Part shown: positions 1-64,000 of the stretch, in pieces
How the letters are laid out: each line of letters begins with the position of its first letter
Position numbering within the stretch: position 1 is the first letter of the stretch
Assembly (NCBI RefSeq): GCF_004010195.1
Contig: NC_057719.1
Location: 18,621,159 to 18,685,158, forward strand
DNA length: 64,000 bases
Reading direction: 5' to 3'
Origin: Chiloscyllium plagiosum
Taxonomy: Eukaryota
Position numbers and translations under genes: made by a program
Notes under the pieces: model-generated
Told to the model about the DNA's origin: nothing
The model's input: the letters and a program-made list of their open reading frames with translations, nothing else
Database searches by the model: none

Positions 1-372
1 AGTCCAGCAACTTCACACTCAGGTCATCCATGCACAAACCGTGAGGTCAGGAGCTGGTGCTACTAGCATGGACTCTGCAGGCTTACAAATTACATTCTTT
101 TTGAATGGGAAAAGAGAGAAGGAAAAGCCCTCGTGTGTGACAGACATGACAAAATAATAAACATGTTTAGAAAGGACAAGCTCCCAAAATAATCTTAGCT
201 TCCCTCACTTTGCTTAATGTTTCCTGGAAAATTGTACTTTTCCTGGGAATCTGTATTCAAGAATCTGCAACTAGCCACATTGGTACGTAAGATGGTGTCG
301 TATGCAGTGACTTGTAAATTTTTCACTGTACTCATGTGACTACATGTGACAATAAAGCTAATTCAATTAAAT
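1..372 (+). mobile_element. Non-autonomous retroelement fragment with Rex1-like 3' tail
   Basis: Ends ...taagatggtgtc...tttcactgtactcatgtgactacatgtgacaataaagctaattcaatt. The same tail recurs near 3280-3368, 23885-24010 (-), 45990-46075 and 58745-58843. Left boundary uncertain. Confidence 0.45.
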
Positions 373-837
373 ATTTGTTTTCAGGTTTACTTCATGCCCC
401 ACAATGTGCTACAGGAAGAATGTGTGGGATCAGAGGACTATTTTGGGAAGGTCTCCTTAATTTCATCTTTTTTTACTGTCATTTATTTTTCATCTTGTTT
501 AAACCATCTGCTTGTCTTTTTTTTAACCTGTAAAGTAAGTCTGGTTTCCTAGAGTTCTTCCTAACGTGAGATCAGTTTCAAGTGTCTCAATTTTAAGAGA
601 CGCACACACCCTGGCCCCCACTCTGACTCCCCATCATAGGAACATGGGCACAGACTGATGAAAGAGTTTTTGAGAAGTAATGGTTTGAGTGGTTATGGAG
701 AGGCAGGATGGAAACTGCTCTGGAAAAAAAGCAAGGATTCACCTTCTTACAGGCTGTGGGAATAGCAACATTTTGGCCCTCAAGTGAGCCAAATGCACTA
801 ATAGGAAAAGCAAGCATTTAAATGGACTTGCAGCTAT

Positions 838-1657
838 CATAGAGTCAGAGCGATGTACAGCACGGGAAACAGAGCCTTCAGTTCAATCCAACAATGCCAA
901 CCAGATATCCTAAACGAACCTATTCCCATTTGCCAGCACTTGAGCCCATACCACTCTCAACACTTCCTATTCATATACCTATCCAGATGCCTTTTAAATG
1001 TTGTAATTGGACTAGCCTCCACCACTTCCTCTGGCAGCTCATTCCACACATGCACCATCTTCTGTGTGAAAACGTTGCCCCTTAGGTCCCTTTTAAAATT
1101 TTCCCCTTTCACCCTAAACCTATGTCCTCTTGTTCTGGACTCCCACAACCCAGGAAAAGGATCTTGTCTGTTTATCCTATCCATGTCCCTCAGATTTTAT
1201 AAACCTTTATAAGGTCACCCCTCAGCCTCCGACGTTCCAGGGAAAATGGCCCCAGCCTTTGGCTCAAATCCTCCTACTCTGGCAAAATCCTTGTAAATCA
1301 TTTCTAAACCCTTTCAAGTTTCACAACATCCTTCCAATAGGAAGGAGGCCAGAATTGCACACAGTATTCCAAAAGTGTCCTAACCAATGTCCTGTACAGC
1401 TGCAACATGACCTTGCAACTCCTATACTAGATGCTCTGACCAATAAAGGAGAGCATACCAAACGCCTTCTTCACTATCCTATCTACCTGCGACTCCACTT
1501 TCAAGGAATTATGAACCTGCATTCCAAGTCTCTTTGTTCAGCAACATTCCCCAGGGCCTTACCATTAAGTGTATAAGTCCTGCCCTGATTTGCTTTTCCA
1601 AATGCAGAACCTCGCATTTAGTTAAATTAAACTCCATCTGCCAATCCTTGGCCCATT
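838..1657 (-). mobile_element. CR1-clade LINE, 5'-truncated (ORF2 C-terminus + 3' UTR)
   Basis: Minus peptide SRTRGHRFRVKGENFKRDLRGNVFTQKMVHVWNELP is a typical CR1 ORF2 C-terminus; 3' end at the tcatagagtc repeat. Confidence 0.92.
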
Positions 1658-1662
1658 CAAAA

Positions 1663-1965
1663 CATGGCACGGCCATTCAGTAATTAGCACTGTTAGCCTC
1701 ATAGTGCCAGGGATCTGGGTTCGATTCCACCCTCAGGCCACTGCCTTTGTGGATTTTGCATATTCTCCCCATGTCTGCATGGGTTTCCTCTGGTTTTCTG
1801 TTTTCCTCCCACAGACTAACAATGTGTAGGTCAAGTGGATTAGCCATGGGCAATGCAGGATTACAGGGATAGGATTAGGATGGTGGGTCCGAATGGGATG
1901 CTCTTTAAAGGGACAATGTGGACTCAATGGGCCAATTGGCCTGTTTCTATACTATGAGGATTCTG
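1663..1965 (+). mobile_element. HE1-type tRNA-derived SINE
   Basis: tRNA-like head (B box ggttcgattcc), central gtggattttgcatattctccccatgtctgcatgggtttcc, CR1-like 3' tail. Confidence 0.85.
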
Positions 1966-2089
1966 TACTTTCAGCTCCATGGCTTCTACTGTTATCTCAT
2001 AGCTCACTACCTCAAAGCTTCACCTTATCATCCTACCGAGGGTCATGGCACATAATTTGAAAATTCTGCAACTCCTGGCCAGACACTTA

Positions 2090-2270
2090 GACCATAAGAA
2101 ATAGTAACAGGAGTAGACCATATGGATGCTTGAGCACCACCATTCAATGAGATCATGACTAATCTGCTAATCTTCATATCGACTTGCCTGCATTTTCTCC
2201 ATAACCTTTATTCCTCTACTGATCAAGAATCTATCGTTCTCAGCCTTAATATAACAAGGGCTCTGCCAAA
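2090..2270 (-). mobile_element. Old CR1 3'-end fragment
   Basis: cataagaaatag..caggagtagacc..accattcaatgagatcatg resembles the reverse complement of the 3' end of the CR1 at 15235-15805. Confidence 0.55.
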
Positions 2271-2287
2271 AGATTTAAGAACAATAT

Positions 2288-2800
2288 AGTTCTTTCTGCT
2301 ATTACATGTGTTTCGTCAATGCAAATTGGCTGTAATGTGATTGATGAATAGGTGAATGCTGCTTATAAAAAATGAACTTTCGCATACATATGTTGGCTAT
2401 TACATGATTCCATCCCCAATACTTGAAGTGCTGTGGTGCACTGAGGAATATAATCTTTACACCAACAGTTCTCCGCATCGATAAAACATGTTCAGTTGAC
2501 TCACATGCTTTCTGAGAGGTACTCCATGATTTCTGTTTTTTTTTGCAAATTTTGCTGTGCTACCCATAAATATCTACCCATGTATTATTTCTTCATGAGT
2601 TATGAATTTAATATCTATTTAAATTGTGCTATCCTTTGTATCAGGCTAACTACTATATTTGTTTTGATTTTAAGTATTATTTTTGGTGGTTCGCCCCAAC
2701 CCAAATTTTTCCATAAGCCCTTATTTTTATTGCGTGATTTTCTATAGCGCAAGATCACACAAGAATGCAACTATTGCGTTACAATAAAAAAGCCTGTACT
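2288..2800. mobile_element. Possible degenerate Tc1/mariner (Tigger-like) non-autonomous DNA transposon
   Basis: Left end tatagttctttctgctattaca and right end gcgttacaataaaaaagcctgta form weak terminal inverted repeats ending CTG-TA. Confidence 0.3.
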
Positions 2801-3019
2801 GTGGAAATACTGTAAACAATACTATGTCATTCATTACCCCCACAATATATCAGAAGGAATATATTAACCTGGTAAAACAACAAGTTGAATAGCCTCCAAC
2901 CATGTTTTAACTATTCTACTGATGAGTTGTAGAAAAGTTATTCCTATCATTTATCATTTTTTTCTTGATGTAATGTTTTTAATTTTCCGGTCATTCTGTT
3001 CTTTAGCCCCAGTGCAGCG

Positions 3020-3368
3020 CGACTTACCTTGTTGTAGCTGAGTGCAGGTGAGGAGTGGACTGGAGGCTGGCGTGGAGCGGGACAATTGTCGGTATGGAGC
3101 CTGGCATGGGCGGTCAGACCACATGCTGAGCTCTATTGAACTGCAATGTCAATCTTTAACAATGTTAAAACTATCTTATTTCTAACATTTTGTTTTGACA
3201 CTATAAGTAATACTACTACTTTTCCTTTTGTTCCTTTTATTCCTCTTTGTATCCAAGATGTATACCTAGATACTTGTACCTAAGATGGCATCATTGGAGG
3301 CAGCCATTGTAAAAGATTTTCCTGTACTTCTGTACTGGAGTGCACGTGACAATAAAGGATATTCATTC
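3020..3368 (+). mobile_element. Non-autonomous element with Rex1-like 3' tail
   Basis: GC-rich 5' part, then cctaagatggcatc...ctgtac...cacgtgacaataaa; same family as 1-372. Confidence 0.5.
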
Positions 3369-3865
3369 TTTACTTTATTATACTGTTTTGAAACAAACTA
3401 GCCTTTTTACTCCCCCACTAATCCACTCTACCATTTTCAAACCCGATAATCTTGTTGCAAATCCTTCCCCGAGGTGTTTCAAAGCTTATTTGTTTTCAAC
3501 CAAACAGGAGCTAGGCTAGGGAAAGCCTTTGTTGATTGCATTATGAGGGTAACATGTTTTTCATATGACTGCCAACTCCAGAAAGTGCAATGCATTAACT
3601 CTGCTAATGGGCACAGCATGGAGAATACATTTAAATCAAAGAAAAGAAGAACAAGTTTTGTGTGGTGTGGACACCCAAATGGGATTCAACTCCATAGTGC
3701 ATTGAAAGTTTCTCTCCACCTCAGCGTTACAGATTTTAATCTAACCCATTCTGAAATCATTTAGTTGCTCCTTTAAGAATAAAGTAACAATGACTATCTG
3801 TACCTTTTGGTCATGAGTCCTCAGTATGCAATGGTCAATGCATATTGTGTAACAATTAGATTAGA

Positions 3866-4262
3866 TTTTATTTGATTCGGTTCATTACTGTCACATGTAC
3901 CAAGATACAGTGAAAAGTATTGTTTTGCATGCTAATCAGACTTATTATACCTGAAATAAGTACATCAGGGTAATAGATAAGAATTTGGAATATAGTGTTA
4001 CAGCTACAGAGAAGGTGCAGAGACAGATAAACTCTAATATGAGAGGTCCGTTCATACATCTGATAACAGTGGGGAAGAAGCAGTTCTTAAATCTGTTGGT
4101 ATGTGTTTTCAAACTTATGTATCCTTTGCCAGATGGAAGAGGGTGAAAGAGAATATAACAGGGTTAAGTGGGGTCTTTGATTCTGTTGGCTGCCTTCCTG
4201 AGGCAGTGGGAAGTTTAGACAGAGTCAATGAAAGGAAGGCTAGTTTTCATACTGGACCAGGC
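3866..4262 (-). mobile_element. Rex1/Babar-type LINE 3' fragment
   Basis: Minus strand has cattgactctgtctaaacttcccactgcctc...aagaactgcttcttcccc (Rex1-like ORF end) and the tail tttcactgtatcttggtacatgtgacagtaa. Confidence 0.65.
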
Positions 4263-5093
4263 TGTAAGAAAATCTTATTCAAATGCATGCGTTGAAGGGG
4301 AAAATGTCACATCATTGCACTGGTAGCAGGGAGGGGAATTGGGTAATCTGCCAGTGAAATTACTATTGATTTGACTTTGAATTTCTGAAAGTTAGAAATC
4401 ATCAGAAAACCACATGCGCCATTCGTCTGGATTCCTGACACGTGCTGTCATTCCAGTTTATGCTGTGTCCTATTTTTGTGCAAAGACTTGGAGCAAAAAT
4501 ATTTCCGTCTGCACCACTTCCCCCGCCAGAACTAACTTCTCTCAACATTAAAAAATCATCCTCCAGTTATATTATTATGAATTTGAAACTTCTGTAAAAT
4601 GTTCCTTCAGTGAAATTTTGTTACTGGGAAATGGATGGAGGAGAAGGATTCTATGCAGTTCACAGTACATAGTCTCACCCAGACAAAATGTCAGTAAAAA
4701 TGGTTATTAGTAAGATCTTGTATGCCTGACTTTGGAATCAGTCCGTGTGAATGCTGCCATGTCAACCAGAATCCTTGTGTGCCCTCCTCTTGACTGGAAT
4801 TGAACAATTGCCAAATGACTGGGGTATTATACGACATTCTTTCAGTCTTTTCTTTCCAGAACAGTCAATCCTGCCACTGACAGCAGCTAAAAGAAAGTAT
4901 CATTGAATGCCCATGCAGAACAAATGGACCAAAAAAACACAATGCAAGCAGGCTTATATACTATACAGGTGAAAGGTCAGTTGCCCAACAACATTGGTTT
5001 TGTAAAGTGGGTTATTTAGCAGGGATAAAGTGCTTTAAACCCTGCATCAGTTATGGGATTGATTGTGTTGGGGAGAAACGAGTGAAAGAATTA

Positions 5094-5352
5094 GGTGTCA
5101 GTTGTGGCTCGGTGGGTAGTATTCTAGCCTCCGAGTCCAGACGGTTTCGGATATCACGTCTGAAACCCAAACACGATATTTAGGCTGAGACTTGAGTGTG
5201 CCATTTCAAAGAAGAACCAGGGAAAAACCTGCAGCCATCCTTGTTAATTTTTATCCTTCAGTAATATCTCTAACTCCAATTATCTTATCATTACAGCATT
5301 GTTCTTTGTCTAGCTGTGTGCAAGTTGGCTGTAGTGTTTTCTACTTTACAGT
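5094..5352 (+). mobile_element. Deu-domain tRNA-derived SINE (SacSINE1-like), degenerate
   Basis: Head gtcagttgtggctcggtgggtag; Deu-like core gctgtgtgcaagttggctg...tttcta..ttaca. Confidence 0.6.
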
Positions 5353-5601
5353 TAAAGTTACCAAAGTTAATTACTTGTCAGAAAGCCATTTGATCCAAAC
5401 ATTCAGCTGTTCTCTTCATTGGACAATAGAAGCACGTGCCCAAATGTCAGATTGAAATCAGATCTCAAAGATGTTATTGGGATGCAGCACACATAGATAA
5501 GGAAGAACAGCTTAAAGTTTAGGTCAAATGGCTTTCTGGCAAGTAAGTAACTTTGGTAGCTTTAACTGTTGTAAATGAGAAAACACTACAGCCAATTTGC
5601 A
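5319..5601. repeat. ~100-bp inverted repeat (5319-5416 / ~5503-5601)
   Basis: tgcaagttggctgtagtgttttc...gtcagaaagccatttgatccaaac...cagctgttc is reverse-complementary to gaacagct...gtttaggtcaaatggctttctggc...gaaaacactacagccaatttgca. Confidence 0.9.
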
Positions 5602-5754
5602 GTATGTGGATAAGACCAGGGATCTGAAATAATCTGGGTCCCATTTCTAAAGTTAAGGGTCCAACTCTTCTCAACATTAATAGTTAATAGTTGGAGTTAA
5701 TCGAAGGAGCAGTACTGATCTACATTTCATGGGTTTGAATTGTAAGTGGCAGCC

Positions 5755-5995
5755 ATGGGCAACACCATAAGCCAGTGGTTGGCACTGCTACCTTACTGTT
5801 CCAGGTTCAATTCCAGCTTTGGCTCACCCTGTGACAGTGTAGGTTTGCTCCCACAGACAAAAGATGTGCAGGTTAAGTGGGTTAGCCTTGCTAAATTGTC
5901 CTGTAGTGTGCAGGCTAGGTTGGTCAGCCATGATAAATCATCATGCGTTTTGGGTCTGGACTGAATGGCCTCTTTCTGCACTGGAGGGATTCTGA
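5755..5995 (+). mobile_element. HE1-type SINE, internally deleted
   Basis: cagtggttggcactgct..ggttcaattcc..ctcccacagacaaaagatgtgcaggttaagtgg..gctaaattg, then CR1-like tail. Confidence 0.7.
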
Positions 5996-6487
5996 GTTCA
6001 TTACCCACTGGAAGAAATCACAGGAATGACCAAATACAACAAGTACAGAAGAAAAACTTGTCATGTTGTCAGGAAGACGCAGTGCATTCTGAAGGCATTT
6101 TTTTTAACATGCAAATAAGAAAATGGTAAACCATCAAGCTGAATGACATTATTTCTGAGTGCGATAATAGTTTTTATGGCAGATTTTACATTTAATTCTT
6201 ATGTCACAGTAAAGCACATTTACTCAAAATAGATAACAATACCACTCCAAAGTATATAGTGTATTTTCCAGTGAGCCAAAGGAAGTTATGTAGGATGTTA
6301 CACTAAACAGCAGAAGTTTAGGTATCACACTATGAACTGATATGTCTGGGTGATGACGGTAAAAAGCATAACTGGCATGTTGTGTGCTCTCATTCTGGAG
6401 TCCATTGAAAAACAGAGTAGTTTACATTACAGTACGATGTAAACAATCAATTGTTAGGAACAGCGGTAAATTTAGATAACAGATTCA

Positions 6488-7820
6488 GGAATAGAATTGT
6501 GGAATCATATAGTACAGAAGAGGTCCTTTGGCTCATCAAGTGTGTGCCACCACTCTACTACCTACACGAGGTCCACTTCCCACACTAGGCTCATGGCCTT
6601 GAATGTTAGGATGCTTCACGTGTTCATCCAATTACTTTTTAAAGGTTATGAGATTTCTCTTCTCAACTTCTCAACTACTGTCCCAGGCAGTGCATTACAG
6701 GTCCCAATCACTCTCTGGGTGAAAAGCAATTTCCTCAAATCCCTTCTAAACTTCCTGTCTTTCACTTTAACTTATACCCCCTTGTTATTGACCCTTCATC
6801 ATCCTGTACAGTTCTGTCAGGTCTCTCTCAACACTCACTGCTCTGAAGAAAACGACCTAAACTTTCCAGATTTTCTTCATAGCTCAAATGCAGCACTATG
6901 CTGAATCTTCTTTTCACCCTCATCAGTGTGATCACATCCTTCTGATAGTGTGGTGACAAGAACTGGACTCAGTACTCCATCTGTAGCCTAATCAAAGTTC
7001 TGGTCAGCTTCAACATGACTTCCCTGCTGTTATAATCTATTTCATGGCCGATAAAGGGAAGTTTCCTGCATGCTTTCTTGACTGTCTTATTACTCTGTCC
7101 TGCTGCCTTCAGGAATCTGGGGATAAACGCCCCAAGATCATCTACTCATCTGAGCTTCCTTCTTTCTTGTTATTCACTGAGTACTCACTTGTCTTGTTCA
7201 TATTTCTAAAGTGCATCACTTTACATTTATCAGGGTTAAATTTCATTTGCTATTTATCTGCCCAATTGACTAATCCATTTTATCCTCCTGTAACCTAACA
7301 CCTTCCTCCTCACTGTCAACAATCTGTCCCATCTCAGTGTCATTTACAAACTTACTTATCATCCCTCCCACATTCTCTATATCTCTATATCATTTCTGAA
7401 TATCACAAACAGCAAGGGATTGCTAACTGCGCACTACTACACACTGGGCTCCAGTCACGCAAGTAATCATCTACCACCACCCTCTGTCTCCTGACACTAA
7501 GCCAATTTTGGATTTAATTTGCCAAGTTATACGAGATCCTTTGAGCTTTTACCTTCTTTATCAGTTTCCCATGTGGGATCTTGGCAAAGGCCTTATTGAA
7601 ATCCATGTAACTACATCAACTGCTCTACCTTCATCCAAACATTTGATCACTTCCTCAAAATATTGTACCAGGTTTCTTTGGCATGATCTCCCTTTGACAA
7701 AGCCATACTGAGTATCCCTTATCAAACCTTGCCTCTATAAATGGAGATTAATTTTCTCCTTCACTTTTTTCTTCAATAGTTTCACAGCCACTGATGTTAG
7801 GCTCCCTGGTCTATAGTTTT
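6488..7820 (-). mobile_element. CR1-clade LINE, degenerate RT + 3' end
   Basis: Colinear with other CR1 copies (e.g. ggccttattgaaatccatgtaa, read on minus as YMDFNKA; FTQRV/W motif); many stops. Confidence 0.85.
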
Positions 7821-8677
7821 GTGTTCATCCATAGCCTACAGCATTGTTTCCACCAACAAAGCCAATCTTTAAAAAATATCACTAAATTGCAAAGTACTTC
7901 CAGTATAACATTATCATATCAGAGTTAAATTTCTCTGCAAAATTGGTATGTTTTTATTGAGATGTAACAATGCTAAATCAGAACTGCTACTAAATGACCT
8001 CTCTGGCATTGAAAAGCTGGTTTTATATTTGAGTACAGGCAACATGTTTTCTTTGTGAGAAATAAATTCAAAATGAGAATTTGTTTTGCCGCTTGTTTAT
8101 GTTTTAGCTTCTAATAGGTACACTATTATTGATATTTTATTCTCTGCAATTGTCAGTACATTTAGTTTCTGCTTTTCTATTAGTGAGATTTCTTCAATAT
8201 GTTTGATTGCTTCATTGTTGCTGGATAACTGAAGATCTTATGGACTTAGTGTCAGAAACTAATTAATTTTTCGAAAAAGGCAAAGAACAGATATGTTAGA
8301 TCTTTTTAAGGAACTTTCTTTGAGATAATCAGTGAACACTGTCACTTTACTACTGCATTATGTTTACCTAACTTTACTAACCTGATGATCACTTGTACTG
8401 TTTTTTTTAATCTCCACAGTTTGAGAACAAATTCAAATTCTGACATGATCAAGTTTGGATAAATTAATCCAGGTTTTTGATTACTACTACGTTAACAGAT
8501 CCATTTATTACAAAAACTTTATAGAACCTGGCTGCATCTCATTTCATTTAAGTCAATAAGTAAACTTGTGACTAGATTAATGCACAGGAGATGAAGATTC
8601 ACGCTGAACATGAGTGTCTCTAATCTGTCCATTTAAATTAATGCTTGTCTTTTACAAACACCAGCAACTTACAATTA

Positions 8678-8934
8678 TATAGAGTCATAGAGATGTACAG
8701 CATGGAAACAGACCCTTTGGTCTAACCTATCCATACTGACCAGATATCCCAACCCAATCTAGTCCCACTTGCCAGCACCCGGCCTACATCCTTCCAAACC
8801 CTTCCTATTCATATACCCATCCAAATGCCTCTTAAATGTTGCAATTGTACCAGCCTCCACCACATCCTCTGGCAGCTCATTCCATGCACGTACCACCCTC
8901 TGTGTGAAAAAGTTACCCCTTAGGTCTCTTTTAT
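8678..8934 (-). mobile_element. CR1 3' end (young subfamily)
   Basis: Peptide KRDLRGNFFTQRVVRAWNELPEDVVEAGTIATFKRHLD; closely similar to the 3' end of the CR1 at 32560-34648. Confidence 0.92.
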
Positions 8935-9434
8935 ATATATTGCTGTAAGTGCAGGAAACATCAAAAATCTCTTCACAGGATCTCATCAGATGTGAATTGA
9001 CACCAATACTCCAATGAATGTGACATCAGGATAGGTGTCGCATTGCTCAGGGAAAATGGTCAGCTGTAAGGATGCGAGAGAGGCAGAGAGCTTTTCTATG
9101 AAACAACCAGATGCCTTAATTTCCAAAATTTATAAGGTCAGTCAGAAATTTACCTTTTTTGAAATCCATTGAATTGTCATACTGAAAAAGTCAAGCTGAT
9201 AATTTGTTTGATTTGTCAATCAGCCTTTTGTAGAGGGAATGAGTTCTGAACCTCCTGATGCTGCCTGGCTTGCAGCCTTCTACCTGTCCACTTTTGTTGA
9301 GGGAAGATATATCAAACTCAATTTAATTTTCTTTACCATAAGTTTGTTACTTAGGTTCCATAAGTGTGTATAGAGTGGAAAATCAAATCTGATTCCATTT
9401 TGTTGAACCTCATCATTGACTCAAAGATTTGAAT

Positions 9435-10110
9435 AGTGGGATGCTAGGAAGCTCAAAGGAACAGAGGAATCTTGGGATGCTTGCCCATAGATCGCTGAAG
9501 GTGTCAGGACAGGTTAATAGGGTAGTTAAGAAGGCACACGGGACACTTGCCTTTATCAGTTGAAGCCTAGCAAGGAGGTTTGGTTAGGCTGTGGCTGGAG
9601 TATGTGTGCAGTTCTGGTCACCACACTATAGGAAGGATGTGCTTACACTGGAGGGGATGCAGAAGAGATTGCTTTGGCTTTGGCTCTGAAGAGAAACCAG
9701 ATAAACAGTTTTTTTCATGGAGCAGAGAAATCTGAGAGGCAACTTGGCAAAGGTATATAAGATTCTGTGGGCCATGGACAAGCTGGTTAGAAAGCAACAT
9801 TTCCCCTTAGTTGAAGCATTAATAACAAGGAAGCATAATTTTAAGGTGTAAGGAAAGAGGTTTAGAAGGGATTTGAGGAAATACTTTTTCACCCAGAGGC
9901 CGGTAATCGAAAATGCACTGTGGTAAAAGTGGGAAACCTCATCAATGTTTAGTAAATACTTGGACAGAGCACTTGAAGTGTCACAATATTCACAGCTATG
10001 GGCCAAGTTGTAGAAAGTGGGAGAAGTGTAAATTTAGAGTAATCTTTTAGTGGTGCAGACTCAAGGGGCCGAAGGGGTTTTTTCTGTACTGTATTATTTT
10101 ATGATTCAAC
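9435..10110 (+). mobile_element. CR1-clade LINE 3' fragment, degenerate
   Basis: ctggagtatgtgtgcagttctggtcaccacactataggaaggatgt (LEY.VQFWSPHYRKDV-like) and CR1 3' UTR. Confidence 0.85.
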
Positions 10111-11226
10111 CTTTTCCTTTATCTATTTACGTAATCCTGAGAGGTGGTCTCAATGTTGGCACCCTTGACTGGACCAATAATATGGTCTTTATTTGAGTTA
10201 AGAGAAACAAAATTGGATATCATGAGCTCTATATTAACCTCATATCACAAGGGAGATGATGCATGGGACGAAGGTGACCCAAAGCTGGTGTAGACCCTCG
10301 TACAGGCATTTTTAATGGCAGTGGGGACATTGTATGCCATTGTCATATTGGAATATCACAACACTTCACTAAGATTATCAAACAGCTCAATTAGGCTTCC
10401 ACTGGGCTTAAGAACTCAATTTAAATTATGCACTTGATATTCCTGTTCACAACTCTTGGGAAAACTGGCATCAAAATGATGTCGTTATCTCTTTTTAAAG
10501 CATTCACTGTGAGCCAGAAGGAGCAGGTGAGAGGTCCTAGTCACCAAAGAAACCTTCTATCTCCCTTCTGATGATTGTAACCTCCCTCTAGCCTCTGCTG
10601 TGATCCCCATTCCCTCTTCGTGCAACAACCTGACTTTGATCTACAGCTGATCTCCCTCTTCAATTATCATGATCAGTCTTTCACCCTTCACCCCCTAGCC
10701 CCAAGTTGTGGATGCCCTTGTCCCAGTTGCTGAAGCTGGCCCCTACATTTCCTGCCTACGAGCTGTGAAATGGAACAAGAAAGCGATTCTAAGCCATTAA
10801 ACTGGACAGGGATTCCAGCTTCTTGGCCTTGCTGGATTTTTTGGATCCTTTTAACCTCCCCCGCTCCTTGCTGGCATTTAGAAAGACCATGCATCAGACA
10901 CTGACTTACACAATTTCCCCTCTTCCAGGTGCTGTAAGTGCTGCAAAACAGCACATTAGTTTGTTTATTCTCTTTATTACCTCGGAGCTATCAGTCAATG
11001 GTATCCGTGACCTTTCAACTGATGCTTAAGATTTCACTGTTGCACTGATAACTCCAGCCTCTTCTTCCTGAGTATGAGCTCTATTTTACGTATTCATTTT
11101 CCAAGTCAGGTTAAATACCCTTGGCTTAAAATATGATGTGTTCCTTTTCTGTCCACGTCTTCACTGGGAGTCAATTGTAACATAGGCTGAATTTGGTACG
11201 AGTGGATCAGCATTCAAATTCAAGTG

Positions 11227-11318
11227 CTGATGAAGGGCTTTTGCCCGAAGTGTTGATTTTACTGCTCCTCGGATGCTGCCTGAATTGCTGTGCTTTTCCA
11301 GCACCACACTAATCTAGA
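11227..11318 (+). mobile_element. Solo PLE pseudo-LTR fragment with mutated hammerhead
   Basis: ctgatga-a-gggc-tttt-gccc-gaag-tgtt followed by ctcctcggatgctgcctga...ccagcaccac, the same arm as in the fold-backs. Confidence 0.8.
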
Positions 11319-11671
11319 CCCTACCATCTGCCACAGCCTGCTATTTTATCGCAGTGGGGGTGGATTGAGTCTTTATTGCCAACTCTTTGAGCAGTTAAAG
11401 ACCTCAATAGTAGTGTAAATTATTAATGCTAAATATGTTAATAAATATAGTCAACTTTATCAATAATGTAAAATGGAGGCTCCTGAAAGATGGTTCTTTG
11501 TCGAAACTTTGTACTAAGCCTTGTTCTGTAGTTAGAAGACAATGTTGCCTCCCACCATTCATATCAGTCCTAACTAATGATCCTAATCTAAAGCTCACAA
11601 TGATGATAACGGATCGATAGGCTTATGACCTGTCAGCCTAGAGGATAACTCACTCACCCCCAGCTACACAT

Positions 11672-12016
11672 TTTTAAAACTCATTCATGGGATGAGGGCA
11701 TCACTGAGCATTTATTGCTCATCTCTCATTGCCCAGAGTGCAATTAAGAGTCAACCACATTGTCATGGGTCTGAAGCCACATGAAGGCCAAGCCAGGTAA
11801 GGGTGGCAGTGTCCTTCCCGAGAGAACATCAGTGAACCAGATGAGTTTTTTTTCAGCAATCAATTCATGGTCATTGTTAGACTCTTAAATCCCAATTTTT
11901 GTTGAATTCAAATTCCATCATCTGCCATGGCAGGATTCAAACCCAGGTCCCCAGAACACTACTTAGCTTTCTGGATTAACAATCCAGTGATAATGCCACT
12001 GGGCCATTGCCTCTCC
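11672..12016 (-). mobile_element. tRNA-derived SINE with LINE family-B tail (possibly Meta-domain SINE)
   Basis: Minus head ggggacctgggtttgaatcc, core catctggttcactgatgttc, tail gggcaatgagagatgagcaataaatgc. Confidence 0.75.
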
Positions 12017-13091
12017 ATTACAGAGAACTAGTCAAGATCCGGGAGAAAGGAAGTGGGCTGCAGAGCACCAGATGTATTTTGCTTGTCCCAGGACACTCTA
12101 CACTTGAGCCGAAAACATCACTACGATCAGCCAAATCCATTTGGAAAACCCTTAATTCTTTCAAGCACCAACCCAAGTCAGCAGGAAATGGTGTTAAAAC
12201 ATGAACCACATCGTCTCCAAATCCTCCTGAGTAAATGCATTTATCATTAGCTGACATTGTTCCTTTTTATGGCATTATTTGCCAAATATTGACGTTTACA
12301 AGTGATTCCATCTCGAAGTAATTTCTAAGAATGATAAATGGTTTATATTTAGTTCCATTATCAATACTTATGGCAGAATATTAATGTAATTTGGTGAGGT
12401 ACTTTTCCACAGACTCTTATCTTGTGCTTTTTGTTCAATGAATCCTTCTTTTATCCAGTGCAATATAATTTATATTTATTCAATAATCTGAATTTCATGT
12501 ATTCATTTTTGTATTAATATAGGACCATGTCAAATCCCTTTTCAGTTTCCAAGTCAGCAGCATCAAATACCTAATCTGTGTCCACAAGGTCTGCAACATC
12601 ATGAAAACAATCTCGTAGATTTGCCCGACTGAACGGGTTTGTTCACATTCACCAATTTTATTCTGATATGCAAAATAACACAAGACTTTCTTCCTTATCT
12701 AACATTAAAAAGAACTTGACAGTCAAAATATTTATATAACATTATTAACATTTGCTCAGTCAAATTATATATTGAGGTATTATGAATGTATGCAAGAAGC
12801 TTCTAGGAGATTCAGTGAATAATTCACTAATAATTCAACAAGGGTGTAACACAGCTGTCTAATACATTGAGATGTGCTTCAACTGATAGGGAAAGAATGC
12901 CTGGTTGATATAAGATAATGTACATTGAAGGAACCTAGAGGGGGCGCTGATTCAGTACCAGCTGTGAATATTCTTGCAAAGATCCAGAGATTTCACTCAT
13001 CGTATTTTCCACAAATTCTGAAATTAGTCAATCAAGAGCAGAGTATACAATGAGTAAAAATTTTACAGATGTAATCACTTTTCTGTTTGAC

Positions 13092-13475
13092 ATTGAGTCA
13101 TGCAGCATAGAAACACATCCTTCGGTCCAACCGGTCCATGCCAAACATAATCCCAAACTAAACTGCTCACCTGCTCCTGGCCCATATCCCTCCAAATCTT
13201 TCCTATTCATGTACTTATCCAAATGTCATTTAAGCATTATAATTGTAGCTACATCCTCCACTTCCTTGGGAAGTTTATTCCACATGCAAACCACTCTCTG
13301 TGTAAACAATTTGTCTCCATGTCTTTTTAAAATTTTTCTCCTCTCATCTTAAAAATGTGCCGCCTTTATCTTGAAATCCCCTATCCTCAGGAAAAGACAA
13401 CTTCCATTCACTCTATCTATATGCCTCACTATTTTATAAACATCCATAAGGTCGCCTCTCAACCTTCTACGCTCC
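13092..13475 (-). mobile_element. CR1 3' fragment
   Basis: Peptide DKYMNRKDLEGYGP plus CR1 3' UTR; same subfamily as 56622-57013. Confidence 0.85.
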
Positions 13476-14385
13476 AACATCTCCTGCTGTTTTGACAGAG
13501 GTGAGTGGCATTCTCATGAAATCAAGTTCCTACAATCTGTGAATTCAAAGTCATGTCTCACCACGTGACTTGACAAAAATGCATCGTGATGGTCACTAAT
13601 TGAAAATAATGTAATGCCACCATTATCTAGCCCTGTCAATTTATGACATGTCTCTCACCAGGTGCAGGCCCCTCTAGCCCACCAGCTCTTTCATCTGAGG
13701 ACCCTACCTCAGTGTGTGTGCTTGTGAGTATTGCAATGCCAGGCATTCTTTTCTTCAGTGGCATCTCCTTCTCCAAGTTATCTCATTCGAGAGATTTTTG
13801 GTGAGGACTTTGCAGTTGAGCTTTACTAGGAAAAAAGGACAAGTACTTGAATGGCAATGAGAAGCTGTACATGAAAATTTTGACTTTTTTGGTTGAGATT
13901 TCAAAGCTGACTCAAGATGTAGCTGCTTTGGTAATGTAATGATGTTACTCTTACTCAATGAAGCTACTGACATCATCATCTCCAGTGGTGATTCCTCTTC
14001 TCGTGCACTGGTTGGCAATGTCTCCTGCTCCACCTGGCTCAGGACTGTGGGGTTACTTCATACTTCCCCAGCCCTTGGTTATCTTATCTCTGACCCTGCA
14101 GTTGTGTGCTGAATCCTTCTGTTTAAGAAAGAAAAAGATTTGAATGGCTGCCTTTTTAAAATTCTTGTCAAGAGATCTCGGCAACAATGAGCAAGGCGTC
14201 ATTTGCTTCCGACCAGTGATTGGTGATTCGAGAGAAGGTAGTGATGAGCAGCAGAGTGAAACACTGCAGTTCAGGTGGTGTAGGTACCATTTTGAAACTC
14301 TCTGTGCATCTTCAACCCTGCAGGAAACTGTAAGATTATCAGCCATTCTCTCAATTGCATTAAAAAATAGATCAACTTGTTATAC

Positions 14386-14625
14386 AGGGGTGGCATGGTG
14401 GCTCAGTAGTTTCCTGATGAAGGGCTTATGCCCGAAACGTCGATTCTCCAGTTCCTTGGATGCTGCCTGACCTGCTGTGCTTTACCAGCAACACATTTTC
14501 AGCAGGTTATGTGCATTAGTCAGGGGGAAATGCAGGATAACAGGGTCTGAGTGGGTTACTCTTCAGAGGGTCAGTGTGGACTTGTTGGGCCGAAGGGCCT
14601 GATTCCACACTGTAGGGGTTCTATG
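14386..14625 (+). mobile_element. HE1-type SINE with centre replaced by a PLE pLTR arm
   Basis: Head gggtggcatggtggctcagtagtt, insert at 14412-14503, then resumes aggttatgtgcattagtcagggg (compare intact copy 53388-53703). Confidence 0.8.
14412..14443 (+). ncRNA. Minimal type I hammerhead ribozyme (PLE-type), intact core
   Basis: uc-CUGAUGA(14414-20)-A-GGGC-uuau-GCCC-GAAA-CGUC(14438-41)-ga. Confidence 0.75.
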
Positions 14626-15234
14626 AGAACACATTCTCTTCAGATCTCTGAAATTTGGTAGATCTCTGGGCTGAAGACTGATAACATTAATTCTGTTCTT
14701 AACACTGTGATTTCTGTAAGGTCCTTTAAATAGGAAGACTTTAATCTTTTGAATTTCCTTCACTGAGGGTGTTATTCCTGTTGAAACAAGCAGTTGCTCC
14801 ATTGTAATATCCTTAACTTCATTAATCTCCTTCATAGAGGAATGCTAGTCTGTTGAAATAGATACTTTAATTTTCACAATATTCTGGATCTCTAAACCAG
14901 TACCTTGGATCTTTCGACATTGGTCATCCCACGTCAGCAGCAATTTCCATTTAGATGTCTGAACCTGTTTTCAATTTGTGTGACTGGACTTTTATATTTT
15001 AATTTCCATTATTGTTCAGTTGGATACTTTAATTTATCCTCAGTAATTGCATTATTGATGAAACTAAAATGGTCACTTCTTCAGCTTGAGAGTTGCTTCT
15101 TGCGTAGTATCATCTCTGTCACTGGTATTGATGATTTTCCTGCAAAGATACCAGAAGAACATGCTTAAACTTGTATCTTCTAACAGCTGACATTAGGCTC
15201 AAGTCTGTCTTCACAATTCTTTCACCAATCTTGT

Positions 15235-15805
15235 TACCACCATACAGTGTCTTGGTGAGGTCACACCCAGATTGCTGTGAACTGGTTTGGTATCTGTATT
15301 TAAGAAAGGATGTGCTGGCATTGGAGGTAATTGAAAAGAGATTCACTAGGTCGATTCCTGGGATGAAGGGGTTGATTTGTCAAAAATGGCAAAACAGGTT
15401 GAGCCTTTATTCGTTGGAGTTTAAAGAATATAGGATGTTCGTATTGAAACATACAAACTTGACAGGACAGATGTTAAGGAGATGTTTCCACTCGTGGGAG
15501 AATCACAGACTCGGGAACATGGTTACAGAATAAGGGAATACTCATTAAAAACTGAGATGTGATGGAATCACTTCCAAAGAGTAATCAATGCTTGTAACTC
15601 GATATCTCAGAGAGATGTGGAGTCTAGATCACTGTAAGTATTCAAAGAGGAGGTAAATAGACTTTGGAAATATTGGTGAGCTGAGGGCTATGTGGAGCTT
15701 GCATGAAAGAAGAGTTGAGGCCTGGGAAAGATTAGTAATGATTTTATCGAATAGTGGGGCAGACGTGAGGGGCCAAATAGCTTACCTCTGCCTCTATTTC
15801 TTTTT
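15235..15805 (+). mobile_element. CR1-clade LINE 3' fragment, old
   Basis: Peptide YSVLVRSHPDCCELVWYLYLRKDVLALEVIEKRFTRSIPGMKGL...RLSLYSLE. Confidence 0.85.
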
Positions 15806-16764
15806 TTTATGAGCTGTATTCCAGTTTCAATGACTTTAGTTACACGTTGATCAATGAATTCAAGTGAGGTACACTACTCATTTGTTCTCTCATCATTTGT
15901 GTTTCCCCACAAACACTGCTGATGCTTTTACTCTGAATTATCTTCAGCACTGATTGGAGTGGAAAATATTTCTGCCAGCATTCTTTATTCAGAGATTTCC
16001 ATCCTGTTATCATTATGAAACAATTATTTTGTGCCAGCATAACTAATCTCAATAGATTCTTCTTTTGAGCTCTGTCATGAATCTAGGAAACATTATAAAA
16101 TCCTGAATTAGTTGTTAGTTCATCATGATTTTTTTGACTTGTTGCTTAATGACTGATTGTCCCTTAACTGGCTGTCCTCAACCAGTTGTTTCATGACTTT
16201 ATCTAGTTTTACTCATTTCATTAGGTTAAAAGGATTTAGGCCAAAATTCATATTCATCCTTAAGAGTCAGATTTCTTCATTGTGAAATATGTATCAATTC
16301 TCTATCAGTTAACACTCTACGTGAAGCTAGCTTGTAGAGTTGCTTGTAGTGTAGATTTAATCTTAAATGGTTTGCTATCTAGACCATGTAGTTGCACTAT
16401 TGTAAGCTGCAAACAGTGTTTCTTCACTCAAAAGTGACATTTGCCCCTATATAGAGCTTAAAATTGATTGAGATGTCCATTGACGTAAATATCTTCTTGA
16501 CAAACGGCTATTCTGAGTACCCCATTTTCCAAAGGAATATTTCAACTTTTCTTCTGTTGAAACCAATTCTATCTCATGAACTTCTTTGTATGAACAGAAA
16601 TTTGACTTGTTGCTGCTCTGTGAGCAAGTCTTGTTTCAGCACATTATTTTGTAGTGTGACGTATTACTCTACAGATAAGGCATTAATTTTTAAAAGCTAC
16701 CATTGCCTGGGAAGTGATGTGTAGCATATCACAGTGCTGACATTGACTCTCAACTCGCCCCTGA

Positions 16765-17835
16765 CATCAAAGTCACATTTGACTGTGTGTGGCATCAAGC
16801 ACCTCCAGCAAAACTGAACTAAGGCACATCAGGGAGCAAACTCTCCACTGGCTGCAGTCACATCTGGCACTTCGGAAGGTAGTTGTTGTTATTGAGGTCA
16901 ATCATCTCAGCTTCAAGACATCTCTGCAGGAGTTTCACAGGGTAACAAACTGGGCTGCACCATCTTCAGGTGCTTTATCGATGATTTTCCTTCCACCACA
17001 TGGTTAGAAGTGGGGATGTTTGCTGATGATTGTATGATGTTCAGCACTATTTTTGTGACTCCTCAGACACTGAAGCAGTCCATCTCTAAATGCAGCAAGG
17101 CCTGACCAATATCCAGACTTGGGCTAACAAGCAGCAAGTAACAAATCCCAGCCAATGACCATTTCCGACAAAAGACAACGTGACCATTAACAACTCTTTG
17201 ACGTAAATAGCATTACTCCACTAAAAGTCCTTATTATCAACATCCTGGGATTTACCATTGATCAGATACTAAACTGGACTAACTTTGGCTAAAAGAGCAG
17301 GTATACTGTAGTGAGTAACTATCTTCCTGACTCTCTAAAGCATGTCCAAAGGGATGGAATATTCCCCACTTGTCTGGATGGGTGAAGCTCTAACTCAATA
17401 GGTTTGTCACCAACCAGGAGAAAAACAGCTCACTTGATTGGCACGACAACCAGAATGAGCTACTCCCTTCACCACTAACAATCAATAGCTGCAATGTGCA
17501 CCACCTACAGGATCCACTGCAGAAATTTACCAAGGATCCTCTGAGAGAACCTTTCAAATCCACAACCACATCCATCTGGAGGACAGGGACAGCAGATGCA
17601 TGGATAGACCCATCACCTGCAAGTTCCCACCCAAGCCACCCGTTATCCTGACTTGGAAATACAATGCCATTCCTTTTGTGACATCGCTTCTTAATAGAGT
17701 TGTGGGCCTATCTACATTATGTGGATTGCAGTGGTTCAAGAAGGCAAATCACCATACCTTCTCAAGGGCAACTAGAGATGGGTAATTAATACTGACCCAG
17801 CCAGCAACACTCATGTCTATCTCTTGCATAGAAAA
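16765..17835 (+). mobile_element. LINE family B (CR1/Jockey superclade, clade unresolved), RT + 3' end
   Basis: gtggggatgtttgctgatgattgt = VGMFADDC RT motif; 3' end tggttcaagaaggc..caccataccttctcaagggcaactagagatggg. Confidence 0.8.
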
Positions 17836-17856
17836 TAGTTTTCAGTCTTATTCTAT

Positions 17857-18245
17857 GCATGGGCTTCTCTCATTGGAAAGAAGAAGGCTAAGAGGGGATT
17901 TGATAGACACATACAAGATGATCAGAGGATTAGATAGGGTAGACAGTGAAAGTCTTTTTCCTAGGATGATGATGTCAGCTTGTACGAGGGGGCATAACTA
18001 CAAATTGAGGGGTGATAGATTTAAGACAGATGTCAGAGACAGGTTCTTTAGTCAGAGAGTGGTAAGGGCGTGGGCCTACCTATAAATGTAGTTAACTCAG
18101 CCACATTAGGGAGATTTAAACAATCCTTGGATTAGCACATGGATGATGATGGGATAGTGTAGGGGGCCGAGCTAAGAATAGTTCACAGGTCGGCGCAACA
18201 TTGTGGCCAAGGGGCCAGTTCAATGCTGTATTGTTCTATGTGTTC
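17857..18245 (+). mobile_element. CR1 3' fragment
   Basis: Peptide GLLSLERRRLRGDLIDTYKMIRGLDRVD...TRGHNYKL...FFSQRVVRAW. Confidence 0.92.
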
Positions 18246-20019
18246 TTATGGATTTTGTGCCTTCAGAAGTGAATAAAGTCTGTACATCTTCTGTGATGAT
18301 ATTAATCCTCTCCTCTTAGGACTGACCTGCATTTCTTTCAGACTTTTGCTTTGTTCATCATCTGAATGGCTCTCTCCAAAGTCTTCCTTATACTGTAATA
18401 CATCTGACAAAGATTCATCACCAATTCCAACAGCAATTCTATCTTTTGCAAATTTGTGATTGTGAAGGAATTGGCAGAGACTTGAAAGGACGCAAGAATT
18501 TTTTTAATAAAAAGATGTAAAGCAGGCTCTAAACAAGATGTTCATTCATTGCGAATGATAGAAAGCAGAGGCACTGCAAGGAAACTCCTTCAAGATGAAC
18601 AGGTATAGAGCTCTGGGGGGGCCCTAATAGTTATTACAAAGCCTATAAAGGGGGAAAAGATAACTAATTACCTTAAAAATGTCAGGGTAGATTTTCCAAT
18701 CTTTGAGCTTCAGATATAGAACCACTAAGCTTTGCTTTTGCAACAAGTGGAGACGCTGGGCTATACCCCCACATCCTCATGGACTGGCTTCATTATGTAT
18801 TTCATGAAAGTTAAATGCTACTGCTTGGAGTTCATGTAAAATGAAAGTGGGACAGAAGTTACTAGTGAATGAAATCTGGCAAATGGCAGAAAAGAAAGGG
18901 AACAGCACAACTCCCTAAGGGGCCAATAATTGAGGAGGATGGAAGATAAAGCTTTGAACAGCGTATGCCTCCACTGTTTGTTAGGTAATTAGTGGCTGTG
19001 AAGGCTCCACTGTATGAAATGGATGCTGTGGTTTTCTGTATTGAATTCCAGCTCAACCAATCTTTGTTAGTCAACAGTGTCATATAGCACAGAGGTGGTC
19101 CAAATGCACACAACATAAAATATTGCCCATCTACCTACTCCAGATTCATTGCTGATCTGTATTAAACTTCAGCTTAGCTTACAGTTTGATTGTTCATCAA
19201 ATATGTCCACAATCCAGCAAGGTGCCTGTATTCAGCTTCAATTGGGTACTGACATTTTAAAGAGGACATCATGCAACACGTCAGTGCCTAACTTGCCAGA
19301 TGATATGTTGTTAGTCATTGACATTGGAAGGTGGCAGATTTGTCACATGCTTTGCTTTCATTCCACACACACCTTCAACAAAGTGGAAACAACCATTTGC
19401 ATTTATATAGTGTCTTTTATGTAAGGAATCATTACAATGCAGTTCATTGAAGCATAAGAAAATTAAATTTATTTTTCATTATGAAAAGTATAAATTGTAG
19501 TTTTCTTGTCAGGCAGTCCCAAGGAAGATGATTTGCTTCTACTCGAGTGTGAAGATCTCAGAGATGGCCTTCAATTGCAATGTGCTGTTTTTAAAATCTG
19601 TCACATGCAAGTAGAATACTCTCGCAGGATCGGGCAGATCAGGTGTTTTGCAAATTGTGTGCCCCCTCTGTCACCTCAACTTTCCCTCTGTGTGTTCTAA
19701 ACCAAGTCTCTCAATGCGTTCAGTGCCATTTCAGTCAATCCCAAGTCAGGAAATCCCATGAGACAGCGGATACACTTGACTTGTTTTGTCATACTTTGAG
19801 GGTTCCCCTAACGTGTTTGTGCTATTCTCCTTGAAGTCTCCTGCTATGACTGAATTCCAAGTAGCGAAGAAGTCTGGCCTATATGTCTCTCTTGATCTAC
19901 CAGGCGATATATTATGCCCTCTGAAATGGCTTATCAGTTGAGACAGATGAACAATAAATCCTGGCCTTGCCTTCATTTAATTAAACTAATAGACGAAAGG
20001 TCTATTTTTGCAGCAGGGA

Positions 20020-20235
20020 TCTCACTCAGTTGACACTCCAGTTAGTACTGCAAGCATGCTGCACCATCAGAAGTGTTGACTTTCAGAAAATAAATTAAAT
20101 TGAGGCCTTGGTTCCCCTCTCAGATGGAGAAGAAAGATCCCAATGATACTATTTCAGAGAGTGGTCTCGTGACCACTTTGGAATGTCTTAAAGTCACAAA
20201 GGATGTCATATAAATGCAAGCCTTTGTTTCTTTCA
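20020..20235 (+). mobile_element. Deu-domain SINE fragment
   Basis: gacactccag..agtactg..gctgcac..tttcag..cctctcagatgga..aaagatccca; tail tataaatgcaag. Confidence 0.6.
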
Positions 20236-21389
20236 GTTTTAAAGACATTTTTTTGTAATACATTCATTCCACTATTCTGTTCCAGTTTGCCTAGGTTTCT
20301 TTTAGAGACCTTAACCTTCTCGCAAAGTTCCATGCTGTTTCACTGCATTAACACATAACTACAGATTCTTCACCATCTTCCCCCCTCCAGGGAAGCACAA
20401 AATATTAAATCGACAATTTTTTTTTCTCAGTATACAAGATGAACACTTATTCTTAATAGGTGGCAATTTGCTGGCTGTCATTTGGATCCTAAGTGAGAAC
20501 TTCAATGATATTTAATGCAGAGCCCTGGGAATTAATAAACAATAATGTGCGTTTCTCACAGTGTTGTGATATTTATAGATCTTTCAGGGTTTTTCTTCTC
20601 TTACCCACCTCCTCCCAATGCCACAAAAAAATGCTGACATTTGTTCTATGACAGAACTGGGAAAGATTCAGCTATTCAGTCTCACCTAAGACCATAACAC
20701 CTTGGGAAAATCTTCAAATGCCTTATGCACTCTAGCTGTTGGGCGTTCCTCTCTTTGGCTTCCTTTTAACGCAGTTTTACTATTCCTGTACTGTAGCTTG
20801 GTTTAAGAAATGTGATTTGATTCTGAAAAATTAATTGAATGAATATATTTACAGCCATGGAGAGCAGTTTCTATGGGTGGCAACAATTGGTGGGATGCAC
20901 CAAACTTCCTGCACAAAGCAAACCTTTCTGTTTTACAAAACTACAATGCACTTGGGCTCTTTTTAAACAAAAACAGAAATAACTGGAGAAAATCTACCAG
21001 TCTGGTGGCATCTATGGAGATTAAAGAGCTTCTTTTCAAGTAATGCTGTTAAATTATTTGAGCTCAAGTGTAAGGAATGAAAAAAAATCTTTGCTCTTTG
21101 AGTTCATGTTAGTGGGGAGGGGGCATTAACCCTTCAGAATTGGCCTGCCATCTCCAAAGAGTCCAAACTATTGTCCAGGGCAACGTTATGAGCAACCCGG
21201 AAAAAAAATAAATTATAAGACGTTAAGAGATAGTTGTGTTTATTTCCTGCTTATTGGAATACTTTGTGTATTATGCTAAAGATATTGGAGATGGTAAGAA
21301 AAGATTGACTGAAAATTAAGAATAATTGAATTCGGTGTTTGTTTTTCTGAAGGTCTGGGAATGATGGTGAGCGCCCTTGCTATGGGTGA

Positions 21390-22110
21390 TCAATAATCAT
21401 TGCCGCTTGACATTCTGGCATTACCATCACTGAATCATCCACTGTCCCCATTTTGGCAGTTAACATTGACCAGAATCTGCACTGGATCAGTCAGGCAGTT
21501 AGTGTGGCAGTGAAAGCAGCTGCAGGTCAGAGATGATTCATTCTGTGGCAAGTAACCCATCTCCTAACTTTGCAAAATCTTTCCATAATGACCACGACAA
21601 TTGGGTGATAAAGTACTCTCCCTTTGCCTGGGTGCATGCAGTTCTAACAAAACTCAAGAAATGTGACACCATCCAGGACAAATTAGTCCACTTGATTGGC
21701 ACCACATCCACCACCTTCCATACTCATTCCCTTCTCCACTGACACATAGTGTGCATCATTTGCAACATGCACTGCTGTAAATCACCAAAGCTCCTCCAAC
21801 AGCACTTTCCAAGCCCACAAACTCCATCAATTAGAAGGACAAGGGCAGCAGATGAATGGGAATACCACCCCCTGCAAGTTCCCCTTCAAGCCACACATCA
21901 TTCTGACATGGATGTGCATTATTGTTTCTTCATTGTCAACTTCAAAAATCCATGCTCTCCTTGTTGACAGCACTTTGAGTGTACCTGCAGCCCAAGAATC
22001 ACTACAGTTCAAAGAAGGCTTTTTCAAGTTCAAGAGGACCTTCACCTTCTCCAGCGCAATTAGGAATGAGCAATAAATGCTGGTTCATCAGTGATGCCAA
22101 CTTCACATAA
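21390..22110 (+). mobile_element. LINE family B 3' fragment
   Basis: Peptide KYSPFAWVHAVLTKLKKCDTIQDKLVHLIG; tail gcaattaggaatgagcaataaatgctgg. Confidence 0.8.
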
Positions 22111-22467
22111 AGAAAAACAAACAAAGGTTTAGAATTTGCCTGTTAGAGCCAAAGATCTGAGGATAACTTTCCTGGAGGTGCCACTGTGCCTCCCATAGTT
22201 TATTACTATTATGCCAATGGAATGAGTTTTGCAATGACTTTTCAAGCCAGCCCAGTCTCCTGACATCATCTAAGTTTGCCACCAAAATTTGAATTTTATC
22301 ATGAATGTACTTTGATGCTGTTAGCTTAACGCTCATCTGATTCATGTTGTAGAATACTCTTAAGCAGTACCAGGCGGTGACATTGATGTGATGGTATTTA
22401 TGCAAGATTGCTCAATGTTGGTTGCCTCAAAGTAACAGAGCATCCATTCAAAGTAATAGATCACTCA

Positions 22468-22572
22468 TAACAAAAACAGAAAATACTGGAGAAGCTCAGC
22501 AAATCTGGCAGCATCTGTGGAGAGGAAACATTGTTAACATTTTCCAGTTCAGTGACTCTTCTTTAGATCTGA
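22468..22572 (-). mobile_element. PLE pLTR fragment (same family as 46253-50048), degenerate hammerhead
   Basis: Minus strand reads ctaaaga-a-gagtcactgaactg-gaaaatgttaac...gatgctgccagatttgctgag. Related arms lie at ~20965-21020 and ~38570-38650. Confidence 0.65.
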
Positions 22573-22874
22573 TAGCATCTAGAAAATGTAATCACTCATC
22601 ATTGTTCAAAAGTGCAGCTTTGACATTCTGCTTTTAGATCTTCCCTTTTTCAAGATAACATTGAAATCTATGAATGAGCAATGAAGTGAAACACCTAACC
22701 TCTGTCCAATCCTGTACCCTTTACTCTGAGCATCAATGTATTACTCTTCATGCACCCATCTTTGAACTTTCTCCATGTAGCATGATAACTTTTTGATTCA
22801 ATGTTTAAATTTAGATTATGAATATTAACTCTAAATATCTTCATATTTACATAGTATGCTTACATCGAGTTGTG

Positions 22875-22950
22875 CTGAAATAAGACAGATTTTGTTGAAT
22901 CTTTTTATTTTGCACTCATCAGGACAATTCACAAGAAATGCCAATGTAAA
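22875..22950 (-). mobile_element. PLE-type pLTR fragment with hammerhead-like core (family shared with 59815-60068)
   Basis: Minus strand cttgtgaattgtc-ctgatga-gtgcaaaat-aaaa-agattc-aac matches cttgtgaattgtcctgatgagtgcaagataaaa at ~59993-60025. Confidence 0.6.
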
Positions 22951-23304
22951 GGTTAGATTACTTACAGTGTGGAAACAGGCCCTTCGACCCAACAAGTGCG
23001 CTAGTCAAGCCCAGTTAATCTGGGTGCCCCAGAAGGAAAAGAACATTTTAACTCAGGCATGAACGCAAACTTGGCTCACTCACCTAAATGGCTGATATTG
23101 TACTCCAACACAACCAGTACATCCATTTCCAAGGGTTACTCTTTACTGAATCATTCTTCCTTCACATCAGCAATCCAAAGTCAGGGGGCTCAGGATCAAC
23201 CAGGAGACGTGAATAAATCCTTTCCAATGAAATAATGTCTGTTCCTATGAGGCAGATTGGAAGCACTGACAACAATTATTGAATTTAGTTGCACATTTAA
23301 AAGG

Positions 23305-23462
23305 TTATGATTTGGAGGAGCCAGTGTTGGACTGGGGTGGACAAAATTAAAAATCACCCAACACCAGGTTATAGTCCAACAGGTTTATTTAGAGGCACTA
23401 GCTTTGGAAGCATTGCTTCTTCATTAGGTGATTGTGGAGCATCACAGCTATCCAATGAAGGG
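23305..23462 (-). mobile_element. PLE pLTR fragment (another family), degenerate hammerhead
   Basis: Minus strand cac-ctaatga-a-gaagcaatgcttc-caaa-gcta-gtg followed by aataaacctgttggactataacctggtg. Confidence 0.6.
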
Positions 23463-23884
23463 GGAAGATTGGTTCTTTGTCTCAGAATAAGGGTCTCTTT
23501 AAGGGCAAGTTAAGAGGCAAGTGAAAGAGAGAAAATATAAAGGAAAAAAAAAATGACCTCTTCCTGATAAATCATAAAATTCCCCCCTACGCCAAGGCTT
23601 AACTATTATTCTCAACCCCAGGGATCAGGGAGCTCTCCCTATCCATGGATAAAGATGCTGAGTTACTGAGTGAAGAAGACAGACTAGATGGGGCATGTAA
23701 GACAGTAAGTAGTAAATATCAGTTAAAAAGGGTCACTGAGTGAGGCAGAGCAGTAATTGAATCCATGACTGTGAGGTATGCGAGTGGGAGATAAAGGAAA
23801 GGTATGTTTGAGTGAGACATTGAGTAAAGCAGAGCAGGGGAGGCAGAGCCCAAGTTGGGTGTGAATGAACCAAACTGTTAGATC

Positions 23885-24010
23885 AAATTATCTTTATTGA
23901 ATTATCCATATTGTCACATGTACTCGAATGGTTGCAGTAAAAAGTTTATAAGTCGCCACTTATGGCGCCGTCTTAGATACAAGATATCTAAGTACAGATA
24001 CTTAAGTATT
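23885..24010 (-). mobile_element. Non-autonomous element with Rex1-like tail, 3' part
   Basis: Minus strand ctaagacggcgccataagtggcgacttataaac...gagtacatgtgacaat. Confidence 0.5.
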
Positions 24011-24194
24011 TGGTAAAAATAAGTAAAGTGTCACATAAGAATTAAAGTTACTGATCGGGCAAGTGTTAGAGGGCAAGTTGCTGAATATGAGTGAATGAAG
24101 ATGACTCTGTGTGAGCAACTGATGAACATAAGAGAGTAAACCAGCATGGAAGATTAAATGTGAATCACATATAGGAAAAGTAAATTTACCATTA

Positions 24195-24395
24195 TCTTAC
24201 CAGACCATCAGGTGCTCTTTCATTAGACAGCAATGGCTGGTGGTTGTTTAACCTAAGGGTCACCATGCCTCAGGTGAGGAGAGAGGCTGAGCAGGTGAGT
24301 AGCTCATGGTAACCATAACTAGTGCAGGAATTGAACTCATGTTGTTAACATCACTCTGCATTGCAAACCAACTATCCGGCCAATTAAACAAACCT
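24195..24395 (-). mobile_element. tRNA-derived SINE fragment (unassigned family)
   Basis: Minus head with B-box-like gagttcaattcc. Confidence 0.45.
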
Positions 24396-25311
24396 GTCTC
24401 TCATTAGGGGCACTCGTGTGTGCTACCTCTGAGCCAGAAAGGCCTGGGTTTGAGTCTCACCAGAGATGTGTCATAACACATCTGAGCACATTGATTAAAA
24501 TGACTATAATATCCTGAAAGGCTTTGACAAAGTGGATGTGCAAAAGCTGTTTCCTGACAAGGTTTTTGTGGTTCAGTGACAATATTTCTAACTCTGGGTC
24601 AGTCACTTGGGTTCAAGTCCTATCTGCTCCAGACGTGTTAGAACACATCTGGACAGGTTACTTACAAATATCTGCAAGTTACTCGACTCTTCTGATACTA
24701 TAAAAGAGCAAAGGAAAGGTACTGTAGAAGCTGGAAACCTGTCATAAAAGCAAGCACTGCTGGAGAAAACGACCTCAGGCATTTTCAGTGGAAAGGGAAT
24801 AAAGTTAAGGTTTCAGGGTGGTGGACTGTACTAGACATGTCTGTCTAGTTTGATGCTGGCTGACCATTTCCTGACTTTATTACTCAAGACTGTGTTGTAT
24901 CTAAAACATGCAACGCTACAAGTTCTGAGTTGTCACGCAGCTCATACACTGCAATAACATTCATCTTGCAAGACCTTTAAAGTCTTTCTATGTTTACTTT
25001 TTGTTTTTTCCAAGCTTATCATTTTGTCAACTTTATTTATATTACCTGTTGCAAACTATCTTTACACAATCGCATGTGAGCAGATGTGACACCAAATTAA
25101 GAAGGTAGTATTTAGTATCGTTGCTCTGTAAAGTACAAAAGCCTGCATAGGAACCCTCACAAGGCAACTATTGCCCTTTTCTATTCGGTTCAGGTAATAT
25201 CACTCTCTAAATCAGAAATTTGCATTTACACTCAAGAGTTCAAATCAGGTTATTTGTGACCTCTGTGATGTATTATTGTTTCCTAGAATTTAATGAATGA
25301 TCGAGCGATTT

Positions 25312-25540
25312 GGTCTGTGTGGAATTTGCACATTCTCCCCATGTCTGCGTGGGTTTCCCCCAGGTTCTCCGGTTTCCTCCCACAATCCAAAGATGTGCAA
25401 GTCAAATGAATTGGCCAAGCTAAATTGCCCATAGTGTTAGGTGCATTAGTCAGAGGGAAATGGGTCTGGGTGGGTTACTCTTCGGTGTGGACTGGTTGGG
25501 CCGAAGGGCCTGTTTCCACAATGTAAGGAATCTAATCTAA
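25312..25540 (+). mobile_element. HE1-type SINE, 5'-truncated
   Basis: gtctgtgtggaatttgcacattctccccatgtctgcgtgggtttcc...gggccgaagggcctgtttccac..aatctaatcta. Confidence 0.9.
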
Positions 25541-26049
25541 AAAAAAATTAAGGAAATAGACGATTCCCTACATATAGTTTTCAAGTATGTGTACCTGAAG
25601 ATTGAGGGATTTACATCTGAAGCCTGTATTCAGAACATCAGAATGTCATCATTTAAGCCATTACTTTAAACGCAGTACTGAGAGAATACTGCAGCAGTGT
25701 GTGCCCTTCCCAATTTTTCCAGGCTTTCATTCTATTGCTGCTTGTGGGATTTGCTGTCTAAAGGTTGACTGTAATTTTTTTCCAACATAATGACAGACAC
25801 TGTATGGGTCCTTGTATGTAAAATAATTTTCCACATTTGTAGGTGAGTTAATAAGGTGTACTGATCAATTTGAGTCTTTTGTTGCGTACCAATATATCCC
25901 TCCTCCCAGTCTAATAATAAAAGTACAACACCCTAAGCCAAATGTGCCAGTTTACATTGGCATGGTCATGGTTTCATCTGTGGTTTTCCAACTGAAAAAA
26001 AAGTGACTTCTGGAAACTGCACAGTTTAAACTTTCCCAAAATATCTTCC

Positions 26050-26372
26050 TTTTCATTCATTTATGAGATGTGAGTGTCTTTAGCTGTGCCAAAATTTACT
26101 GCCAATCCCTTAAATCATGTCATTTACTAGGCCATTTGAGAGGGAAGTTGAGAGTCTGGAGTCACATGTAAGTCAGCAGTTTCCTTACCTAAAAGACATT
26201 CGTGAAACACGTGTTTTCGCAACAATCATTTGACTTTTAATTCCAGGTTTTTTTTATTGAATTCAATTTTTACCATCTGTCCCACTGGGATTTGAAACCA
26301 AGTCCTCAGAATATTACCTGGGATCTCTAGATTACTGATGTAACTATTAACACATCTAGGCCAGCACCTCCT
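26050..26372 (-). mobile_element. tRNA-SINE with LINE family-B tail
   Basis: Colinear with 11672-12016; followed at ~26375-26490 by a plus-strand LINE-B 3' end. Confidence 0.7.
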
Positions 26373-28391
26373 TGTAACTGCAGTGTTTCAAGAATGTAGC
26401 TCAACATGATCTTCTCAAGGACAGTTAGGAATGAGCAATAAATGCTGGCCGAGTGAGTGATGCTCATATCCTGCGAATGAAAGAAAAAAACTCAGGCAAG
26501 ATGACATCAGACATTCTACCATCGGCCTGAGTGCCTCTTGACTGGAAAGAGGAGAAGTCAACCAAGTGCTTGGGTCCTATTCTATGCAAAGAGCCCTCTG
26601 GTTAGTAGAGATATGTACACATTGAGGAAATGCCACAAAGGCTGTGTGGAGTTTTCCAACACTGTGTTTACATATGCACAAGTTAAACAGTGACAAACGA
26701 GAATGGACTAATAGACACAAAGGAGCTATGCCGAGTAAAAATCTTGTATAGAGGAATGGAATAAATTTGGAAAAGGTGAAACTTCCATCTGACTAACATC
26801 TGCAAGGCAGCAAATGTCCAAAAGTATCATTGAAGGTGATGAGGAGGCAGCGAGTATTAGTTGGGAGAGTTTGAGAGATGATGGTTTTGGAAGCAAATGG
26901 AACAGTTGCCAATTCTGAGGGTGACAGAAATTGGGAAACAATCAGCGGCTGGAATTGGTGAAAATGCAGAGTTTCCTGGTATTTGTAGAGCTAGAAGAAG
27001 GGCTGAAGCCGTGGACGATACAAACATGGGATTGAATATTTCAATTCACACTGTTGTTGGTGATGAAGCCAATGTAATTCCAATAGCACAAGCATGATGG
27101 GCGAACAGAACTTGTTACAACCGTTCTGCACATAGATTATTCATGATGAAGCAATTTATTAGCAATTACAATCAGCTTTCCGGTTAAAGTTTATGACATG
27201 AACACAACAAAGTAATAAAAATATAAAAATACCAACTGTGGAATGTTCCCCATTAGATAGAAAATATGAACAAAGTTTTGTTTCCACACAGAAATTAAAA
27301 TCTTTGGTGGGGCTATTTGATTGGGTGGCTCCCCTTGGACTAGCTATAATGGACCGATGAGTCAAGACATTCTGTGCTGTGCAAACATAATTGTTCATTG
27401 CAGTTTTGGTTCTGACATAGCTGTCATTGAGGAAATGCAGCAAGAATGAAAAGAATCATTCCTGTTTAATGCAAATACCAAACAAACATCTTTCTGAAGT
27501 TTCTGAACAATGATCTAGCTTCTCGGTTGACAATTTTACTTCAGTCTTCAATCTCTAGACAAAAGCTAAATGTTTTGCCAGGGGAATATTCCCAGTGAAA
27601 AATGACAATCTTAAAGCAAGGGATGTTTTCTGGAATAAGAAAGAGTGAACAATAGGTGAAAAGGGTCACATTGTTACAAGGCCACAGTGACATGGATTTT
27701 AATCTCATTTACCATTGCTTAATCCCATGTTGCTGTTCAGGTTTGTTTTTTCTGGGTTTTCCCTCCCTCTCCCTCTTTGCTGTGTGATTTATTCAGAGTG
27801 GCCAAACATGATTGCCTTAGCATGGGCAGCAAGAGGCTTTCTTCAGCCTTTTCATTTTTTTCTGATCAATTTCTCAGAAATTCTCTAATATTTGAGAGAG
27901 TTTTCAAATTAAACTCAGCTGACTTGTGTACAAGGTTAGTAATTGGAGACTCAGAGGAAAGAAAAGGACAGAAAGAAAGAGATAGAGATTCTTCTTGATC
28001 CTTTGTGCTTCTGTGTCATTGATGCTATGATTGATTCAAGCGGGATGAAATTAAAAGAAGTTGTGATGAGCTATGTTTTCCATAAGATATTCACAAGTAG
28101 CTACAATTTCATACGCATTTTATATGGAATTAGTGAGAACTTACTCATTCCAGAACCATCTATTTGGGTCATGTCTACAGGGAGCCATGTACAATACTCT
28201 GGCTAGAGTGAGGGCAGAAACGTACTCATTGTTGCCTTCATCCTGATAACCACCTTCATGTGTCCCTGCATCACACTGAGAGTTGACTCTGAGCATACAA
28301 ACACCAAGTTTCTCTATATTTTGGGGTTCCACTTGTTCCCAGTGTTTCAAAGGATTGGTCTGTCCATGCTGTCACAGAAGAGTTTAATAAA

Positions 28392-29365
28392 ATTCATTTA
28401 CAGGATGTAGGTTTTACCTACTGTGCCATCATTTATTGTCCATCCCTCATTGCTCTTAAGAAGATAGTGGTGAGTTGTCTCCTTGACAGCTGCTGTCTAT
28501 GTGCTGCTGGTAAACCTATAACGCTGTTAGGGATGGGAATTTCAACCCAGTGACATTGAAGGAACAGTGATACATTTCTAAGGCTGGATGATGAGTAGCT
28601 TGCAGAAGTACTTGCAGACTGTAGTGTTCCCATATATCTGCTACCTGTGTCTTTCTAGATAAGCGTAGTTGTGGGGATTTGGAAGTTGTCCAAGGAGATT
28701 TGGTGAATTTCTGCAGTGTAATTACAGAACATTTCTAAAACATAAATATCATGAGACATTAATTGAACACACCATGAAACAAACTGGTGCTACTGAGTGT
28801 TGGTGGTGGAGGGAGTGGATGTTGTGAATGTGGTGCCAATCAAGTGTGTTACTTTGGCCTGGATGTTGTCAAGTTTCTTAAGTGTTGTTAAGGCTGCACT
28901 CATCCAGGCAAGTGGAAGTGTTCTGTCACCTGTGCCTTGTAGATGGTGGACAGGTTTTGGGGAGTTAGAAAGTGGATTACTCATTGCAGGATTCTTAGCT
29001 TGTGACCTGCTGTTGTGGCCTCTGTATTTGTATAACTAGCATAGTTGAGTTTCATGTCATTAGTAACCCCCATGATGATGATAGTGGGGAATCCAGTGAG
29101 GATAATGTCAGTGAATTTCATGGGATGATGGTTAAATCTCTCCTATTAGAGATTGCCATTGCTTGGTACTGAGTGGTGCAAATGTTACTTGCCACTGTTA
29201 GCCCAAAGCTGGATATTGTCCAGGTCTTACTGCAGTTGTATATGGACTGTTTCAGTACTGGTGTTGTGAATGGCAATGAACTTGTGCAATCATCAGTGAA
29301 CATCCCCATTTCTGATATTTTGATGGATGGAAGGTCATCGATGAGGCAGCTAAAGATGTTTGGGC
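28392..29365 (-). mobile_element. LINE family B, RT + 3' end
   Basis: Minus peptides PNIFSCLIDDLPSIKISEMGMFTDDC and LPLAWMSAALTTLKKLDNIQAKVTHLIG. Confidence 0.85.
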
Positions 29366-29950
29366 TTAAATCCCAATTTGAAATCTTTGATAATAAGCTT
29401 TTGGATATCTTATGAATTAAAGTATATTTTTGGGGATAGAAATATCGCTTGATTGTCAAGTGACATGTTTAGAATCAGTCTGGACACAGCAGTCTTCAAT
29501 ATTTCTCTAATCACACAGTTTAAAAACAAATTATGAATGTGTATTGCTTGCTGGAATGGTATTTGTTGCCCAGTGAAGAATCAACCACATTGTTACTGGT
29601 CTGAAGTCACATACAGATTAAATTGGGTAAGAACAGCAGCTTACCCTCCTAAAGGGCAGGAGTAAACTAGATAGGTTTTAAAACAATAATTGACAATGGC
29701 TACAATTAGCTAATCATTCAAACTTCCTCATGAACCATGGGCCTGTGGTTTGTAGTTGCTAGGCCGGTGACAGTACCTCTATGCAACTATTTATCACAGT
29801 GCCACTACCCATCACAATGTCATATGCAATCATAGACTTTCAGAGATATACAGCATGGAAACAGACCCTTCAGTCCAACTCATTCATGCCCACTCAATTT
29901 CCTGAACAAATCTTGTTCCATTTGCCAGCATTGGCCCATATCCCTCTTAA

Positions 29951-30168
29951 AGTGAAAGTGAGGACTGCAGATGCTTGAGATCTGAGTTGAAAAGTGTGGT
30001 GCTTGAAAAGTACAGCCGGTCGAGCAGCATCTGAGGAGCAGGAGAATCGATGTTTCAGGCATAAACCCTTCATCTGGAATGTGAAGGGCTAATGCCCGGA
30101 ATGTCAATTCTCTTATCTCCTCGGATGCTGCCTGACCTGTTGTGCTGTTCCAGTGCCACACTTTTTGA
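29951..30168 (-). mobile_element. PLE-derived fold-back mini-element (degenerate hammerhead)
   Basis: TSD cccatatccctct at 29935-29947 and 30169-30181; ~90-bp inverted arms; 36-nt unpaired tail at 29951-29986. Confidence 0.88.
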
Positions 30169-31415
30169 CCCATATCCCTCTAAATCCATCCTATTCATAT
30201 ACCCATCCAGATGCCTTTTAAATCTTATAATTCTACCAGCCTCCACCATTTCCTCTGGCAGCTCATTCCATACATGCACCACTCTCTGCATGAAATGTCA
30301 CCCCTTAGGTTACCTTTAAATCTTTCCCATCTCACCGTAATCCTATGCCCTCTAGTTCTGGACTCCCCCACCTCTGGGAAAAGACCCTGTTTATTTATCC
30401 TATCCATGCCCTTCATTATTTTATAAACCTCTATAAGGTTATCCCTCAGCCTCTAATGCTCCAGAGAAAATAGTTCTAATCTATTCAGCCTGTCCTTATA
30501 ATTCAAATCCTCCAAACCTGGCAACATCCCTGTAAATTTTTTCTGAACCCTTTCAAGTTTCACAACATCCTTCCTGTAGCAGAGAAACCAGAATTGCATG
30601 CAGTATTCCAAAAGTGGCCTAACCAATATCCTGTACGACTGCAACATGATCTCCTGTACTCAATACACTGACCAATAAAGGCAAGCATACAAACTCCTTC
30701 TTCACTATCCTGTCTACTGCGACTCCACTTTCAAGGAACTGTGAACCTGCATTCCAAGGTCTCTTTGTTCAGCAACACTCCCCAAGACCTTACTATTAAT
30801 TGGATAAGTCCTGCCCTGATTTGTCTTTCCAAAATGCAGCACCTTATATTTATCTAAATTAAACTCCAACTGCCACTCCTCGGTCAATTGGCCCATCTGT
30901 TCAAGATCCCGTTGTACGCTGAGGTAACGTTCTTTGCTGTCCACTATACCTCGAATTTTAGTGTCATCCACAAACTTACTAACCAGACCTCCTGCGTTCC
31001 CATTCAAATCGTTTACATAAATGATGAAAAGCAGTGGATCCAGCATCAACTCTTGTGGCACACCTTTGGTCCAGACTGACAAGTAACCGTGCACCACCAA
31101 CATCTTTCTTCTACTTTTGAGCCAGTTCTGTATTCCAAATAGCTCGTTCTCCCACTAGTCAGTGTGATCTAACCTTGCTAACTAGGCTACCATGAGGAAA
31201 CTTGTTGAATGCCTTACTGAATTCCACATGGATTATGTCCACCACTCTGCCCTCAACGATCCTCTTTGTTACTTCTTCAAAACACTCAATCAAGTTAATG
31301 AGAGATGATTTCTCCATGCAGAAAGCGTGACTTTCTCTAATCAGTCCATGCTTTTCCAAATATATGTATATCCTGTCCCTCAGGATTCCTTCCAAGAACT
31401 TGGTCACCATCAATG

Positions 31416-31617
31416 CTGGAAAAGCTCAGCTGTCAGGCAGCAACTGAGGAGCAGGAGAGTGCTGTTTCGAGCATGCGCTCTTCATCATTCCCAATGAAGA
31501 GCTTATAATCAAAACATTGACTCTCCTGTTCCTCGGATGCTGCCTAATATGATGTGCTTTTCCAGTGCCACATTTTTTTGACTCTGATCTCCAACATCTG
31601 CAATCCTCACTTTCTCC
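31416..31617 (+). mobile_element. PLE-derived fold-back mini-element (degenerate hammerhead)
   Basis: TSD tggtcaccatcaatg (31401-31415) / tggtcactgtcgatg (31618-31632); arms centred on cttcatca-ttcc-caatgaag. Confidence 0.85.
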
Positions 31618-32329
31618 TGGTCACTGTCGATGTCAGGCTCAGTGGTCTATAATTCCCTGGTTTTTCCTTACCACCTTTCTTAATTAGTAGCACCACGTTA
31701 GCCAACATCCAATCTTCTGGCACCTCACCTGTATCTATTGATGATAAATATATCTCAGCAAGGGGCCCAGTAATCACTTCCCTAGCTTGCTACAGAGTTC
31801 TACGATACACCTGATCAGATCCTGGGGATTTATCCATCTTTGTGCATTTTAAGACATCTGACATCTTCTCCACTGTAATGTGGACATTTTTCAGGATATC
31901 AGTATTTATGTCCCCACATTTTCTATCTTCCTTCTCCACAGTGAACACTGATGCAAGACACTTGTTTTCTTTTAATCTCCCCCATCTCCGCGGTTCCACA
32001 CATAGGTGGCTAATCTTTAAGAGGGTCTATTCTCTGCCTAGTTACTCTTTTGTCCTTAATGTAGTCATCTGTTTGACACCTTTGCCATTGATGCCATGGA
32101 TGGGTCGACAGTCTCAAAAGAAAGCAGAATTTCATTAGTGCAGTTACTTTAGTTTTTTGTTAACAAGTTTAATCCATGTATTAACATGTCAAGCCAAGGT
32201 GCCTATTTTCGTCTGGTGTTCTAATGGTGAATTTTCATCAAAGCATTGTTGCCTCCGGATTTGATTACTCTATGGGCCTCCTTACAGCCTTCACATTGTA
32301 CCTCTTCTATAAATAAGCTCATTTTAGTA

Positions 32330-32555
32330 TTCTGCTGCTTCTAACCTAAAACACCACGTAACTGTTCAGTCAGCAGCTCTACTTGCTGATCTGCACTGGG
32401 TCGGGATCTGACATTGCCTTGAATTGAACATTCAGATCCTTGTTTCTGCATCCCTCTGTGGCCATACTCCACACCATTTCAGTTAACACTTCCAACTCTA
32501 CAACCCTGGACAAGATTCTCAAATTTTTCCTCCAATTCCTTATTCCTCCCTCCAA
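32330..32555 (+). mobile_element. L2 LINE 3' remnant
   Basis: ctacttgctgatctgcactgg (LLADLHW) is an L2 ORF2 C-terminal motif; an L2-type tail (ctcctgtaaag..aaaggtgctat) reappears at ~36720-36780. Confidence 0.55.
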
Positions 32556-32641
32556 TTAGATTCATACAGTCATAGAGATGTACAGCATGGAAACAGACCC
32601 TTCGGTCCAACCCGTCCATGCTGACCAGATATCCCAACCTA

Positions 32642-32857
32642 GTTCTGGATTAGTGATGCTGGAAGAGCACAGCAGTTCAGGCAGCATCCAAGGAGCAGCA
32701 AATCGACGTTTTGGACAAAAGCCCTTCATCCTGATGAAGGGCTTTTGCTCGAAACGTCGATTTCGCTGCTCCCTGGATGCTGCCTGAACTGCTGTGCTCT
32801 TCCAGCACCACAAATCAAGAATCTGGTTTCCAGCATCTGCAGTCATTGTTTTTACCT
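32642..32857 (+). mobile_element. PLE-derived fold-back mini-element with intact hammerhead
   Basis: Perfect 18-bp TSD accagatatcccaaccta at 32624-32641 and 32858-32875; arms ~32643-32730 and 32733-32821; 36-nt tail at 32822-32857. Confidence 0.93.
32729..32760 (+). ncRNA. Minimal type I hammerhead ribozyme (PLE-type), intact core
   Basis: uc-CUGAUGA(32731-37)-A-GGGC-uuuu-GCUC-GAAA(32751-54)-CGUC-ga. Confidence 0.75.
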
Positions 32858-34668
32858 ACCAGATATCCCAACCTAATCTCGTCGCATTTCCCAGCATTTG
32901 GCCCATATCCCTCTAAACCGTCCCTATTCATATGTACCTCCATATGCCTTTTAAATGTTGCAATTGTACCGGCCTCCACCACTTCGTCTGGCAGCTCATT
33001 CCAGACACGCACCACCATCTGCGTGAAAAGGTTGCCCCTTAGGTCCCTTTTATATTTTTCTCCTCTCACCCTAAACCTATGTCCTCTAGTTCTGGACTCC
33101 CCCACCCCAGGGAAAAGACTTTGTCTATATACACTATCCATATCCTTCATGATTTCTTTCTCCTCTATGAAATCACTCCTCAACCTTTTACTCTCCAGGG
33201 ACAATAGCCCCAGCCTATTCAGCCTCTCCCTATAACCCAAATCCTCCAACCCGGGCAACATCCTTGTAAATCTTTTCTAAACCCTTTCAAGTTTCACAAC
33301 ATCATTCCAATAGGAAGGAGGCCAGAATTGCATGCAATATTCTAAACGTGACCTAACCAATGACCTGTATAGCTGCAACATGACCTCCCAACTCCTGTAC
33401 CCAATACTCTGACCAATAAAGGAAAGCGTGCCAAACGCCTTCTTAACTATCCTATCTACCTGCGGCTCTACTTTCAGGGAGCAACGAACCTGCACTCCAA
33501 GGTCTCTTTGTTCAGCAACACTCCCTAGGACCTTATCATTAAGTGTATAAGTGTTGCTAAGATTTGATTTCCCAAAATGCAGCACCTCGCATTTATCTAA
33601 AGTATACTCCATCTGCCACTCCTCAGCTCATTGGCCCATCTGATCAAGATCTCATTGTAATCTGAGATAATTTTCTTCACTGTCCACCACACATCCAATT
33701 TTGGTGTCATCTACAAACTTACTAACTACACCTCCTATGTTCCTATCCAAATCATTTATATAAATGACGAAAAGTAGTGGACCCAGCACCAATTCTGTAG
33801 CACTCCACTGTTCACAGGCCTCCATTCTGAAAAGCAACCCTCCACCACCAAACTCTGTCTTCTACCTCTGAGCCAGTTTTGTTTCCAAATGTCCAATTCT
33901 CCCTGTATTCCATGAGTTCTAATCTTGCCAACCAGTTTCCCATGGGGAATCTTGTTGAACACCTTACTGAAGTCCATATAGATCACATCCACCACTCTGC
34001 CCTCATCAATCCTCTTTGTTACTTTTTCAAAAAAACTCAATCAAGTTTGTGAGACATGATTTCCCACACGCAAAGCCATGTTGACTATTCTTAATCAGTC
34101 CTTGCCTTTCCAAATATGTGTAAATCCTGTCCCTCAGGATTCCCTCCAACAACTTGCCCACCACCGACATCAGGCTCACTGGTCTATAGTTCCCTGGCTT
34201 GTCCTTACCACCCTTCTTAAATAATGGTATCATGTTAGCCAACCTCCAGTCTCCTGGCACCTCACCTGTGATTATCGCTGTTACAAATATCTCAGCAAGA
34301 GGCCCAGCAATCACTTCTCTAGCTTCCCACAGAGTTCTAGGGTACACCTGATCAGGTCCTGGGGATTTATCCACCTTTATGCATTTCAAGACATTCAGCA
34401 TTACGTCCTCTGTAATGTGGACATTTTGCAAGATGTCACCGTCTATTTCCCCACATTTTGTATCTTCCATGTCCTTCTCCACAGTAAACACTGATGTAAA
34501 ATACTTGATTAGTATCTCCCCCATCTCCTGCGGCTCCACAAAGGGCTGCCTTGCTGAACCTTGAGGGGGCCTATTCTCTCCCTAGTTACCCTTCTGTCCT
34601 TAATGTATTTGTAAAAACCCTTTGGATTCTCCTTAACTCTATTTGCTTCCTTTTTTATAACTTGCTGT

Positions 34669-36693
34669 AATAGAACATAGAATATAGAAAATTACAGCAC
34701 AGAACAGGCCCTTTGGCCCATGACGTTGTGCTGCGGATTAATTTTAAATGAAATAACCTAACCTAAGCATCCCTCAGTTCACTGCTGTCCATGTGCATTT
34801 CCAGCAGTTGCTTAAATGACTCTGCTTCCACTACCAACGCTGACAATGCATTCCATGCATTCACAACTCTCTGCGTAAAGCACCTACCTCTGATATCCCC
34901 TCCATACCTTTCTCCTAATATCTTAAAACTATGACCCCTCATGCCAGTCAATCTTGCCCTGGGGAAAAGTCTCTGGCTATTGATTCTATCTATGCCTCAC
35001 ATTATCTTGTATACCTCAATCAAGTCTCCTCTTTTCCTCCTTCTCTCCAGAGAGAAAGGTCTGAATTTAGTCAACCTCTCTTCACAAGGCAAGCTCTCCA
35101 GTCCAGGCAGCATCCTGGTAAACCTTCTTTGCACCCTCTCCAAAGCCTCTATATCTTTCCTCTAGTAGGGCGACCAGAACTGGATACAATATTCCAAGAG
35201 CTGTAGCAAAACCTCGCAGCTCTTAAACTCGATCCCCCTGTTAACAAAAGCCAAAACGTCATATGCTTTCTTAACAACCCTATCCACTTGGGTGACAACT
35301 TTGAGGGATCTATGTATTTGAACACCAAGATCCCTCTGTTCCTCCACATTGCCCAGAATCCTGTCTTTAATCCTATATTCAGCATTCGAATTCGACCTTC
35401 CAAAATGTATCACTTCTCATTTATTCAGGTTGAACTCCATCTGCCATTTCTCAGCCCAGCTCTTCATCCTGTCTATGTCACGCTGTAGCCGGCAATAGTC
35501 CTTGTTACTATCAACGGCACCTCTAACCTTTGTGTCATCAGCAAATTTACTAACCCACCCCTCAACCTCCTCATCCAAGTCATTTATAAAAACTACAAAG
35601 AGCAGAGGCCCAAGAACAGAGGCTTGCGGGACACCACTCAACACTGACCTCCAGGCAGAGTACTTTCCATCTACAACCATGCTCTGCCTTCTGTCAGCCA
35701 ATCAGTTCTGAATCCAGATAGCGAAATCTCCCTGTATCGCACACCTCCTGACTTTATGAATGAGCCTACCAGTGGAACCTGATCAAATGCCTTGCTGAAG
35801 TCTGTACACCCCACAGCCACTGCTCAACCTTTATTGATCTGTCTTGTCACCTCCTCAAAGAACTCAGTAAGATTTGTGAGGCATGACCTGCCCCTCACAA
35901 AGCCATGCTGACTGCCTTTTATCACACTATGCTTTTCCAAATAATCATAAATCCTATCCCTCAGACTTCTTTCTAAGACCTTGCTGACCACAGACATAAG
36001 ACTGACAGGTCTGTAATTGCCAGGGATTTCCCTATTACCCTTCTTGAAAAGGGGAACAACATTGTGTGGAGTTTGCATGTTCTCCCCGTGTCTGCGTGGG
36101 TTTCCTCCGGGTGCTCCGGTTTCCTCCCACAGTCACAAAGATGTGCAGGTTAGGTGAATTGGCCATACTAAATTGCCTGTAGTGTTAGGTAAGGGATAAA
36201 TGTAGGGGTATGGGTGGGTTTCGCTTCGGCGGGTCGGTGTGGACTTGTTGGGCCGAAGGGCCTGTTTCCACACTGTAATCTAATCTAATCTAATTCACCT
36301 CCTTCCAATCTTCCGCTACAACTCCTGTGGAGAGTGAGGAAGCAAATATGTTCGCCAGCAGCTTAGCAACCTTCTTTCTCGCTTCCTGGAGCAGCCTAGG
36401 ATAAATCTGGTCTGGCCCTGGGGACTTATCAATCTCAATGTTTGTCAAAATTTCCAGCACATCAACTTCATCAATCTTGATCTGTTCAAGCCTGTAACCC
36501 AGCTCCTCAAAGTTCTCATTCACAACAAGGTCCCTTTCCTTAGTGAAAAACAAAAACAAAAACCTTATTTAGGGCTTCCCCTATTTGCTCAGCCTCCATG
36601 CACAAGATTCCTACACTATCCCTGATCGGCCCTATCTTCTCCATGATCATTCTCTCATTCATCATGTATGAATAAAATGCCTTTGGGTTCTCC
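34669..36693 (-). mobile_element. CR1 LINE ORF2 (RT) pseudogene, second subfamily
   Basis: Peptides SGVPQASVLGPLLFVVFINDL..SKFADDTK, PGNYRPVSL and DKSPGPDQIYPRLL; 3' end in tagaacatagaa repeats. Confidence 0.97.
36063..36292 (+). mobile_element. HE1-type SINE (5'-truncated, young) nested in CR1
   Basis: gtgtggagtttgcatgttctccccgtgtctgcgtgggtttcctccgggtgctccgg with CpGs retained; (taatc)n tail. Confidence 0.93.
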
Positions 36694-36889
36694 TGTATTA
36701 GCTCTGTGTCATTTTTCAATGATCATTCTCCTGTAAAGTACCATTGAGTATTTTACTGTGTGCAAAAGGTGCTATTATTATTATACTCATGCCATCTCTG
36801 TGTGTGGAGATTCAATGGGTTTTTAGGAGTTATTCTCAGCAATAGTTTCCAACAATCTTCCAAGGTACCTTCATGTTTACACTACATAA

Positions 36890-38238
36890 GTACCAGCCAA
36901 TGACCATCTATCCACAACTCCTTCTCATTTGACAGCTTTGCTATCACTGGATGCCCCCACTTTTAACATCCTAGAACTTACATTTGATCAGAAACTGAAC
37001 CGGCCATATAAATGATTGGACTACAGGACCAGATTAGAGTCTGAGAAGCCTGCAGTGAATAACTTGTCTCTTGACTCCCCAGCTACAAGCACAAGGTAGG
37101 AATGTGATGGAATACCCACCCCTTGCTTGGATGACTGTAGCTCCAACTACACTCAACAATTGTGATGATACTGTGACTCTAAGAGATGTATTTGGCCCTG
37201 TATTTTATGAAGAAAAGTTGAGATCAGAAGTGACAACTGGTCTGTTTCAAAGCTATTAAAGTAAACAGCTTGTGAGGCCTTTTATTTTCTAAATTCAGAA
37301 CAACAGAATGGGTGGGGTCAAGCTCCCACAGAACCAAGATTTCTAGTTTTAGTTTTCCAGTAGCAGTTGCTAGGGTCCTGAAGCTACAGCACATCTCTCC
37401 CTGCTACTCTCTTTCTCAGAGTTTTCTCCTGACGTTTTTCCTGCTGATCAGCAGAGTTGTATGTGAGACAATTGATTTTGCCAAGGGTGTGTTAATGGGA
37501 ACACATGTGTGTTCATGGTTACTGCATTGGAACAGTTACTGTTTAGTAGTTAAATAATCTATTATTCTGTTAAGTTTTTCCATACAATTAAGTTATTCCA
37601 ATTTCTTCTTTCCTTCATGGTATTTTAACTATAGTGTATGAATAAAGTGTATTTTGCTTCAAGCTGGTGGTTTACCAAATCAAATTGTATCCAGAATGAA
37701 ATGCTGGGCACTTGTCTTTAAAATAAGAAAAAGTTAGGGTCTAGGCTATCTTCTTAACATATTTTGGTCCATAACGCAAACTTGACACCATCCAGGACAA
37801 GGCAGCCTGCTTGACTGGTATTGTATCCATCACCTTCAAATATTACATAATCTGCCATCACCACCCACTTGGTATCAGTATGCAGCATTTATAAGATGCA
37901 CGAGAACAAATCACCAGGGTTCGTCCGGCTACACCTCCTAAAACTGCAGCCTCTATGAGCAAGAAAGACAAGGACAACAGATGAGTGGGAACATTATCAC
38001 CTATGAGTTCGTCTCCAAGTGACACACCATCCTGGCTTGAAACAATGTCACTGTTCCTTCATTGTCACGAAGTTAAAATGCTGGATTTCCTCCCTAATGG
38101 CACTGTGGGTGTCCCTATAGCAGATGGACTTCAATGGTTCAGGAAAGCAGCTCATCACCACTTTTCAAGTGTTGCTCAGAGTGAGCAACAAATGCTAGCT
38201 TTGCCAGAGATGTATACCTCTCATGAATGCATTAAAAA
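36890..38238 (+). mobile_element. LINE family B 3' fragment, split by a solo LTR
   Basis: Peptide RNVMEYPPLAWMTVAPTTL stops at 37160 and resumes as cttgacaccatccaggacaa (LDTIQD) at 37781. Confidence 0.82.
37161..37776 (+). mobile_element. Probable solo LTR (616 bp)
   Basis: Termini tgtgatg...cataacg, flanks caat/caaa (4-bp TSD, 1 mismatch), aataaa at 37641; cleanly interrupts LINE-B. Confidence 0.7.
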
Positions 38239-39381
38239 AGGTACCCAAAATAAGGTCTTGGATGTCAGTTTAGCTGTGTTAATTGTAAGATGCCATGTCA
38301 GTATAGGATTTGATGTCTGCTCTAGGAATGGTACTCAGAGGCTTGTTAAAGAGTTAGTTGCTATTTTACATATTTTGTTATTATGATTGCTATTATGAAC
38401 AAGTTTGCATTGCTTTTTAGTAGCCTGTGCTTGACCTTATATACTCTCCAAATAATATAACATTGATAACACTTTCAAAGTACTTCACTATCCGTGAAAC
38501 ATTTTGGAATGTCCTATTTTGCCTCAATAGCCACCAACTCTTTGTTAGTAATAAGAAAAGGGTGGCTTGATTCAACTGTTAACTCTGCTTTCTTTCCACA
38601 TACATGACAGACCTACTGAATTTCTCTAGCAATTTCTGTTATTGTTTGATTGTATGCATGGTTTTTGGTTTGTAATTGCAAAGCGAAGGACTGCACATGA
38701 TTTTATGCTCACTTGCTACTGTCACTGTGAAGGAAGTTTCTGAAACACTTGAGAAGACTTTTGAGACATTGTCAAGACTTCAAGAGTCTAGCAACATTTA
38801 TTCTAAAACTTTTATGGGGATTTCATCTAAAAGAGAGTAAATGCTATTTTATTCTTCATCTTGCTGAGCACCGGGAAATAGAGAGTGCTCAGTCATACTT
38901 ATCTAGAGTGGGTCCCCTATGGCCTGAATGAGGAATGGAAGAATATGTGGCCAAGTACAGCAGCACATACTGCTCCTTGAAAGAAAGAGAGTGAAAAAGG
39001 TGGAGTGAAAAGAATGCAAGTTGATATCCTATCCCCTATTGGCATAGGATAGGTCTCCATCTCTGGAACCTCCCCACCTTGACCTCGAATACAACATCTG
39101 TTAGTGTGAACTCCCCATTTCTCAGTCACTGCAGGCTAAGAAAAAATGTGAACAGATCAATAGCTGGATTAAGTTCACTGGTGGAAGCCTCAATTTCTTG
39201 TTTCTTAATCAATCTGCAGGCTGCAAAGGTCTGTATTTGGTGATATCCATCTGCATGTGCCAGAATGCCGCACTGATAGAATTTTTTTTTGCCTTCAAGA
39301 ACTAATCATTATGGGTCAAGTGCTGTTTTAAATGAAAGTTAAACTCCGCAGAGGGAAACACATTTTTTTCCTCTTCATCTG

Positions 39382-39489
39382 GTGTGTGTTTGTGTGTGTG
39401 TGTGTTCGTGTTGGTGTGTGTTTGTGTGTGTGTGTCTGTGTGTGTGTGTTTGTGTGTCTGTGTTAGTGTGTGTGTGTCTGTGCTTGTGT
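39382..39489. repeat. Imperfect (TG)n microsatellite
   Basis: Direct reading of the sequence. Confidence 0.97.
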
Positions 39490-39821
39490 TTTCAGTTATG
39501 TGGAAGGGCAATGGTTTATATTTTCACCTTAGAAACTGACTGTACTAACCAGTTTGGCATCTTCATGGAATAACTTGTTTGCCAATAAATCAATAATTTT
39601 GTACTTATTAAAGATACCTGATGACAGATCTTTATATTTGAAGTCTAATATGGAGAAAGCATACAATTGGCCATATTAAAAACTGCATAAATGATTAAAA
39701 TGAAGTTGTGATATGTGGAAAAACTAAATTAGAGAGACACAGTGCACTGTTCCTCTTTTGGTTTGTAACACTTAAGAACCATTGAGGTACTTTTGAGTGT
39801 GAACAGCAGTATAGCTTACAG

Positions 39822-40034
39822 ACGAAAATAGAGATTGCTGGAAAATCTCAGCAGGTCTGGCAGCATCTGTGGAGAGAAATCAGCGTTAACATTGCAGGTT
39901 GAGAGAGTCATTCGACTCAAAACATTAACTCTGACTTCTCTCTACAGGTGCTGCCAGATCTGTTGAGATTTTCCAGCCATTTCTGTTTTTGTCTTTGATT
40001 CACAGCATCTGCAGTTGGCCTTTTCTTTTTATTT
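39822..40034 (+). mobile_element. PLE-derived fold-back mini-element, family of 46253-50048
   Basis: TSD agtatagcttacag (39808-39821) / agtatcgcttacag (40035-40048); inverted arms centred near 39900; tail ..cagcatctgcag..ttttattt. Confidence 0.85.
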
Positions 40035-40089
40035 AGTATCGCTTACAGGTTCTACAGCAGTGATGTTATAGTCACCATATAATCTGTTT

Positions 40090-40335
40090 TTTGGTGATAA
40101 TTATTGAGGACTGAACATTTTTGCCCTGCTGTTTTTCTCACTGAAATTTTGATATTCACCTGAAAGGGCAGACAGGGACTTGATTTAATATTCCATCCAA
40201 AAGTTGAGATTCAGACTCTGCAATGCTCTCAATATCGCACAGAAATGTCAGAGAGATGGTATTGTCAAATCTCTGGACTTGGACTTGAATGTGAAATTTC
40301 CTAACTCAACTGCTACCCACGAAGTCACAGTAGAC
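40090..40335 (-). mobile_element. Deu-domain SINE, degenerate
   Basis: Minus head gtctactgtgacttcgtgggtagc and body ccctgtctgccctttcaggtgaa. Confidence 0.6.
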
Positions 40336-42189
40336 CTATCTAATAAAGAGGCCAGATACCCTGGTAAAGACATTGCACTGTTCACTCAGATTGAGTACTT
40401 TCCCAAGTACAGTCTGAATGTCTATGCTTTCAAGCCCACAGGACCCCCAAGAAAAATAAATGTTTGACAATCTCAACCCATTTCCTAACAGTCATAAGTT
40501 CACAACACAATGCTAGCCTGAAATTTGGCAAAATTGTCTGCAATTTGGTAATCACACGCTGAGAGGCTGTAAAGAAAGAAAAGGAAGTGACAATATTTCA
40601 TTCGATAAAGTCAGAAATGTTGTCTTGATGCTAAGGTACACTGTCAAAGAGCTGCACGTACAGCACCGATCTATGCCTGGCCAAGCCATCTCTGACCCCA
40701 GGTAGCATGATATAGCCACTGGATACGTGGATCAATATTTCAATGCCGAAGATCTGTCAACTCTTCCACTTGATTAGTACATCCGAAAACCGCACATAAA
40801 ACATTCTGTGGGGATGTAATGTGCCGAGGATGACTCACAAATAAGCATATTTTATGCCTCCAAAGTAATTCTGATAGTTTTAATTACCACAGTCTTTCTT
40901 ACTATTGTTAGAGCACTTATATATTTAAAAAAGAGAATTAAAGAGCGGAGCTGCAGCATTTACGAAGAACCCTGCAATTTGGATAAAACGCTCCTTTCAA
41001 ACGCTGAATTGTGCAGAAGCAGGCATTTAGCTGGTACAAAAAAAAAGGCCAGTTCAGGTAAACACAAAAGCATCCTTTATAATCAAGCGATGTGAAATGC
41101 AAATCGCTACACTTGCGGCTAATGTATCTTTGTAAGTGCACGAAAATAAAAGCTGGCAAGGTTATCACTCACTTCCATGTCAACAGCCCACGTCGACAGG
41201 TAGCGGCAAAATACCACCCAGGAGACTCTATTCATCCCTCACAGCGGGGAGACTGGCTGTAATTACCACTGGCCTACTTATTTTCAAAAAGTCCAATGCC
41301 AGATATTTTTCTTAATAGGTGAAGTCGAAGCTAAAGAACTGTAATTTTAATCAAATTCTTCACAGCTGCATGTCTCTTTCAAGAGAAATTGAGGATTTAA
41401 ATGTATGTTGTTGGGCTCATCGAACGATCACAGCAGGAGGGGGACTGACAGTAATTATCTTACACTTTAAGGTATTCTGCTGCCAAGCTTCTCGGCTTTT
41501 TCTCTTCTGGAGAACAGGACAAGTGCCTTGAGACACAGAGAGACAGAATTTCATCCCAGCTCTCTTTCCCCTTCTGCGAGACCTAAAGTGACTCACCACT
41601 ATAATGTTGCTGCCCATCTCTCCGTGTGTGTCTACGTGTATGTGTGTAAAGCTATGACTGATTGTGGCATAGGATTTCCTGCCAAAATAACAACGGTGCC
41701 TGCCTTTGCTAATGTGTTACATTTTCCAGCAACTTATGAGGAGGAAACAATAACACAAGTTATCAGATGCTAACTTTGTGAAAACAGTCGCTCACCCTCA
41801 ATTTCCTCATAAGTCTCATGATATACTCATTAATTGCCCATATGAAAGTCACTGTGCAAAGTTATAGCTGCTACTTAACAGTGTAAGTATCTTAATGATG
41901 GGATTTATATATGTTTTGGAATGAATTATATATTTCATCGAACTTATAGCACAGGAGCAGGCCATTCATCTCGATGACTCAATTGATGCTTCTGGTCCAT
42001 GTAAACCCTCTCCCACCCTTCACCACTATCAGCAACAACCTTCCATTGCTTTCTCACTTGTGCATTTATCAAGCATGGTCTGAAATGCATCTATGCTACT
42101 GACTTTAATTATTACTTTTATTTGTGATTTCCAAATTCCAGCTTTTCGGGCAAAGTGATTCATCTTGAATATTCCACGGACCGTACAGA

Positions 42190-42540
42190 ATGATGATCCT
42201 CACTTTCAAATCCTTTCATGCCCTCACTCCTCCATGACTCTGTAAACTCCTCCTGCCCTATAAGCTTTGCAAGACATCTGCACTCTTCCAATGCTGGCCT
42301 ATTTCACATTCCCAGTTTTAATTAGTCTATCATTAGGGGCCACAACTTCAATTGCATTGGCCCTTCTCTTTCTATAAACTTCTCTGAATTTCTACCTGTC
42401 TGTCCTCTTTAAAAGGCTCCATATAAACTTTGACCATTTACCCCAACATCACCTTATGTGGCTCAGTTCAATTTTTGCTTGATGATCACTCCTGTGAAGT
42501 GCTTTGAGATGTTTTATTATGTTAAAGGTGCTATATTGAG
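42190..42540 (+). mobile_element. L2 LINE 3' end
   Basis: ctctgtaaactcctcctgccctataa...cactcctgtgaagtgctttgagatgttttattatgttaaaggtgctatat; related piece at ~44500-44790. Confidence 0.65.
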
Positions 42541-42554
42541 ACCATTGGCTGTGT

Positions 42555-42878
42555 TTTGTAATTCATTTGCAAGATGCAGGCAGCACTGCTAAGCCCTAAT
42601 TGACCTGAGTGCAGTTAAGAGTCAACTAAAATGCTGTGTAGGTTAGATCAGCAGACTTTCTTCCCTAAGGGGTATTGTGAACAACAGGGTTTTAATAAAA
42701 ATTGACAATGTTTTACATGGTCATTACTAAGATGGCTTATTCATTCCAGACTTTGTTTTTATTGAGTTCATATTTCGCCATCTGTCATGGTGGGAATCAA
42801 ACCCATGTCACCAGAACATTAACCTGGGGTTCTGGATTACTAACTCCGTGACATTACCACAACACTACCATCTCCCCA
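42555..42878 (-). mobile_element. tRNA-SINE with LINE family-B tail
   Basis: Colinear with 11672-12016. Confidence 0.7.
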
Positions 42879-43839
42879 CTGTCAGGTTCTTTTTGCAAAA
42901 GGAGAAGCATTTTTTTCTGACAACAACCCTATCAAATACATTCAAAAATGGGGGAAAAAAAACCTTTATTGGATGGTGAGGGAGAAAATGTCTCTTATAG
43001 GGGTATGTGCAGGATGCTTCACTGTTACAAACTACAGATGGGACTGTTGCATGATGGCGTGACACAGAACTAACTGCTAATTGGAAATAAGAGTGGTGTT
43101 GACGTTGGATCTGAATCTGCCTTTACCCAATCAATTTAGTGCATATAAATGATGCAAATTATTAGCATGACAATACATCGATTGTTGCCGAGCTGATAGA
43201 GAATAAGCAAGTTCTTAATGCAGATATAGAACACACACATCATTCACAGCAACAAAGATTATCAAAGTGTATTGCAAGGATGCCCACTTGCTTACTTCAT
43301 TCCCAGTCTCATATTTTAATGTATTAATTTTACCCCCTTCATCATTCCCTTTACACTTCGTCATCAAGACAGAAATCTCTGTAATGACTTCCAATAACAC
43401 TCTCTTAAATGCTGCCAACAGAATTTTCAAAAACATTTATTTTTTAAAAATAAAAGTTGTTAAAACTAGCTCCATCTAACGCACGGTAAAGGGATATTAC
43501 TTGTTTGTTTTTTTGGAATTTTCTGAGTTGAAACTTGTAAACTGCTATATTTAAACTGACTTATTGGAAGAGGCAATTGTTTGGTGGGAAGGGAACAGTA
43601 AATTAACGCAGCAGGAGATAAGTAAGTATATCAGAATCTTTATAACAGTGACTACACTTCACAATGTACTGCATTGACTGCAAAATGCTTCAAGACATGC
43701 TGAGGTCATGAAAGGTGCTATATGAATGTAAGTTCTTTATTTTGTCCTTTGTAATGAAGTGATAAACCATCCAATTTAATATAGTTCTATGCAATCCTGC
43801 TCAGGTTAGTGTTTTAAGCTACATCAAAGCCATTGTCAG

Positions 43840-44325
43840 GGGAGTTACCTCCAGTGTCACAGCTAAAATTTATCCCTCACATAAATACGCTGAAAATAGA
43901 TTATCTGGTCATTATCACATTGCTATACGTGGAAGCTTGGCTTTATTTATTATTCCTTCATGAAATGTGTGCTTTGCTGGCGGGGCCAGAATTTATTGCC
44001 CATCCCTGGTTGACCTTTAGAAAGTGGTAGTGAACTGCCTTCTTGAATTGCTGAAGTCTATTTTATATAGGTAAATCCACAATGTCGTTAGAGAAGGAGT
44101 TCCAGCATTTTGACCCTGTGACACGAAGGAAAGGCGATATATTCCCAAGTCAGGATGGTGTGTGGTCTGGAGAGAAACTTGCAGGTGGTGGTGCTCCCTG
44201 AGAGTGTAAATCAGCAGCTACGTTTCCTGCAGTGATCAAACTTCAGAAATGCTTCATTCAACGTGAAGTGTTCTTTCATATTCTGCATTCAAAAAGTGCC
44301 ACATAAATGCGTAGTTTCTTTTTGT
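43840..44325 (+). mobile_element. Deu-domain SINE interrupted by a minus-strand LINE-B 3' end (~43945-44200)
   Basis: agattatctggtcattatcacattgct..gtggaagcttg, then the LINE-B tail in reverse, then gtgtaaatcagcagctacgtttcct...ataaatgc. Confidence 0.6.
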
Positions 44326-45394
44326 TTATTAGGAAAATGTCAATTTTGTCACATAACTGAATTCAGCAGTGTTTGTGTTTGGGACAATGTCAGTCCAATG
44401 AATTCCATGTCTTGTCTCTCTTCAAATTGCAAGAATTAGGTATAGCTGGAACTATTGATAACTTAGTAGAAATAGACTATGTTAAAGTGCTCATTTTTAT
44501 GTTCTGATCCCTCCGTGACTCTGCTTTTCATGTCTCTGTAACCTCCTCTAACCCTACAATCCTCTGAAAGATGCTGGTTAGCCTTTTACAATTTCCCACA
44601 CCCTTCCTCTCATCATTGACCTCATCCATTCAGGTACTAACCTCTGGAATTCCCTTCCCAAACCATTTTTGTCCTTCCTTTCCTCTCTGCTTTCCAAACT
44701 TTAAACCTACATCTTTGACCAAATGTTTACTCCCCTGTTCTAATAACTCATTTTCAAGCTCAGCGTAAACTTTACTGTCTGTTATGGGGACTGAAATTCA
44801 ATATTTGCACAGAGATGATATCTCTTTACATATCTATATAGGGACCCCCACTCGTGCCCAACTAACGTGCGCTGACAGCAAAGATGTAAAAAGACGCACT
44901 GACACTGCAGCAGAAGCAGAGCAAAGACTCATCCAGTGAGCAAACCAAAATGTTTGTACAGTTACAGTGCCAGTATATAGCACCAAAGATGGGGGACACT
45001 AAAAACCGGTGTTGAGAGAAGACTCAAAAAGCATTTGGAATGAGCTGTCGGTGTAAAATCCTTTTGGTGTCATGAGAAGAGATAGAATCTGGAATGGAAG
45101 GGAACTGCAAGATCTTAGATAGCAGGAATAATTCCAAAGTGGAGCTTGTCATACCTTGCAGCACTCAGCTGAATGCTGATTGTTAGCTGACAAATATTCG
45201 ATTAGGATAAAAGAAAAAAGAACAGGAAACGTGGAAATTCAAACTAAAGACTGGAAATGCACGGCAGGTCGGCCAGGGAAAGGGAAATGGATATTTCCTG
45301 CAAGTCTTTTCAATCAGAACCAAATATCCTATCTACGTGGTCGATTTTATGGTACTCAACCTGAGAAAATGTTACAAAGGCATTGGCTGCAGTT

Positions 45395-45600
45395 ATCCAG
45401 GGTGACAACTGTAAGCTGGATGTGAAGCAATGACAGCTGAAAGCAAAAGAAAGGCTTTGCATGTACACTGCACCTTATCATGTCTCTTCAATGAATTACT
45501 TTGAAATGCAGTCGCTGCTGCTTTGTATGCAAGCAGAGCAGTCTTATTGTGTTCGGCAAAGATCCCACAATCAGGAGTCAGATGAAGGAGCATCAAATCT
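45395..45600 (-). mobile_element. Deu-domain SINE / L2-type tail fragment
   Basis: tactttgaaatgcagtcgctg..tgt..gcagagcagtc..gcaaagatcccacaa is the reverse of the Deu core. Confidence 0.5.
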
Positions 45601-45769
45601 GTTTCTGTTGCTTTCGATTCAGAAATGCAACTTAGCCAGGGTGAACAAATTGAACTTTCTGCATTTCTTCAAATATTTAACCTCACCTTAAAACACTGGC
45701 TTTGTTTAACATCTAATCAGAATGACAGAACTTCAAATCATACAACTATAACGTCCTCAATTATTCGCA

Positions 45770-46075
45770 GAGCTGGAGGCACGAACGTTGCTGGCAACCG
45801 ATGAACTGCATCTACTCCATGTAGGCAGCTGTGCCCAAAATGTGAAAACGTGGAGCCGTTATAGTCGAGCGTGGAAGGAATCATTTCTCCATTCGATTAG
45901 CACCACCAGCACTTTCCTGTGATCCTCCTTTTATTTCTTTATTTTCTAATTATTTTTTTCCTGAGAGCTTGTACTGAAGAATCCTAGGTACCAAAAATGG
46001 TGCCATAGTAGTAACTTGCAAACGTTTCACTGTACTCATCTGAGTACATGTGACAAGCTAATTCATTTCAATTCC
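45770..46075 (+). mobile_element. Non-autonomous element with Rex1-like tail
   Basis: aaaatggtgccat...tttcactgtactcatctgagtacatgtgacaagctaattc. Confidence 0.5.
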
Positions 46076-48090
46076 TTTTTGGGAGTAGAAATGGGGCTCA
46101 GTATTGCCTGCACTCTGGGTACTTCTGGCATTCCAAAATGACACTTCTGAAGTGATGCTATTACCAGACGCCATTTAATAAGAGGCTAGCATGCCCACAC
46201 TTACCATCAGTGGCAATGCATAGTTTGCGAAATCAGTCAACACAGAATTATGAAATAAATACGAAATTCCTGGCAAACCTCAGCAGGTCCGGCAGCATCT
46301 ATGGAGAGAAAGCTGAGTGAGCATTTCGATTCTGGTGACTCTTCATCACAACTGATAGCAAAGGTGGCATTTATGCTGAAGGTGAGGTGAAGGGGGGTGA
46401 GTATGGGCGGGGGGGAAAGAGGCGAGTGGATAGTTAGAGATGGAGCCCAGAGACAGAGAGAGAGATATCAAGAGGGTAGTCAGATGAGAGAATTATTGGT
46501 AGTAGGCCAGCAGAGAAGAGAAGCTGAATTAGTGATAATGACAACTGAGAGTAGGAGAGAATGGGAAGGCTATGCTGAAAGCAGTCATGTCATAACTGGA
46601 CGGGGTGTGGAGTGGGTAAAAAGCATGGAAGGATGGAATCAGGCTCTAAAGTTACTGAGATCAATGTTGAGTTCCAAGGGCTGCAGGGAACCCAGGCAAA
46701 AAATGAGAAGGCATTCTTCAAGCTTGCACTGAGGGTCACTAGAACAGAAATGTGGATGTGGGAACATGCTGGTGTTTTGAACCAGCAGGCAATTGGAAGT
46801 TTGGGGTCATTTTTATAGATAGAATTATAGGTGTTCTGTAAAGTGGTCACCCAGTCTGCATTTTGTCCCTCCAATGTAGAGGGGACCACACTGTGAACAG
46901 TGAATGCAGTCAACTAGATTGAATGAAGTACAGGTAAATCGCTGCTTCACCTGGAAGATATGTCTGGGGCATTGGACGGGGAGAAGGGAGAAAGTAAACA
47001 GGCAGAGTTACATCTTCTAGGGTTGCAGGGGAAGGTACCATGGGGTTATGGAGAGGTGTTCAGAATGGAGGTGGAGTGGATTAGGGTGTCTCAGAGGGAA
47101 TGGTTCCTGCAGAATGCCAACAAGGGACAGGAGGGGTATATGTGTTTGGTCATGGCATTCCTCTGGAAGTGACAAAAATGGAGGCTTACAGTCTTTTGGA
47201 TGTGGAGGCTGGTGTGCTGGTAAATGAGGATAGGGAGGATCCTATTATTATTGTGGGTGTGATGAGAAGGGGTGAGGGCAGAAGTGCGGGAGATGGGTCA
47301 GACGCGGCTAAGAGCCATGTCAAATATGATAGCGTGGAATCCTTCATTGAGGAAAATATGTGGACATTTCTGAGGCCTCTCTTTGGAAGTTGGCATCATC
47401 AGAACAGATATGATGGAGATGGAGTAACTAGGAGAATGGGATGAAGGAAGCACGGTGTGAGGAAGTATAGTCCAGGTAACTGTGGAATCGATTGGTTTGT
47501 AATGGATATTGGTGGTCAGCCTATCCCAAGAAATGGAAACAGAAATGTTGAGGAAGAGAAGGGAGGATTCAGAAATGGACCAAGTGGAGGTGAGAGCAGG
47601 GTGGAAATTGATAAACATTTCCAATTCTGGATGAGAGAAAGAAGCACTGATATTTCATTGATATACCAGTGAAAGAGTTGTGGGTAGGAGCCAGGGAATG
47701 TTCAACATATCCCACAATGACTGGGATCATAACTGGGGCCCATGTGGGTACCCATGGCCATTACTTTCACCTGTAAAAAGTGAGAGGAGTTAAAGGAGAT
47801 GTTATTCAGATGTTGAGCTCAGCCAGGTGGAGGAAGGCAGTGTTGGAAGAGGATAGTTCAGGAAGAAGCAGAGAGCCGAGACCATCCTGATGGGAAAAGG
47901 ACGTGTAAAGAGGCAGTGACTGGAACCCGAAAACTGAAAATTCTGAAACTGATGTAAAACCTCAGAGGAATAATGGATGTAATAATGGGAAGGGACTGGA
48001 CAAGGAGCAAAAAAGATAAAATGGATGTTGGAAGAAATAGTTTCCATGGAGCAGGAACAAGTAATAATAATGGTTCTGTCCAGGCAGTCA

Positions 48091-48385
48091 AATCATAGAA
48101 TCCCTACAGTGTGGAAACAGGCTCTTTGGCCCAACACCGACCCTCCAAAGAGTAATCCACCCAGACCCATTCCCCTACCCTATATTTACCCCCGATTAAT
48201 GCATCTATCCTACACCTCCCTGAACACTATGGGCAATTTAGCATGGTCAATTCACCACACCTGCACATATTTGAACTGTGGGTGGAAACCAGAGCACCCA
48301 GATGAAACCCATGCAGAGACAGGAACAATGTGCAAACTCCACACAGACAGTCACCTGGGGCTGGGATTGAACCCAGGTCCCTGCC
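48091..48385 (-). mobile_element. HE1-type SINE nested in PLE
   Basis: Minus strand gggttcaatcccagcc..gactgtctgtgtggagtttgcaca; CR1-like tail at 48091. Confidence 0.9.
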
Positions 48386-48828
48386 CTAAAGTTCTGCTTG
48401 TGAATTTTTGGGGAGAAGGTAAAAGCAGGTGACACGATGTTGGGGGACTAGGAGATTGTCGAGAGGAGATCTCTAGGTTTAAGCTTGATGATGGGGTCAT
48501 GGTCCAGGGGAGCTGGGGGAAATGTCTGAGACTGGGCACTCAGCCTCTGCAATGTAATGGCCATTCAGCCAGACAATGATAGCATACCCTTGTTGGCTTG
48601 ATGAGGAAGTCAGGGTTACATCTGAAAGCACAGAGTGCAGTCAGTTCTGAGGGAGATAGGTTTAAATGGTTTTGGGAGGGGTGGGGCAGAGAAATTAAAG
48701 TTACCAACGTCATGTCAACAAGTTCTCAAAGAAGGGGTCAAAACTTTGTCAAGCATGAGGAAAGAAAAAGAAAGTAATGGAGTAAACAAGAAGAAAGGTT
48801 AAAATGGAAATCCCGTTGGAGAGAGGAG

Positions 48829-49855
48829 CAGATGCTGAAATCCAAAGTAGACAGGCAAGAGGCTGGAAGGACACAGCAAGCGAGGAAGCATCTGGAGGTG
48901 GAGAAGTCAAATTTTTGGGTGTAACCCCTCTTCAGGACTGGGGTGGGGGTGTGGGGGGAGTTGCAGATAAAGGGGGTGGCGGGGCAGTGTGGTGAAGTGG
49001 GGCCACATGAAGACAGGCAGAGGGTACGACCTGGTTGGTCAATGGGAGGAATGAAACCGGTTGGTGGCAGGGAACAGTTGAAGGGAGGGCGAGGGGCTGG
49101 GAAGGGAAGTTATTTGAAATTGGAGAACTCCATATTGAGTCCTCCCGGCTGTAGGCTGCCGAGGCAGACGATGAGGTATTATTCCTCCAGTTTGTGGTTT
49201 GGTTCATTGTGGCAATGGAGGAGGCCAAGGATGGTCATGTCAGAAAGGGAGTAGATCGGGGGAATTGAAATGGGCAGTGACTGGGAGGTGCGGTTGGCCC
49301 GTGCATGCCTGGCTGTGATGTTCAGTGAACCATTTCCTAAGTTTATGTTCGGTCTTCCTGATGGAGATAAGACCACATCGAGAGCACCTGATGCAGTCAA
49401 CTCCATTGGAAGAGAGGCAGAATCGAGAATGTGGTGCTGGAAAAGCACAGCAGGTCAGGCAGCCTCCAAGGAGCAGGAGAATCGACATTTCAGGCAAGAC
49501 TCCTTCATCATTCCTGATGAAGGGCTCTTGCCCAACACATGGATTCTCCTGCTCCTCGGATGCTGCCTGACCTGCTGTGCTTTTCCAGCACCACACTCTC
49601 GACTCTGATCTCCAGCATCTGCAGTCCCTCTTTCTCCAGGAAGAGAGGTGGGTGAACCTTTGTTTCACCTGGAAGGACTGTTTGGGGTTCTGGATGGAGG
49701 TGAGGGGGGTGGTGTACTGGCAGATGCGTTGGATGCGGAGACTGGTGAGGTGATAGGTGAGGACAAAGGGGGACTCTGTGTTTATTATATTGGGGATGGT
49801 TTAGAGCAGTGGAATGGGAAAAGGAGATGGTGCGGCAGAGGTCTATCTGGATGAC
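48829..49855 (-). mobile_element. Second PLE (5'-truncated: GIY-YIG endonuclease + pLTR) nested in the first
   Basis: Peptides VDCIRCSRCGLISIRKTEHKLRKWFTEH..LPVTAHFNSP and HKLEE..LGSLQPGGLNMEFSNF; pLTR with gtc-ctgaaga core near 48935. Confidence 0.85.
49418..49638 (+). mobile_element. PLE-derived fold-back mini-element nested in the GIY-YIG region
   Basis: TSD ggaagagagg at 49408-49417 and 49639-49648; arms centred on cttcatca-ttcc-tgatgaag; ~31-nt tail. Confidence 0.9.
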
Positions 49856-50305
49856 AGAGGGAGGAAGAGTAAAGCTTCTTCAAGGTGGGCATACCTAGAA
49901 AGAGATGTGGTAGTGAATTAAAAACGCAATTAAATCAAAGAACAGCAGATGCTGGGAATCTGTAACAAATCCGAAACAGAAATTGCTAGCAAATATCAGC
50001 AAATCTGGCAGAGTTAACATTTTGAGTCCAGTGACTTTTCATCAGAATAGTCAATGATATCTTGATACTAGTGCTGTTAGTTTTGGTGCTTTACGCTTAT
50101 AGTCAAAGCTGCCTCTTAACTTTGTGCAGCAGATCATGCACTAAGGAGGGTGAGGATTTCACAATTTAAAGGGGTCATTAACTACCCACTAATGAGTTGG
50201 TGATTGATTTTGTCTGGCTATTAAACCAATTCTGCACAATCTTGCTGCTTTCTACAGCTGTATAAAAATTGCTGCAATTGTCATGCTTATGCACTTTTTT
50301 CATTG

Positions 50306-50645
50306 GATCCCTACAGTGTCGAAGCAGGCCATTTGGCCCATTGAGTCACACTGACCCTTTGAAGAGCATCCCACCCAGACCCAGACCCCCTCCTTGTAAC
50401 CCTGCATTTCCCAAGGTGAATCCTAACCTGTAAATCCCTGGACAGTATGGGCAATTTAGCATGGTCAATCCACCTATCCTGCACATCTTTGGACTGATGG
50501 GGGAAGCCAGAGTGTCCAGAGAAAACCCATATAGATATGGGCAGAATGTGCAAACTCCACACAGATAGGCACCTGAGGGTGGAATGAAACCCAGGTCCTG
50601 AGTGCTGTGAGGCATCAGTGCTAGCCACTGAGCCATTGTTCCACC
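50306..50645 (-). mobile_element. HE1-type SINE, full length
   Basis: Minus head gggtggaacaatggctcagtggctagcactg, HE1 core, CR1-like tail. Confidence 0.9.
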
Positions 50646-50735
50646 CTAACTTCTTTATTTTTTAACCTTTTAACTGATTTAAAGGCTGGTGATGCACAGA
50701 ATGGTTCCTCCTAGACATGGATAGGCTAATACAGG

Positions 50736-51169
50736 TTCTGGATCAGTGGTGCTGGAAGAGCACAGCAATTCAGGCAGCATCCGACGAGCAGCAAAATCGA
50801 TGTTTCGGGCAAAAGCCCTTCATCAGGAATAAAGGCAGAGAGCCTGAAGCGTGGAGAGATAAGCTAGAGGAGGGTGGGGGTGGGGAGAAAGTAGCGTAGA
50901 GTACAATAGGTGAGTGGGGAGGAGATGAAGGTGATAGGTAGCTTCAGGGCAGAGGAAATGACCTGGGAGTTGCAGTGGGAGAGGGACTCCCTGAGATTCT
51001 TGTAGAGAGAGGAGGAAAACTTCTTCAAGGCAGGCATCCTCGCAAGAGGATTCACAGTAGGGTTAAAATCAACGAGGTAAAAACAATGACTGCAGATGCT
51101 GGAAACCAGATTCTGGATCAGTGGTGCTGGAAGAGCACAGCAATTCAGGCAGCATCTGACGAGCAGCAA
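50736..51169 (-). mobile_element. Internally deleted mini-PLE with 59-bp direct terminal repeats and hammerhead (retrozyme-like)
   Basis: Direct repeat 50736-50794 / 51111-51169 (1 mismatch, period 375); ORF start MPALKKFSSSLYKNLRESLSHCNSQVISSALKL from 51037, fused at ~50940 to a 3'-UTR-like tract. Confidence 0.88.
50797..50829 (-). ncRNA. Minimal hammerhead ribozyme, near intact (CGUC changed to CAUC)
   Basis: Minus strand uuc-CUGAUGA-A-GGGC-uuuu-GCCC-GAAA-CAUC-ga. Confidence 0.65.
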
Positions 51170-52055
51170 CAGTTTCAACATAACATTGAACATGCTTGAG
51201 CGAATGAGGGAAGGGTTCTGAGAGCAGGTCAAGTTCCCAACAGAGGGAAGAGAAGGAAATGGGGGCAAAGGGCTCTCAGCTTTTGACCATATCCACAGAT
51301 CATCGCTAGGGAGCAGATCCATGTAGAGCAGCTTGTGAAAGTGCTGTGACAATAGAAGCCTCTTGGCACAGCAGTAGTCTGAGACCCGACGGCAGCAGAG
51401 TGAGTTTTTGTGCCAGTGAGCTGAATTTGCAGGGCTTCACTCTGAACATTGCTCAGCACTCAGAGAATGGATGGATGCTGCAATAAAAGCTCAGAAAATG
51501 GCCATTCCACTGGGATCAGCTTGTTGGAGGTTGCATTTCACACCCATTTCATTTCATATGCAAAAGAAGAAGCTTCAGGCTCTGGAAAAGCTGTGTGCCA
51601 AGTTGGCTTCCTTCTTGCTCTTTGTTATTTAGGGCAGGCTTTTCACCTGGCTTCCCAGGCATGCCAAGCATCTGAGCATGTGCAGCACCCAGGAGCCTCC
51701 TTCTCAATGGGCCTTGCCCATTGAAGATACCATTTGAGACAACTACAGCTTTACAATTGTGAGTCTTCTCCCACACAATATAGATGGATGCCACTGCTAT
51801 TCTTTCCCCCTGAACTGGCTTCTATATTCCTGTGACCAGTATCTCAGCTGTGAAGATCCCACCCTATGTTCTCCTCTAAATTGTATTTAGTATCAAAATC
51901 TGAGCTGGTAGTGTTACTGTGAAAGCGACTGACAATATGTCTTTACCTTCACACCGCTCTTGCCCTTTATCCAGTGCCTGGATATCTTCAGCCTATGAAA
52001 ATGGATAGGGACACGAATAGAGAGTGGGAGGGCAGGCAAGGACTGAAGAGTGCAT

Positions 52056-52463
52056 AGTTTGTGAGAAGATTTGTAGCTCGGGTGCTCGTTGCTGTGGTTC
52101 TGTTCGCCGAGCTGGAAGTTTTTGTTGCAAACGTTTCGTCCCCTGTCTAGGTGACATCCTCAGTGCTTGGGAGCCTCCTGTGAAGCGCTTCTGTGGTGTT
52201 TCCTCCGGCATTTATAGTGGCCTGTCCCTGCCGTTTCCGGTTGTCAGTTTCAGCTGTCCGCTGTAGTGGCCTAATATACCGGCCACTACAGAGGACAGCT
52301 GAAACTGACAACCGGAAGCGGCAGGGACAGGCCACTATAAATGCCGGAGGAAACACCACAGAAGCGCTTCACAGGAGGCTCCCAAGCACTGAGGATGTCA
52401 CCTAGACAGGGGACGAAATGTTTACAACAAAAACTTCCAGCTCGGCGAACAGAACCACAGCAG
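52056..52463 (-). mobile_element. Young PLE-derived palindromic insertion (182-bp arms)
   Basis: TSD tgaagagtgcat at 52044-52055 and 52464-52475; arms 52090-52271 and 52281-52462; 9-nt loop; 34-nt tail at 52056-52089. Confidence 0.95.
52127..52166 (-). ncRNA. Minimal type I hammerhead ribozyme, intact (mutated mirror copy on + at 52386-52425)
   Basis: Minus strand GCA-CUGAGGA-U-GUCaCCU-agac-AGGgGAC-GAAA-CGUU-UGC; stem I GCA/UGC. Confidence 0.75.
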
Positions 52464-52949
52464 TGAAGAGTGCATGCTCATCCCACTTGCAGCTTGTAAT
52501 TCAGAATACATGGTGGCAGGAATGAAGAAGGATTAGTTATGTGGATATTGTCCATTTCAATTAGCCTCACTGGTTCAGGGCCTCATCCTCAGCAATAGTC
52601 CTTTCCGTACTGACTGATGTCCTAATGTCCATGTGGACTAGAACACATGAGTATGCCCTCCCCCTCAGTTTAGTTGCTGCTGTCTCCTGCTATCTGTCAC
52701 CTTGTGATGTTACAGCCATGCAATGTGACAGTGCGATCTGTTTGGGAGATATGGCTGTCATGGTTGAATGATTGCCAGTGTGTGCAGTCTATGAGGTGTG
52801 CTTTTGCAGTGTGCTTGTAACAGTGCTGTGTAAGAGTGAGGTGAAGGACATGAATGAGCCTGGATTGATGGAGATTATTGGTAGAGAAGTGATGAGCAGT
52901 TTGCAAAATTGTCAATGTAGTTGGTTGGATTTGAAATTTGAAGACCATT

Positions 52950-53173
52950 TACTTGCATGGGATCATTACATTTCCTCCTGCGCTACTTCCATGTACTTAG
53001 TATTCTGCATATGACATTTATTTCCACCGCAATCTTTTCTTTGTGCCTTCTGAACACATGTCTGAATACTGTTTCAGTATCAAGGACATTTCCCCTCATT
53101 CCATCTCTTCCAGCAAGACCTCCAATGCTGTTTCTGGAAATCTTGGCATCCACGTTCTCCCATTGTCAGCCAT
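52950..53173 (-). pseudogene. Myb/SANT-like DNA-binding ORF fossil (PIF/Harbinger accessory protein type)
   Basis: Manual translation gives MADNGRTWMPRFPETALEVLLEEME* and KIAVEINVICRILSTWK*RRRKCND, matching the PRF..LEVLL / IA.EVN..RTW.QCRKKFND pattern. Confidence 0.6.
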
Positions 53174-53387
53174 TGCTGAACTTGGCACAGTGCAACATGC
53201 CCAATGACCTCAGCAGTCCAATCCATAATGGATGTTCCTTTCAAATGGTGCTGGCTGGCTTTAAGTAATGCTGGCAAGTAACAATGCTGTTGTTGTATGC
53301 AGTCAAAAATCAACATAGTTAGCATTGGCTCAACATGGCAATCATTATGATGATCAGGCGCTGTCACCTGCATTACATTATATTGCA

Positions 53388-53703
53388 TAGGTGGCGTGGT
53401 GGCTCAGTAGTTAGCACTGCTGCTTCACAGTACCAGGGGCCAGGGTTTGATTCTAGCCTGGGTGACAGTCTGTGTGGAATTTGTACATCTGCCCTGTGCC
53501 TGTGTGAGTTTCCTCCCGCAATCTAAAGATGTGCAGGTTAGGTGAATTGGCCGTGTTAAATTGCCCATGGTGTTCAGGGATGGATAGGTTAGGTGCATTA
53601 GTCAGGGGTAAATGTAGAGTACTATGATCTGGGTGAGTTACTCTTTGGAGGGTCATTTTGGGCCAAATGGCCTGTTTCCACACTGTTGGGATTCCATGAT
53701 TCA
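53388..53703 (+). mobile_element. HE1-type SINE, full length
   Basis: ggtggcgtggtggctcagtagttagcactgctgc..gggtttgattc..aaagatgtgcaggttaggtgaattggcc, then tail. Confidence 0.9.
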
Positions 53704-56621
53704 CTATGTAGTCATATCTTGTGATTCCTGTGACAATCTTTGGGAACCAACCATTTTAGCTGATCAATGTCGTCTTTAAATACTTCAAATACTTTGCAAT
53801 GTGATAATATCAAACTTGTATTTTTGTCATGTTTTTAACATTGTTGGTCAATTAAACAAACAACTGCACAATATTGACTGTTCACATTGCTAGGGATGCA
53901 GCATTGTAGATTCACCAAACCACCTCCAGCCCCACTGTTCAGTGGGCTACAATTAAATATTTGTGTGCCATTAAAACAAAATCCAGGATCAGGTTTTATT
54001 TCTTGACAATATTAACAATGATTTTGGTGCAGTTACTAAATGATTCAAAATTTATCACTTTGAATTTACTGTAGACAATATTAATAGATAAGTGTTGTAT
54101 AATATTTGATATTCCTCTGTAGTTTAAAAATTAGTTTATTTTGCTAGATTGAGCATATACTTTGATATACAGTATATAAACATTTACTGTATAGAAATGT
54201 TTCCATGTATTTAGCAACGTGTGCTAATATGTTTATATATCATGGAAGTGTATATTGACACAAATAACAAATACATTTAATGAAACTTTCCATTCAAGTA
54301 AAGTATTCTGTGTGCCACATGAAAGAGTGTAATGGTGGTAATCAATATTCTTTATAAAGCCAGGGAAGAATTTGATGCATATCAGTTGAGGGAAGGGTAT
54401 ATTGATATGTTCCAGGTTTTGTTTTTAAGTGAATTAAAACCTTTTGTTGAAATAATGGACAAAGAGATGTCATCCACATTTGTTAATTATTCACCAAAAA
54501 ATCAGTAACGATAACTTCTGGAAATAAGGTAGAGTTTTAACACTGTGTTGCCCCCAAAATACAAACCTAAAAATAAACTCTTTCCCATTAGCTCAAAATC
54601 CATTTTAAAAATCCCTACAATTCAGCCTGTTCCATCCTCTGAGGATTGTGGGTCAATTAAGATCCTTATAAGATAACAAGCAAATGCGCCTCCGCTCCCA
54701 GTCACAACACATTGTTTTCTTTATTTGCTTAATTTGCCTGTGCTGATGGTGTGCTGCAGCTTCCATGGTGTTAAAGAATTCACTCAATTTGTTTTTCCTA
54801 TACCATAATTATAAATAAAAGCCTGTCATGTTGCATTGGTCAATTATATCCAGAACAGTATTATTAGATGTCAATCTGAAGGGATCTCAGCCTTAAAGGT
54901 ACAGAGCCTTCTGCGGTGTGGCATGCAAATAATTCAGTGCATAAATCTAGCTATGGCAGAGCATTGCAAATCTGCTTATTTGAAGAGTTCCAAATTGTCA
55001 CACAATTGAAACAAAACTCACTGCACAACTGCATAGACGTTCCATATGATAAAGGATGGGTTGAACTTTAATCTCAGTTGCCGTTTTGAACGAAAGATGT
55101 CATTGGCAGTCCCCACAAAATGTCTTTTAACGGTATTTTGACAAGTTGCTATGCATTTGCAACAAAGAAAATGTTGATTTTCCTTTTTTTTTGCGTAGGC
55201 CATTCTTTGTTGACCTTTCCAGCCTCACCAACTCCCTCTTAGCATGCTTAAACAGCTGAACCTCATACAATGGGGCAGTATTGGGTTTAGACCTTGTTTA
55301 TCACGTTAATGAGCTTATTTCAGAACAGGCTAGCGAGCCTCAGAGTCAGGGAAAGGAAGTTAGCAAGATTTCTCCACTCTCAGTTACTAGAAACACTCCC
55401 TACTGGAGCCTATTTATAAAGATCAGGTGAGAATAGAACTTAGCTCACTTCTATCAAACAGATCATGCATGCACTTATAACCAAGGTTCAGGCACAATAG
55501 TTTTATCAGGGTGCAATGGGTGCTGAGTACCCAATATTTAGCAAAAACCTTTCTGCAAACGAAGCAAATCGGAAAAGTCAAAGCAGAGATCTGTCAAAAA
55601 AAAAGTATCACCAAAAAGTATCTTATTGCTTTGCTTTTGGTGTTCAATAGCATCTAGAGTATTCCAAGCCTGCTACAATTTGTCTTTTTTTTTCGCATTC
55701 TCTGGTAGGTTCATAGCTTTTTATACATTATCAGGTAAACTTGATTGAAAGCAAGAGATTAAAACCTTGACATGCACAGATCAATTATAGAAACATTATT
55801 TTGAAAATCACAGGAACATTATTTTGAATAAATCTGAAACACAGCTTATAAAGGAATCATTACACTGGCCAGATTAATGCAGAATGAGGAGGAGGAGCGA
55901 GAGAGGTAAAGAGATTTAAGGAGGAAATTTCAGAGGATAAGAGTTTAAATGACTAAAGGCAGATAGACAGCCAGTAAGTAGCATTGAAAACAGACTTTAT
56001 AGGAGAAAGAGAGATCTATAAGCAATATCAGTATAAGCTGTGTGCTTGTTTCCCACTTAAAACTATTCACATGGCAAAACTGAAGCATGTGAACATGTCA
56101 CTGGGCAACTTCTATAATTCATTTTGATGTGCATTGTTCAGACAGACCAACAGAAGTACCTATTTGGATCCAGAACTATATTTGTCATAGAATTTATGTG
56201 AGTGAAGTACAAGCACCAAAACAAAATATTCCCTTTGCCGTGTCTGCTTCTTGTCTGGACCACGTTCCTTATTGTGAGCCTTTCTCATTGCAAAACGCAT
56301 ATCTAAACAATTACTGGGATACTGAAATGTCTGAGAACTAAGAGCTGAGAATTTCTGTGAAGTTCCTTCTGCTTGGCTGCTATACATTCACTGATGATCA
56401 GTTGTTACCCGGAATGAGCAGCATTTCCAGTGCACATCTGGCAACTCCCAGGAAATTCCTGGCCCACATAATACATAGATACTGCTTTCTATTATAATAC
56501 TTGAACTTCTCACCAGCTTCCCTGCCTCATGATTGTAATTGTATTCATAACGTAAGGTCCATATTACATCAGAAATGATCAGAAATCTTAGAGAACATCT
56601 TATTCGTGACACTGGCCACAT

Positions 56622-57013
56622 AAGGGTTGAAAATTGAGGGGTGACCTTATAGAGGTTTATAAAATCAAAAGGGGCATAGATCAGGTGATTGGAGGGTGTC
56701 TTTTCCCTATGCTTTGGAATTTCAAGGCTAAGAGGCATATTTTTATGGTGAGAGGAGAAAGATTTAAAAAAGACATGGGGGCAACAGTTTTGCACAGTGA
56801 ATGGTTCGGATGTGGAATAAACTTCCTGAGGAAGTAGTGGCTGTAGACACAGTTGCAACATTTAGAAGATACTTGGATAAGTACATGAATAGGAAAGGTT
56901 TGGAAGATTCTGGGCTAAGCGCAGACAAATGCTACTAGTTTATTTTGGGATTATGGTCAGCATGGACTGGTTGGACTGAAGAGTCTGTCCAGATTGTACA
57001 ACTCTATGACTCT
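56622..57013 (+). mobile_element. CR1 3' fragment
   Basis: Peptide RGDLIEVYKIKRGIDQV; 3' end ctctatgactcta. Confidence 0.9.
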
Positions 57014-57466
57014 AACAGAGGGTAAATTATTGATTCATGTTTTGCCGAGAAGATTAATGATATAGGTTGATTACCATTTCCTATGCCCGCTGTCCAGTAT
57101 TGTGTGCTGTTGCCAAATTGAAGCTGCTGGATTGTAACGTATGGAAGAATTCCACCTGAAAAAGGCACTTGGCACCTCGATATGCAAATCGAGATTCCAG
57201 TGGCAGTTGTAGAAAACTGACTGAAATAATTGGGCAGAGCTTCTGTCAGGTATGCTCCACCCACTTGTTTTGTATTTTAACCAGCTTCAAGAAATGACCT
57301 CAGGCCACTCAAAGAATGGCAATAGGACCTTCATAATGATTACAAGCCTGTGGAGTCAGAGGAGCAAAGGCAATATTGATCATTGCTGAACTAGAATCAA
57401 TCTCCACATGTTAATTTCACTCCAACACCATGACCTCCTCAATCTGTTGTCTGAATCCCAACACTA

Positions 57467-57743
57467 ATCATAGAATTCCTACAGTGTGGAAAATGGCCAT
57501 TTTGCCCAACGAGTCCACACCAACCTCTGAAGAATAACTCAACCTGACCTAACCTACACACCCCTGAATGTTATGGGCAATTTAACGTGGCCAATTCAGC
57601 TAACCTGCACATCTTTGGATTCTGGGAGGAAACCAGAGCTCCTGGAGGAAACCCACACAGACATGGGGAGAATATGCAAACTCCACACAGACAGTCCCTA
57701 GCGCTGTGAGGCAGCAGTGCTAACCACTGGGCCATTGTTCCAC
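57467..57743 (-). mobile_element. HE1-type SINE
   Basis: Minus head ggtggaacaatggcccagtggttagcactgctgcctcacagcgc; HE1 core. Confidence 0.9.
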
Positions 57744-58529
57744 CAGTTTTTCATTGGAGTTGGCTAAAACAGGTCAGGTCCCAAAATTGCAACAGGAAGC
57801 CTGAAAAATGCCCACAACCTTTTCAAGTTAAATTAAGCAAGGTCTGAAGATCAATTTCAACCTCAGGCCAGTGTGAATTAGAGGGATCATTAACCCCTTT
57901 ACTGAATATCTTGTTCTTGATTTTAACCCTCAGTCCAATTCCTCAGTCTGACTAACCACTTCATCGTGAGATTGGATGCTCTTTCACAACAATTAACAGC
58001 AAGTGTGAGCTTAGGCTGTAAGATGCCTTGCTTTTCCTGTGGGGATATAACTTCAAGGAGAATCACAATTACATCTTTAAATAAATTGCAAAACCTGCTC
58101 TGCTGCTGAGCACTAACCACTACTTCACATGCCCTGTGGGTAGTGAAGGTACCAATTAAATCCTTAAATTATTTTTGTAAATAAACTTATTACAAAATTG
58201 TTAAGTGTTTGTGGGAGCCGAGATGATTTTCAAAAGATCCGTTTATAAATTTGAACTCAGGTCTTAGCTTGTAGTGCAAAGTCTAAACTATTCATTAATG
58301 CATCAGTATGATTACTGGCGGTTAGACATTTTACAACATGGTCTATTGGTCTAGATTAATCAAAGGGTTAAATTAATGCTGAAGGCACAGAAAGAATATT
58401 CTCACCTATTCATGTAGTTCTACATTATAATTAACATGTAGTATGGAGAAGAAAAGGTTCAATGAAAAAAAGAAAATTATAGCATGGAATGTCTAATAGT
58501 TAAGAAAGAATTTTAACTTGGGCCTTTGC

Positions 58530-58843
58530 AGCGGTTGGGGGTGGAGGAGCCTGGAGATAGATCAATGTCTCCAGCTCTGACATGGAGGTTGCGGGAGTGC
58601 TGGCAGAGACATAGCTCACAATTGAGATCCCGGAGCCCGTTCCAGAGACCTCGGAACCCATAATAAAGAAGATGGTGAGGCCAACTTTGAAGGAAACCTA
58701 AAGATGAACAATATTGCATTAGGGCCTTGCATTATATTCTGTGTTTCAAGGTGGCAGCTGAACGCGGTGACAGTAAGCATCGCTTTTTACTGTATTTGTG
58801 TACACGTGACAATATTGAACCTAATCTAATCTAATCCAATCTA
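58530..58843 (+). mobile_element. Non-autonomous element with Rex1-like tail
   Basis: GC-rich body, aaggtggc..., ttttactgtatttgtgtacacgtgacaata followed by (ctaat)n. Confidence 0.45.
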
Positions 58844-59814
58844 AAGTCCCCATGTGGTTTGGCCTTTTTCCAGTTATTTTACCACCATTGTTTTCTTGGG
58901 TGGTTGAGAGGCCAGTTTATAATTCATGAATATGTGTCAATCATGTACACACGATTTGCACAGGTCCTGGAAGTTATTTTAAAATCATTGAATCATGGAA
59001 TCACCAACATATTATTGGCAAAGAAGGAGGCCATTCAGCCCACTGTGTCTGTTCTAGTAATTCAAATTGTTATACACTGTCAATTTCCTGCTTTTTCCCC
59101 AAAGCTTTGCACATTGTTTCTATTGAACTAATCATCTGACAGGAAGTGGAGCCCTTTAAGTCAGCATATCTATTTTTATGAACCCACAATACACTCTCAA
59201 ACCATGGCCACCTCTTGAATTATTGCACTGCTCTGAGAAAGGCATGACACTTTTAAGACAATTAGGTGGAATCTTGACATGATACTCAAGTATAAGAGGA
59301 TGCCATCTTACTCAATGTTCATTCAGTTAGTATAGTCTATGAGTCAATTGGTCTGCTAGTCACTCAGTTAATTATGTAGGTAGTATAATAGTAACCTAAG
59401 TAAGCATATAACCCAGATTGCAAAAGTAAGTCTGAAATGTCACATTAATGTGCATAGTTAATTGTTAATAAACTTCCATATATGTGACTCAATACAAACC
59501 TGACTCTGTCCTCTATATTACTTTGGTTAAGATATAGAAAATTAAATTGGCAAATTGTGAAGAGTGCACCTATCAATGCTGAATAACAGTTCGCTGCCAG
59601 CCTTTGTTTAAATTTTACATTTTAAATCAGGCGGGTTGAATTTAATCGGTTAGGGCATTACCTAAGAAATGAATCAATAAATGAATGTCACCCATTTATT
59701 GAATTGAAACAGGTGCAGTGCATGTACGTGTATGCAAATAATGAATACTGACTATTAATATATTTAGCTTCCAGAGCACCACATAAATGCATCCCACTGT
59801 GAGCCTAATAATCC

Positions 59815-60068
59815 AAAATTAGTTTCCAGTGTAATTCATTGTATTCTCAAAATCACCCAGCAAATGTTGTCCAATTAAAAGGTCAATTTTTCAGGGCAAT
59901 GTCACCACCAATTAGATTCTACTTGCCAACTAATCAGCACTCTACTTTCATGCAGTATAAATGTTAGTTTTCTTTCTCTTTAAATTGGTATTCTTGTGAA
60001 TTGTCCTGATGAGTGCAAGATAAAATTACTCAGCACCATGTGCCTTTTCTTCGGCTATATTCAATTTC
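59815..60068 (+). mobile_element. PLE-type 3'/pLTR fragment with TATA-like box and decayed hammerhead
   Basis: gtataaatg at ~59955, then gtc-ctgatga(60006-12)-gtgcaagat-aaaa. Confidence 0.55.
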
Positions 60069-63000
60069 TTAAGAGACTTGAGAGAAAGATTTTAACCTTT
60101 CAGGTTGATGAATTTGAAGAGGTGGATCTGATGTTAAAGAAAATTGAGCACACAATTGATCTCTAACTCACCCACTTCCAGTCTGAATGAAAATGGATGG
60201 AGGGTTTATAGTTGGGAGGGATCCAATTCTTCCTAGGAGGCAGATTGATCACTAAAATATTTAAATAAAGCTCCATATTTTCATCCAAGTGAAGTTTTAG
60301 TTTTCACTCTTATAGATATTGTTACATCACAGGAAAACTAAGATTTGATCAATCAACTAAGCATCTTTACAGCACTGCTTGTGAGTCAAGAAAAATAGAA
60401 GTGCTTCCCTCTGGCATACCATGCTTTCCTGTTAATCTCTTTCCAACAGGAACACCCTCTCCCACCCCCATCATGATCAACTAACATCACCATCCTTCCA
60501 GTGTCCAATTTCTCCAAAACTCCTGTAACCTGACCGACACCATCATGCCCCGGCCAATCTCAGACTTACCACCAAATCTGTCCCTGGCTACTTCCCAACT
60601 GGATAGCCAGCCATGCAGCCAGCCAGTTAATATGGCTGACTGTCATGCAAGGAGCTTGTTACCAAATTTAGAATGAGCCATGCCATTTCTTTCAGCAGGA
60701 CCTCAGATATCAGAAAGTTTTCTCTGTTTGATCTTCCCATTTGACAAATATTAGCAGATCTTTGATTTCTTATTACCATAACTTAAACATTATTGTTTGT
60801 TGCCTGTTGTCATGTTGTTGAGCTTTTTGACCATTCTCAATAGAAATGGATTCACCTTTGTGTTTTGGAGAATAGAGTATGCATACACAAGGTGATGAGT
60901 CACAAAGTCATGATGGCATAGAAGGAGGCTATTCAGCCCACTGAGTCCATGAATGTTCTTTGTTAAGCAATCCATTCATCTCGATCCCAATAGCCCCGGA
61001 ATTTTATTTAATTCTGTGTCCTTCCAATTTTCTTTGAAAATCATTGAATCTCTCATTGATGGTGGCAAAGGCTTGAGGGGCTATCTGGCTTCCTCATGTT
61101 ACTGTGGTCTTACCACCACTTCCATCACTGTTGTAGTCAGGAAGTTCCAGATTAACATATCAGTGGAGGTTTCTTTGTCTACAAGTTATAAAATCGGCTG
61201 TTCATTAGGTTATCTCAGCATTTGGTGAATACTTTGTTGACAACCTTGCTTTTTTTCAGCATCGTGAGACAGGCAATAATGCCTTATCTTTGTGTTCACA
61301 TGAATGGACACATGCAAAGAGCACTTAGCTGATCTTTCTTGCATATCTTGGAACAGACCAATTTCTTGGCTAAGGTAAATTTAAACTGGGGTGGGGTTGA
61401 CATGAGGAAATCCGAGACAAGTGCATGAAAATATCAGTAAAACAACCCAACAATCACTCTCTAATTTCACAAATTAATTAATTTGGGGGTGACTGGAGAC
61501 AAGGGACCTGTGCCCCAGGGCAGAGATAAATTGAAGAGAGTGAATGAAGGCTTAGATAAAACATGATACAAATCCATGCTCATACTGATAAAGAAGACTT
61601 TTGAAGAAATAATTATCAATTATTTTCAGAGCGAATGTTACAAAAAAAATTCAGACTTCAGAGAAATGATCAGCATCCCAAGCATGAAATTTGGAATGTG
61701 GTGGTTTATGGTGAAACCAAATGGTCAGATTTGAAATAAAGTAAATAAAAGCCTGGAGATGTGATTACCTCCTTTTCTGGCATTCTATTAAAACTTCATC
61801 AGAGCTAACCTCAGTGCTCAGCTACTGAGGGGAACGATGAATCCTAGAACCCTACATCGATAACAAACTTGACATATGATTTTCTTTTATACACCATCAA
61901 TAACAGAGCTTTATTTTTAATGCTGAGGGTTACAAAACAGATTAAAACAGCTGCTCAGATATTATGTTTTATGAGCCTTTGAAATGTAGAATAGTATAAA
62001 GAAGCATTGATGCTTAGGTTTTCCAGAATTCTTTTCTTTAGAATAACAGAGTAATTCCTCTGCTTTCTGGTTGCTGCAGGCTAGGCTTTGAATGCTGCTT
62101 TTGCTTTGATGCCTCTGAAATTTGACAAATATTTTTCTTCTGTGAGAAGATAACTGTCATGATGGAGTTGGGGATGAGGCTTATGTCCATGCAGCTCCTG
62201 TATGTAGAACAGAAGACCTATGACCTGTCGGAGTCATTAGACAGCACTGTATAGAGGATTCAAAGTGTCGCCCAGAAGAGGAGGGTGAAAGTAAAGTCCT
62301 TTTAGGAATTCAGGAACGGACCTCTTGTTAATATAGTAACCATTGGGAACTTTTACAGAACATATATTTGCTAACAGGGAGCTGGTATAAGCAGACTCGT
62401 CAGATTTCAAATAAAATGATGAACAAACCAGAGATATGTCTTACTTTTTATCTGACAACTATTTTTTGAAATAGAGACAGAATGGGACCTGAGGGATCAC
62501 ATACTGAAGGGATCGTTGATGACTGAAAGACTTTTGAAACCTTCTAGATTTGACATTTGACATTGTTTCATGTTACATTGTGTAACAGATCCCTATAACC
62601 TAAGAGTGAGTGCTACAAAGGAGAATAAAACACCTGCTTATTGAGCATTAGGAGCGAAAACAAACAATTGCCCCTGATTCAGGTATTCAAGGTGCCAAAT
62701 GTTTTCTTAAGTTGGGCTCTGGGCAATGAACACTGTTGACCATCAAATGGGTAGTGGTAGTGGGGAAGAGGGAGGGATTAGGAATGGAAAACGAAGCCTC
62801 AACCTTGGCTCTGTCAACTTTCCTTTTTTAACATAAATATGCATATAAGGGGACAAACATCTCCAAGTTTGAGTTTACACAATATTACAAATTTCATTCA
62901 AACAAAAACTTGCAATTTTAGTCAGCTTTTACATATATTTATGTAGAAATGTTTTGGGGAAAGAGAGATTTTAAAAGTTAATCACAATAAAGTTGTTGTA

Positions 63001-64000
63001 AGATTATTCCACTCTAGTAACTATTTAAAGACATATGGTACCTAGGCCGAGAAGGTTAAAGATAGCTTCTTAATTAATATTCAAAGAGTTGGATGTTCAT
63101 AGAAGAATCTGGGGACATTTGAATTTCTGTCAGAATCATTAGAAACCTTTGAAATTGTACTAATTATTATAGCAGTTTTGAAAATGTGAAAATATCAACA
63201 ATTCTTACTTTGAACAGTAATTAGGAGTCTGTATCTAACTCTCACAACATGTAATAGCTAATTTTTTTGACCTTTATTCTCAGATACCAGTTTGTTTATT
63301 ATTCAGAATCATTCAGACGCACAGGAAGGGTCTGTTTTGCAAAAACCACCTACAGGCAATCTATCTGTTCTGCTTTTAGAATCACGTTCATCTTGGATTA
63401 AAACCTTATTTGTATTTTAAGTGAGTTTTGTACTAATTAAGGTGAAGGATGTCATTGCAGAATACTTTTTGCATTTCCCCCACAACTTCAACCGTAACCG
63501 AATGTGGAACAGTTCATGTTTGATCTAAATGGACTGAAGTGATTGAGTTGGCAAGAAAGAATTGAGTGAGTTTTTTCTATTTGTTGGGTTTTTAGATTGT
63601 AAGAATTCAGAAAAAGTAAACACACCCTTTGTAAATTTGTAGCACCCCAGGTACAAATACTAAAGTGATTCGTATTTGAACCTGTCAGAGTAAGTTGACA
63701 GGTGTAAATGTCATGACCCTTCTACATCTGTCTCAGTTAATGTTCAAGAATCTTAGGACCTCTAATTGAAATAGGATTTCCCGTCATGCTTAATTCCAAA
63801 ATGTTATTCTTTCAGATCTGTCTTTCGCTCTTGTTTTATGCTCTGTTTCTGTAAAGTACTTGTGTTATCAAATGGCATTTTTGTTATAAGAGGAAGCAAC
63901 CCCACAGAATAGTGTCTATTATGAGATATTTTACATTATGAACACGTAATGCTGGGGAGCGTGTAAACAGAAATCTCTTTGATACTCTGTAGTGATAAAA

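Follow-up and report, generated by a model that had tools for sequence, protein, structure and literature searches.

Penelope-like elements (PLEs) of the EN+ group insert as a unit comprising an inverted pseudo-LTR (pLTR), a tail of 30-40 bp and a target-site duplication (TSD) (PMC3846280, PMC8557442, PMC8969392). In Adineta PLEs the TSD is 8-10 bp, and the inverted pLTR of Pen2a is 37 bp shorter and its tail 31 bp long (PMC3846280). The origin of the tandem and inverted structures of PLEs has been described as still undefined (PMC8557442). Hammerhead ribozymes in PLEs are mostly single motifs from truncated elements, and head-to-head pairs on opposite strands, about 100-700 bp apart, have been reported in Schistosoma (PMC4209133); the available text of that study does not describe TSDs, tails or junction position for the opposite-strand pairs and does not name sharks. 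For PAc, the Poseidon element of Anolis carolinensis (Frangieh et al. 2024, PMC11167929), reverse transcription in vitro begins at an internal site, the tail, on each of the two target strands. Both target strands are cut, the protein is a predicted dimer and hammerhead cleavage is dispensable; inverted arms and a constant 5' boundary are left unexplained in the available text (PMC11167929). Non-LTR retrozymes, which are non-coding, carry a type I hammerhead and derive from PLE pLTRs, were found in the one cartilaginous fish sampled (Li, Clavereau, Pollet 2026, 10.64898/2026.07.22.740005).

Here we describe six fold-back inserts, E1-E6, in a 64-kb window of the carpet shark Chiloscyllium plagiosum, the window being the whole stretch of DNA analysed. 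Retrozymes, as described, are head-to-tail tandems with at least two complete ribozymes, whereas E1-E6 are head-to-head with at most one intact core, and so lie outside that definition. Non-LTR retrozymes have reportedly also been treated by Cervera and de la Pena in 2020.

Six fold-back inserts and their target sites

Each insert consists of an inverted arm, a sense arm, an unpaired 3' tail and a flanking TSD (6/6; Table 1). An inverted-repeat scan of the window found no other element of this shape, giving a density of six in 64 kb for the window only. A first-pass annotation had placed six insertions here, and their arms, tails and TSDs agree with those places. E1 ends at 30164 and not at 30168 as it had proposed, the four bases fitting both arm and TSD. 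The annotation was right that the TSDs vary in length, its range of 10-18 bp widening to 10-20 bp across all six, and that the unpaired tail is one-sided, with about 31-50 nt becoming 31-52 nt (40, 52, 36, 42, 31 and 34 nt in E1 to E6).

Table 1. Fold-back inserts and related PLE copies in the window (positions are those of the window; TSD, target-site duplication).
Feature	Position	Strand	Description
E1	29951-30164 (with TSD 29931..30184)	-	Family A; core decayed
E1 TSD	29931-29950 / 30165-30184		20 bp, 2 mismatches; host CR1 LINE 3' end
E2	31416-31617 (with TSD 31401..31632)	+	Family A; core decayed
E2 TSD			15 bp, 3 mismatches; host CR1 LINE
E3	32642-32857 (with TSD 32624..32875)	+	Family A; TSD 18 bp, exact; host CR1 LINE 3' end
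E3 inverted arm	32643-32730
E3 core	32731..32758	+	Intact minimal type I: CUGAUGA, helix II 4 bp, GAAA-CG-UC
E3 tail	32822-32857
E4	39822-40034 (with TSD 39808..40048)	+	Family B; TSD 14 bp, 1 mismatch; arm junction inside helix II; CUGANGA absent
E5	49418-49638 (with TSD 49408..49648)	+	Family A; GAAA box decayed
E5 TSD			10 bp, exact; host GIY-YIG region of older family D PLE, split by E5
E6	52056-52463 (with TSD 52044..52475)	-	Poseidon-like family C; TSD 12 bp, exact; arms 182 nt, 4 mismatches; loop 9 nt
E6 tail	52056-52089		AC-rich, 34 nt
E6 core, tail-bearing arm	52130..52163	-	Intact hammerhead
E6 RT/GIY-YIG ORF end, tail-less arm	52274..52402	+	43 codons, 91% identical to P0001
E6 mirror copy of ORF end	52272-52150	-
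Family A partial tandem	50732..51169	-	Links family A arm to PLE ORF; 3' pLTR part and tail 51169-51075, then ORF start 51037-50939, 3' UTR, tail-less pLTR 50830-50732
Family A 5' boundary	50826..50830	-	A at 50830 is helix I first base, four bases before CUGA, and also the A of YYANWYY
Family A solo arm	11227..11322	+	Begins at hammerhead core; tail and TSD none seen
Family A solo arm	14411..14500	+	Intact core; tail and TSD none seen; within SINE-like repeat
Decayed family B PLE	46257..47809	-	RT thumb, zinc-finger linker and GIY-YIG remnants, then pLTR matching E4 arms
Decayed family D PLE 3' end	48828..49737	-	GIY-YIG, 3' UTR, pLTR with tail; E5 host

TSDs were scored as length minus 3 per mismatch, with 150 random position pairs as control. 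The control never exceeded 9, and E1, E3, E4, E5 and E6 scored above it (14, 18, 11, 10 and 12); the control was allowed 12 bases of slack and the elements 30, the element TSDs directly abutting the element ends. E2 scored 6, inside the chance range, so its call depends on the paralogous empty site. Joining the flanks across a single TSD copy and aligning them elsewhere, we observed that those of E1, E2 and E3 match further CR1 copies of the window over the join at 82-84% identity (the E2 construct being off by one base). For the flanks of E5 the match is a different PLE endonuclease stretch (70%, E 1.8e-4), and in a tblastn search residues 263-286 and 287-317 of P0030, which are consecutive, fall on opposite sides of the insert. 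Paralogous empty sites therefore back four of the six inserts; flank alignment found none for E4 or E6.

Short, palindromic, TSD-flanked inserts could also be MITEs of a DNA transposon. We give this reading practically no credence, as symmetrical TIRs and a fixed short TSD are replaced in all six by TSDs of variable length and a one-sided tail, the arms are PLE pLTR (in E6 also PLE coding sequence), and the same arms exist as solos and tandems. On this point the annotation, which had warned of mislabelling as MITEs, is upheld.

Terminal-repeat families and hammerhead cores

The arms are pLTR sequence of RT/GIY-YIG PLEs. Those of E1, E2, E3 and E5 belong to one Neptune-like family (A), those of E4 to family B, and those of E6 to a Poseidon-like family C. 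The three pLTR families of the annotation thus stand in outline, with four of the six inserts from one family and family B its distant relative, and the assignment to PLE terminal repeats is supported by RT/GIY-YIG ORF matches in families A, B and C. The family A tail continues into the start of an ORF, 97% identical there to P0005; the N-terminus of P0005 in turn matches the full RT+GIY-YIG protein P0048 (E 3.6e-8), and the ORF start matches both P0005 and P0006, both of which match P0048. Continuity of the tail with the ORF 5' region was seen in family A only, and a partial tandem of pLTRs occurs within the window for family A and for neither B nor C. The arm families also occur in the window as solo arms. 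Family B remnants beside the pLTR match P0048, P0067 and P0114, which carry RVT_1 and GIY-YIG Pfam matches, the GIY-YIG scores lying slightly below the Pfam cut-off. Each arm of E6 codes for the final 41-43 residues of an RT/GIY-YIG protein, and the description of the inserts as non-coding is wrong for this element. P0001 is an RT protein with a GIY-YIG-type C-terminus in which the cysteine linker before the nuclease is absent, and full-length homologues considered for the Neptune-like families (A, B and D) carry C-x4-C-x2-C ahead of GIY-YIG. A zinc-finger-like motif between RT and EN is a feature of the Neptune clade (PMC8557442).

With the family B GIY-YIG piece phmmer retrieved 439 proteins at E<=0.001 and a word-index search gave no match. 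Pfam found nothing PLE-specific on the decayed PLE fragments of the window, in 0 of 4 pieces in one set and 0 of 7 in a second, where one piece gave three chance matches. A 25-base pattern of the family A core hit no loci in metagenome contigs and none in viral contigs.

A sense arm carrying CUGANGA and GAAA-CGUH had been put forward as common to all six. The hammerhead core is intact in two (E3 and the tail-bearing arm of E6) and decayed in E1, E2 and E5. The hammerhead search that the annotation proposed returned, with Rfam at E<=1, no hammerhead family and only hairpin-shaped miRNA models below their gathering scores, which match because the inserts are hairpin-shaped. The cores share with the PLE hammerheads of PMC4209133, as far as its available text describes them, the CUGANGA box, an extra base before helix II, GAAA-CG-UH, the lack of a real helix III and a helix I of 3-4 bp, and differ in the 4-bp helix II of family A. 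Structure prediction gives helix II at 0.95-0.97 when the E3 sense arm is folded by itself and no helix II when all of E3 is folded, and whole-element RNAs fold into long hairpins of -86 to -387 kcal/mol. The opposite arm is thus predicted to lock the ribozyme in a whole-element RNA. As a class, the inserts are of small significance as ribozymes, since the majority of cores have decayed and the remaining ones would be blocked by the hairpin.

Formation of the palindromes

E1-E6 share with the EN+ PLE unit an inverted 5'-truncated copy head to head with a sense copy, a palindromic junction, a tail at one end only and a TSD of variable length. They differ in having two arms with no ORF between them, E6 keeping 43 codons, and in the family A centre, which is fixed at the first helix I base. 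On the published descriptions available they are the PLE insertion unit shrunk by 5' truncation and not a new class (PMC3846280, PMC8557442), and the distinct ribozyme-hairpin class that had been proposed finds no support. A PLE origin of all six is nearly certain, in line with the annotation's view that PLE RT/GIY-YIG made them, and they are probably 5'-truncated end-pieces of EN+ PLEs whose palindrome was built by their own RT at insertion.

That each palindrome was made anew at its insertion seems likely to us. Across E1, E2, E3, E5 and the tandem copy the tails end within about 1-2 nt of one another, and the outer ends of the inverted arms vary by about 20 nt. Mismatch between arms follows mismatch between TSDs (Spearman 0.88, p 0.02, n=6), as expected if the members of both pairs started out identical. 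Five variant columns are common to the two arms of one element against one common to same-side arms of different elements; counting against this, the nearest arm of E1 and of E2 is not the partner arm. On these small numbers, the arm sequences lean towards palindromes made anew and not copied from a fold-back master. Element-specific columns would also result if conversion homogenised the arms.

On the master reading, the strongest form of the annotation's view, the inserts are a self-propagating non-autonomous class: PLE enzymes would copy full-length transcripts of a few such masters, the inverted arm being truncated at its 5' end to varying extents. We regard this as rather improbable. The fixed tail end and variable outer end do form a 5'-truncation pattern, the junctions of E2 and E5 are identical with E1 differing by one missing base, and pLTRs suffice for trans-mobilisation in Adineta (PMC3846280). 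Set against this are the arm and column comparisons above, the differing centres of E3, E4 and E6, and the 5' base common to solos and head-to-tail joints (see below), which implies that the junction recurs without a master. Moreover, the whole-element RNA would be the long predicted hairpin, and the PAc template needs about 55 nt past the RT start site (PMC11167929), a stretch absent here. A shared E2/E5 junction is also what copying a common master would produce.

For insertion itself we marginally favour a route with two primers plus fold-back. The endonuclease would nick both strands 10-20 bp apart, and the two target 3' ends would prime cDNA at two internal start sites bracketing the tail, leaving the tail on one arm only. 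One cDNA would fold back on 1-2 bases of microhomology, or microhomology would join the two cDNA ends; the sense copy would then anneal to the other cDNA, giving a symmetrical centre wherever copying stopped. The insert would mostly be a dead end, and in a transcript of the entire insert the ribozyme would be held in double strand. Junctions contain 1-2 ambiguous bases, the sense arm beginning at +0 to +5 of the boundary and the inverted arm extending to +6 to +9, and the symmetry centre of E6 lies in its loop about 110 nt upstream of its hammerhead. A fold-back of 1-2 bp is unstable by itself. Snap-back of the tail-bearing cDNA as the sole route was rejected, since in E6 the longer arm is the tail-less side, the reverse of family A.

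The palindrome might instead arise by self-priming of an antisense template RNA, as head-to-head palindromic junctions in Adineta Penelopes have been read (PMC3846280), and the junction loops here are short with microhomology. This does not by itself explain the tail always being on one arm or the sense 5' base common to solos and head-to-tail joints, and in vitro PAc copies a sense template, extending the two strands of the target (PMC11167929); we consider it an improbable alternative to two target-primed cDNAs. The AC-rich start region of PAc resembles the E6 tail (71% A+C). Unlike PAc as described, the Neptune-like families A, B and D have a CAGCATCTGC tail motif and are not AC-rich, and the TSDs of E1-E6 are not notably AT-rich.

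The 5' boundary of family A

We surveyed outside contigs and reads for family A only, using the stretch 50640-51106. Loose ends accumulate behind 50830, in 986 contigs of run X1 (with 268 and 208 more at the next two bases), 1,052 contigs of X10, 142 contigs of X15 and 211 reads of X21. X1 and X10 represent two species, both with family A copies ending at the first base of helix I. Consensus agreement of the loose ends is 0.33-0.49, so the flanks behind 50830 are mostly unrelated, and raw-read depth across this base drops from about 720 to 160. The loose-end consensus begins GAGG in all four runs, and some of the 5' peak may come from a sister subfamily whose upstream sequence differs. These boundaries may already be visible in Frangieh Fig. 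S2 or the Cervera supplements. Head-to-tail joints from 50830/1 to the tail end at 51074-6 occur in 20 contigs of X1 and 31 of X10, a retrozyme-like form. One opposite-strand joint was present among the 15 joints listed (209 further joints); contigs may lose hairpins, which affects such counts. The local count of the annotation stands, and genome-wide abundance of the fold-back form is not confirmed.

We think the family A boundary is somewhat better explained as an RNA start than otherwise. Families A, B and D each have a YYANWYY motif, its A four bases before the core; in the B copy one of its bases has decayed. The motif is found at 1.3% of positions, and its reading as a promoter is not independent, because those four bases also make up helix I. 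X21, a poly(A) single-cell library of a type that would likely not keep RNA starts, showed none, and its reads on the family A stretch have no strand bias. A separate look-up over 48800-52700 listed no RNA data set for that stretch. A template cleaved at the hammerhead was rejected, as the arms hold the whole core; at the cut site, 50798/9, there was no loose end among the ends listed, a result that speaks neither for nor against cleavage. One possible exception is the tandem's upstream piece, whose 5' end lies a few bases past the cut site.

A PLE origin in which the boundary reflects RNA processing (a splice acceptor or other cut), or an RT stop at helix I, is unlikely, if less so than master copying or self-priming. 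The Drosophila virilis Penelope intron ends at the 5' border of helix I (PMC4209133), and a pyrimidine run and CAG stand at the boundary in families B and D. Family A, the source of the measured peak, has no AG there, and an RT reaching the structure from its 3' side would be expected to stall before it and not after.

If the family A boundary is an RNA start, an uncleaved RNA would begin at helix I and RT would run off its 5' end, leaving a cDNA of about 125 nt that resembles a 'strong-stop' product. It is possible, and we propose it only tentatively, that shark Neptune-like RNAs start at the first base of helix I and, with internal priming at the tail, yield a fixed strong-stop cDNA of about this length, a unit that builds solo stubs, fold-back stubs and head-to-tail dimers. 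The dimers, with two ribozymes, would result from RT reaching the 5' end of the RNA and switching back to the start site at the tail. Our literature searches found nothing tying Penelope-like elements to strong stop and nothing relevant on shark Neptune Penelope elements; for twin priming with Penelope no work on PLE mechanism was found in the text available, and 'non-autonomous Penelope' was absent among the matches listed.

Such stubs would be labelled MITEs or miRNA-like hairpins in genome annotation, though they are PLE insertion products. Being short and numerous, with junctions and TSD intact, the inserts record nick spacing, two RT start sites and the template 5' end, from which predictions follow that the in vitro system already available could test. 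If true, the strong-stop unit would be a direct route from PLEs to tandem retrozymes, and would be a hint that copying at full length depends on a strand transfer like that of retroviruses.

Insertion structure and target sites

The six fold-back inserts (E1 to E6) are a real, well-formed example of the known insertion pattern of Penelope-like elements (PLEs), here in a shark, and not the distinct new class that the first-pass annotation had made of them. All six are present at the coordinates it proposed and, read in tail orientation, each runs from target duplication (TSD) through inverted arm, short loop, sense arm and unpaired tail to the second TSD. They share this with the typical Penelope structure, given in three reports as an inverted pseudo-LTR (pLTR), a tail and a TSD (PMC3846280, PMC8557442, PMC8969392). 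According to a 2014 study, hammerhead pairs on opposite strands, 100-700 bp apart, had already been reported, as had solo hammerhead motifs from truncated PLEs (PMC4209133).

The TSD score lay above the best of 150 random pairs, scored with narrower slack than the elements, for five of the six, E2 being the exception. Across the join, the flanks of E1, E2 and E3 align to other CR1 copies in the window; the E5 flanks align to a further stretch of PLE nuclease sequence. As these matches are paralogous empty sites, the four are true insertions with duplication. For E4 and E6 no empty site was found within the window. Two adjacent CR1 LINE 3' fragments (29826-36050) hold E1, E2 and E3, all of family A, within 3 kb; E1 and E3 hit homologous points of the CR1 3' UTR, some 25 bp from one another. 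A SINE-like repeat (14386-14630) that seems to have lost its middle surrounds the solo arm at 14411, which has no TSD and appears to be an insertion with target deletion.

Two other classifications were considered and rejected. Retrozymes are tandem and pLTR-derived, as described in a preprint (10.64898/2026.07.22.740005), which leaves the inserts outside that definition, and they are not MITEs by definition either. A different fold-back at 5319-5601, in which two symmetrical arms, each about 98 bp long and 89-91% complementary, enclose a 90-nt spacer, has no tail, no hammerhead match and no clear TSD; it looks like a true MITE, in contrast to the six PLE stubs. A weak tRNA-like match on the minus strand (42782-42853; 26 bits, under the gathering score) is probably a SINE head.

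Inserts and related PLE features in the window
Feature	Position	Strand	TSD	Tail (nt)	Remark
E1 (family A)	29951-30164	minus	20 bp, 2 mismatches	40	
E2 (family A)	31416-31617		15 bp, 3 mismatches	52	
E3 (family A)	32642-32857		18 bp, 0 mismatches	36	
E4 (family B)	39822-40034		14 bp, 1 mismatch	42	
E5 (family A)	49418-49638		10 bp, 0 mismatches	31	
E6 (family C)	52056-52463	minus	12 bp, 0 mismatches	34	
Family A solo arm	11227				
Family A solo arm	14411				
Family A partial tandem	50732-51169				
Family B	46257-47809				one pLTR preceded by RT/GIY-YIG remnants; the window has four more family B fragments besides
CAGCATCTGC motif	tails of E1-E5; 51075-51106; 48828-48860; 49941-49975				one base varied in E1, E2

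PLE families of origin

Several pLTR families had been proposed as sources. Families A, B and C can indeed be distinguished, but four of the six inserts, 70-82% alike, belong to A alone; family B is a distant relative of A, and E6 is unrelated. A fourth family, D, is also present, and E5 is inserted in a copy of it. The two arms of E6 each code for the final 41-43 residues of P0001, a Chiloscyllium punctatum protein that combines RT motifs with a GIY-YIG-type end, and family C looks Poseidon-like. The family A tail runs on into the beginning of an ORF, which shows 97% identity to P0005 (C. punctatum) and 82% to P0006 (Stegostoma tigrinum). These two proteins in turn match P0048, which has both RT and GIY-YIG in full, at its N-terminus. 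The protein matches thus make the host a carpet shark. Judging from the zinc-finger linker carried by their homologues and from the CAGCATCTGC motif in their tails, families A, B and D appear to be Neptune-like. This motif is common to the three although their arms otherwise differ, and may be a signal at which the Neptune-like RT binds or starts.

Both E6 arms hold a TATAAAT box (52210-52216, minus; 52336-52342, plus). It falls in coding sequence, where the Poseidon-like ORF ends, some 50 nt upstream of the hammerhead core. P0004, an isoform predicted in C. punctatum for a 5'-nucleotidase domain protein, includes the Poseidon-like C-terminal peptide, either an exonised element or an annotation artefact. 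The partial tandem is an internally deleted family A copy with the ORF start joined to the 3' UTR near 50938; several other joints among those listed, from 50895-50902 to 50938-50973 in both species, suggest deleted family A subfamilies.

Ribozyme core and the family A 5' boundary

E3 and the tail-bearing arm of E6 retain an intact copy of the minimal hammerhead core proposed for the sense arms; in E1, E2 and E5 it has decayed. CUGANGA, expected intact or decayed in all six, is missing from E4, the centre of which falls within helix II, and a hammerhead search with Rfam detects none. Fold prediction on whole elements gives a single extended hairpin for each (-86 to -387 kcal/mol). In E3 the predicted helix II probability is 0.95-0.97 for the sense arm alone, with no helix II in the whole element, and the prediction for E6 parallels this loss. 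By this prediction, a transcript that spans a fold-back insert would have its ribozyme locked.

Counted from the A at 50830, four bases before CUGA, the sense arms of the four family A inserts start at +0 to +5 and their inverted arms reach +6 to +9; two family A solos start at about +3 to +5. We aligned the family A arm (50640-51106) to four public runs: 43,572 contigs of X1, 57,011 of X10 (a second species) and 3,471 of X15, and 1,683 poly(A) single-cell RNA reads (X21). The largest loose end listed was base 50830 in X1 (986 records), X10 (1,052) and X15 (142), and consensus agreement of 0.33-0.49 there indicates mostly unrelated flanks. Raw-read depth falls from about 720 to 160 across this base and is 9-19 on the ORF start. 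In X21, 211 reads end at 50830, with ends at the 3' side of the arm slightly more frequent among those listed; the RNA reads showed neither strand bias nor a pile of starts over the arm. None of the loose ends listed in the four runs fell at the hammerhead cut site. The 50830 peak may partly be a sister subfamily with different upstream sequence. Five of the 15 joints listed, seen in 20 contigs of X1 and 31 of X10, bring 50830/1 together with the tail end at 51074-6; they read as head-to-tail repeats of a unit running from helix I to the tail end. One of the 15 joins opposite strands, with 209 further joints and 1,208 further loose ends beyond the listing, so the alignment does not show fold-backs to be frequent.

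Helix I opens with the boundary base. In families A, B and D this base also forms the A of an initiator-like motif, YYANWYY, which 1.3% of positions match and which is decayed by one base in the B copy. A start site within the pLTR is described for Penelope in PMC8557442. The main rival to a transcription start is a splice acceptor: PMC4209133 places an intron end at helix I in D. virilis, but family A has no AG at the boundary.

Formation of the fold-backs

Elements whose two arms differ more from each other (2-23% mismatch) also have more mismatched TSDs (rho 0.88, p 0.02, n=6). Five columns unite both arms of one element, versus one that unites same-side arms. Both patterns fit palindrome formation at insertion. 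On the other hand, the junction is identical in E2 and E5 and one base different in E1, the decay of E1 and E2 is too great for pairing with their own partner arms, and arm-to-arm conversion could produce a similar signal. In E6 the centre of symmetry lies well away from every hammerhead edge, and the tail-less arm is the longer one. This favours a fold-back step open to either cDNA over a chance coincidence in where the two cDNAs stop.

For PAc, the Poseidon protein of Anolis carolinensis, one report describes cutting and extension of both target strands, internal start at sites matching the tail, a predicted dimer, and hammerhead cleavage as dispensable (PMC11167929). Applying this scheme to the shark inserts by analogy, we infer that staggered nicks would give the TSD, and that two primers at two start sites would give one tailed and one tail-less arm. 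The family A centre would be fixed by run-off at the RNA 5' end, with closure through fold-back or a microhomology join. A solo would then be the product of one primer alone, and head-to-tail joints would reflect re-initiation at the tail following run-off. The literature covered, mainly the main text of open-access papers, held no naming of twin priming or of a strong-stop unit for PLEs, the latter being our proposed short cDNA from the tail start site to the RNA 5' end at helix I. It is possible, if somewhat short of probable, that this unit is the source of retrozyme-like dimers, and such an origin is the part worth testing.

Follow-up and report, generated by a model that had tools for sequence, protein, structure and literature searches.

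Within the 64,000-nt stretch of Chiloscyllium plagiosum DNA analysed here (the window), a minus-strand copy of a Penelope-like element (PLE) has lost its middle and starts a few nucleotides from the predicted cleavage point of a hammerhead ribozyme, which raises the question of whether it descends from a small, possibly circular, ribozyme-processed RNA that parasitizes PLE enzymes in the manner of a retrozyme, as a first-pass annotation had proposed, or is a more ordinary product of PLE activity. Our preferred reading, held at a probability of about 0.6, is that an autonomous relative supplied the enzyme and a linear partial-tandem RNA served as the template, giving a young, lineage-specific, and internally deleted PLE retrocopy. 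The element spans 434 bp (50735-51168) and comprises, in the order in which its minus strand is read, the following parts:

51169-51172, no strand: upstream target-site duplication, ACAG on the plus strand; 50731-50734 carries identical letters and a contig of organism B matches the flank starting at 51173
51111-51168, minus: 5' partial pLTR without the hammerhead core, from the repeat comparison; its start lies 5-6 nt past the cut position
51075-51110, minus: 36-nt 'tail' between the two 3' end points of the PLE family, from contig loose ends at 51110 and 51074-51076
51038-51074, minus: 37-nt leader, from the sequence
50940-51037, minus: ORF start of 98 nt (32 codons + 2 nt) with its ATG at 51037, from protein identity
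50939-50940, minus: deletion junction, from the window compared with runs X12 and X13, whose loose ends have their consensus at 50919
50831-50939, minus: C/T-rich 3' region ahead of the hammerhead (3' UTR by position); X12 records 3 and 5 extend the hammerhead to 50937
50795-50830, minus: minimal type I hammerhead motif with a weak helix I, its features as described in the relevant part of PMC4209133
50735-50794, minus: 3' pLTR segment stopping at the family's first 3' end point, from repeat and sibling comparison
50731-50734, no strand: downstream target-site duplication, ACAG on the plus strand, its letters equal to 51169-51172

This structure exceeds chance. The direct repeats (50732-50794 and 51107-51169; 63 nt, 97% identical) are spaced 375 nt apart, as originally described, with a clean run of 59 nt that holds a single CpG-type mismatch (1/59, at 51157). 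The 4-bp duplication at both ends sets the bounds of the element at 50735 and 51168, so that the copy lacks the first 4-5 nt past the cut; its 5' end had been placed at 51169, about 4 nt past the cut, and while its nearness to the cut stands, the true end is 51168, position 51169 being a 1-nt match to the element besides its place in the upstream duplication. The adjoining GAAAC (51176-51172) was excluded from the element, as organism B carries it as host sequence, and the 5' junction is found unchanged in a further organism A sample (X5 record 24). The deletion junction, earlier put at about 50940, lies at 50940/50939, where the public contigs diverge, the intact 3' region continuing differently in them (loose-end consensus at 50919 in X12 and X13). 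The 36 nt taken at first for the leader are the tail, and a separate 37-nt leader does precede the ATG. The 375-nt unit folds no better than its shuffles (z −0.63), a neutral result.

At the protein level the identity of the element is indirect. Over residues 1-33 the predicted product shares 97% identity with the N-terminal end of P0001, a Chiloscyllium punctatum protein that then continues differently, bearing out the original reading of the first ~33 codons of an ORF; the ORF start is also 82% identical to P0004. P0001 had no useful Pfam match and no longer relative of it was found, protein searches recovered no full-length family member with reverse transcriptase (RT) and endonuclease, and neither a full-length nor a short relative was found for a 57-aa hybrid frame. 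P0002 and P0003 were set aside as repetitive proteins with weak matches, HEAT-like matches in the Atlas yielded no identification, and a 21-nt ORF pattern found at 139 metagenome, viral, and prokaryote loci was put down to chance, none of them matching the element beyond 29 nt. The 5' region of the element aligns to a neighbor whose 3' part is CxxC/endonuclease-like by eye, with no Pfam match; we take its C-terminal part to be a putative linker and endonuclease. Architecture, hammerhead, and homology to this decayed neighbor together point to a PLE, and the copy, being whole, small, and non-coding, agrees with the first-pass annotation in being a small non-autonomous derivative in need of PLE enzymes.

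The hammerhead consists of a CUGAUGA core (50826-50820), a GGGC/GCCC helix II (50818-50807), and GAAA (50806-50803), with an extra base after A9 and a G10.1-C11.1 pair, and the motif places the predicted cut between 50799 and 50798, just where it had been put at the outset. The cut triplet at 50801-50799 was then given as GUC, and this copy reads AUC; the family letter G (50801 T>C on the plus strand) makes up 58% of contig depth in run X5, and because the change resembles CpG decay, the template may have carried GUC. The core is the only one in the whole element. As described in the part of PMC4209133 drawn on here, the hammerheads of PLE pLTRs are minimal, and their action as dimers needs a palindromic helix III; the palindrome, ACGU in a sibling at 32731, reads ACAU in the 434-bp copy and is lost. 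The motif is of the minimal type without helix III, in place of the canonical self-cleaving type I hammerhead of retrozymes. An Rfam search returned no match to it, and in the minimum-free-energy fold its core strands are paired.

At the other end, the stretch past the cut from 50798 to 50736 is 63 nt, as first stated, and the copy reaches 64 nt past the cut, to 50735; the special status claimed for this overhang does not hold, as it is the ordinary 3' end of the family. In the sibling at 32.6-32.86 kb, one arm ends at the element's 3' point and the other 36-37 nt further, matching the contig ends at 51110 and 51074-51076. Given that siblings share this 3' end point, the excess over one unit, earlier taken as a sign of a circle, is ordinary pLTR redundancy, and since a linear partial-tandem RNA yields a more-than-unit copy, a circle is unnecessary. 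A joint that 'goes back 372' was likewise discarded as an array, being ordinary pLTR-to-tail continuity. In the portion of PMC11167929 consulted, the tail of an Anolis PLE is flanked by two internal sites of RT initiation, and RNA lying further downstream is also required; the 3' end and tail of the element match such internal initiation.

The insertion is young, as the flank in organism B shows 7 differences in 228 positions. The contig concerned (X12 record 8) matches 51173-51400 beginning with letter 132, after 131 further letters, at a depth of 25.8 that equals the far-flank depth; were it to jump from 51173 to 50734, its first letter would come to lie at 50604, inside the neighboring repeat by about one word length. 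We infer from this that organism B most likely has the empty site, the empty-site joint itself being absent among the 15 joints listed (255 further). Four family-minority letters (50744/51119, 50768, 50785, and 50792) are common to both repeats, which indicates that both came from one donor lineage.

A retrocopy of an already deleted PLE is supported by the 4-bp duplication, the probable empty site, the shared letters, the match of 3' end and tail to internal initiation, and the recurrent joints and similarly deleted older neighbor discussed below. We propose that the PLE protein would bind RNA downstream of the 3' pLTR and then nick the target; of the two internal start sites, RT would use the first, which lies 64 nt past the cut. 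The uncut 3' hammerhead would be copied, followed by the 3' region, after which the junction would be crossed, either because it was already in the donor or because a template jump created it at that moment. ORF start, leader, and tail would then be copied, synthesis ending within the upstream pLTR with 4-5 nt left before the cut, at what may be either a ribozyme-made RNA end or an ordinary truncation. Having one hammerhead whose dimer palindrome is now broken, and lacking a tail after its 3' end, the copy is probably a dead end.

The chief alternative is that a full-length PLE inserted and its middle was lost later by DNA repair, such that the 375-nt unit was never RNA. Microhomology-mediated deletions often inactivate PLE copies, going by the relevant part of PMC3846280, and a shared 6-mer sits beside the junction, 4 nt upstream on the ORF side; the join itself, however, is without microhomology, and an insertion this young (flank 7/228, repeats 1/59) leaves little time for such a loss. 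A later deletion would also account for the lack of a near-identical second copy among the contig pieces listed, where near-identical siblings would collapse into one short contig, possibly outside those pieces. Against it stands the multi-copy depth of other joints of the same type, and we regard this account as unlikely.

These joints bear on whether the junction recurs. One public contig (X5 record 19, among the 24 pieces listed with 151709 further) spans the junction from 50898 to 51003, showing 12 letter differences and 4 gaps, at a depth of 17.9 versus 9.79 for the flank; it is ~85% alike and 4 letters longer than the element, which is itself near the family consensus. For an intact ORF the 3' side by itself would call for 17-20 differences or more, against 16 in the whole record, so that its join is a real one, lying within a few letters of the element's junction. 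An independent join at a favored place may be at least as likely as common descent. On the same-junction copies that the first-pass annotation recommended looking for, the public contig pieces listed gave one such near-junction record and no near-identical copy. Six of the 15 listed joints (255 further) are other, differing ORF-to-3'-region joins. One of these, 50860>51002/51003 in X5 (organism A), occurs in two variant contigs at depths of 210 and 47 against a single-locus depth of 9.79; the resulting unit would be ~235 nt, and as a candidate amplified mini-PLE this join surpasses the 434-bp element. Another, 50903>50940, occurs in organisms B and C (X12 depth 26.8, X13 depth 265), with its ORF breakpoint within ~3 nt of the element's and 36 nt less of the 3' region. 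Set against single-locus contigs, the deepest joints apparently correspond, very roughly, to 10-20 copies, bearing in mind that contig depth is distinct from copy number, that a joint whose short side falls in a repeat is unreliable, and that a joint alone is not evidence of a whole element. Judging from these contigs, internal deletion is recurrent in the PLE family; the junction pattern had 0 matches in metagenome contigs. The retrocopy reading may be weakened by the unlisted empty-site joint, by the missing near-identical copy, by the possible independence of record 19, by the failure to recover a full-length family member, and by a 5' end so near the cut.

That 5' end is the main attraction of the reading as an amplifying retrozyme-like family, in which paired hammerheads would cut a tandem donor to a 375-nt monomer or circle that a PLE RT copies for more than one round. 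This 5' end falls 4-5 nt inside the predicted cut, and a uniform model, chosen post hoc, gives a 2-7% chance of such nearness depending on span and tolerance, with 2-4% for an end within 6 nt of the cut under uniform truncation. The unit further keeps the tail, leader, and ORF start, the region that the Anolis PLE needs downstream of the RT start (PMC11167929, in part); its length is near the 363-bp mean unit of one chondrichthyan (accessible part of preprint 10.64898/2026.07.22.740005); a circular template has been proposed for PLEs (PMC4209133, in the part seen); and record 19 and the multi-copy joints would be expected of a spreading family. Yet the best-supported family 5' ends in public contigs fall at 50829-50830, ~32 nt upstream of the cut (398 contigs in X5, 595+196 = 791 in X12, and 543+179 = 722 in X13), with none at the cut among the 18 loose ends listed (1534 further), so that the 5'-end mapping suggested at first goes against ribozyme-made ends as a rule. 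The window holds 15 pLTR matches, 13 of them outside the element, and 12 of these 13 start upstream of the cut, while the remaining one, weak and divergent, starts at −1 and none starts after the cut, these matches being mostly 3' stubs and hence no direct test of 5'-complete copies. Besides the element, the window has a single 5'-complete copy, the older neighbor that begins near 50047, and its hammerhead core is retained. Also adverse are the single hammerhead, the poor cutting of minimal hammerheads in vitro (PMC4209133, as excerpted), and the Anolis PLE, for which cleavage was unnecessary in vitro and no RNA-seq reads end at the cut, so far as the available part of PMC11167929 goes. No 375-bp array was seen at this locus (none in 10 TRF rows, and one core), leaving it short of the at least two consecutive units, each with a complete hammerhead, of a retrozyme. 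On a circle, moreover, nothing would make RT stop at the cut, and the two halves of the earlier proposal therefore conflict, and a cut 5' end favors linear RNA for the same reason. We therefore hold the retrozyme-like reading to be quite improbable; that the ribozyme made the 5' end of this particular template is possible, if doubtful.

In known systems, the closest parallels come from EN+ PLE insertions, which, in the parts of PMC11167929, PMC8557442, and PMC3846280 considered, resemble the element in the pLTR direct repeat, its 36-nt tail between two 3' end points (EN+ PLEs have an optional tail of 30-40 bp), a minimal hammerhead motif in the pLTR, a short target duplication, and the internal deletion of decayed copies. 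They differ in that the 434-bp copy is without almost all of the ORF and has its 5' end just after the cut and not before the hammerhead. Non-LTR animal retrozymes (PMC7229834 and preprint 10.64898/2026.07.22.740005, each in part) share with it a non-coding unit of ~350 nt (its 375-nt spacing falls within the 150-450 nt of retrozyme units), a type I hammerhead, derivation from PLEs, and a presumptive need for PLE enzymes. In retrozymes every one of the tandem units bears a complete hammerhead, whereas the 434-bp copy, known as DNA, amounts to 1.16 units, forms no array, retains a piece of the ORF, and has just one hammerhead, which is minimal and mutated. R2 SIDEs (PMC3414825, as far as covered) are alike in having ribozyme-bearing retroelement ends joined by an internal deletion and in moving in trans; they carry an HDV-like 5' ribozyme, are site-specific, and occur in many copies, in contrast to a hammerhead PLE seen at one locus. 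By analogy, with both ends kept and the middle deleted, the element could be described as R2-SIDE-like, built on a PLE. Chlamys PLEs such as MRC1 are also non-autonomous PLE derivatives that form pLTRs, differing in belonging to green algae and to a clade without canonical hammerheads, with similarity mainly at the 3' end (PMC8557442, relevant part).

Several components of this picture are already in print, including internally deleted PLE copies (PMC3846280), non-autonomous PLEs (PMC8557442), and PLE-derived retrozymes, animal retrozymes having been argued to derive from PLE pLTRs (preprint 10.64898/2026.07.22.740005), all according to the portions at hand; the supplements of that preprint may include the element's own PLE family. 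In the literature searched, partly in excerpt, an internally deleted PLE family with pLTR or hammerhead was touched on only by an R2-related review passage, and shark or non-autonomous PLEs yielded nothing closer. The single locus is by itself an ordinary by-product of an abundant retroelement. A broader and, to us, unlikely reading is that shark PLEs keep spawning internally deleted parasites of ~235-375 nt with several junctions, some reaching 10-20 copies and moving in trans. If this is true, such parasites would represent living forms midway between PLEs and animal retrozymes, their deletions would make up a natural series that maps the RNA signals for the PLE enzyme, and the copy would record an in vivo hammerhead-made RNA end, unseen, in the part of its report covered, in the one biochemically studied PLE. 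Were the junction families to spread in trans genome-wide, the PLE-to-retrozyme step, now argued mainly from phylogeny, would be shown, and if 5'-complete copies end at the cut, they would provide genomic evidence for in vivo hammerhead cutting of the PLE transposition template.

The surrounding sequence is rich in related remains. The older minus-strand neighbor (48830-50050) is itself an internally deleted PLE that keeps its 5' pLTR and a hammerhead at 50047, with an ATG and ~10 codons followed by the C-terminal/endonuclease-like part, the endonuclease region being reached within ~270 nt; an inverted pLTR pair (49418-49634) interrupts it. A decayed, 5'-truncated PLE with a hammerhead-like pLTR at its end lies at 46260-47800 on the minus strand and matches this neighbor in tblastx (E 2.7e-22). 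The 3' region of the element scored 68 and 66 against those of the two older neighbors (shuffle maxima 70 and 82), and the DNA at 49880-49640 scored 98.5 against the old element (shuffle maximum 106), all within the shuffled range. Solo or inverted pLTR stubs starting at or before the hammerhead occur at 11227, 14411, 29950-30160, 31410-31620, and 39836-40017. A near-perfect palindrome at 52090-52462 (182-nt arms, 98% complementary) carries a hammerhead motif of another family in each arm (52163 minus, 52389 plus), with Rfam miRNA matches below the gathering score, and three copies of a short interspersed repeat, ~80% alike, are found at 48093-48380, 50300-50635, and 53400-53701. The young inverted pLTR pair at 32641-32858 is of the element's family, with a 17-bp target duplication, an intact GUC, and one arm per family 3' end point; this stub sits in the 3' end of what are presumably pieces of a LINE-type reverse transcriptase ORF (32815-34581, minus).
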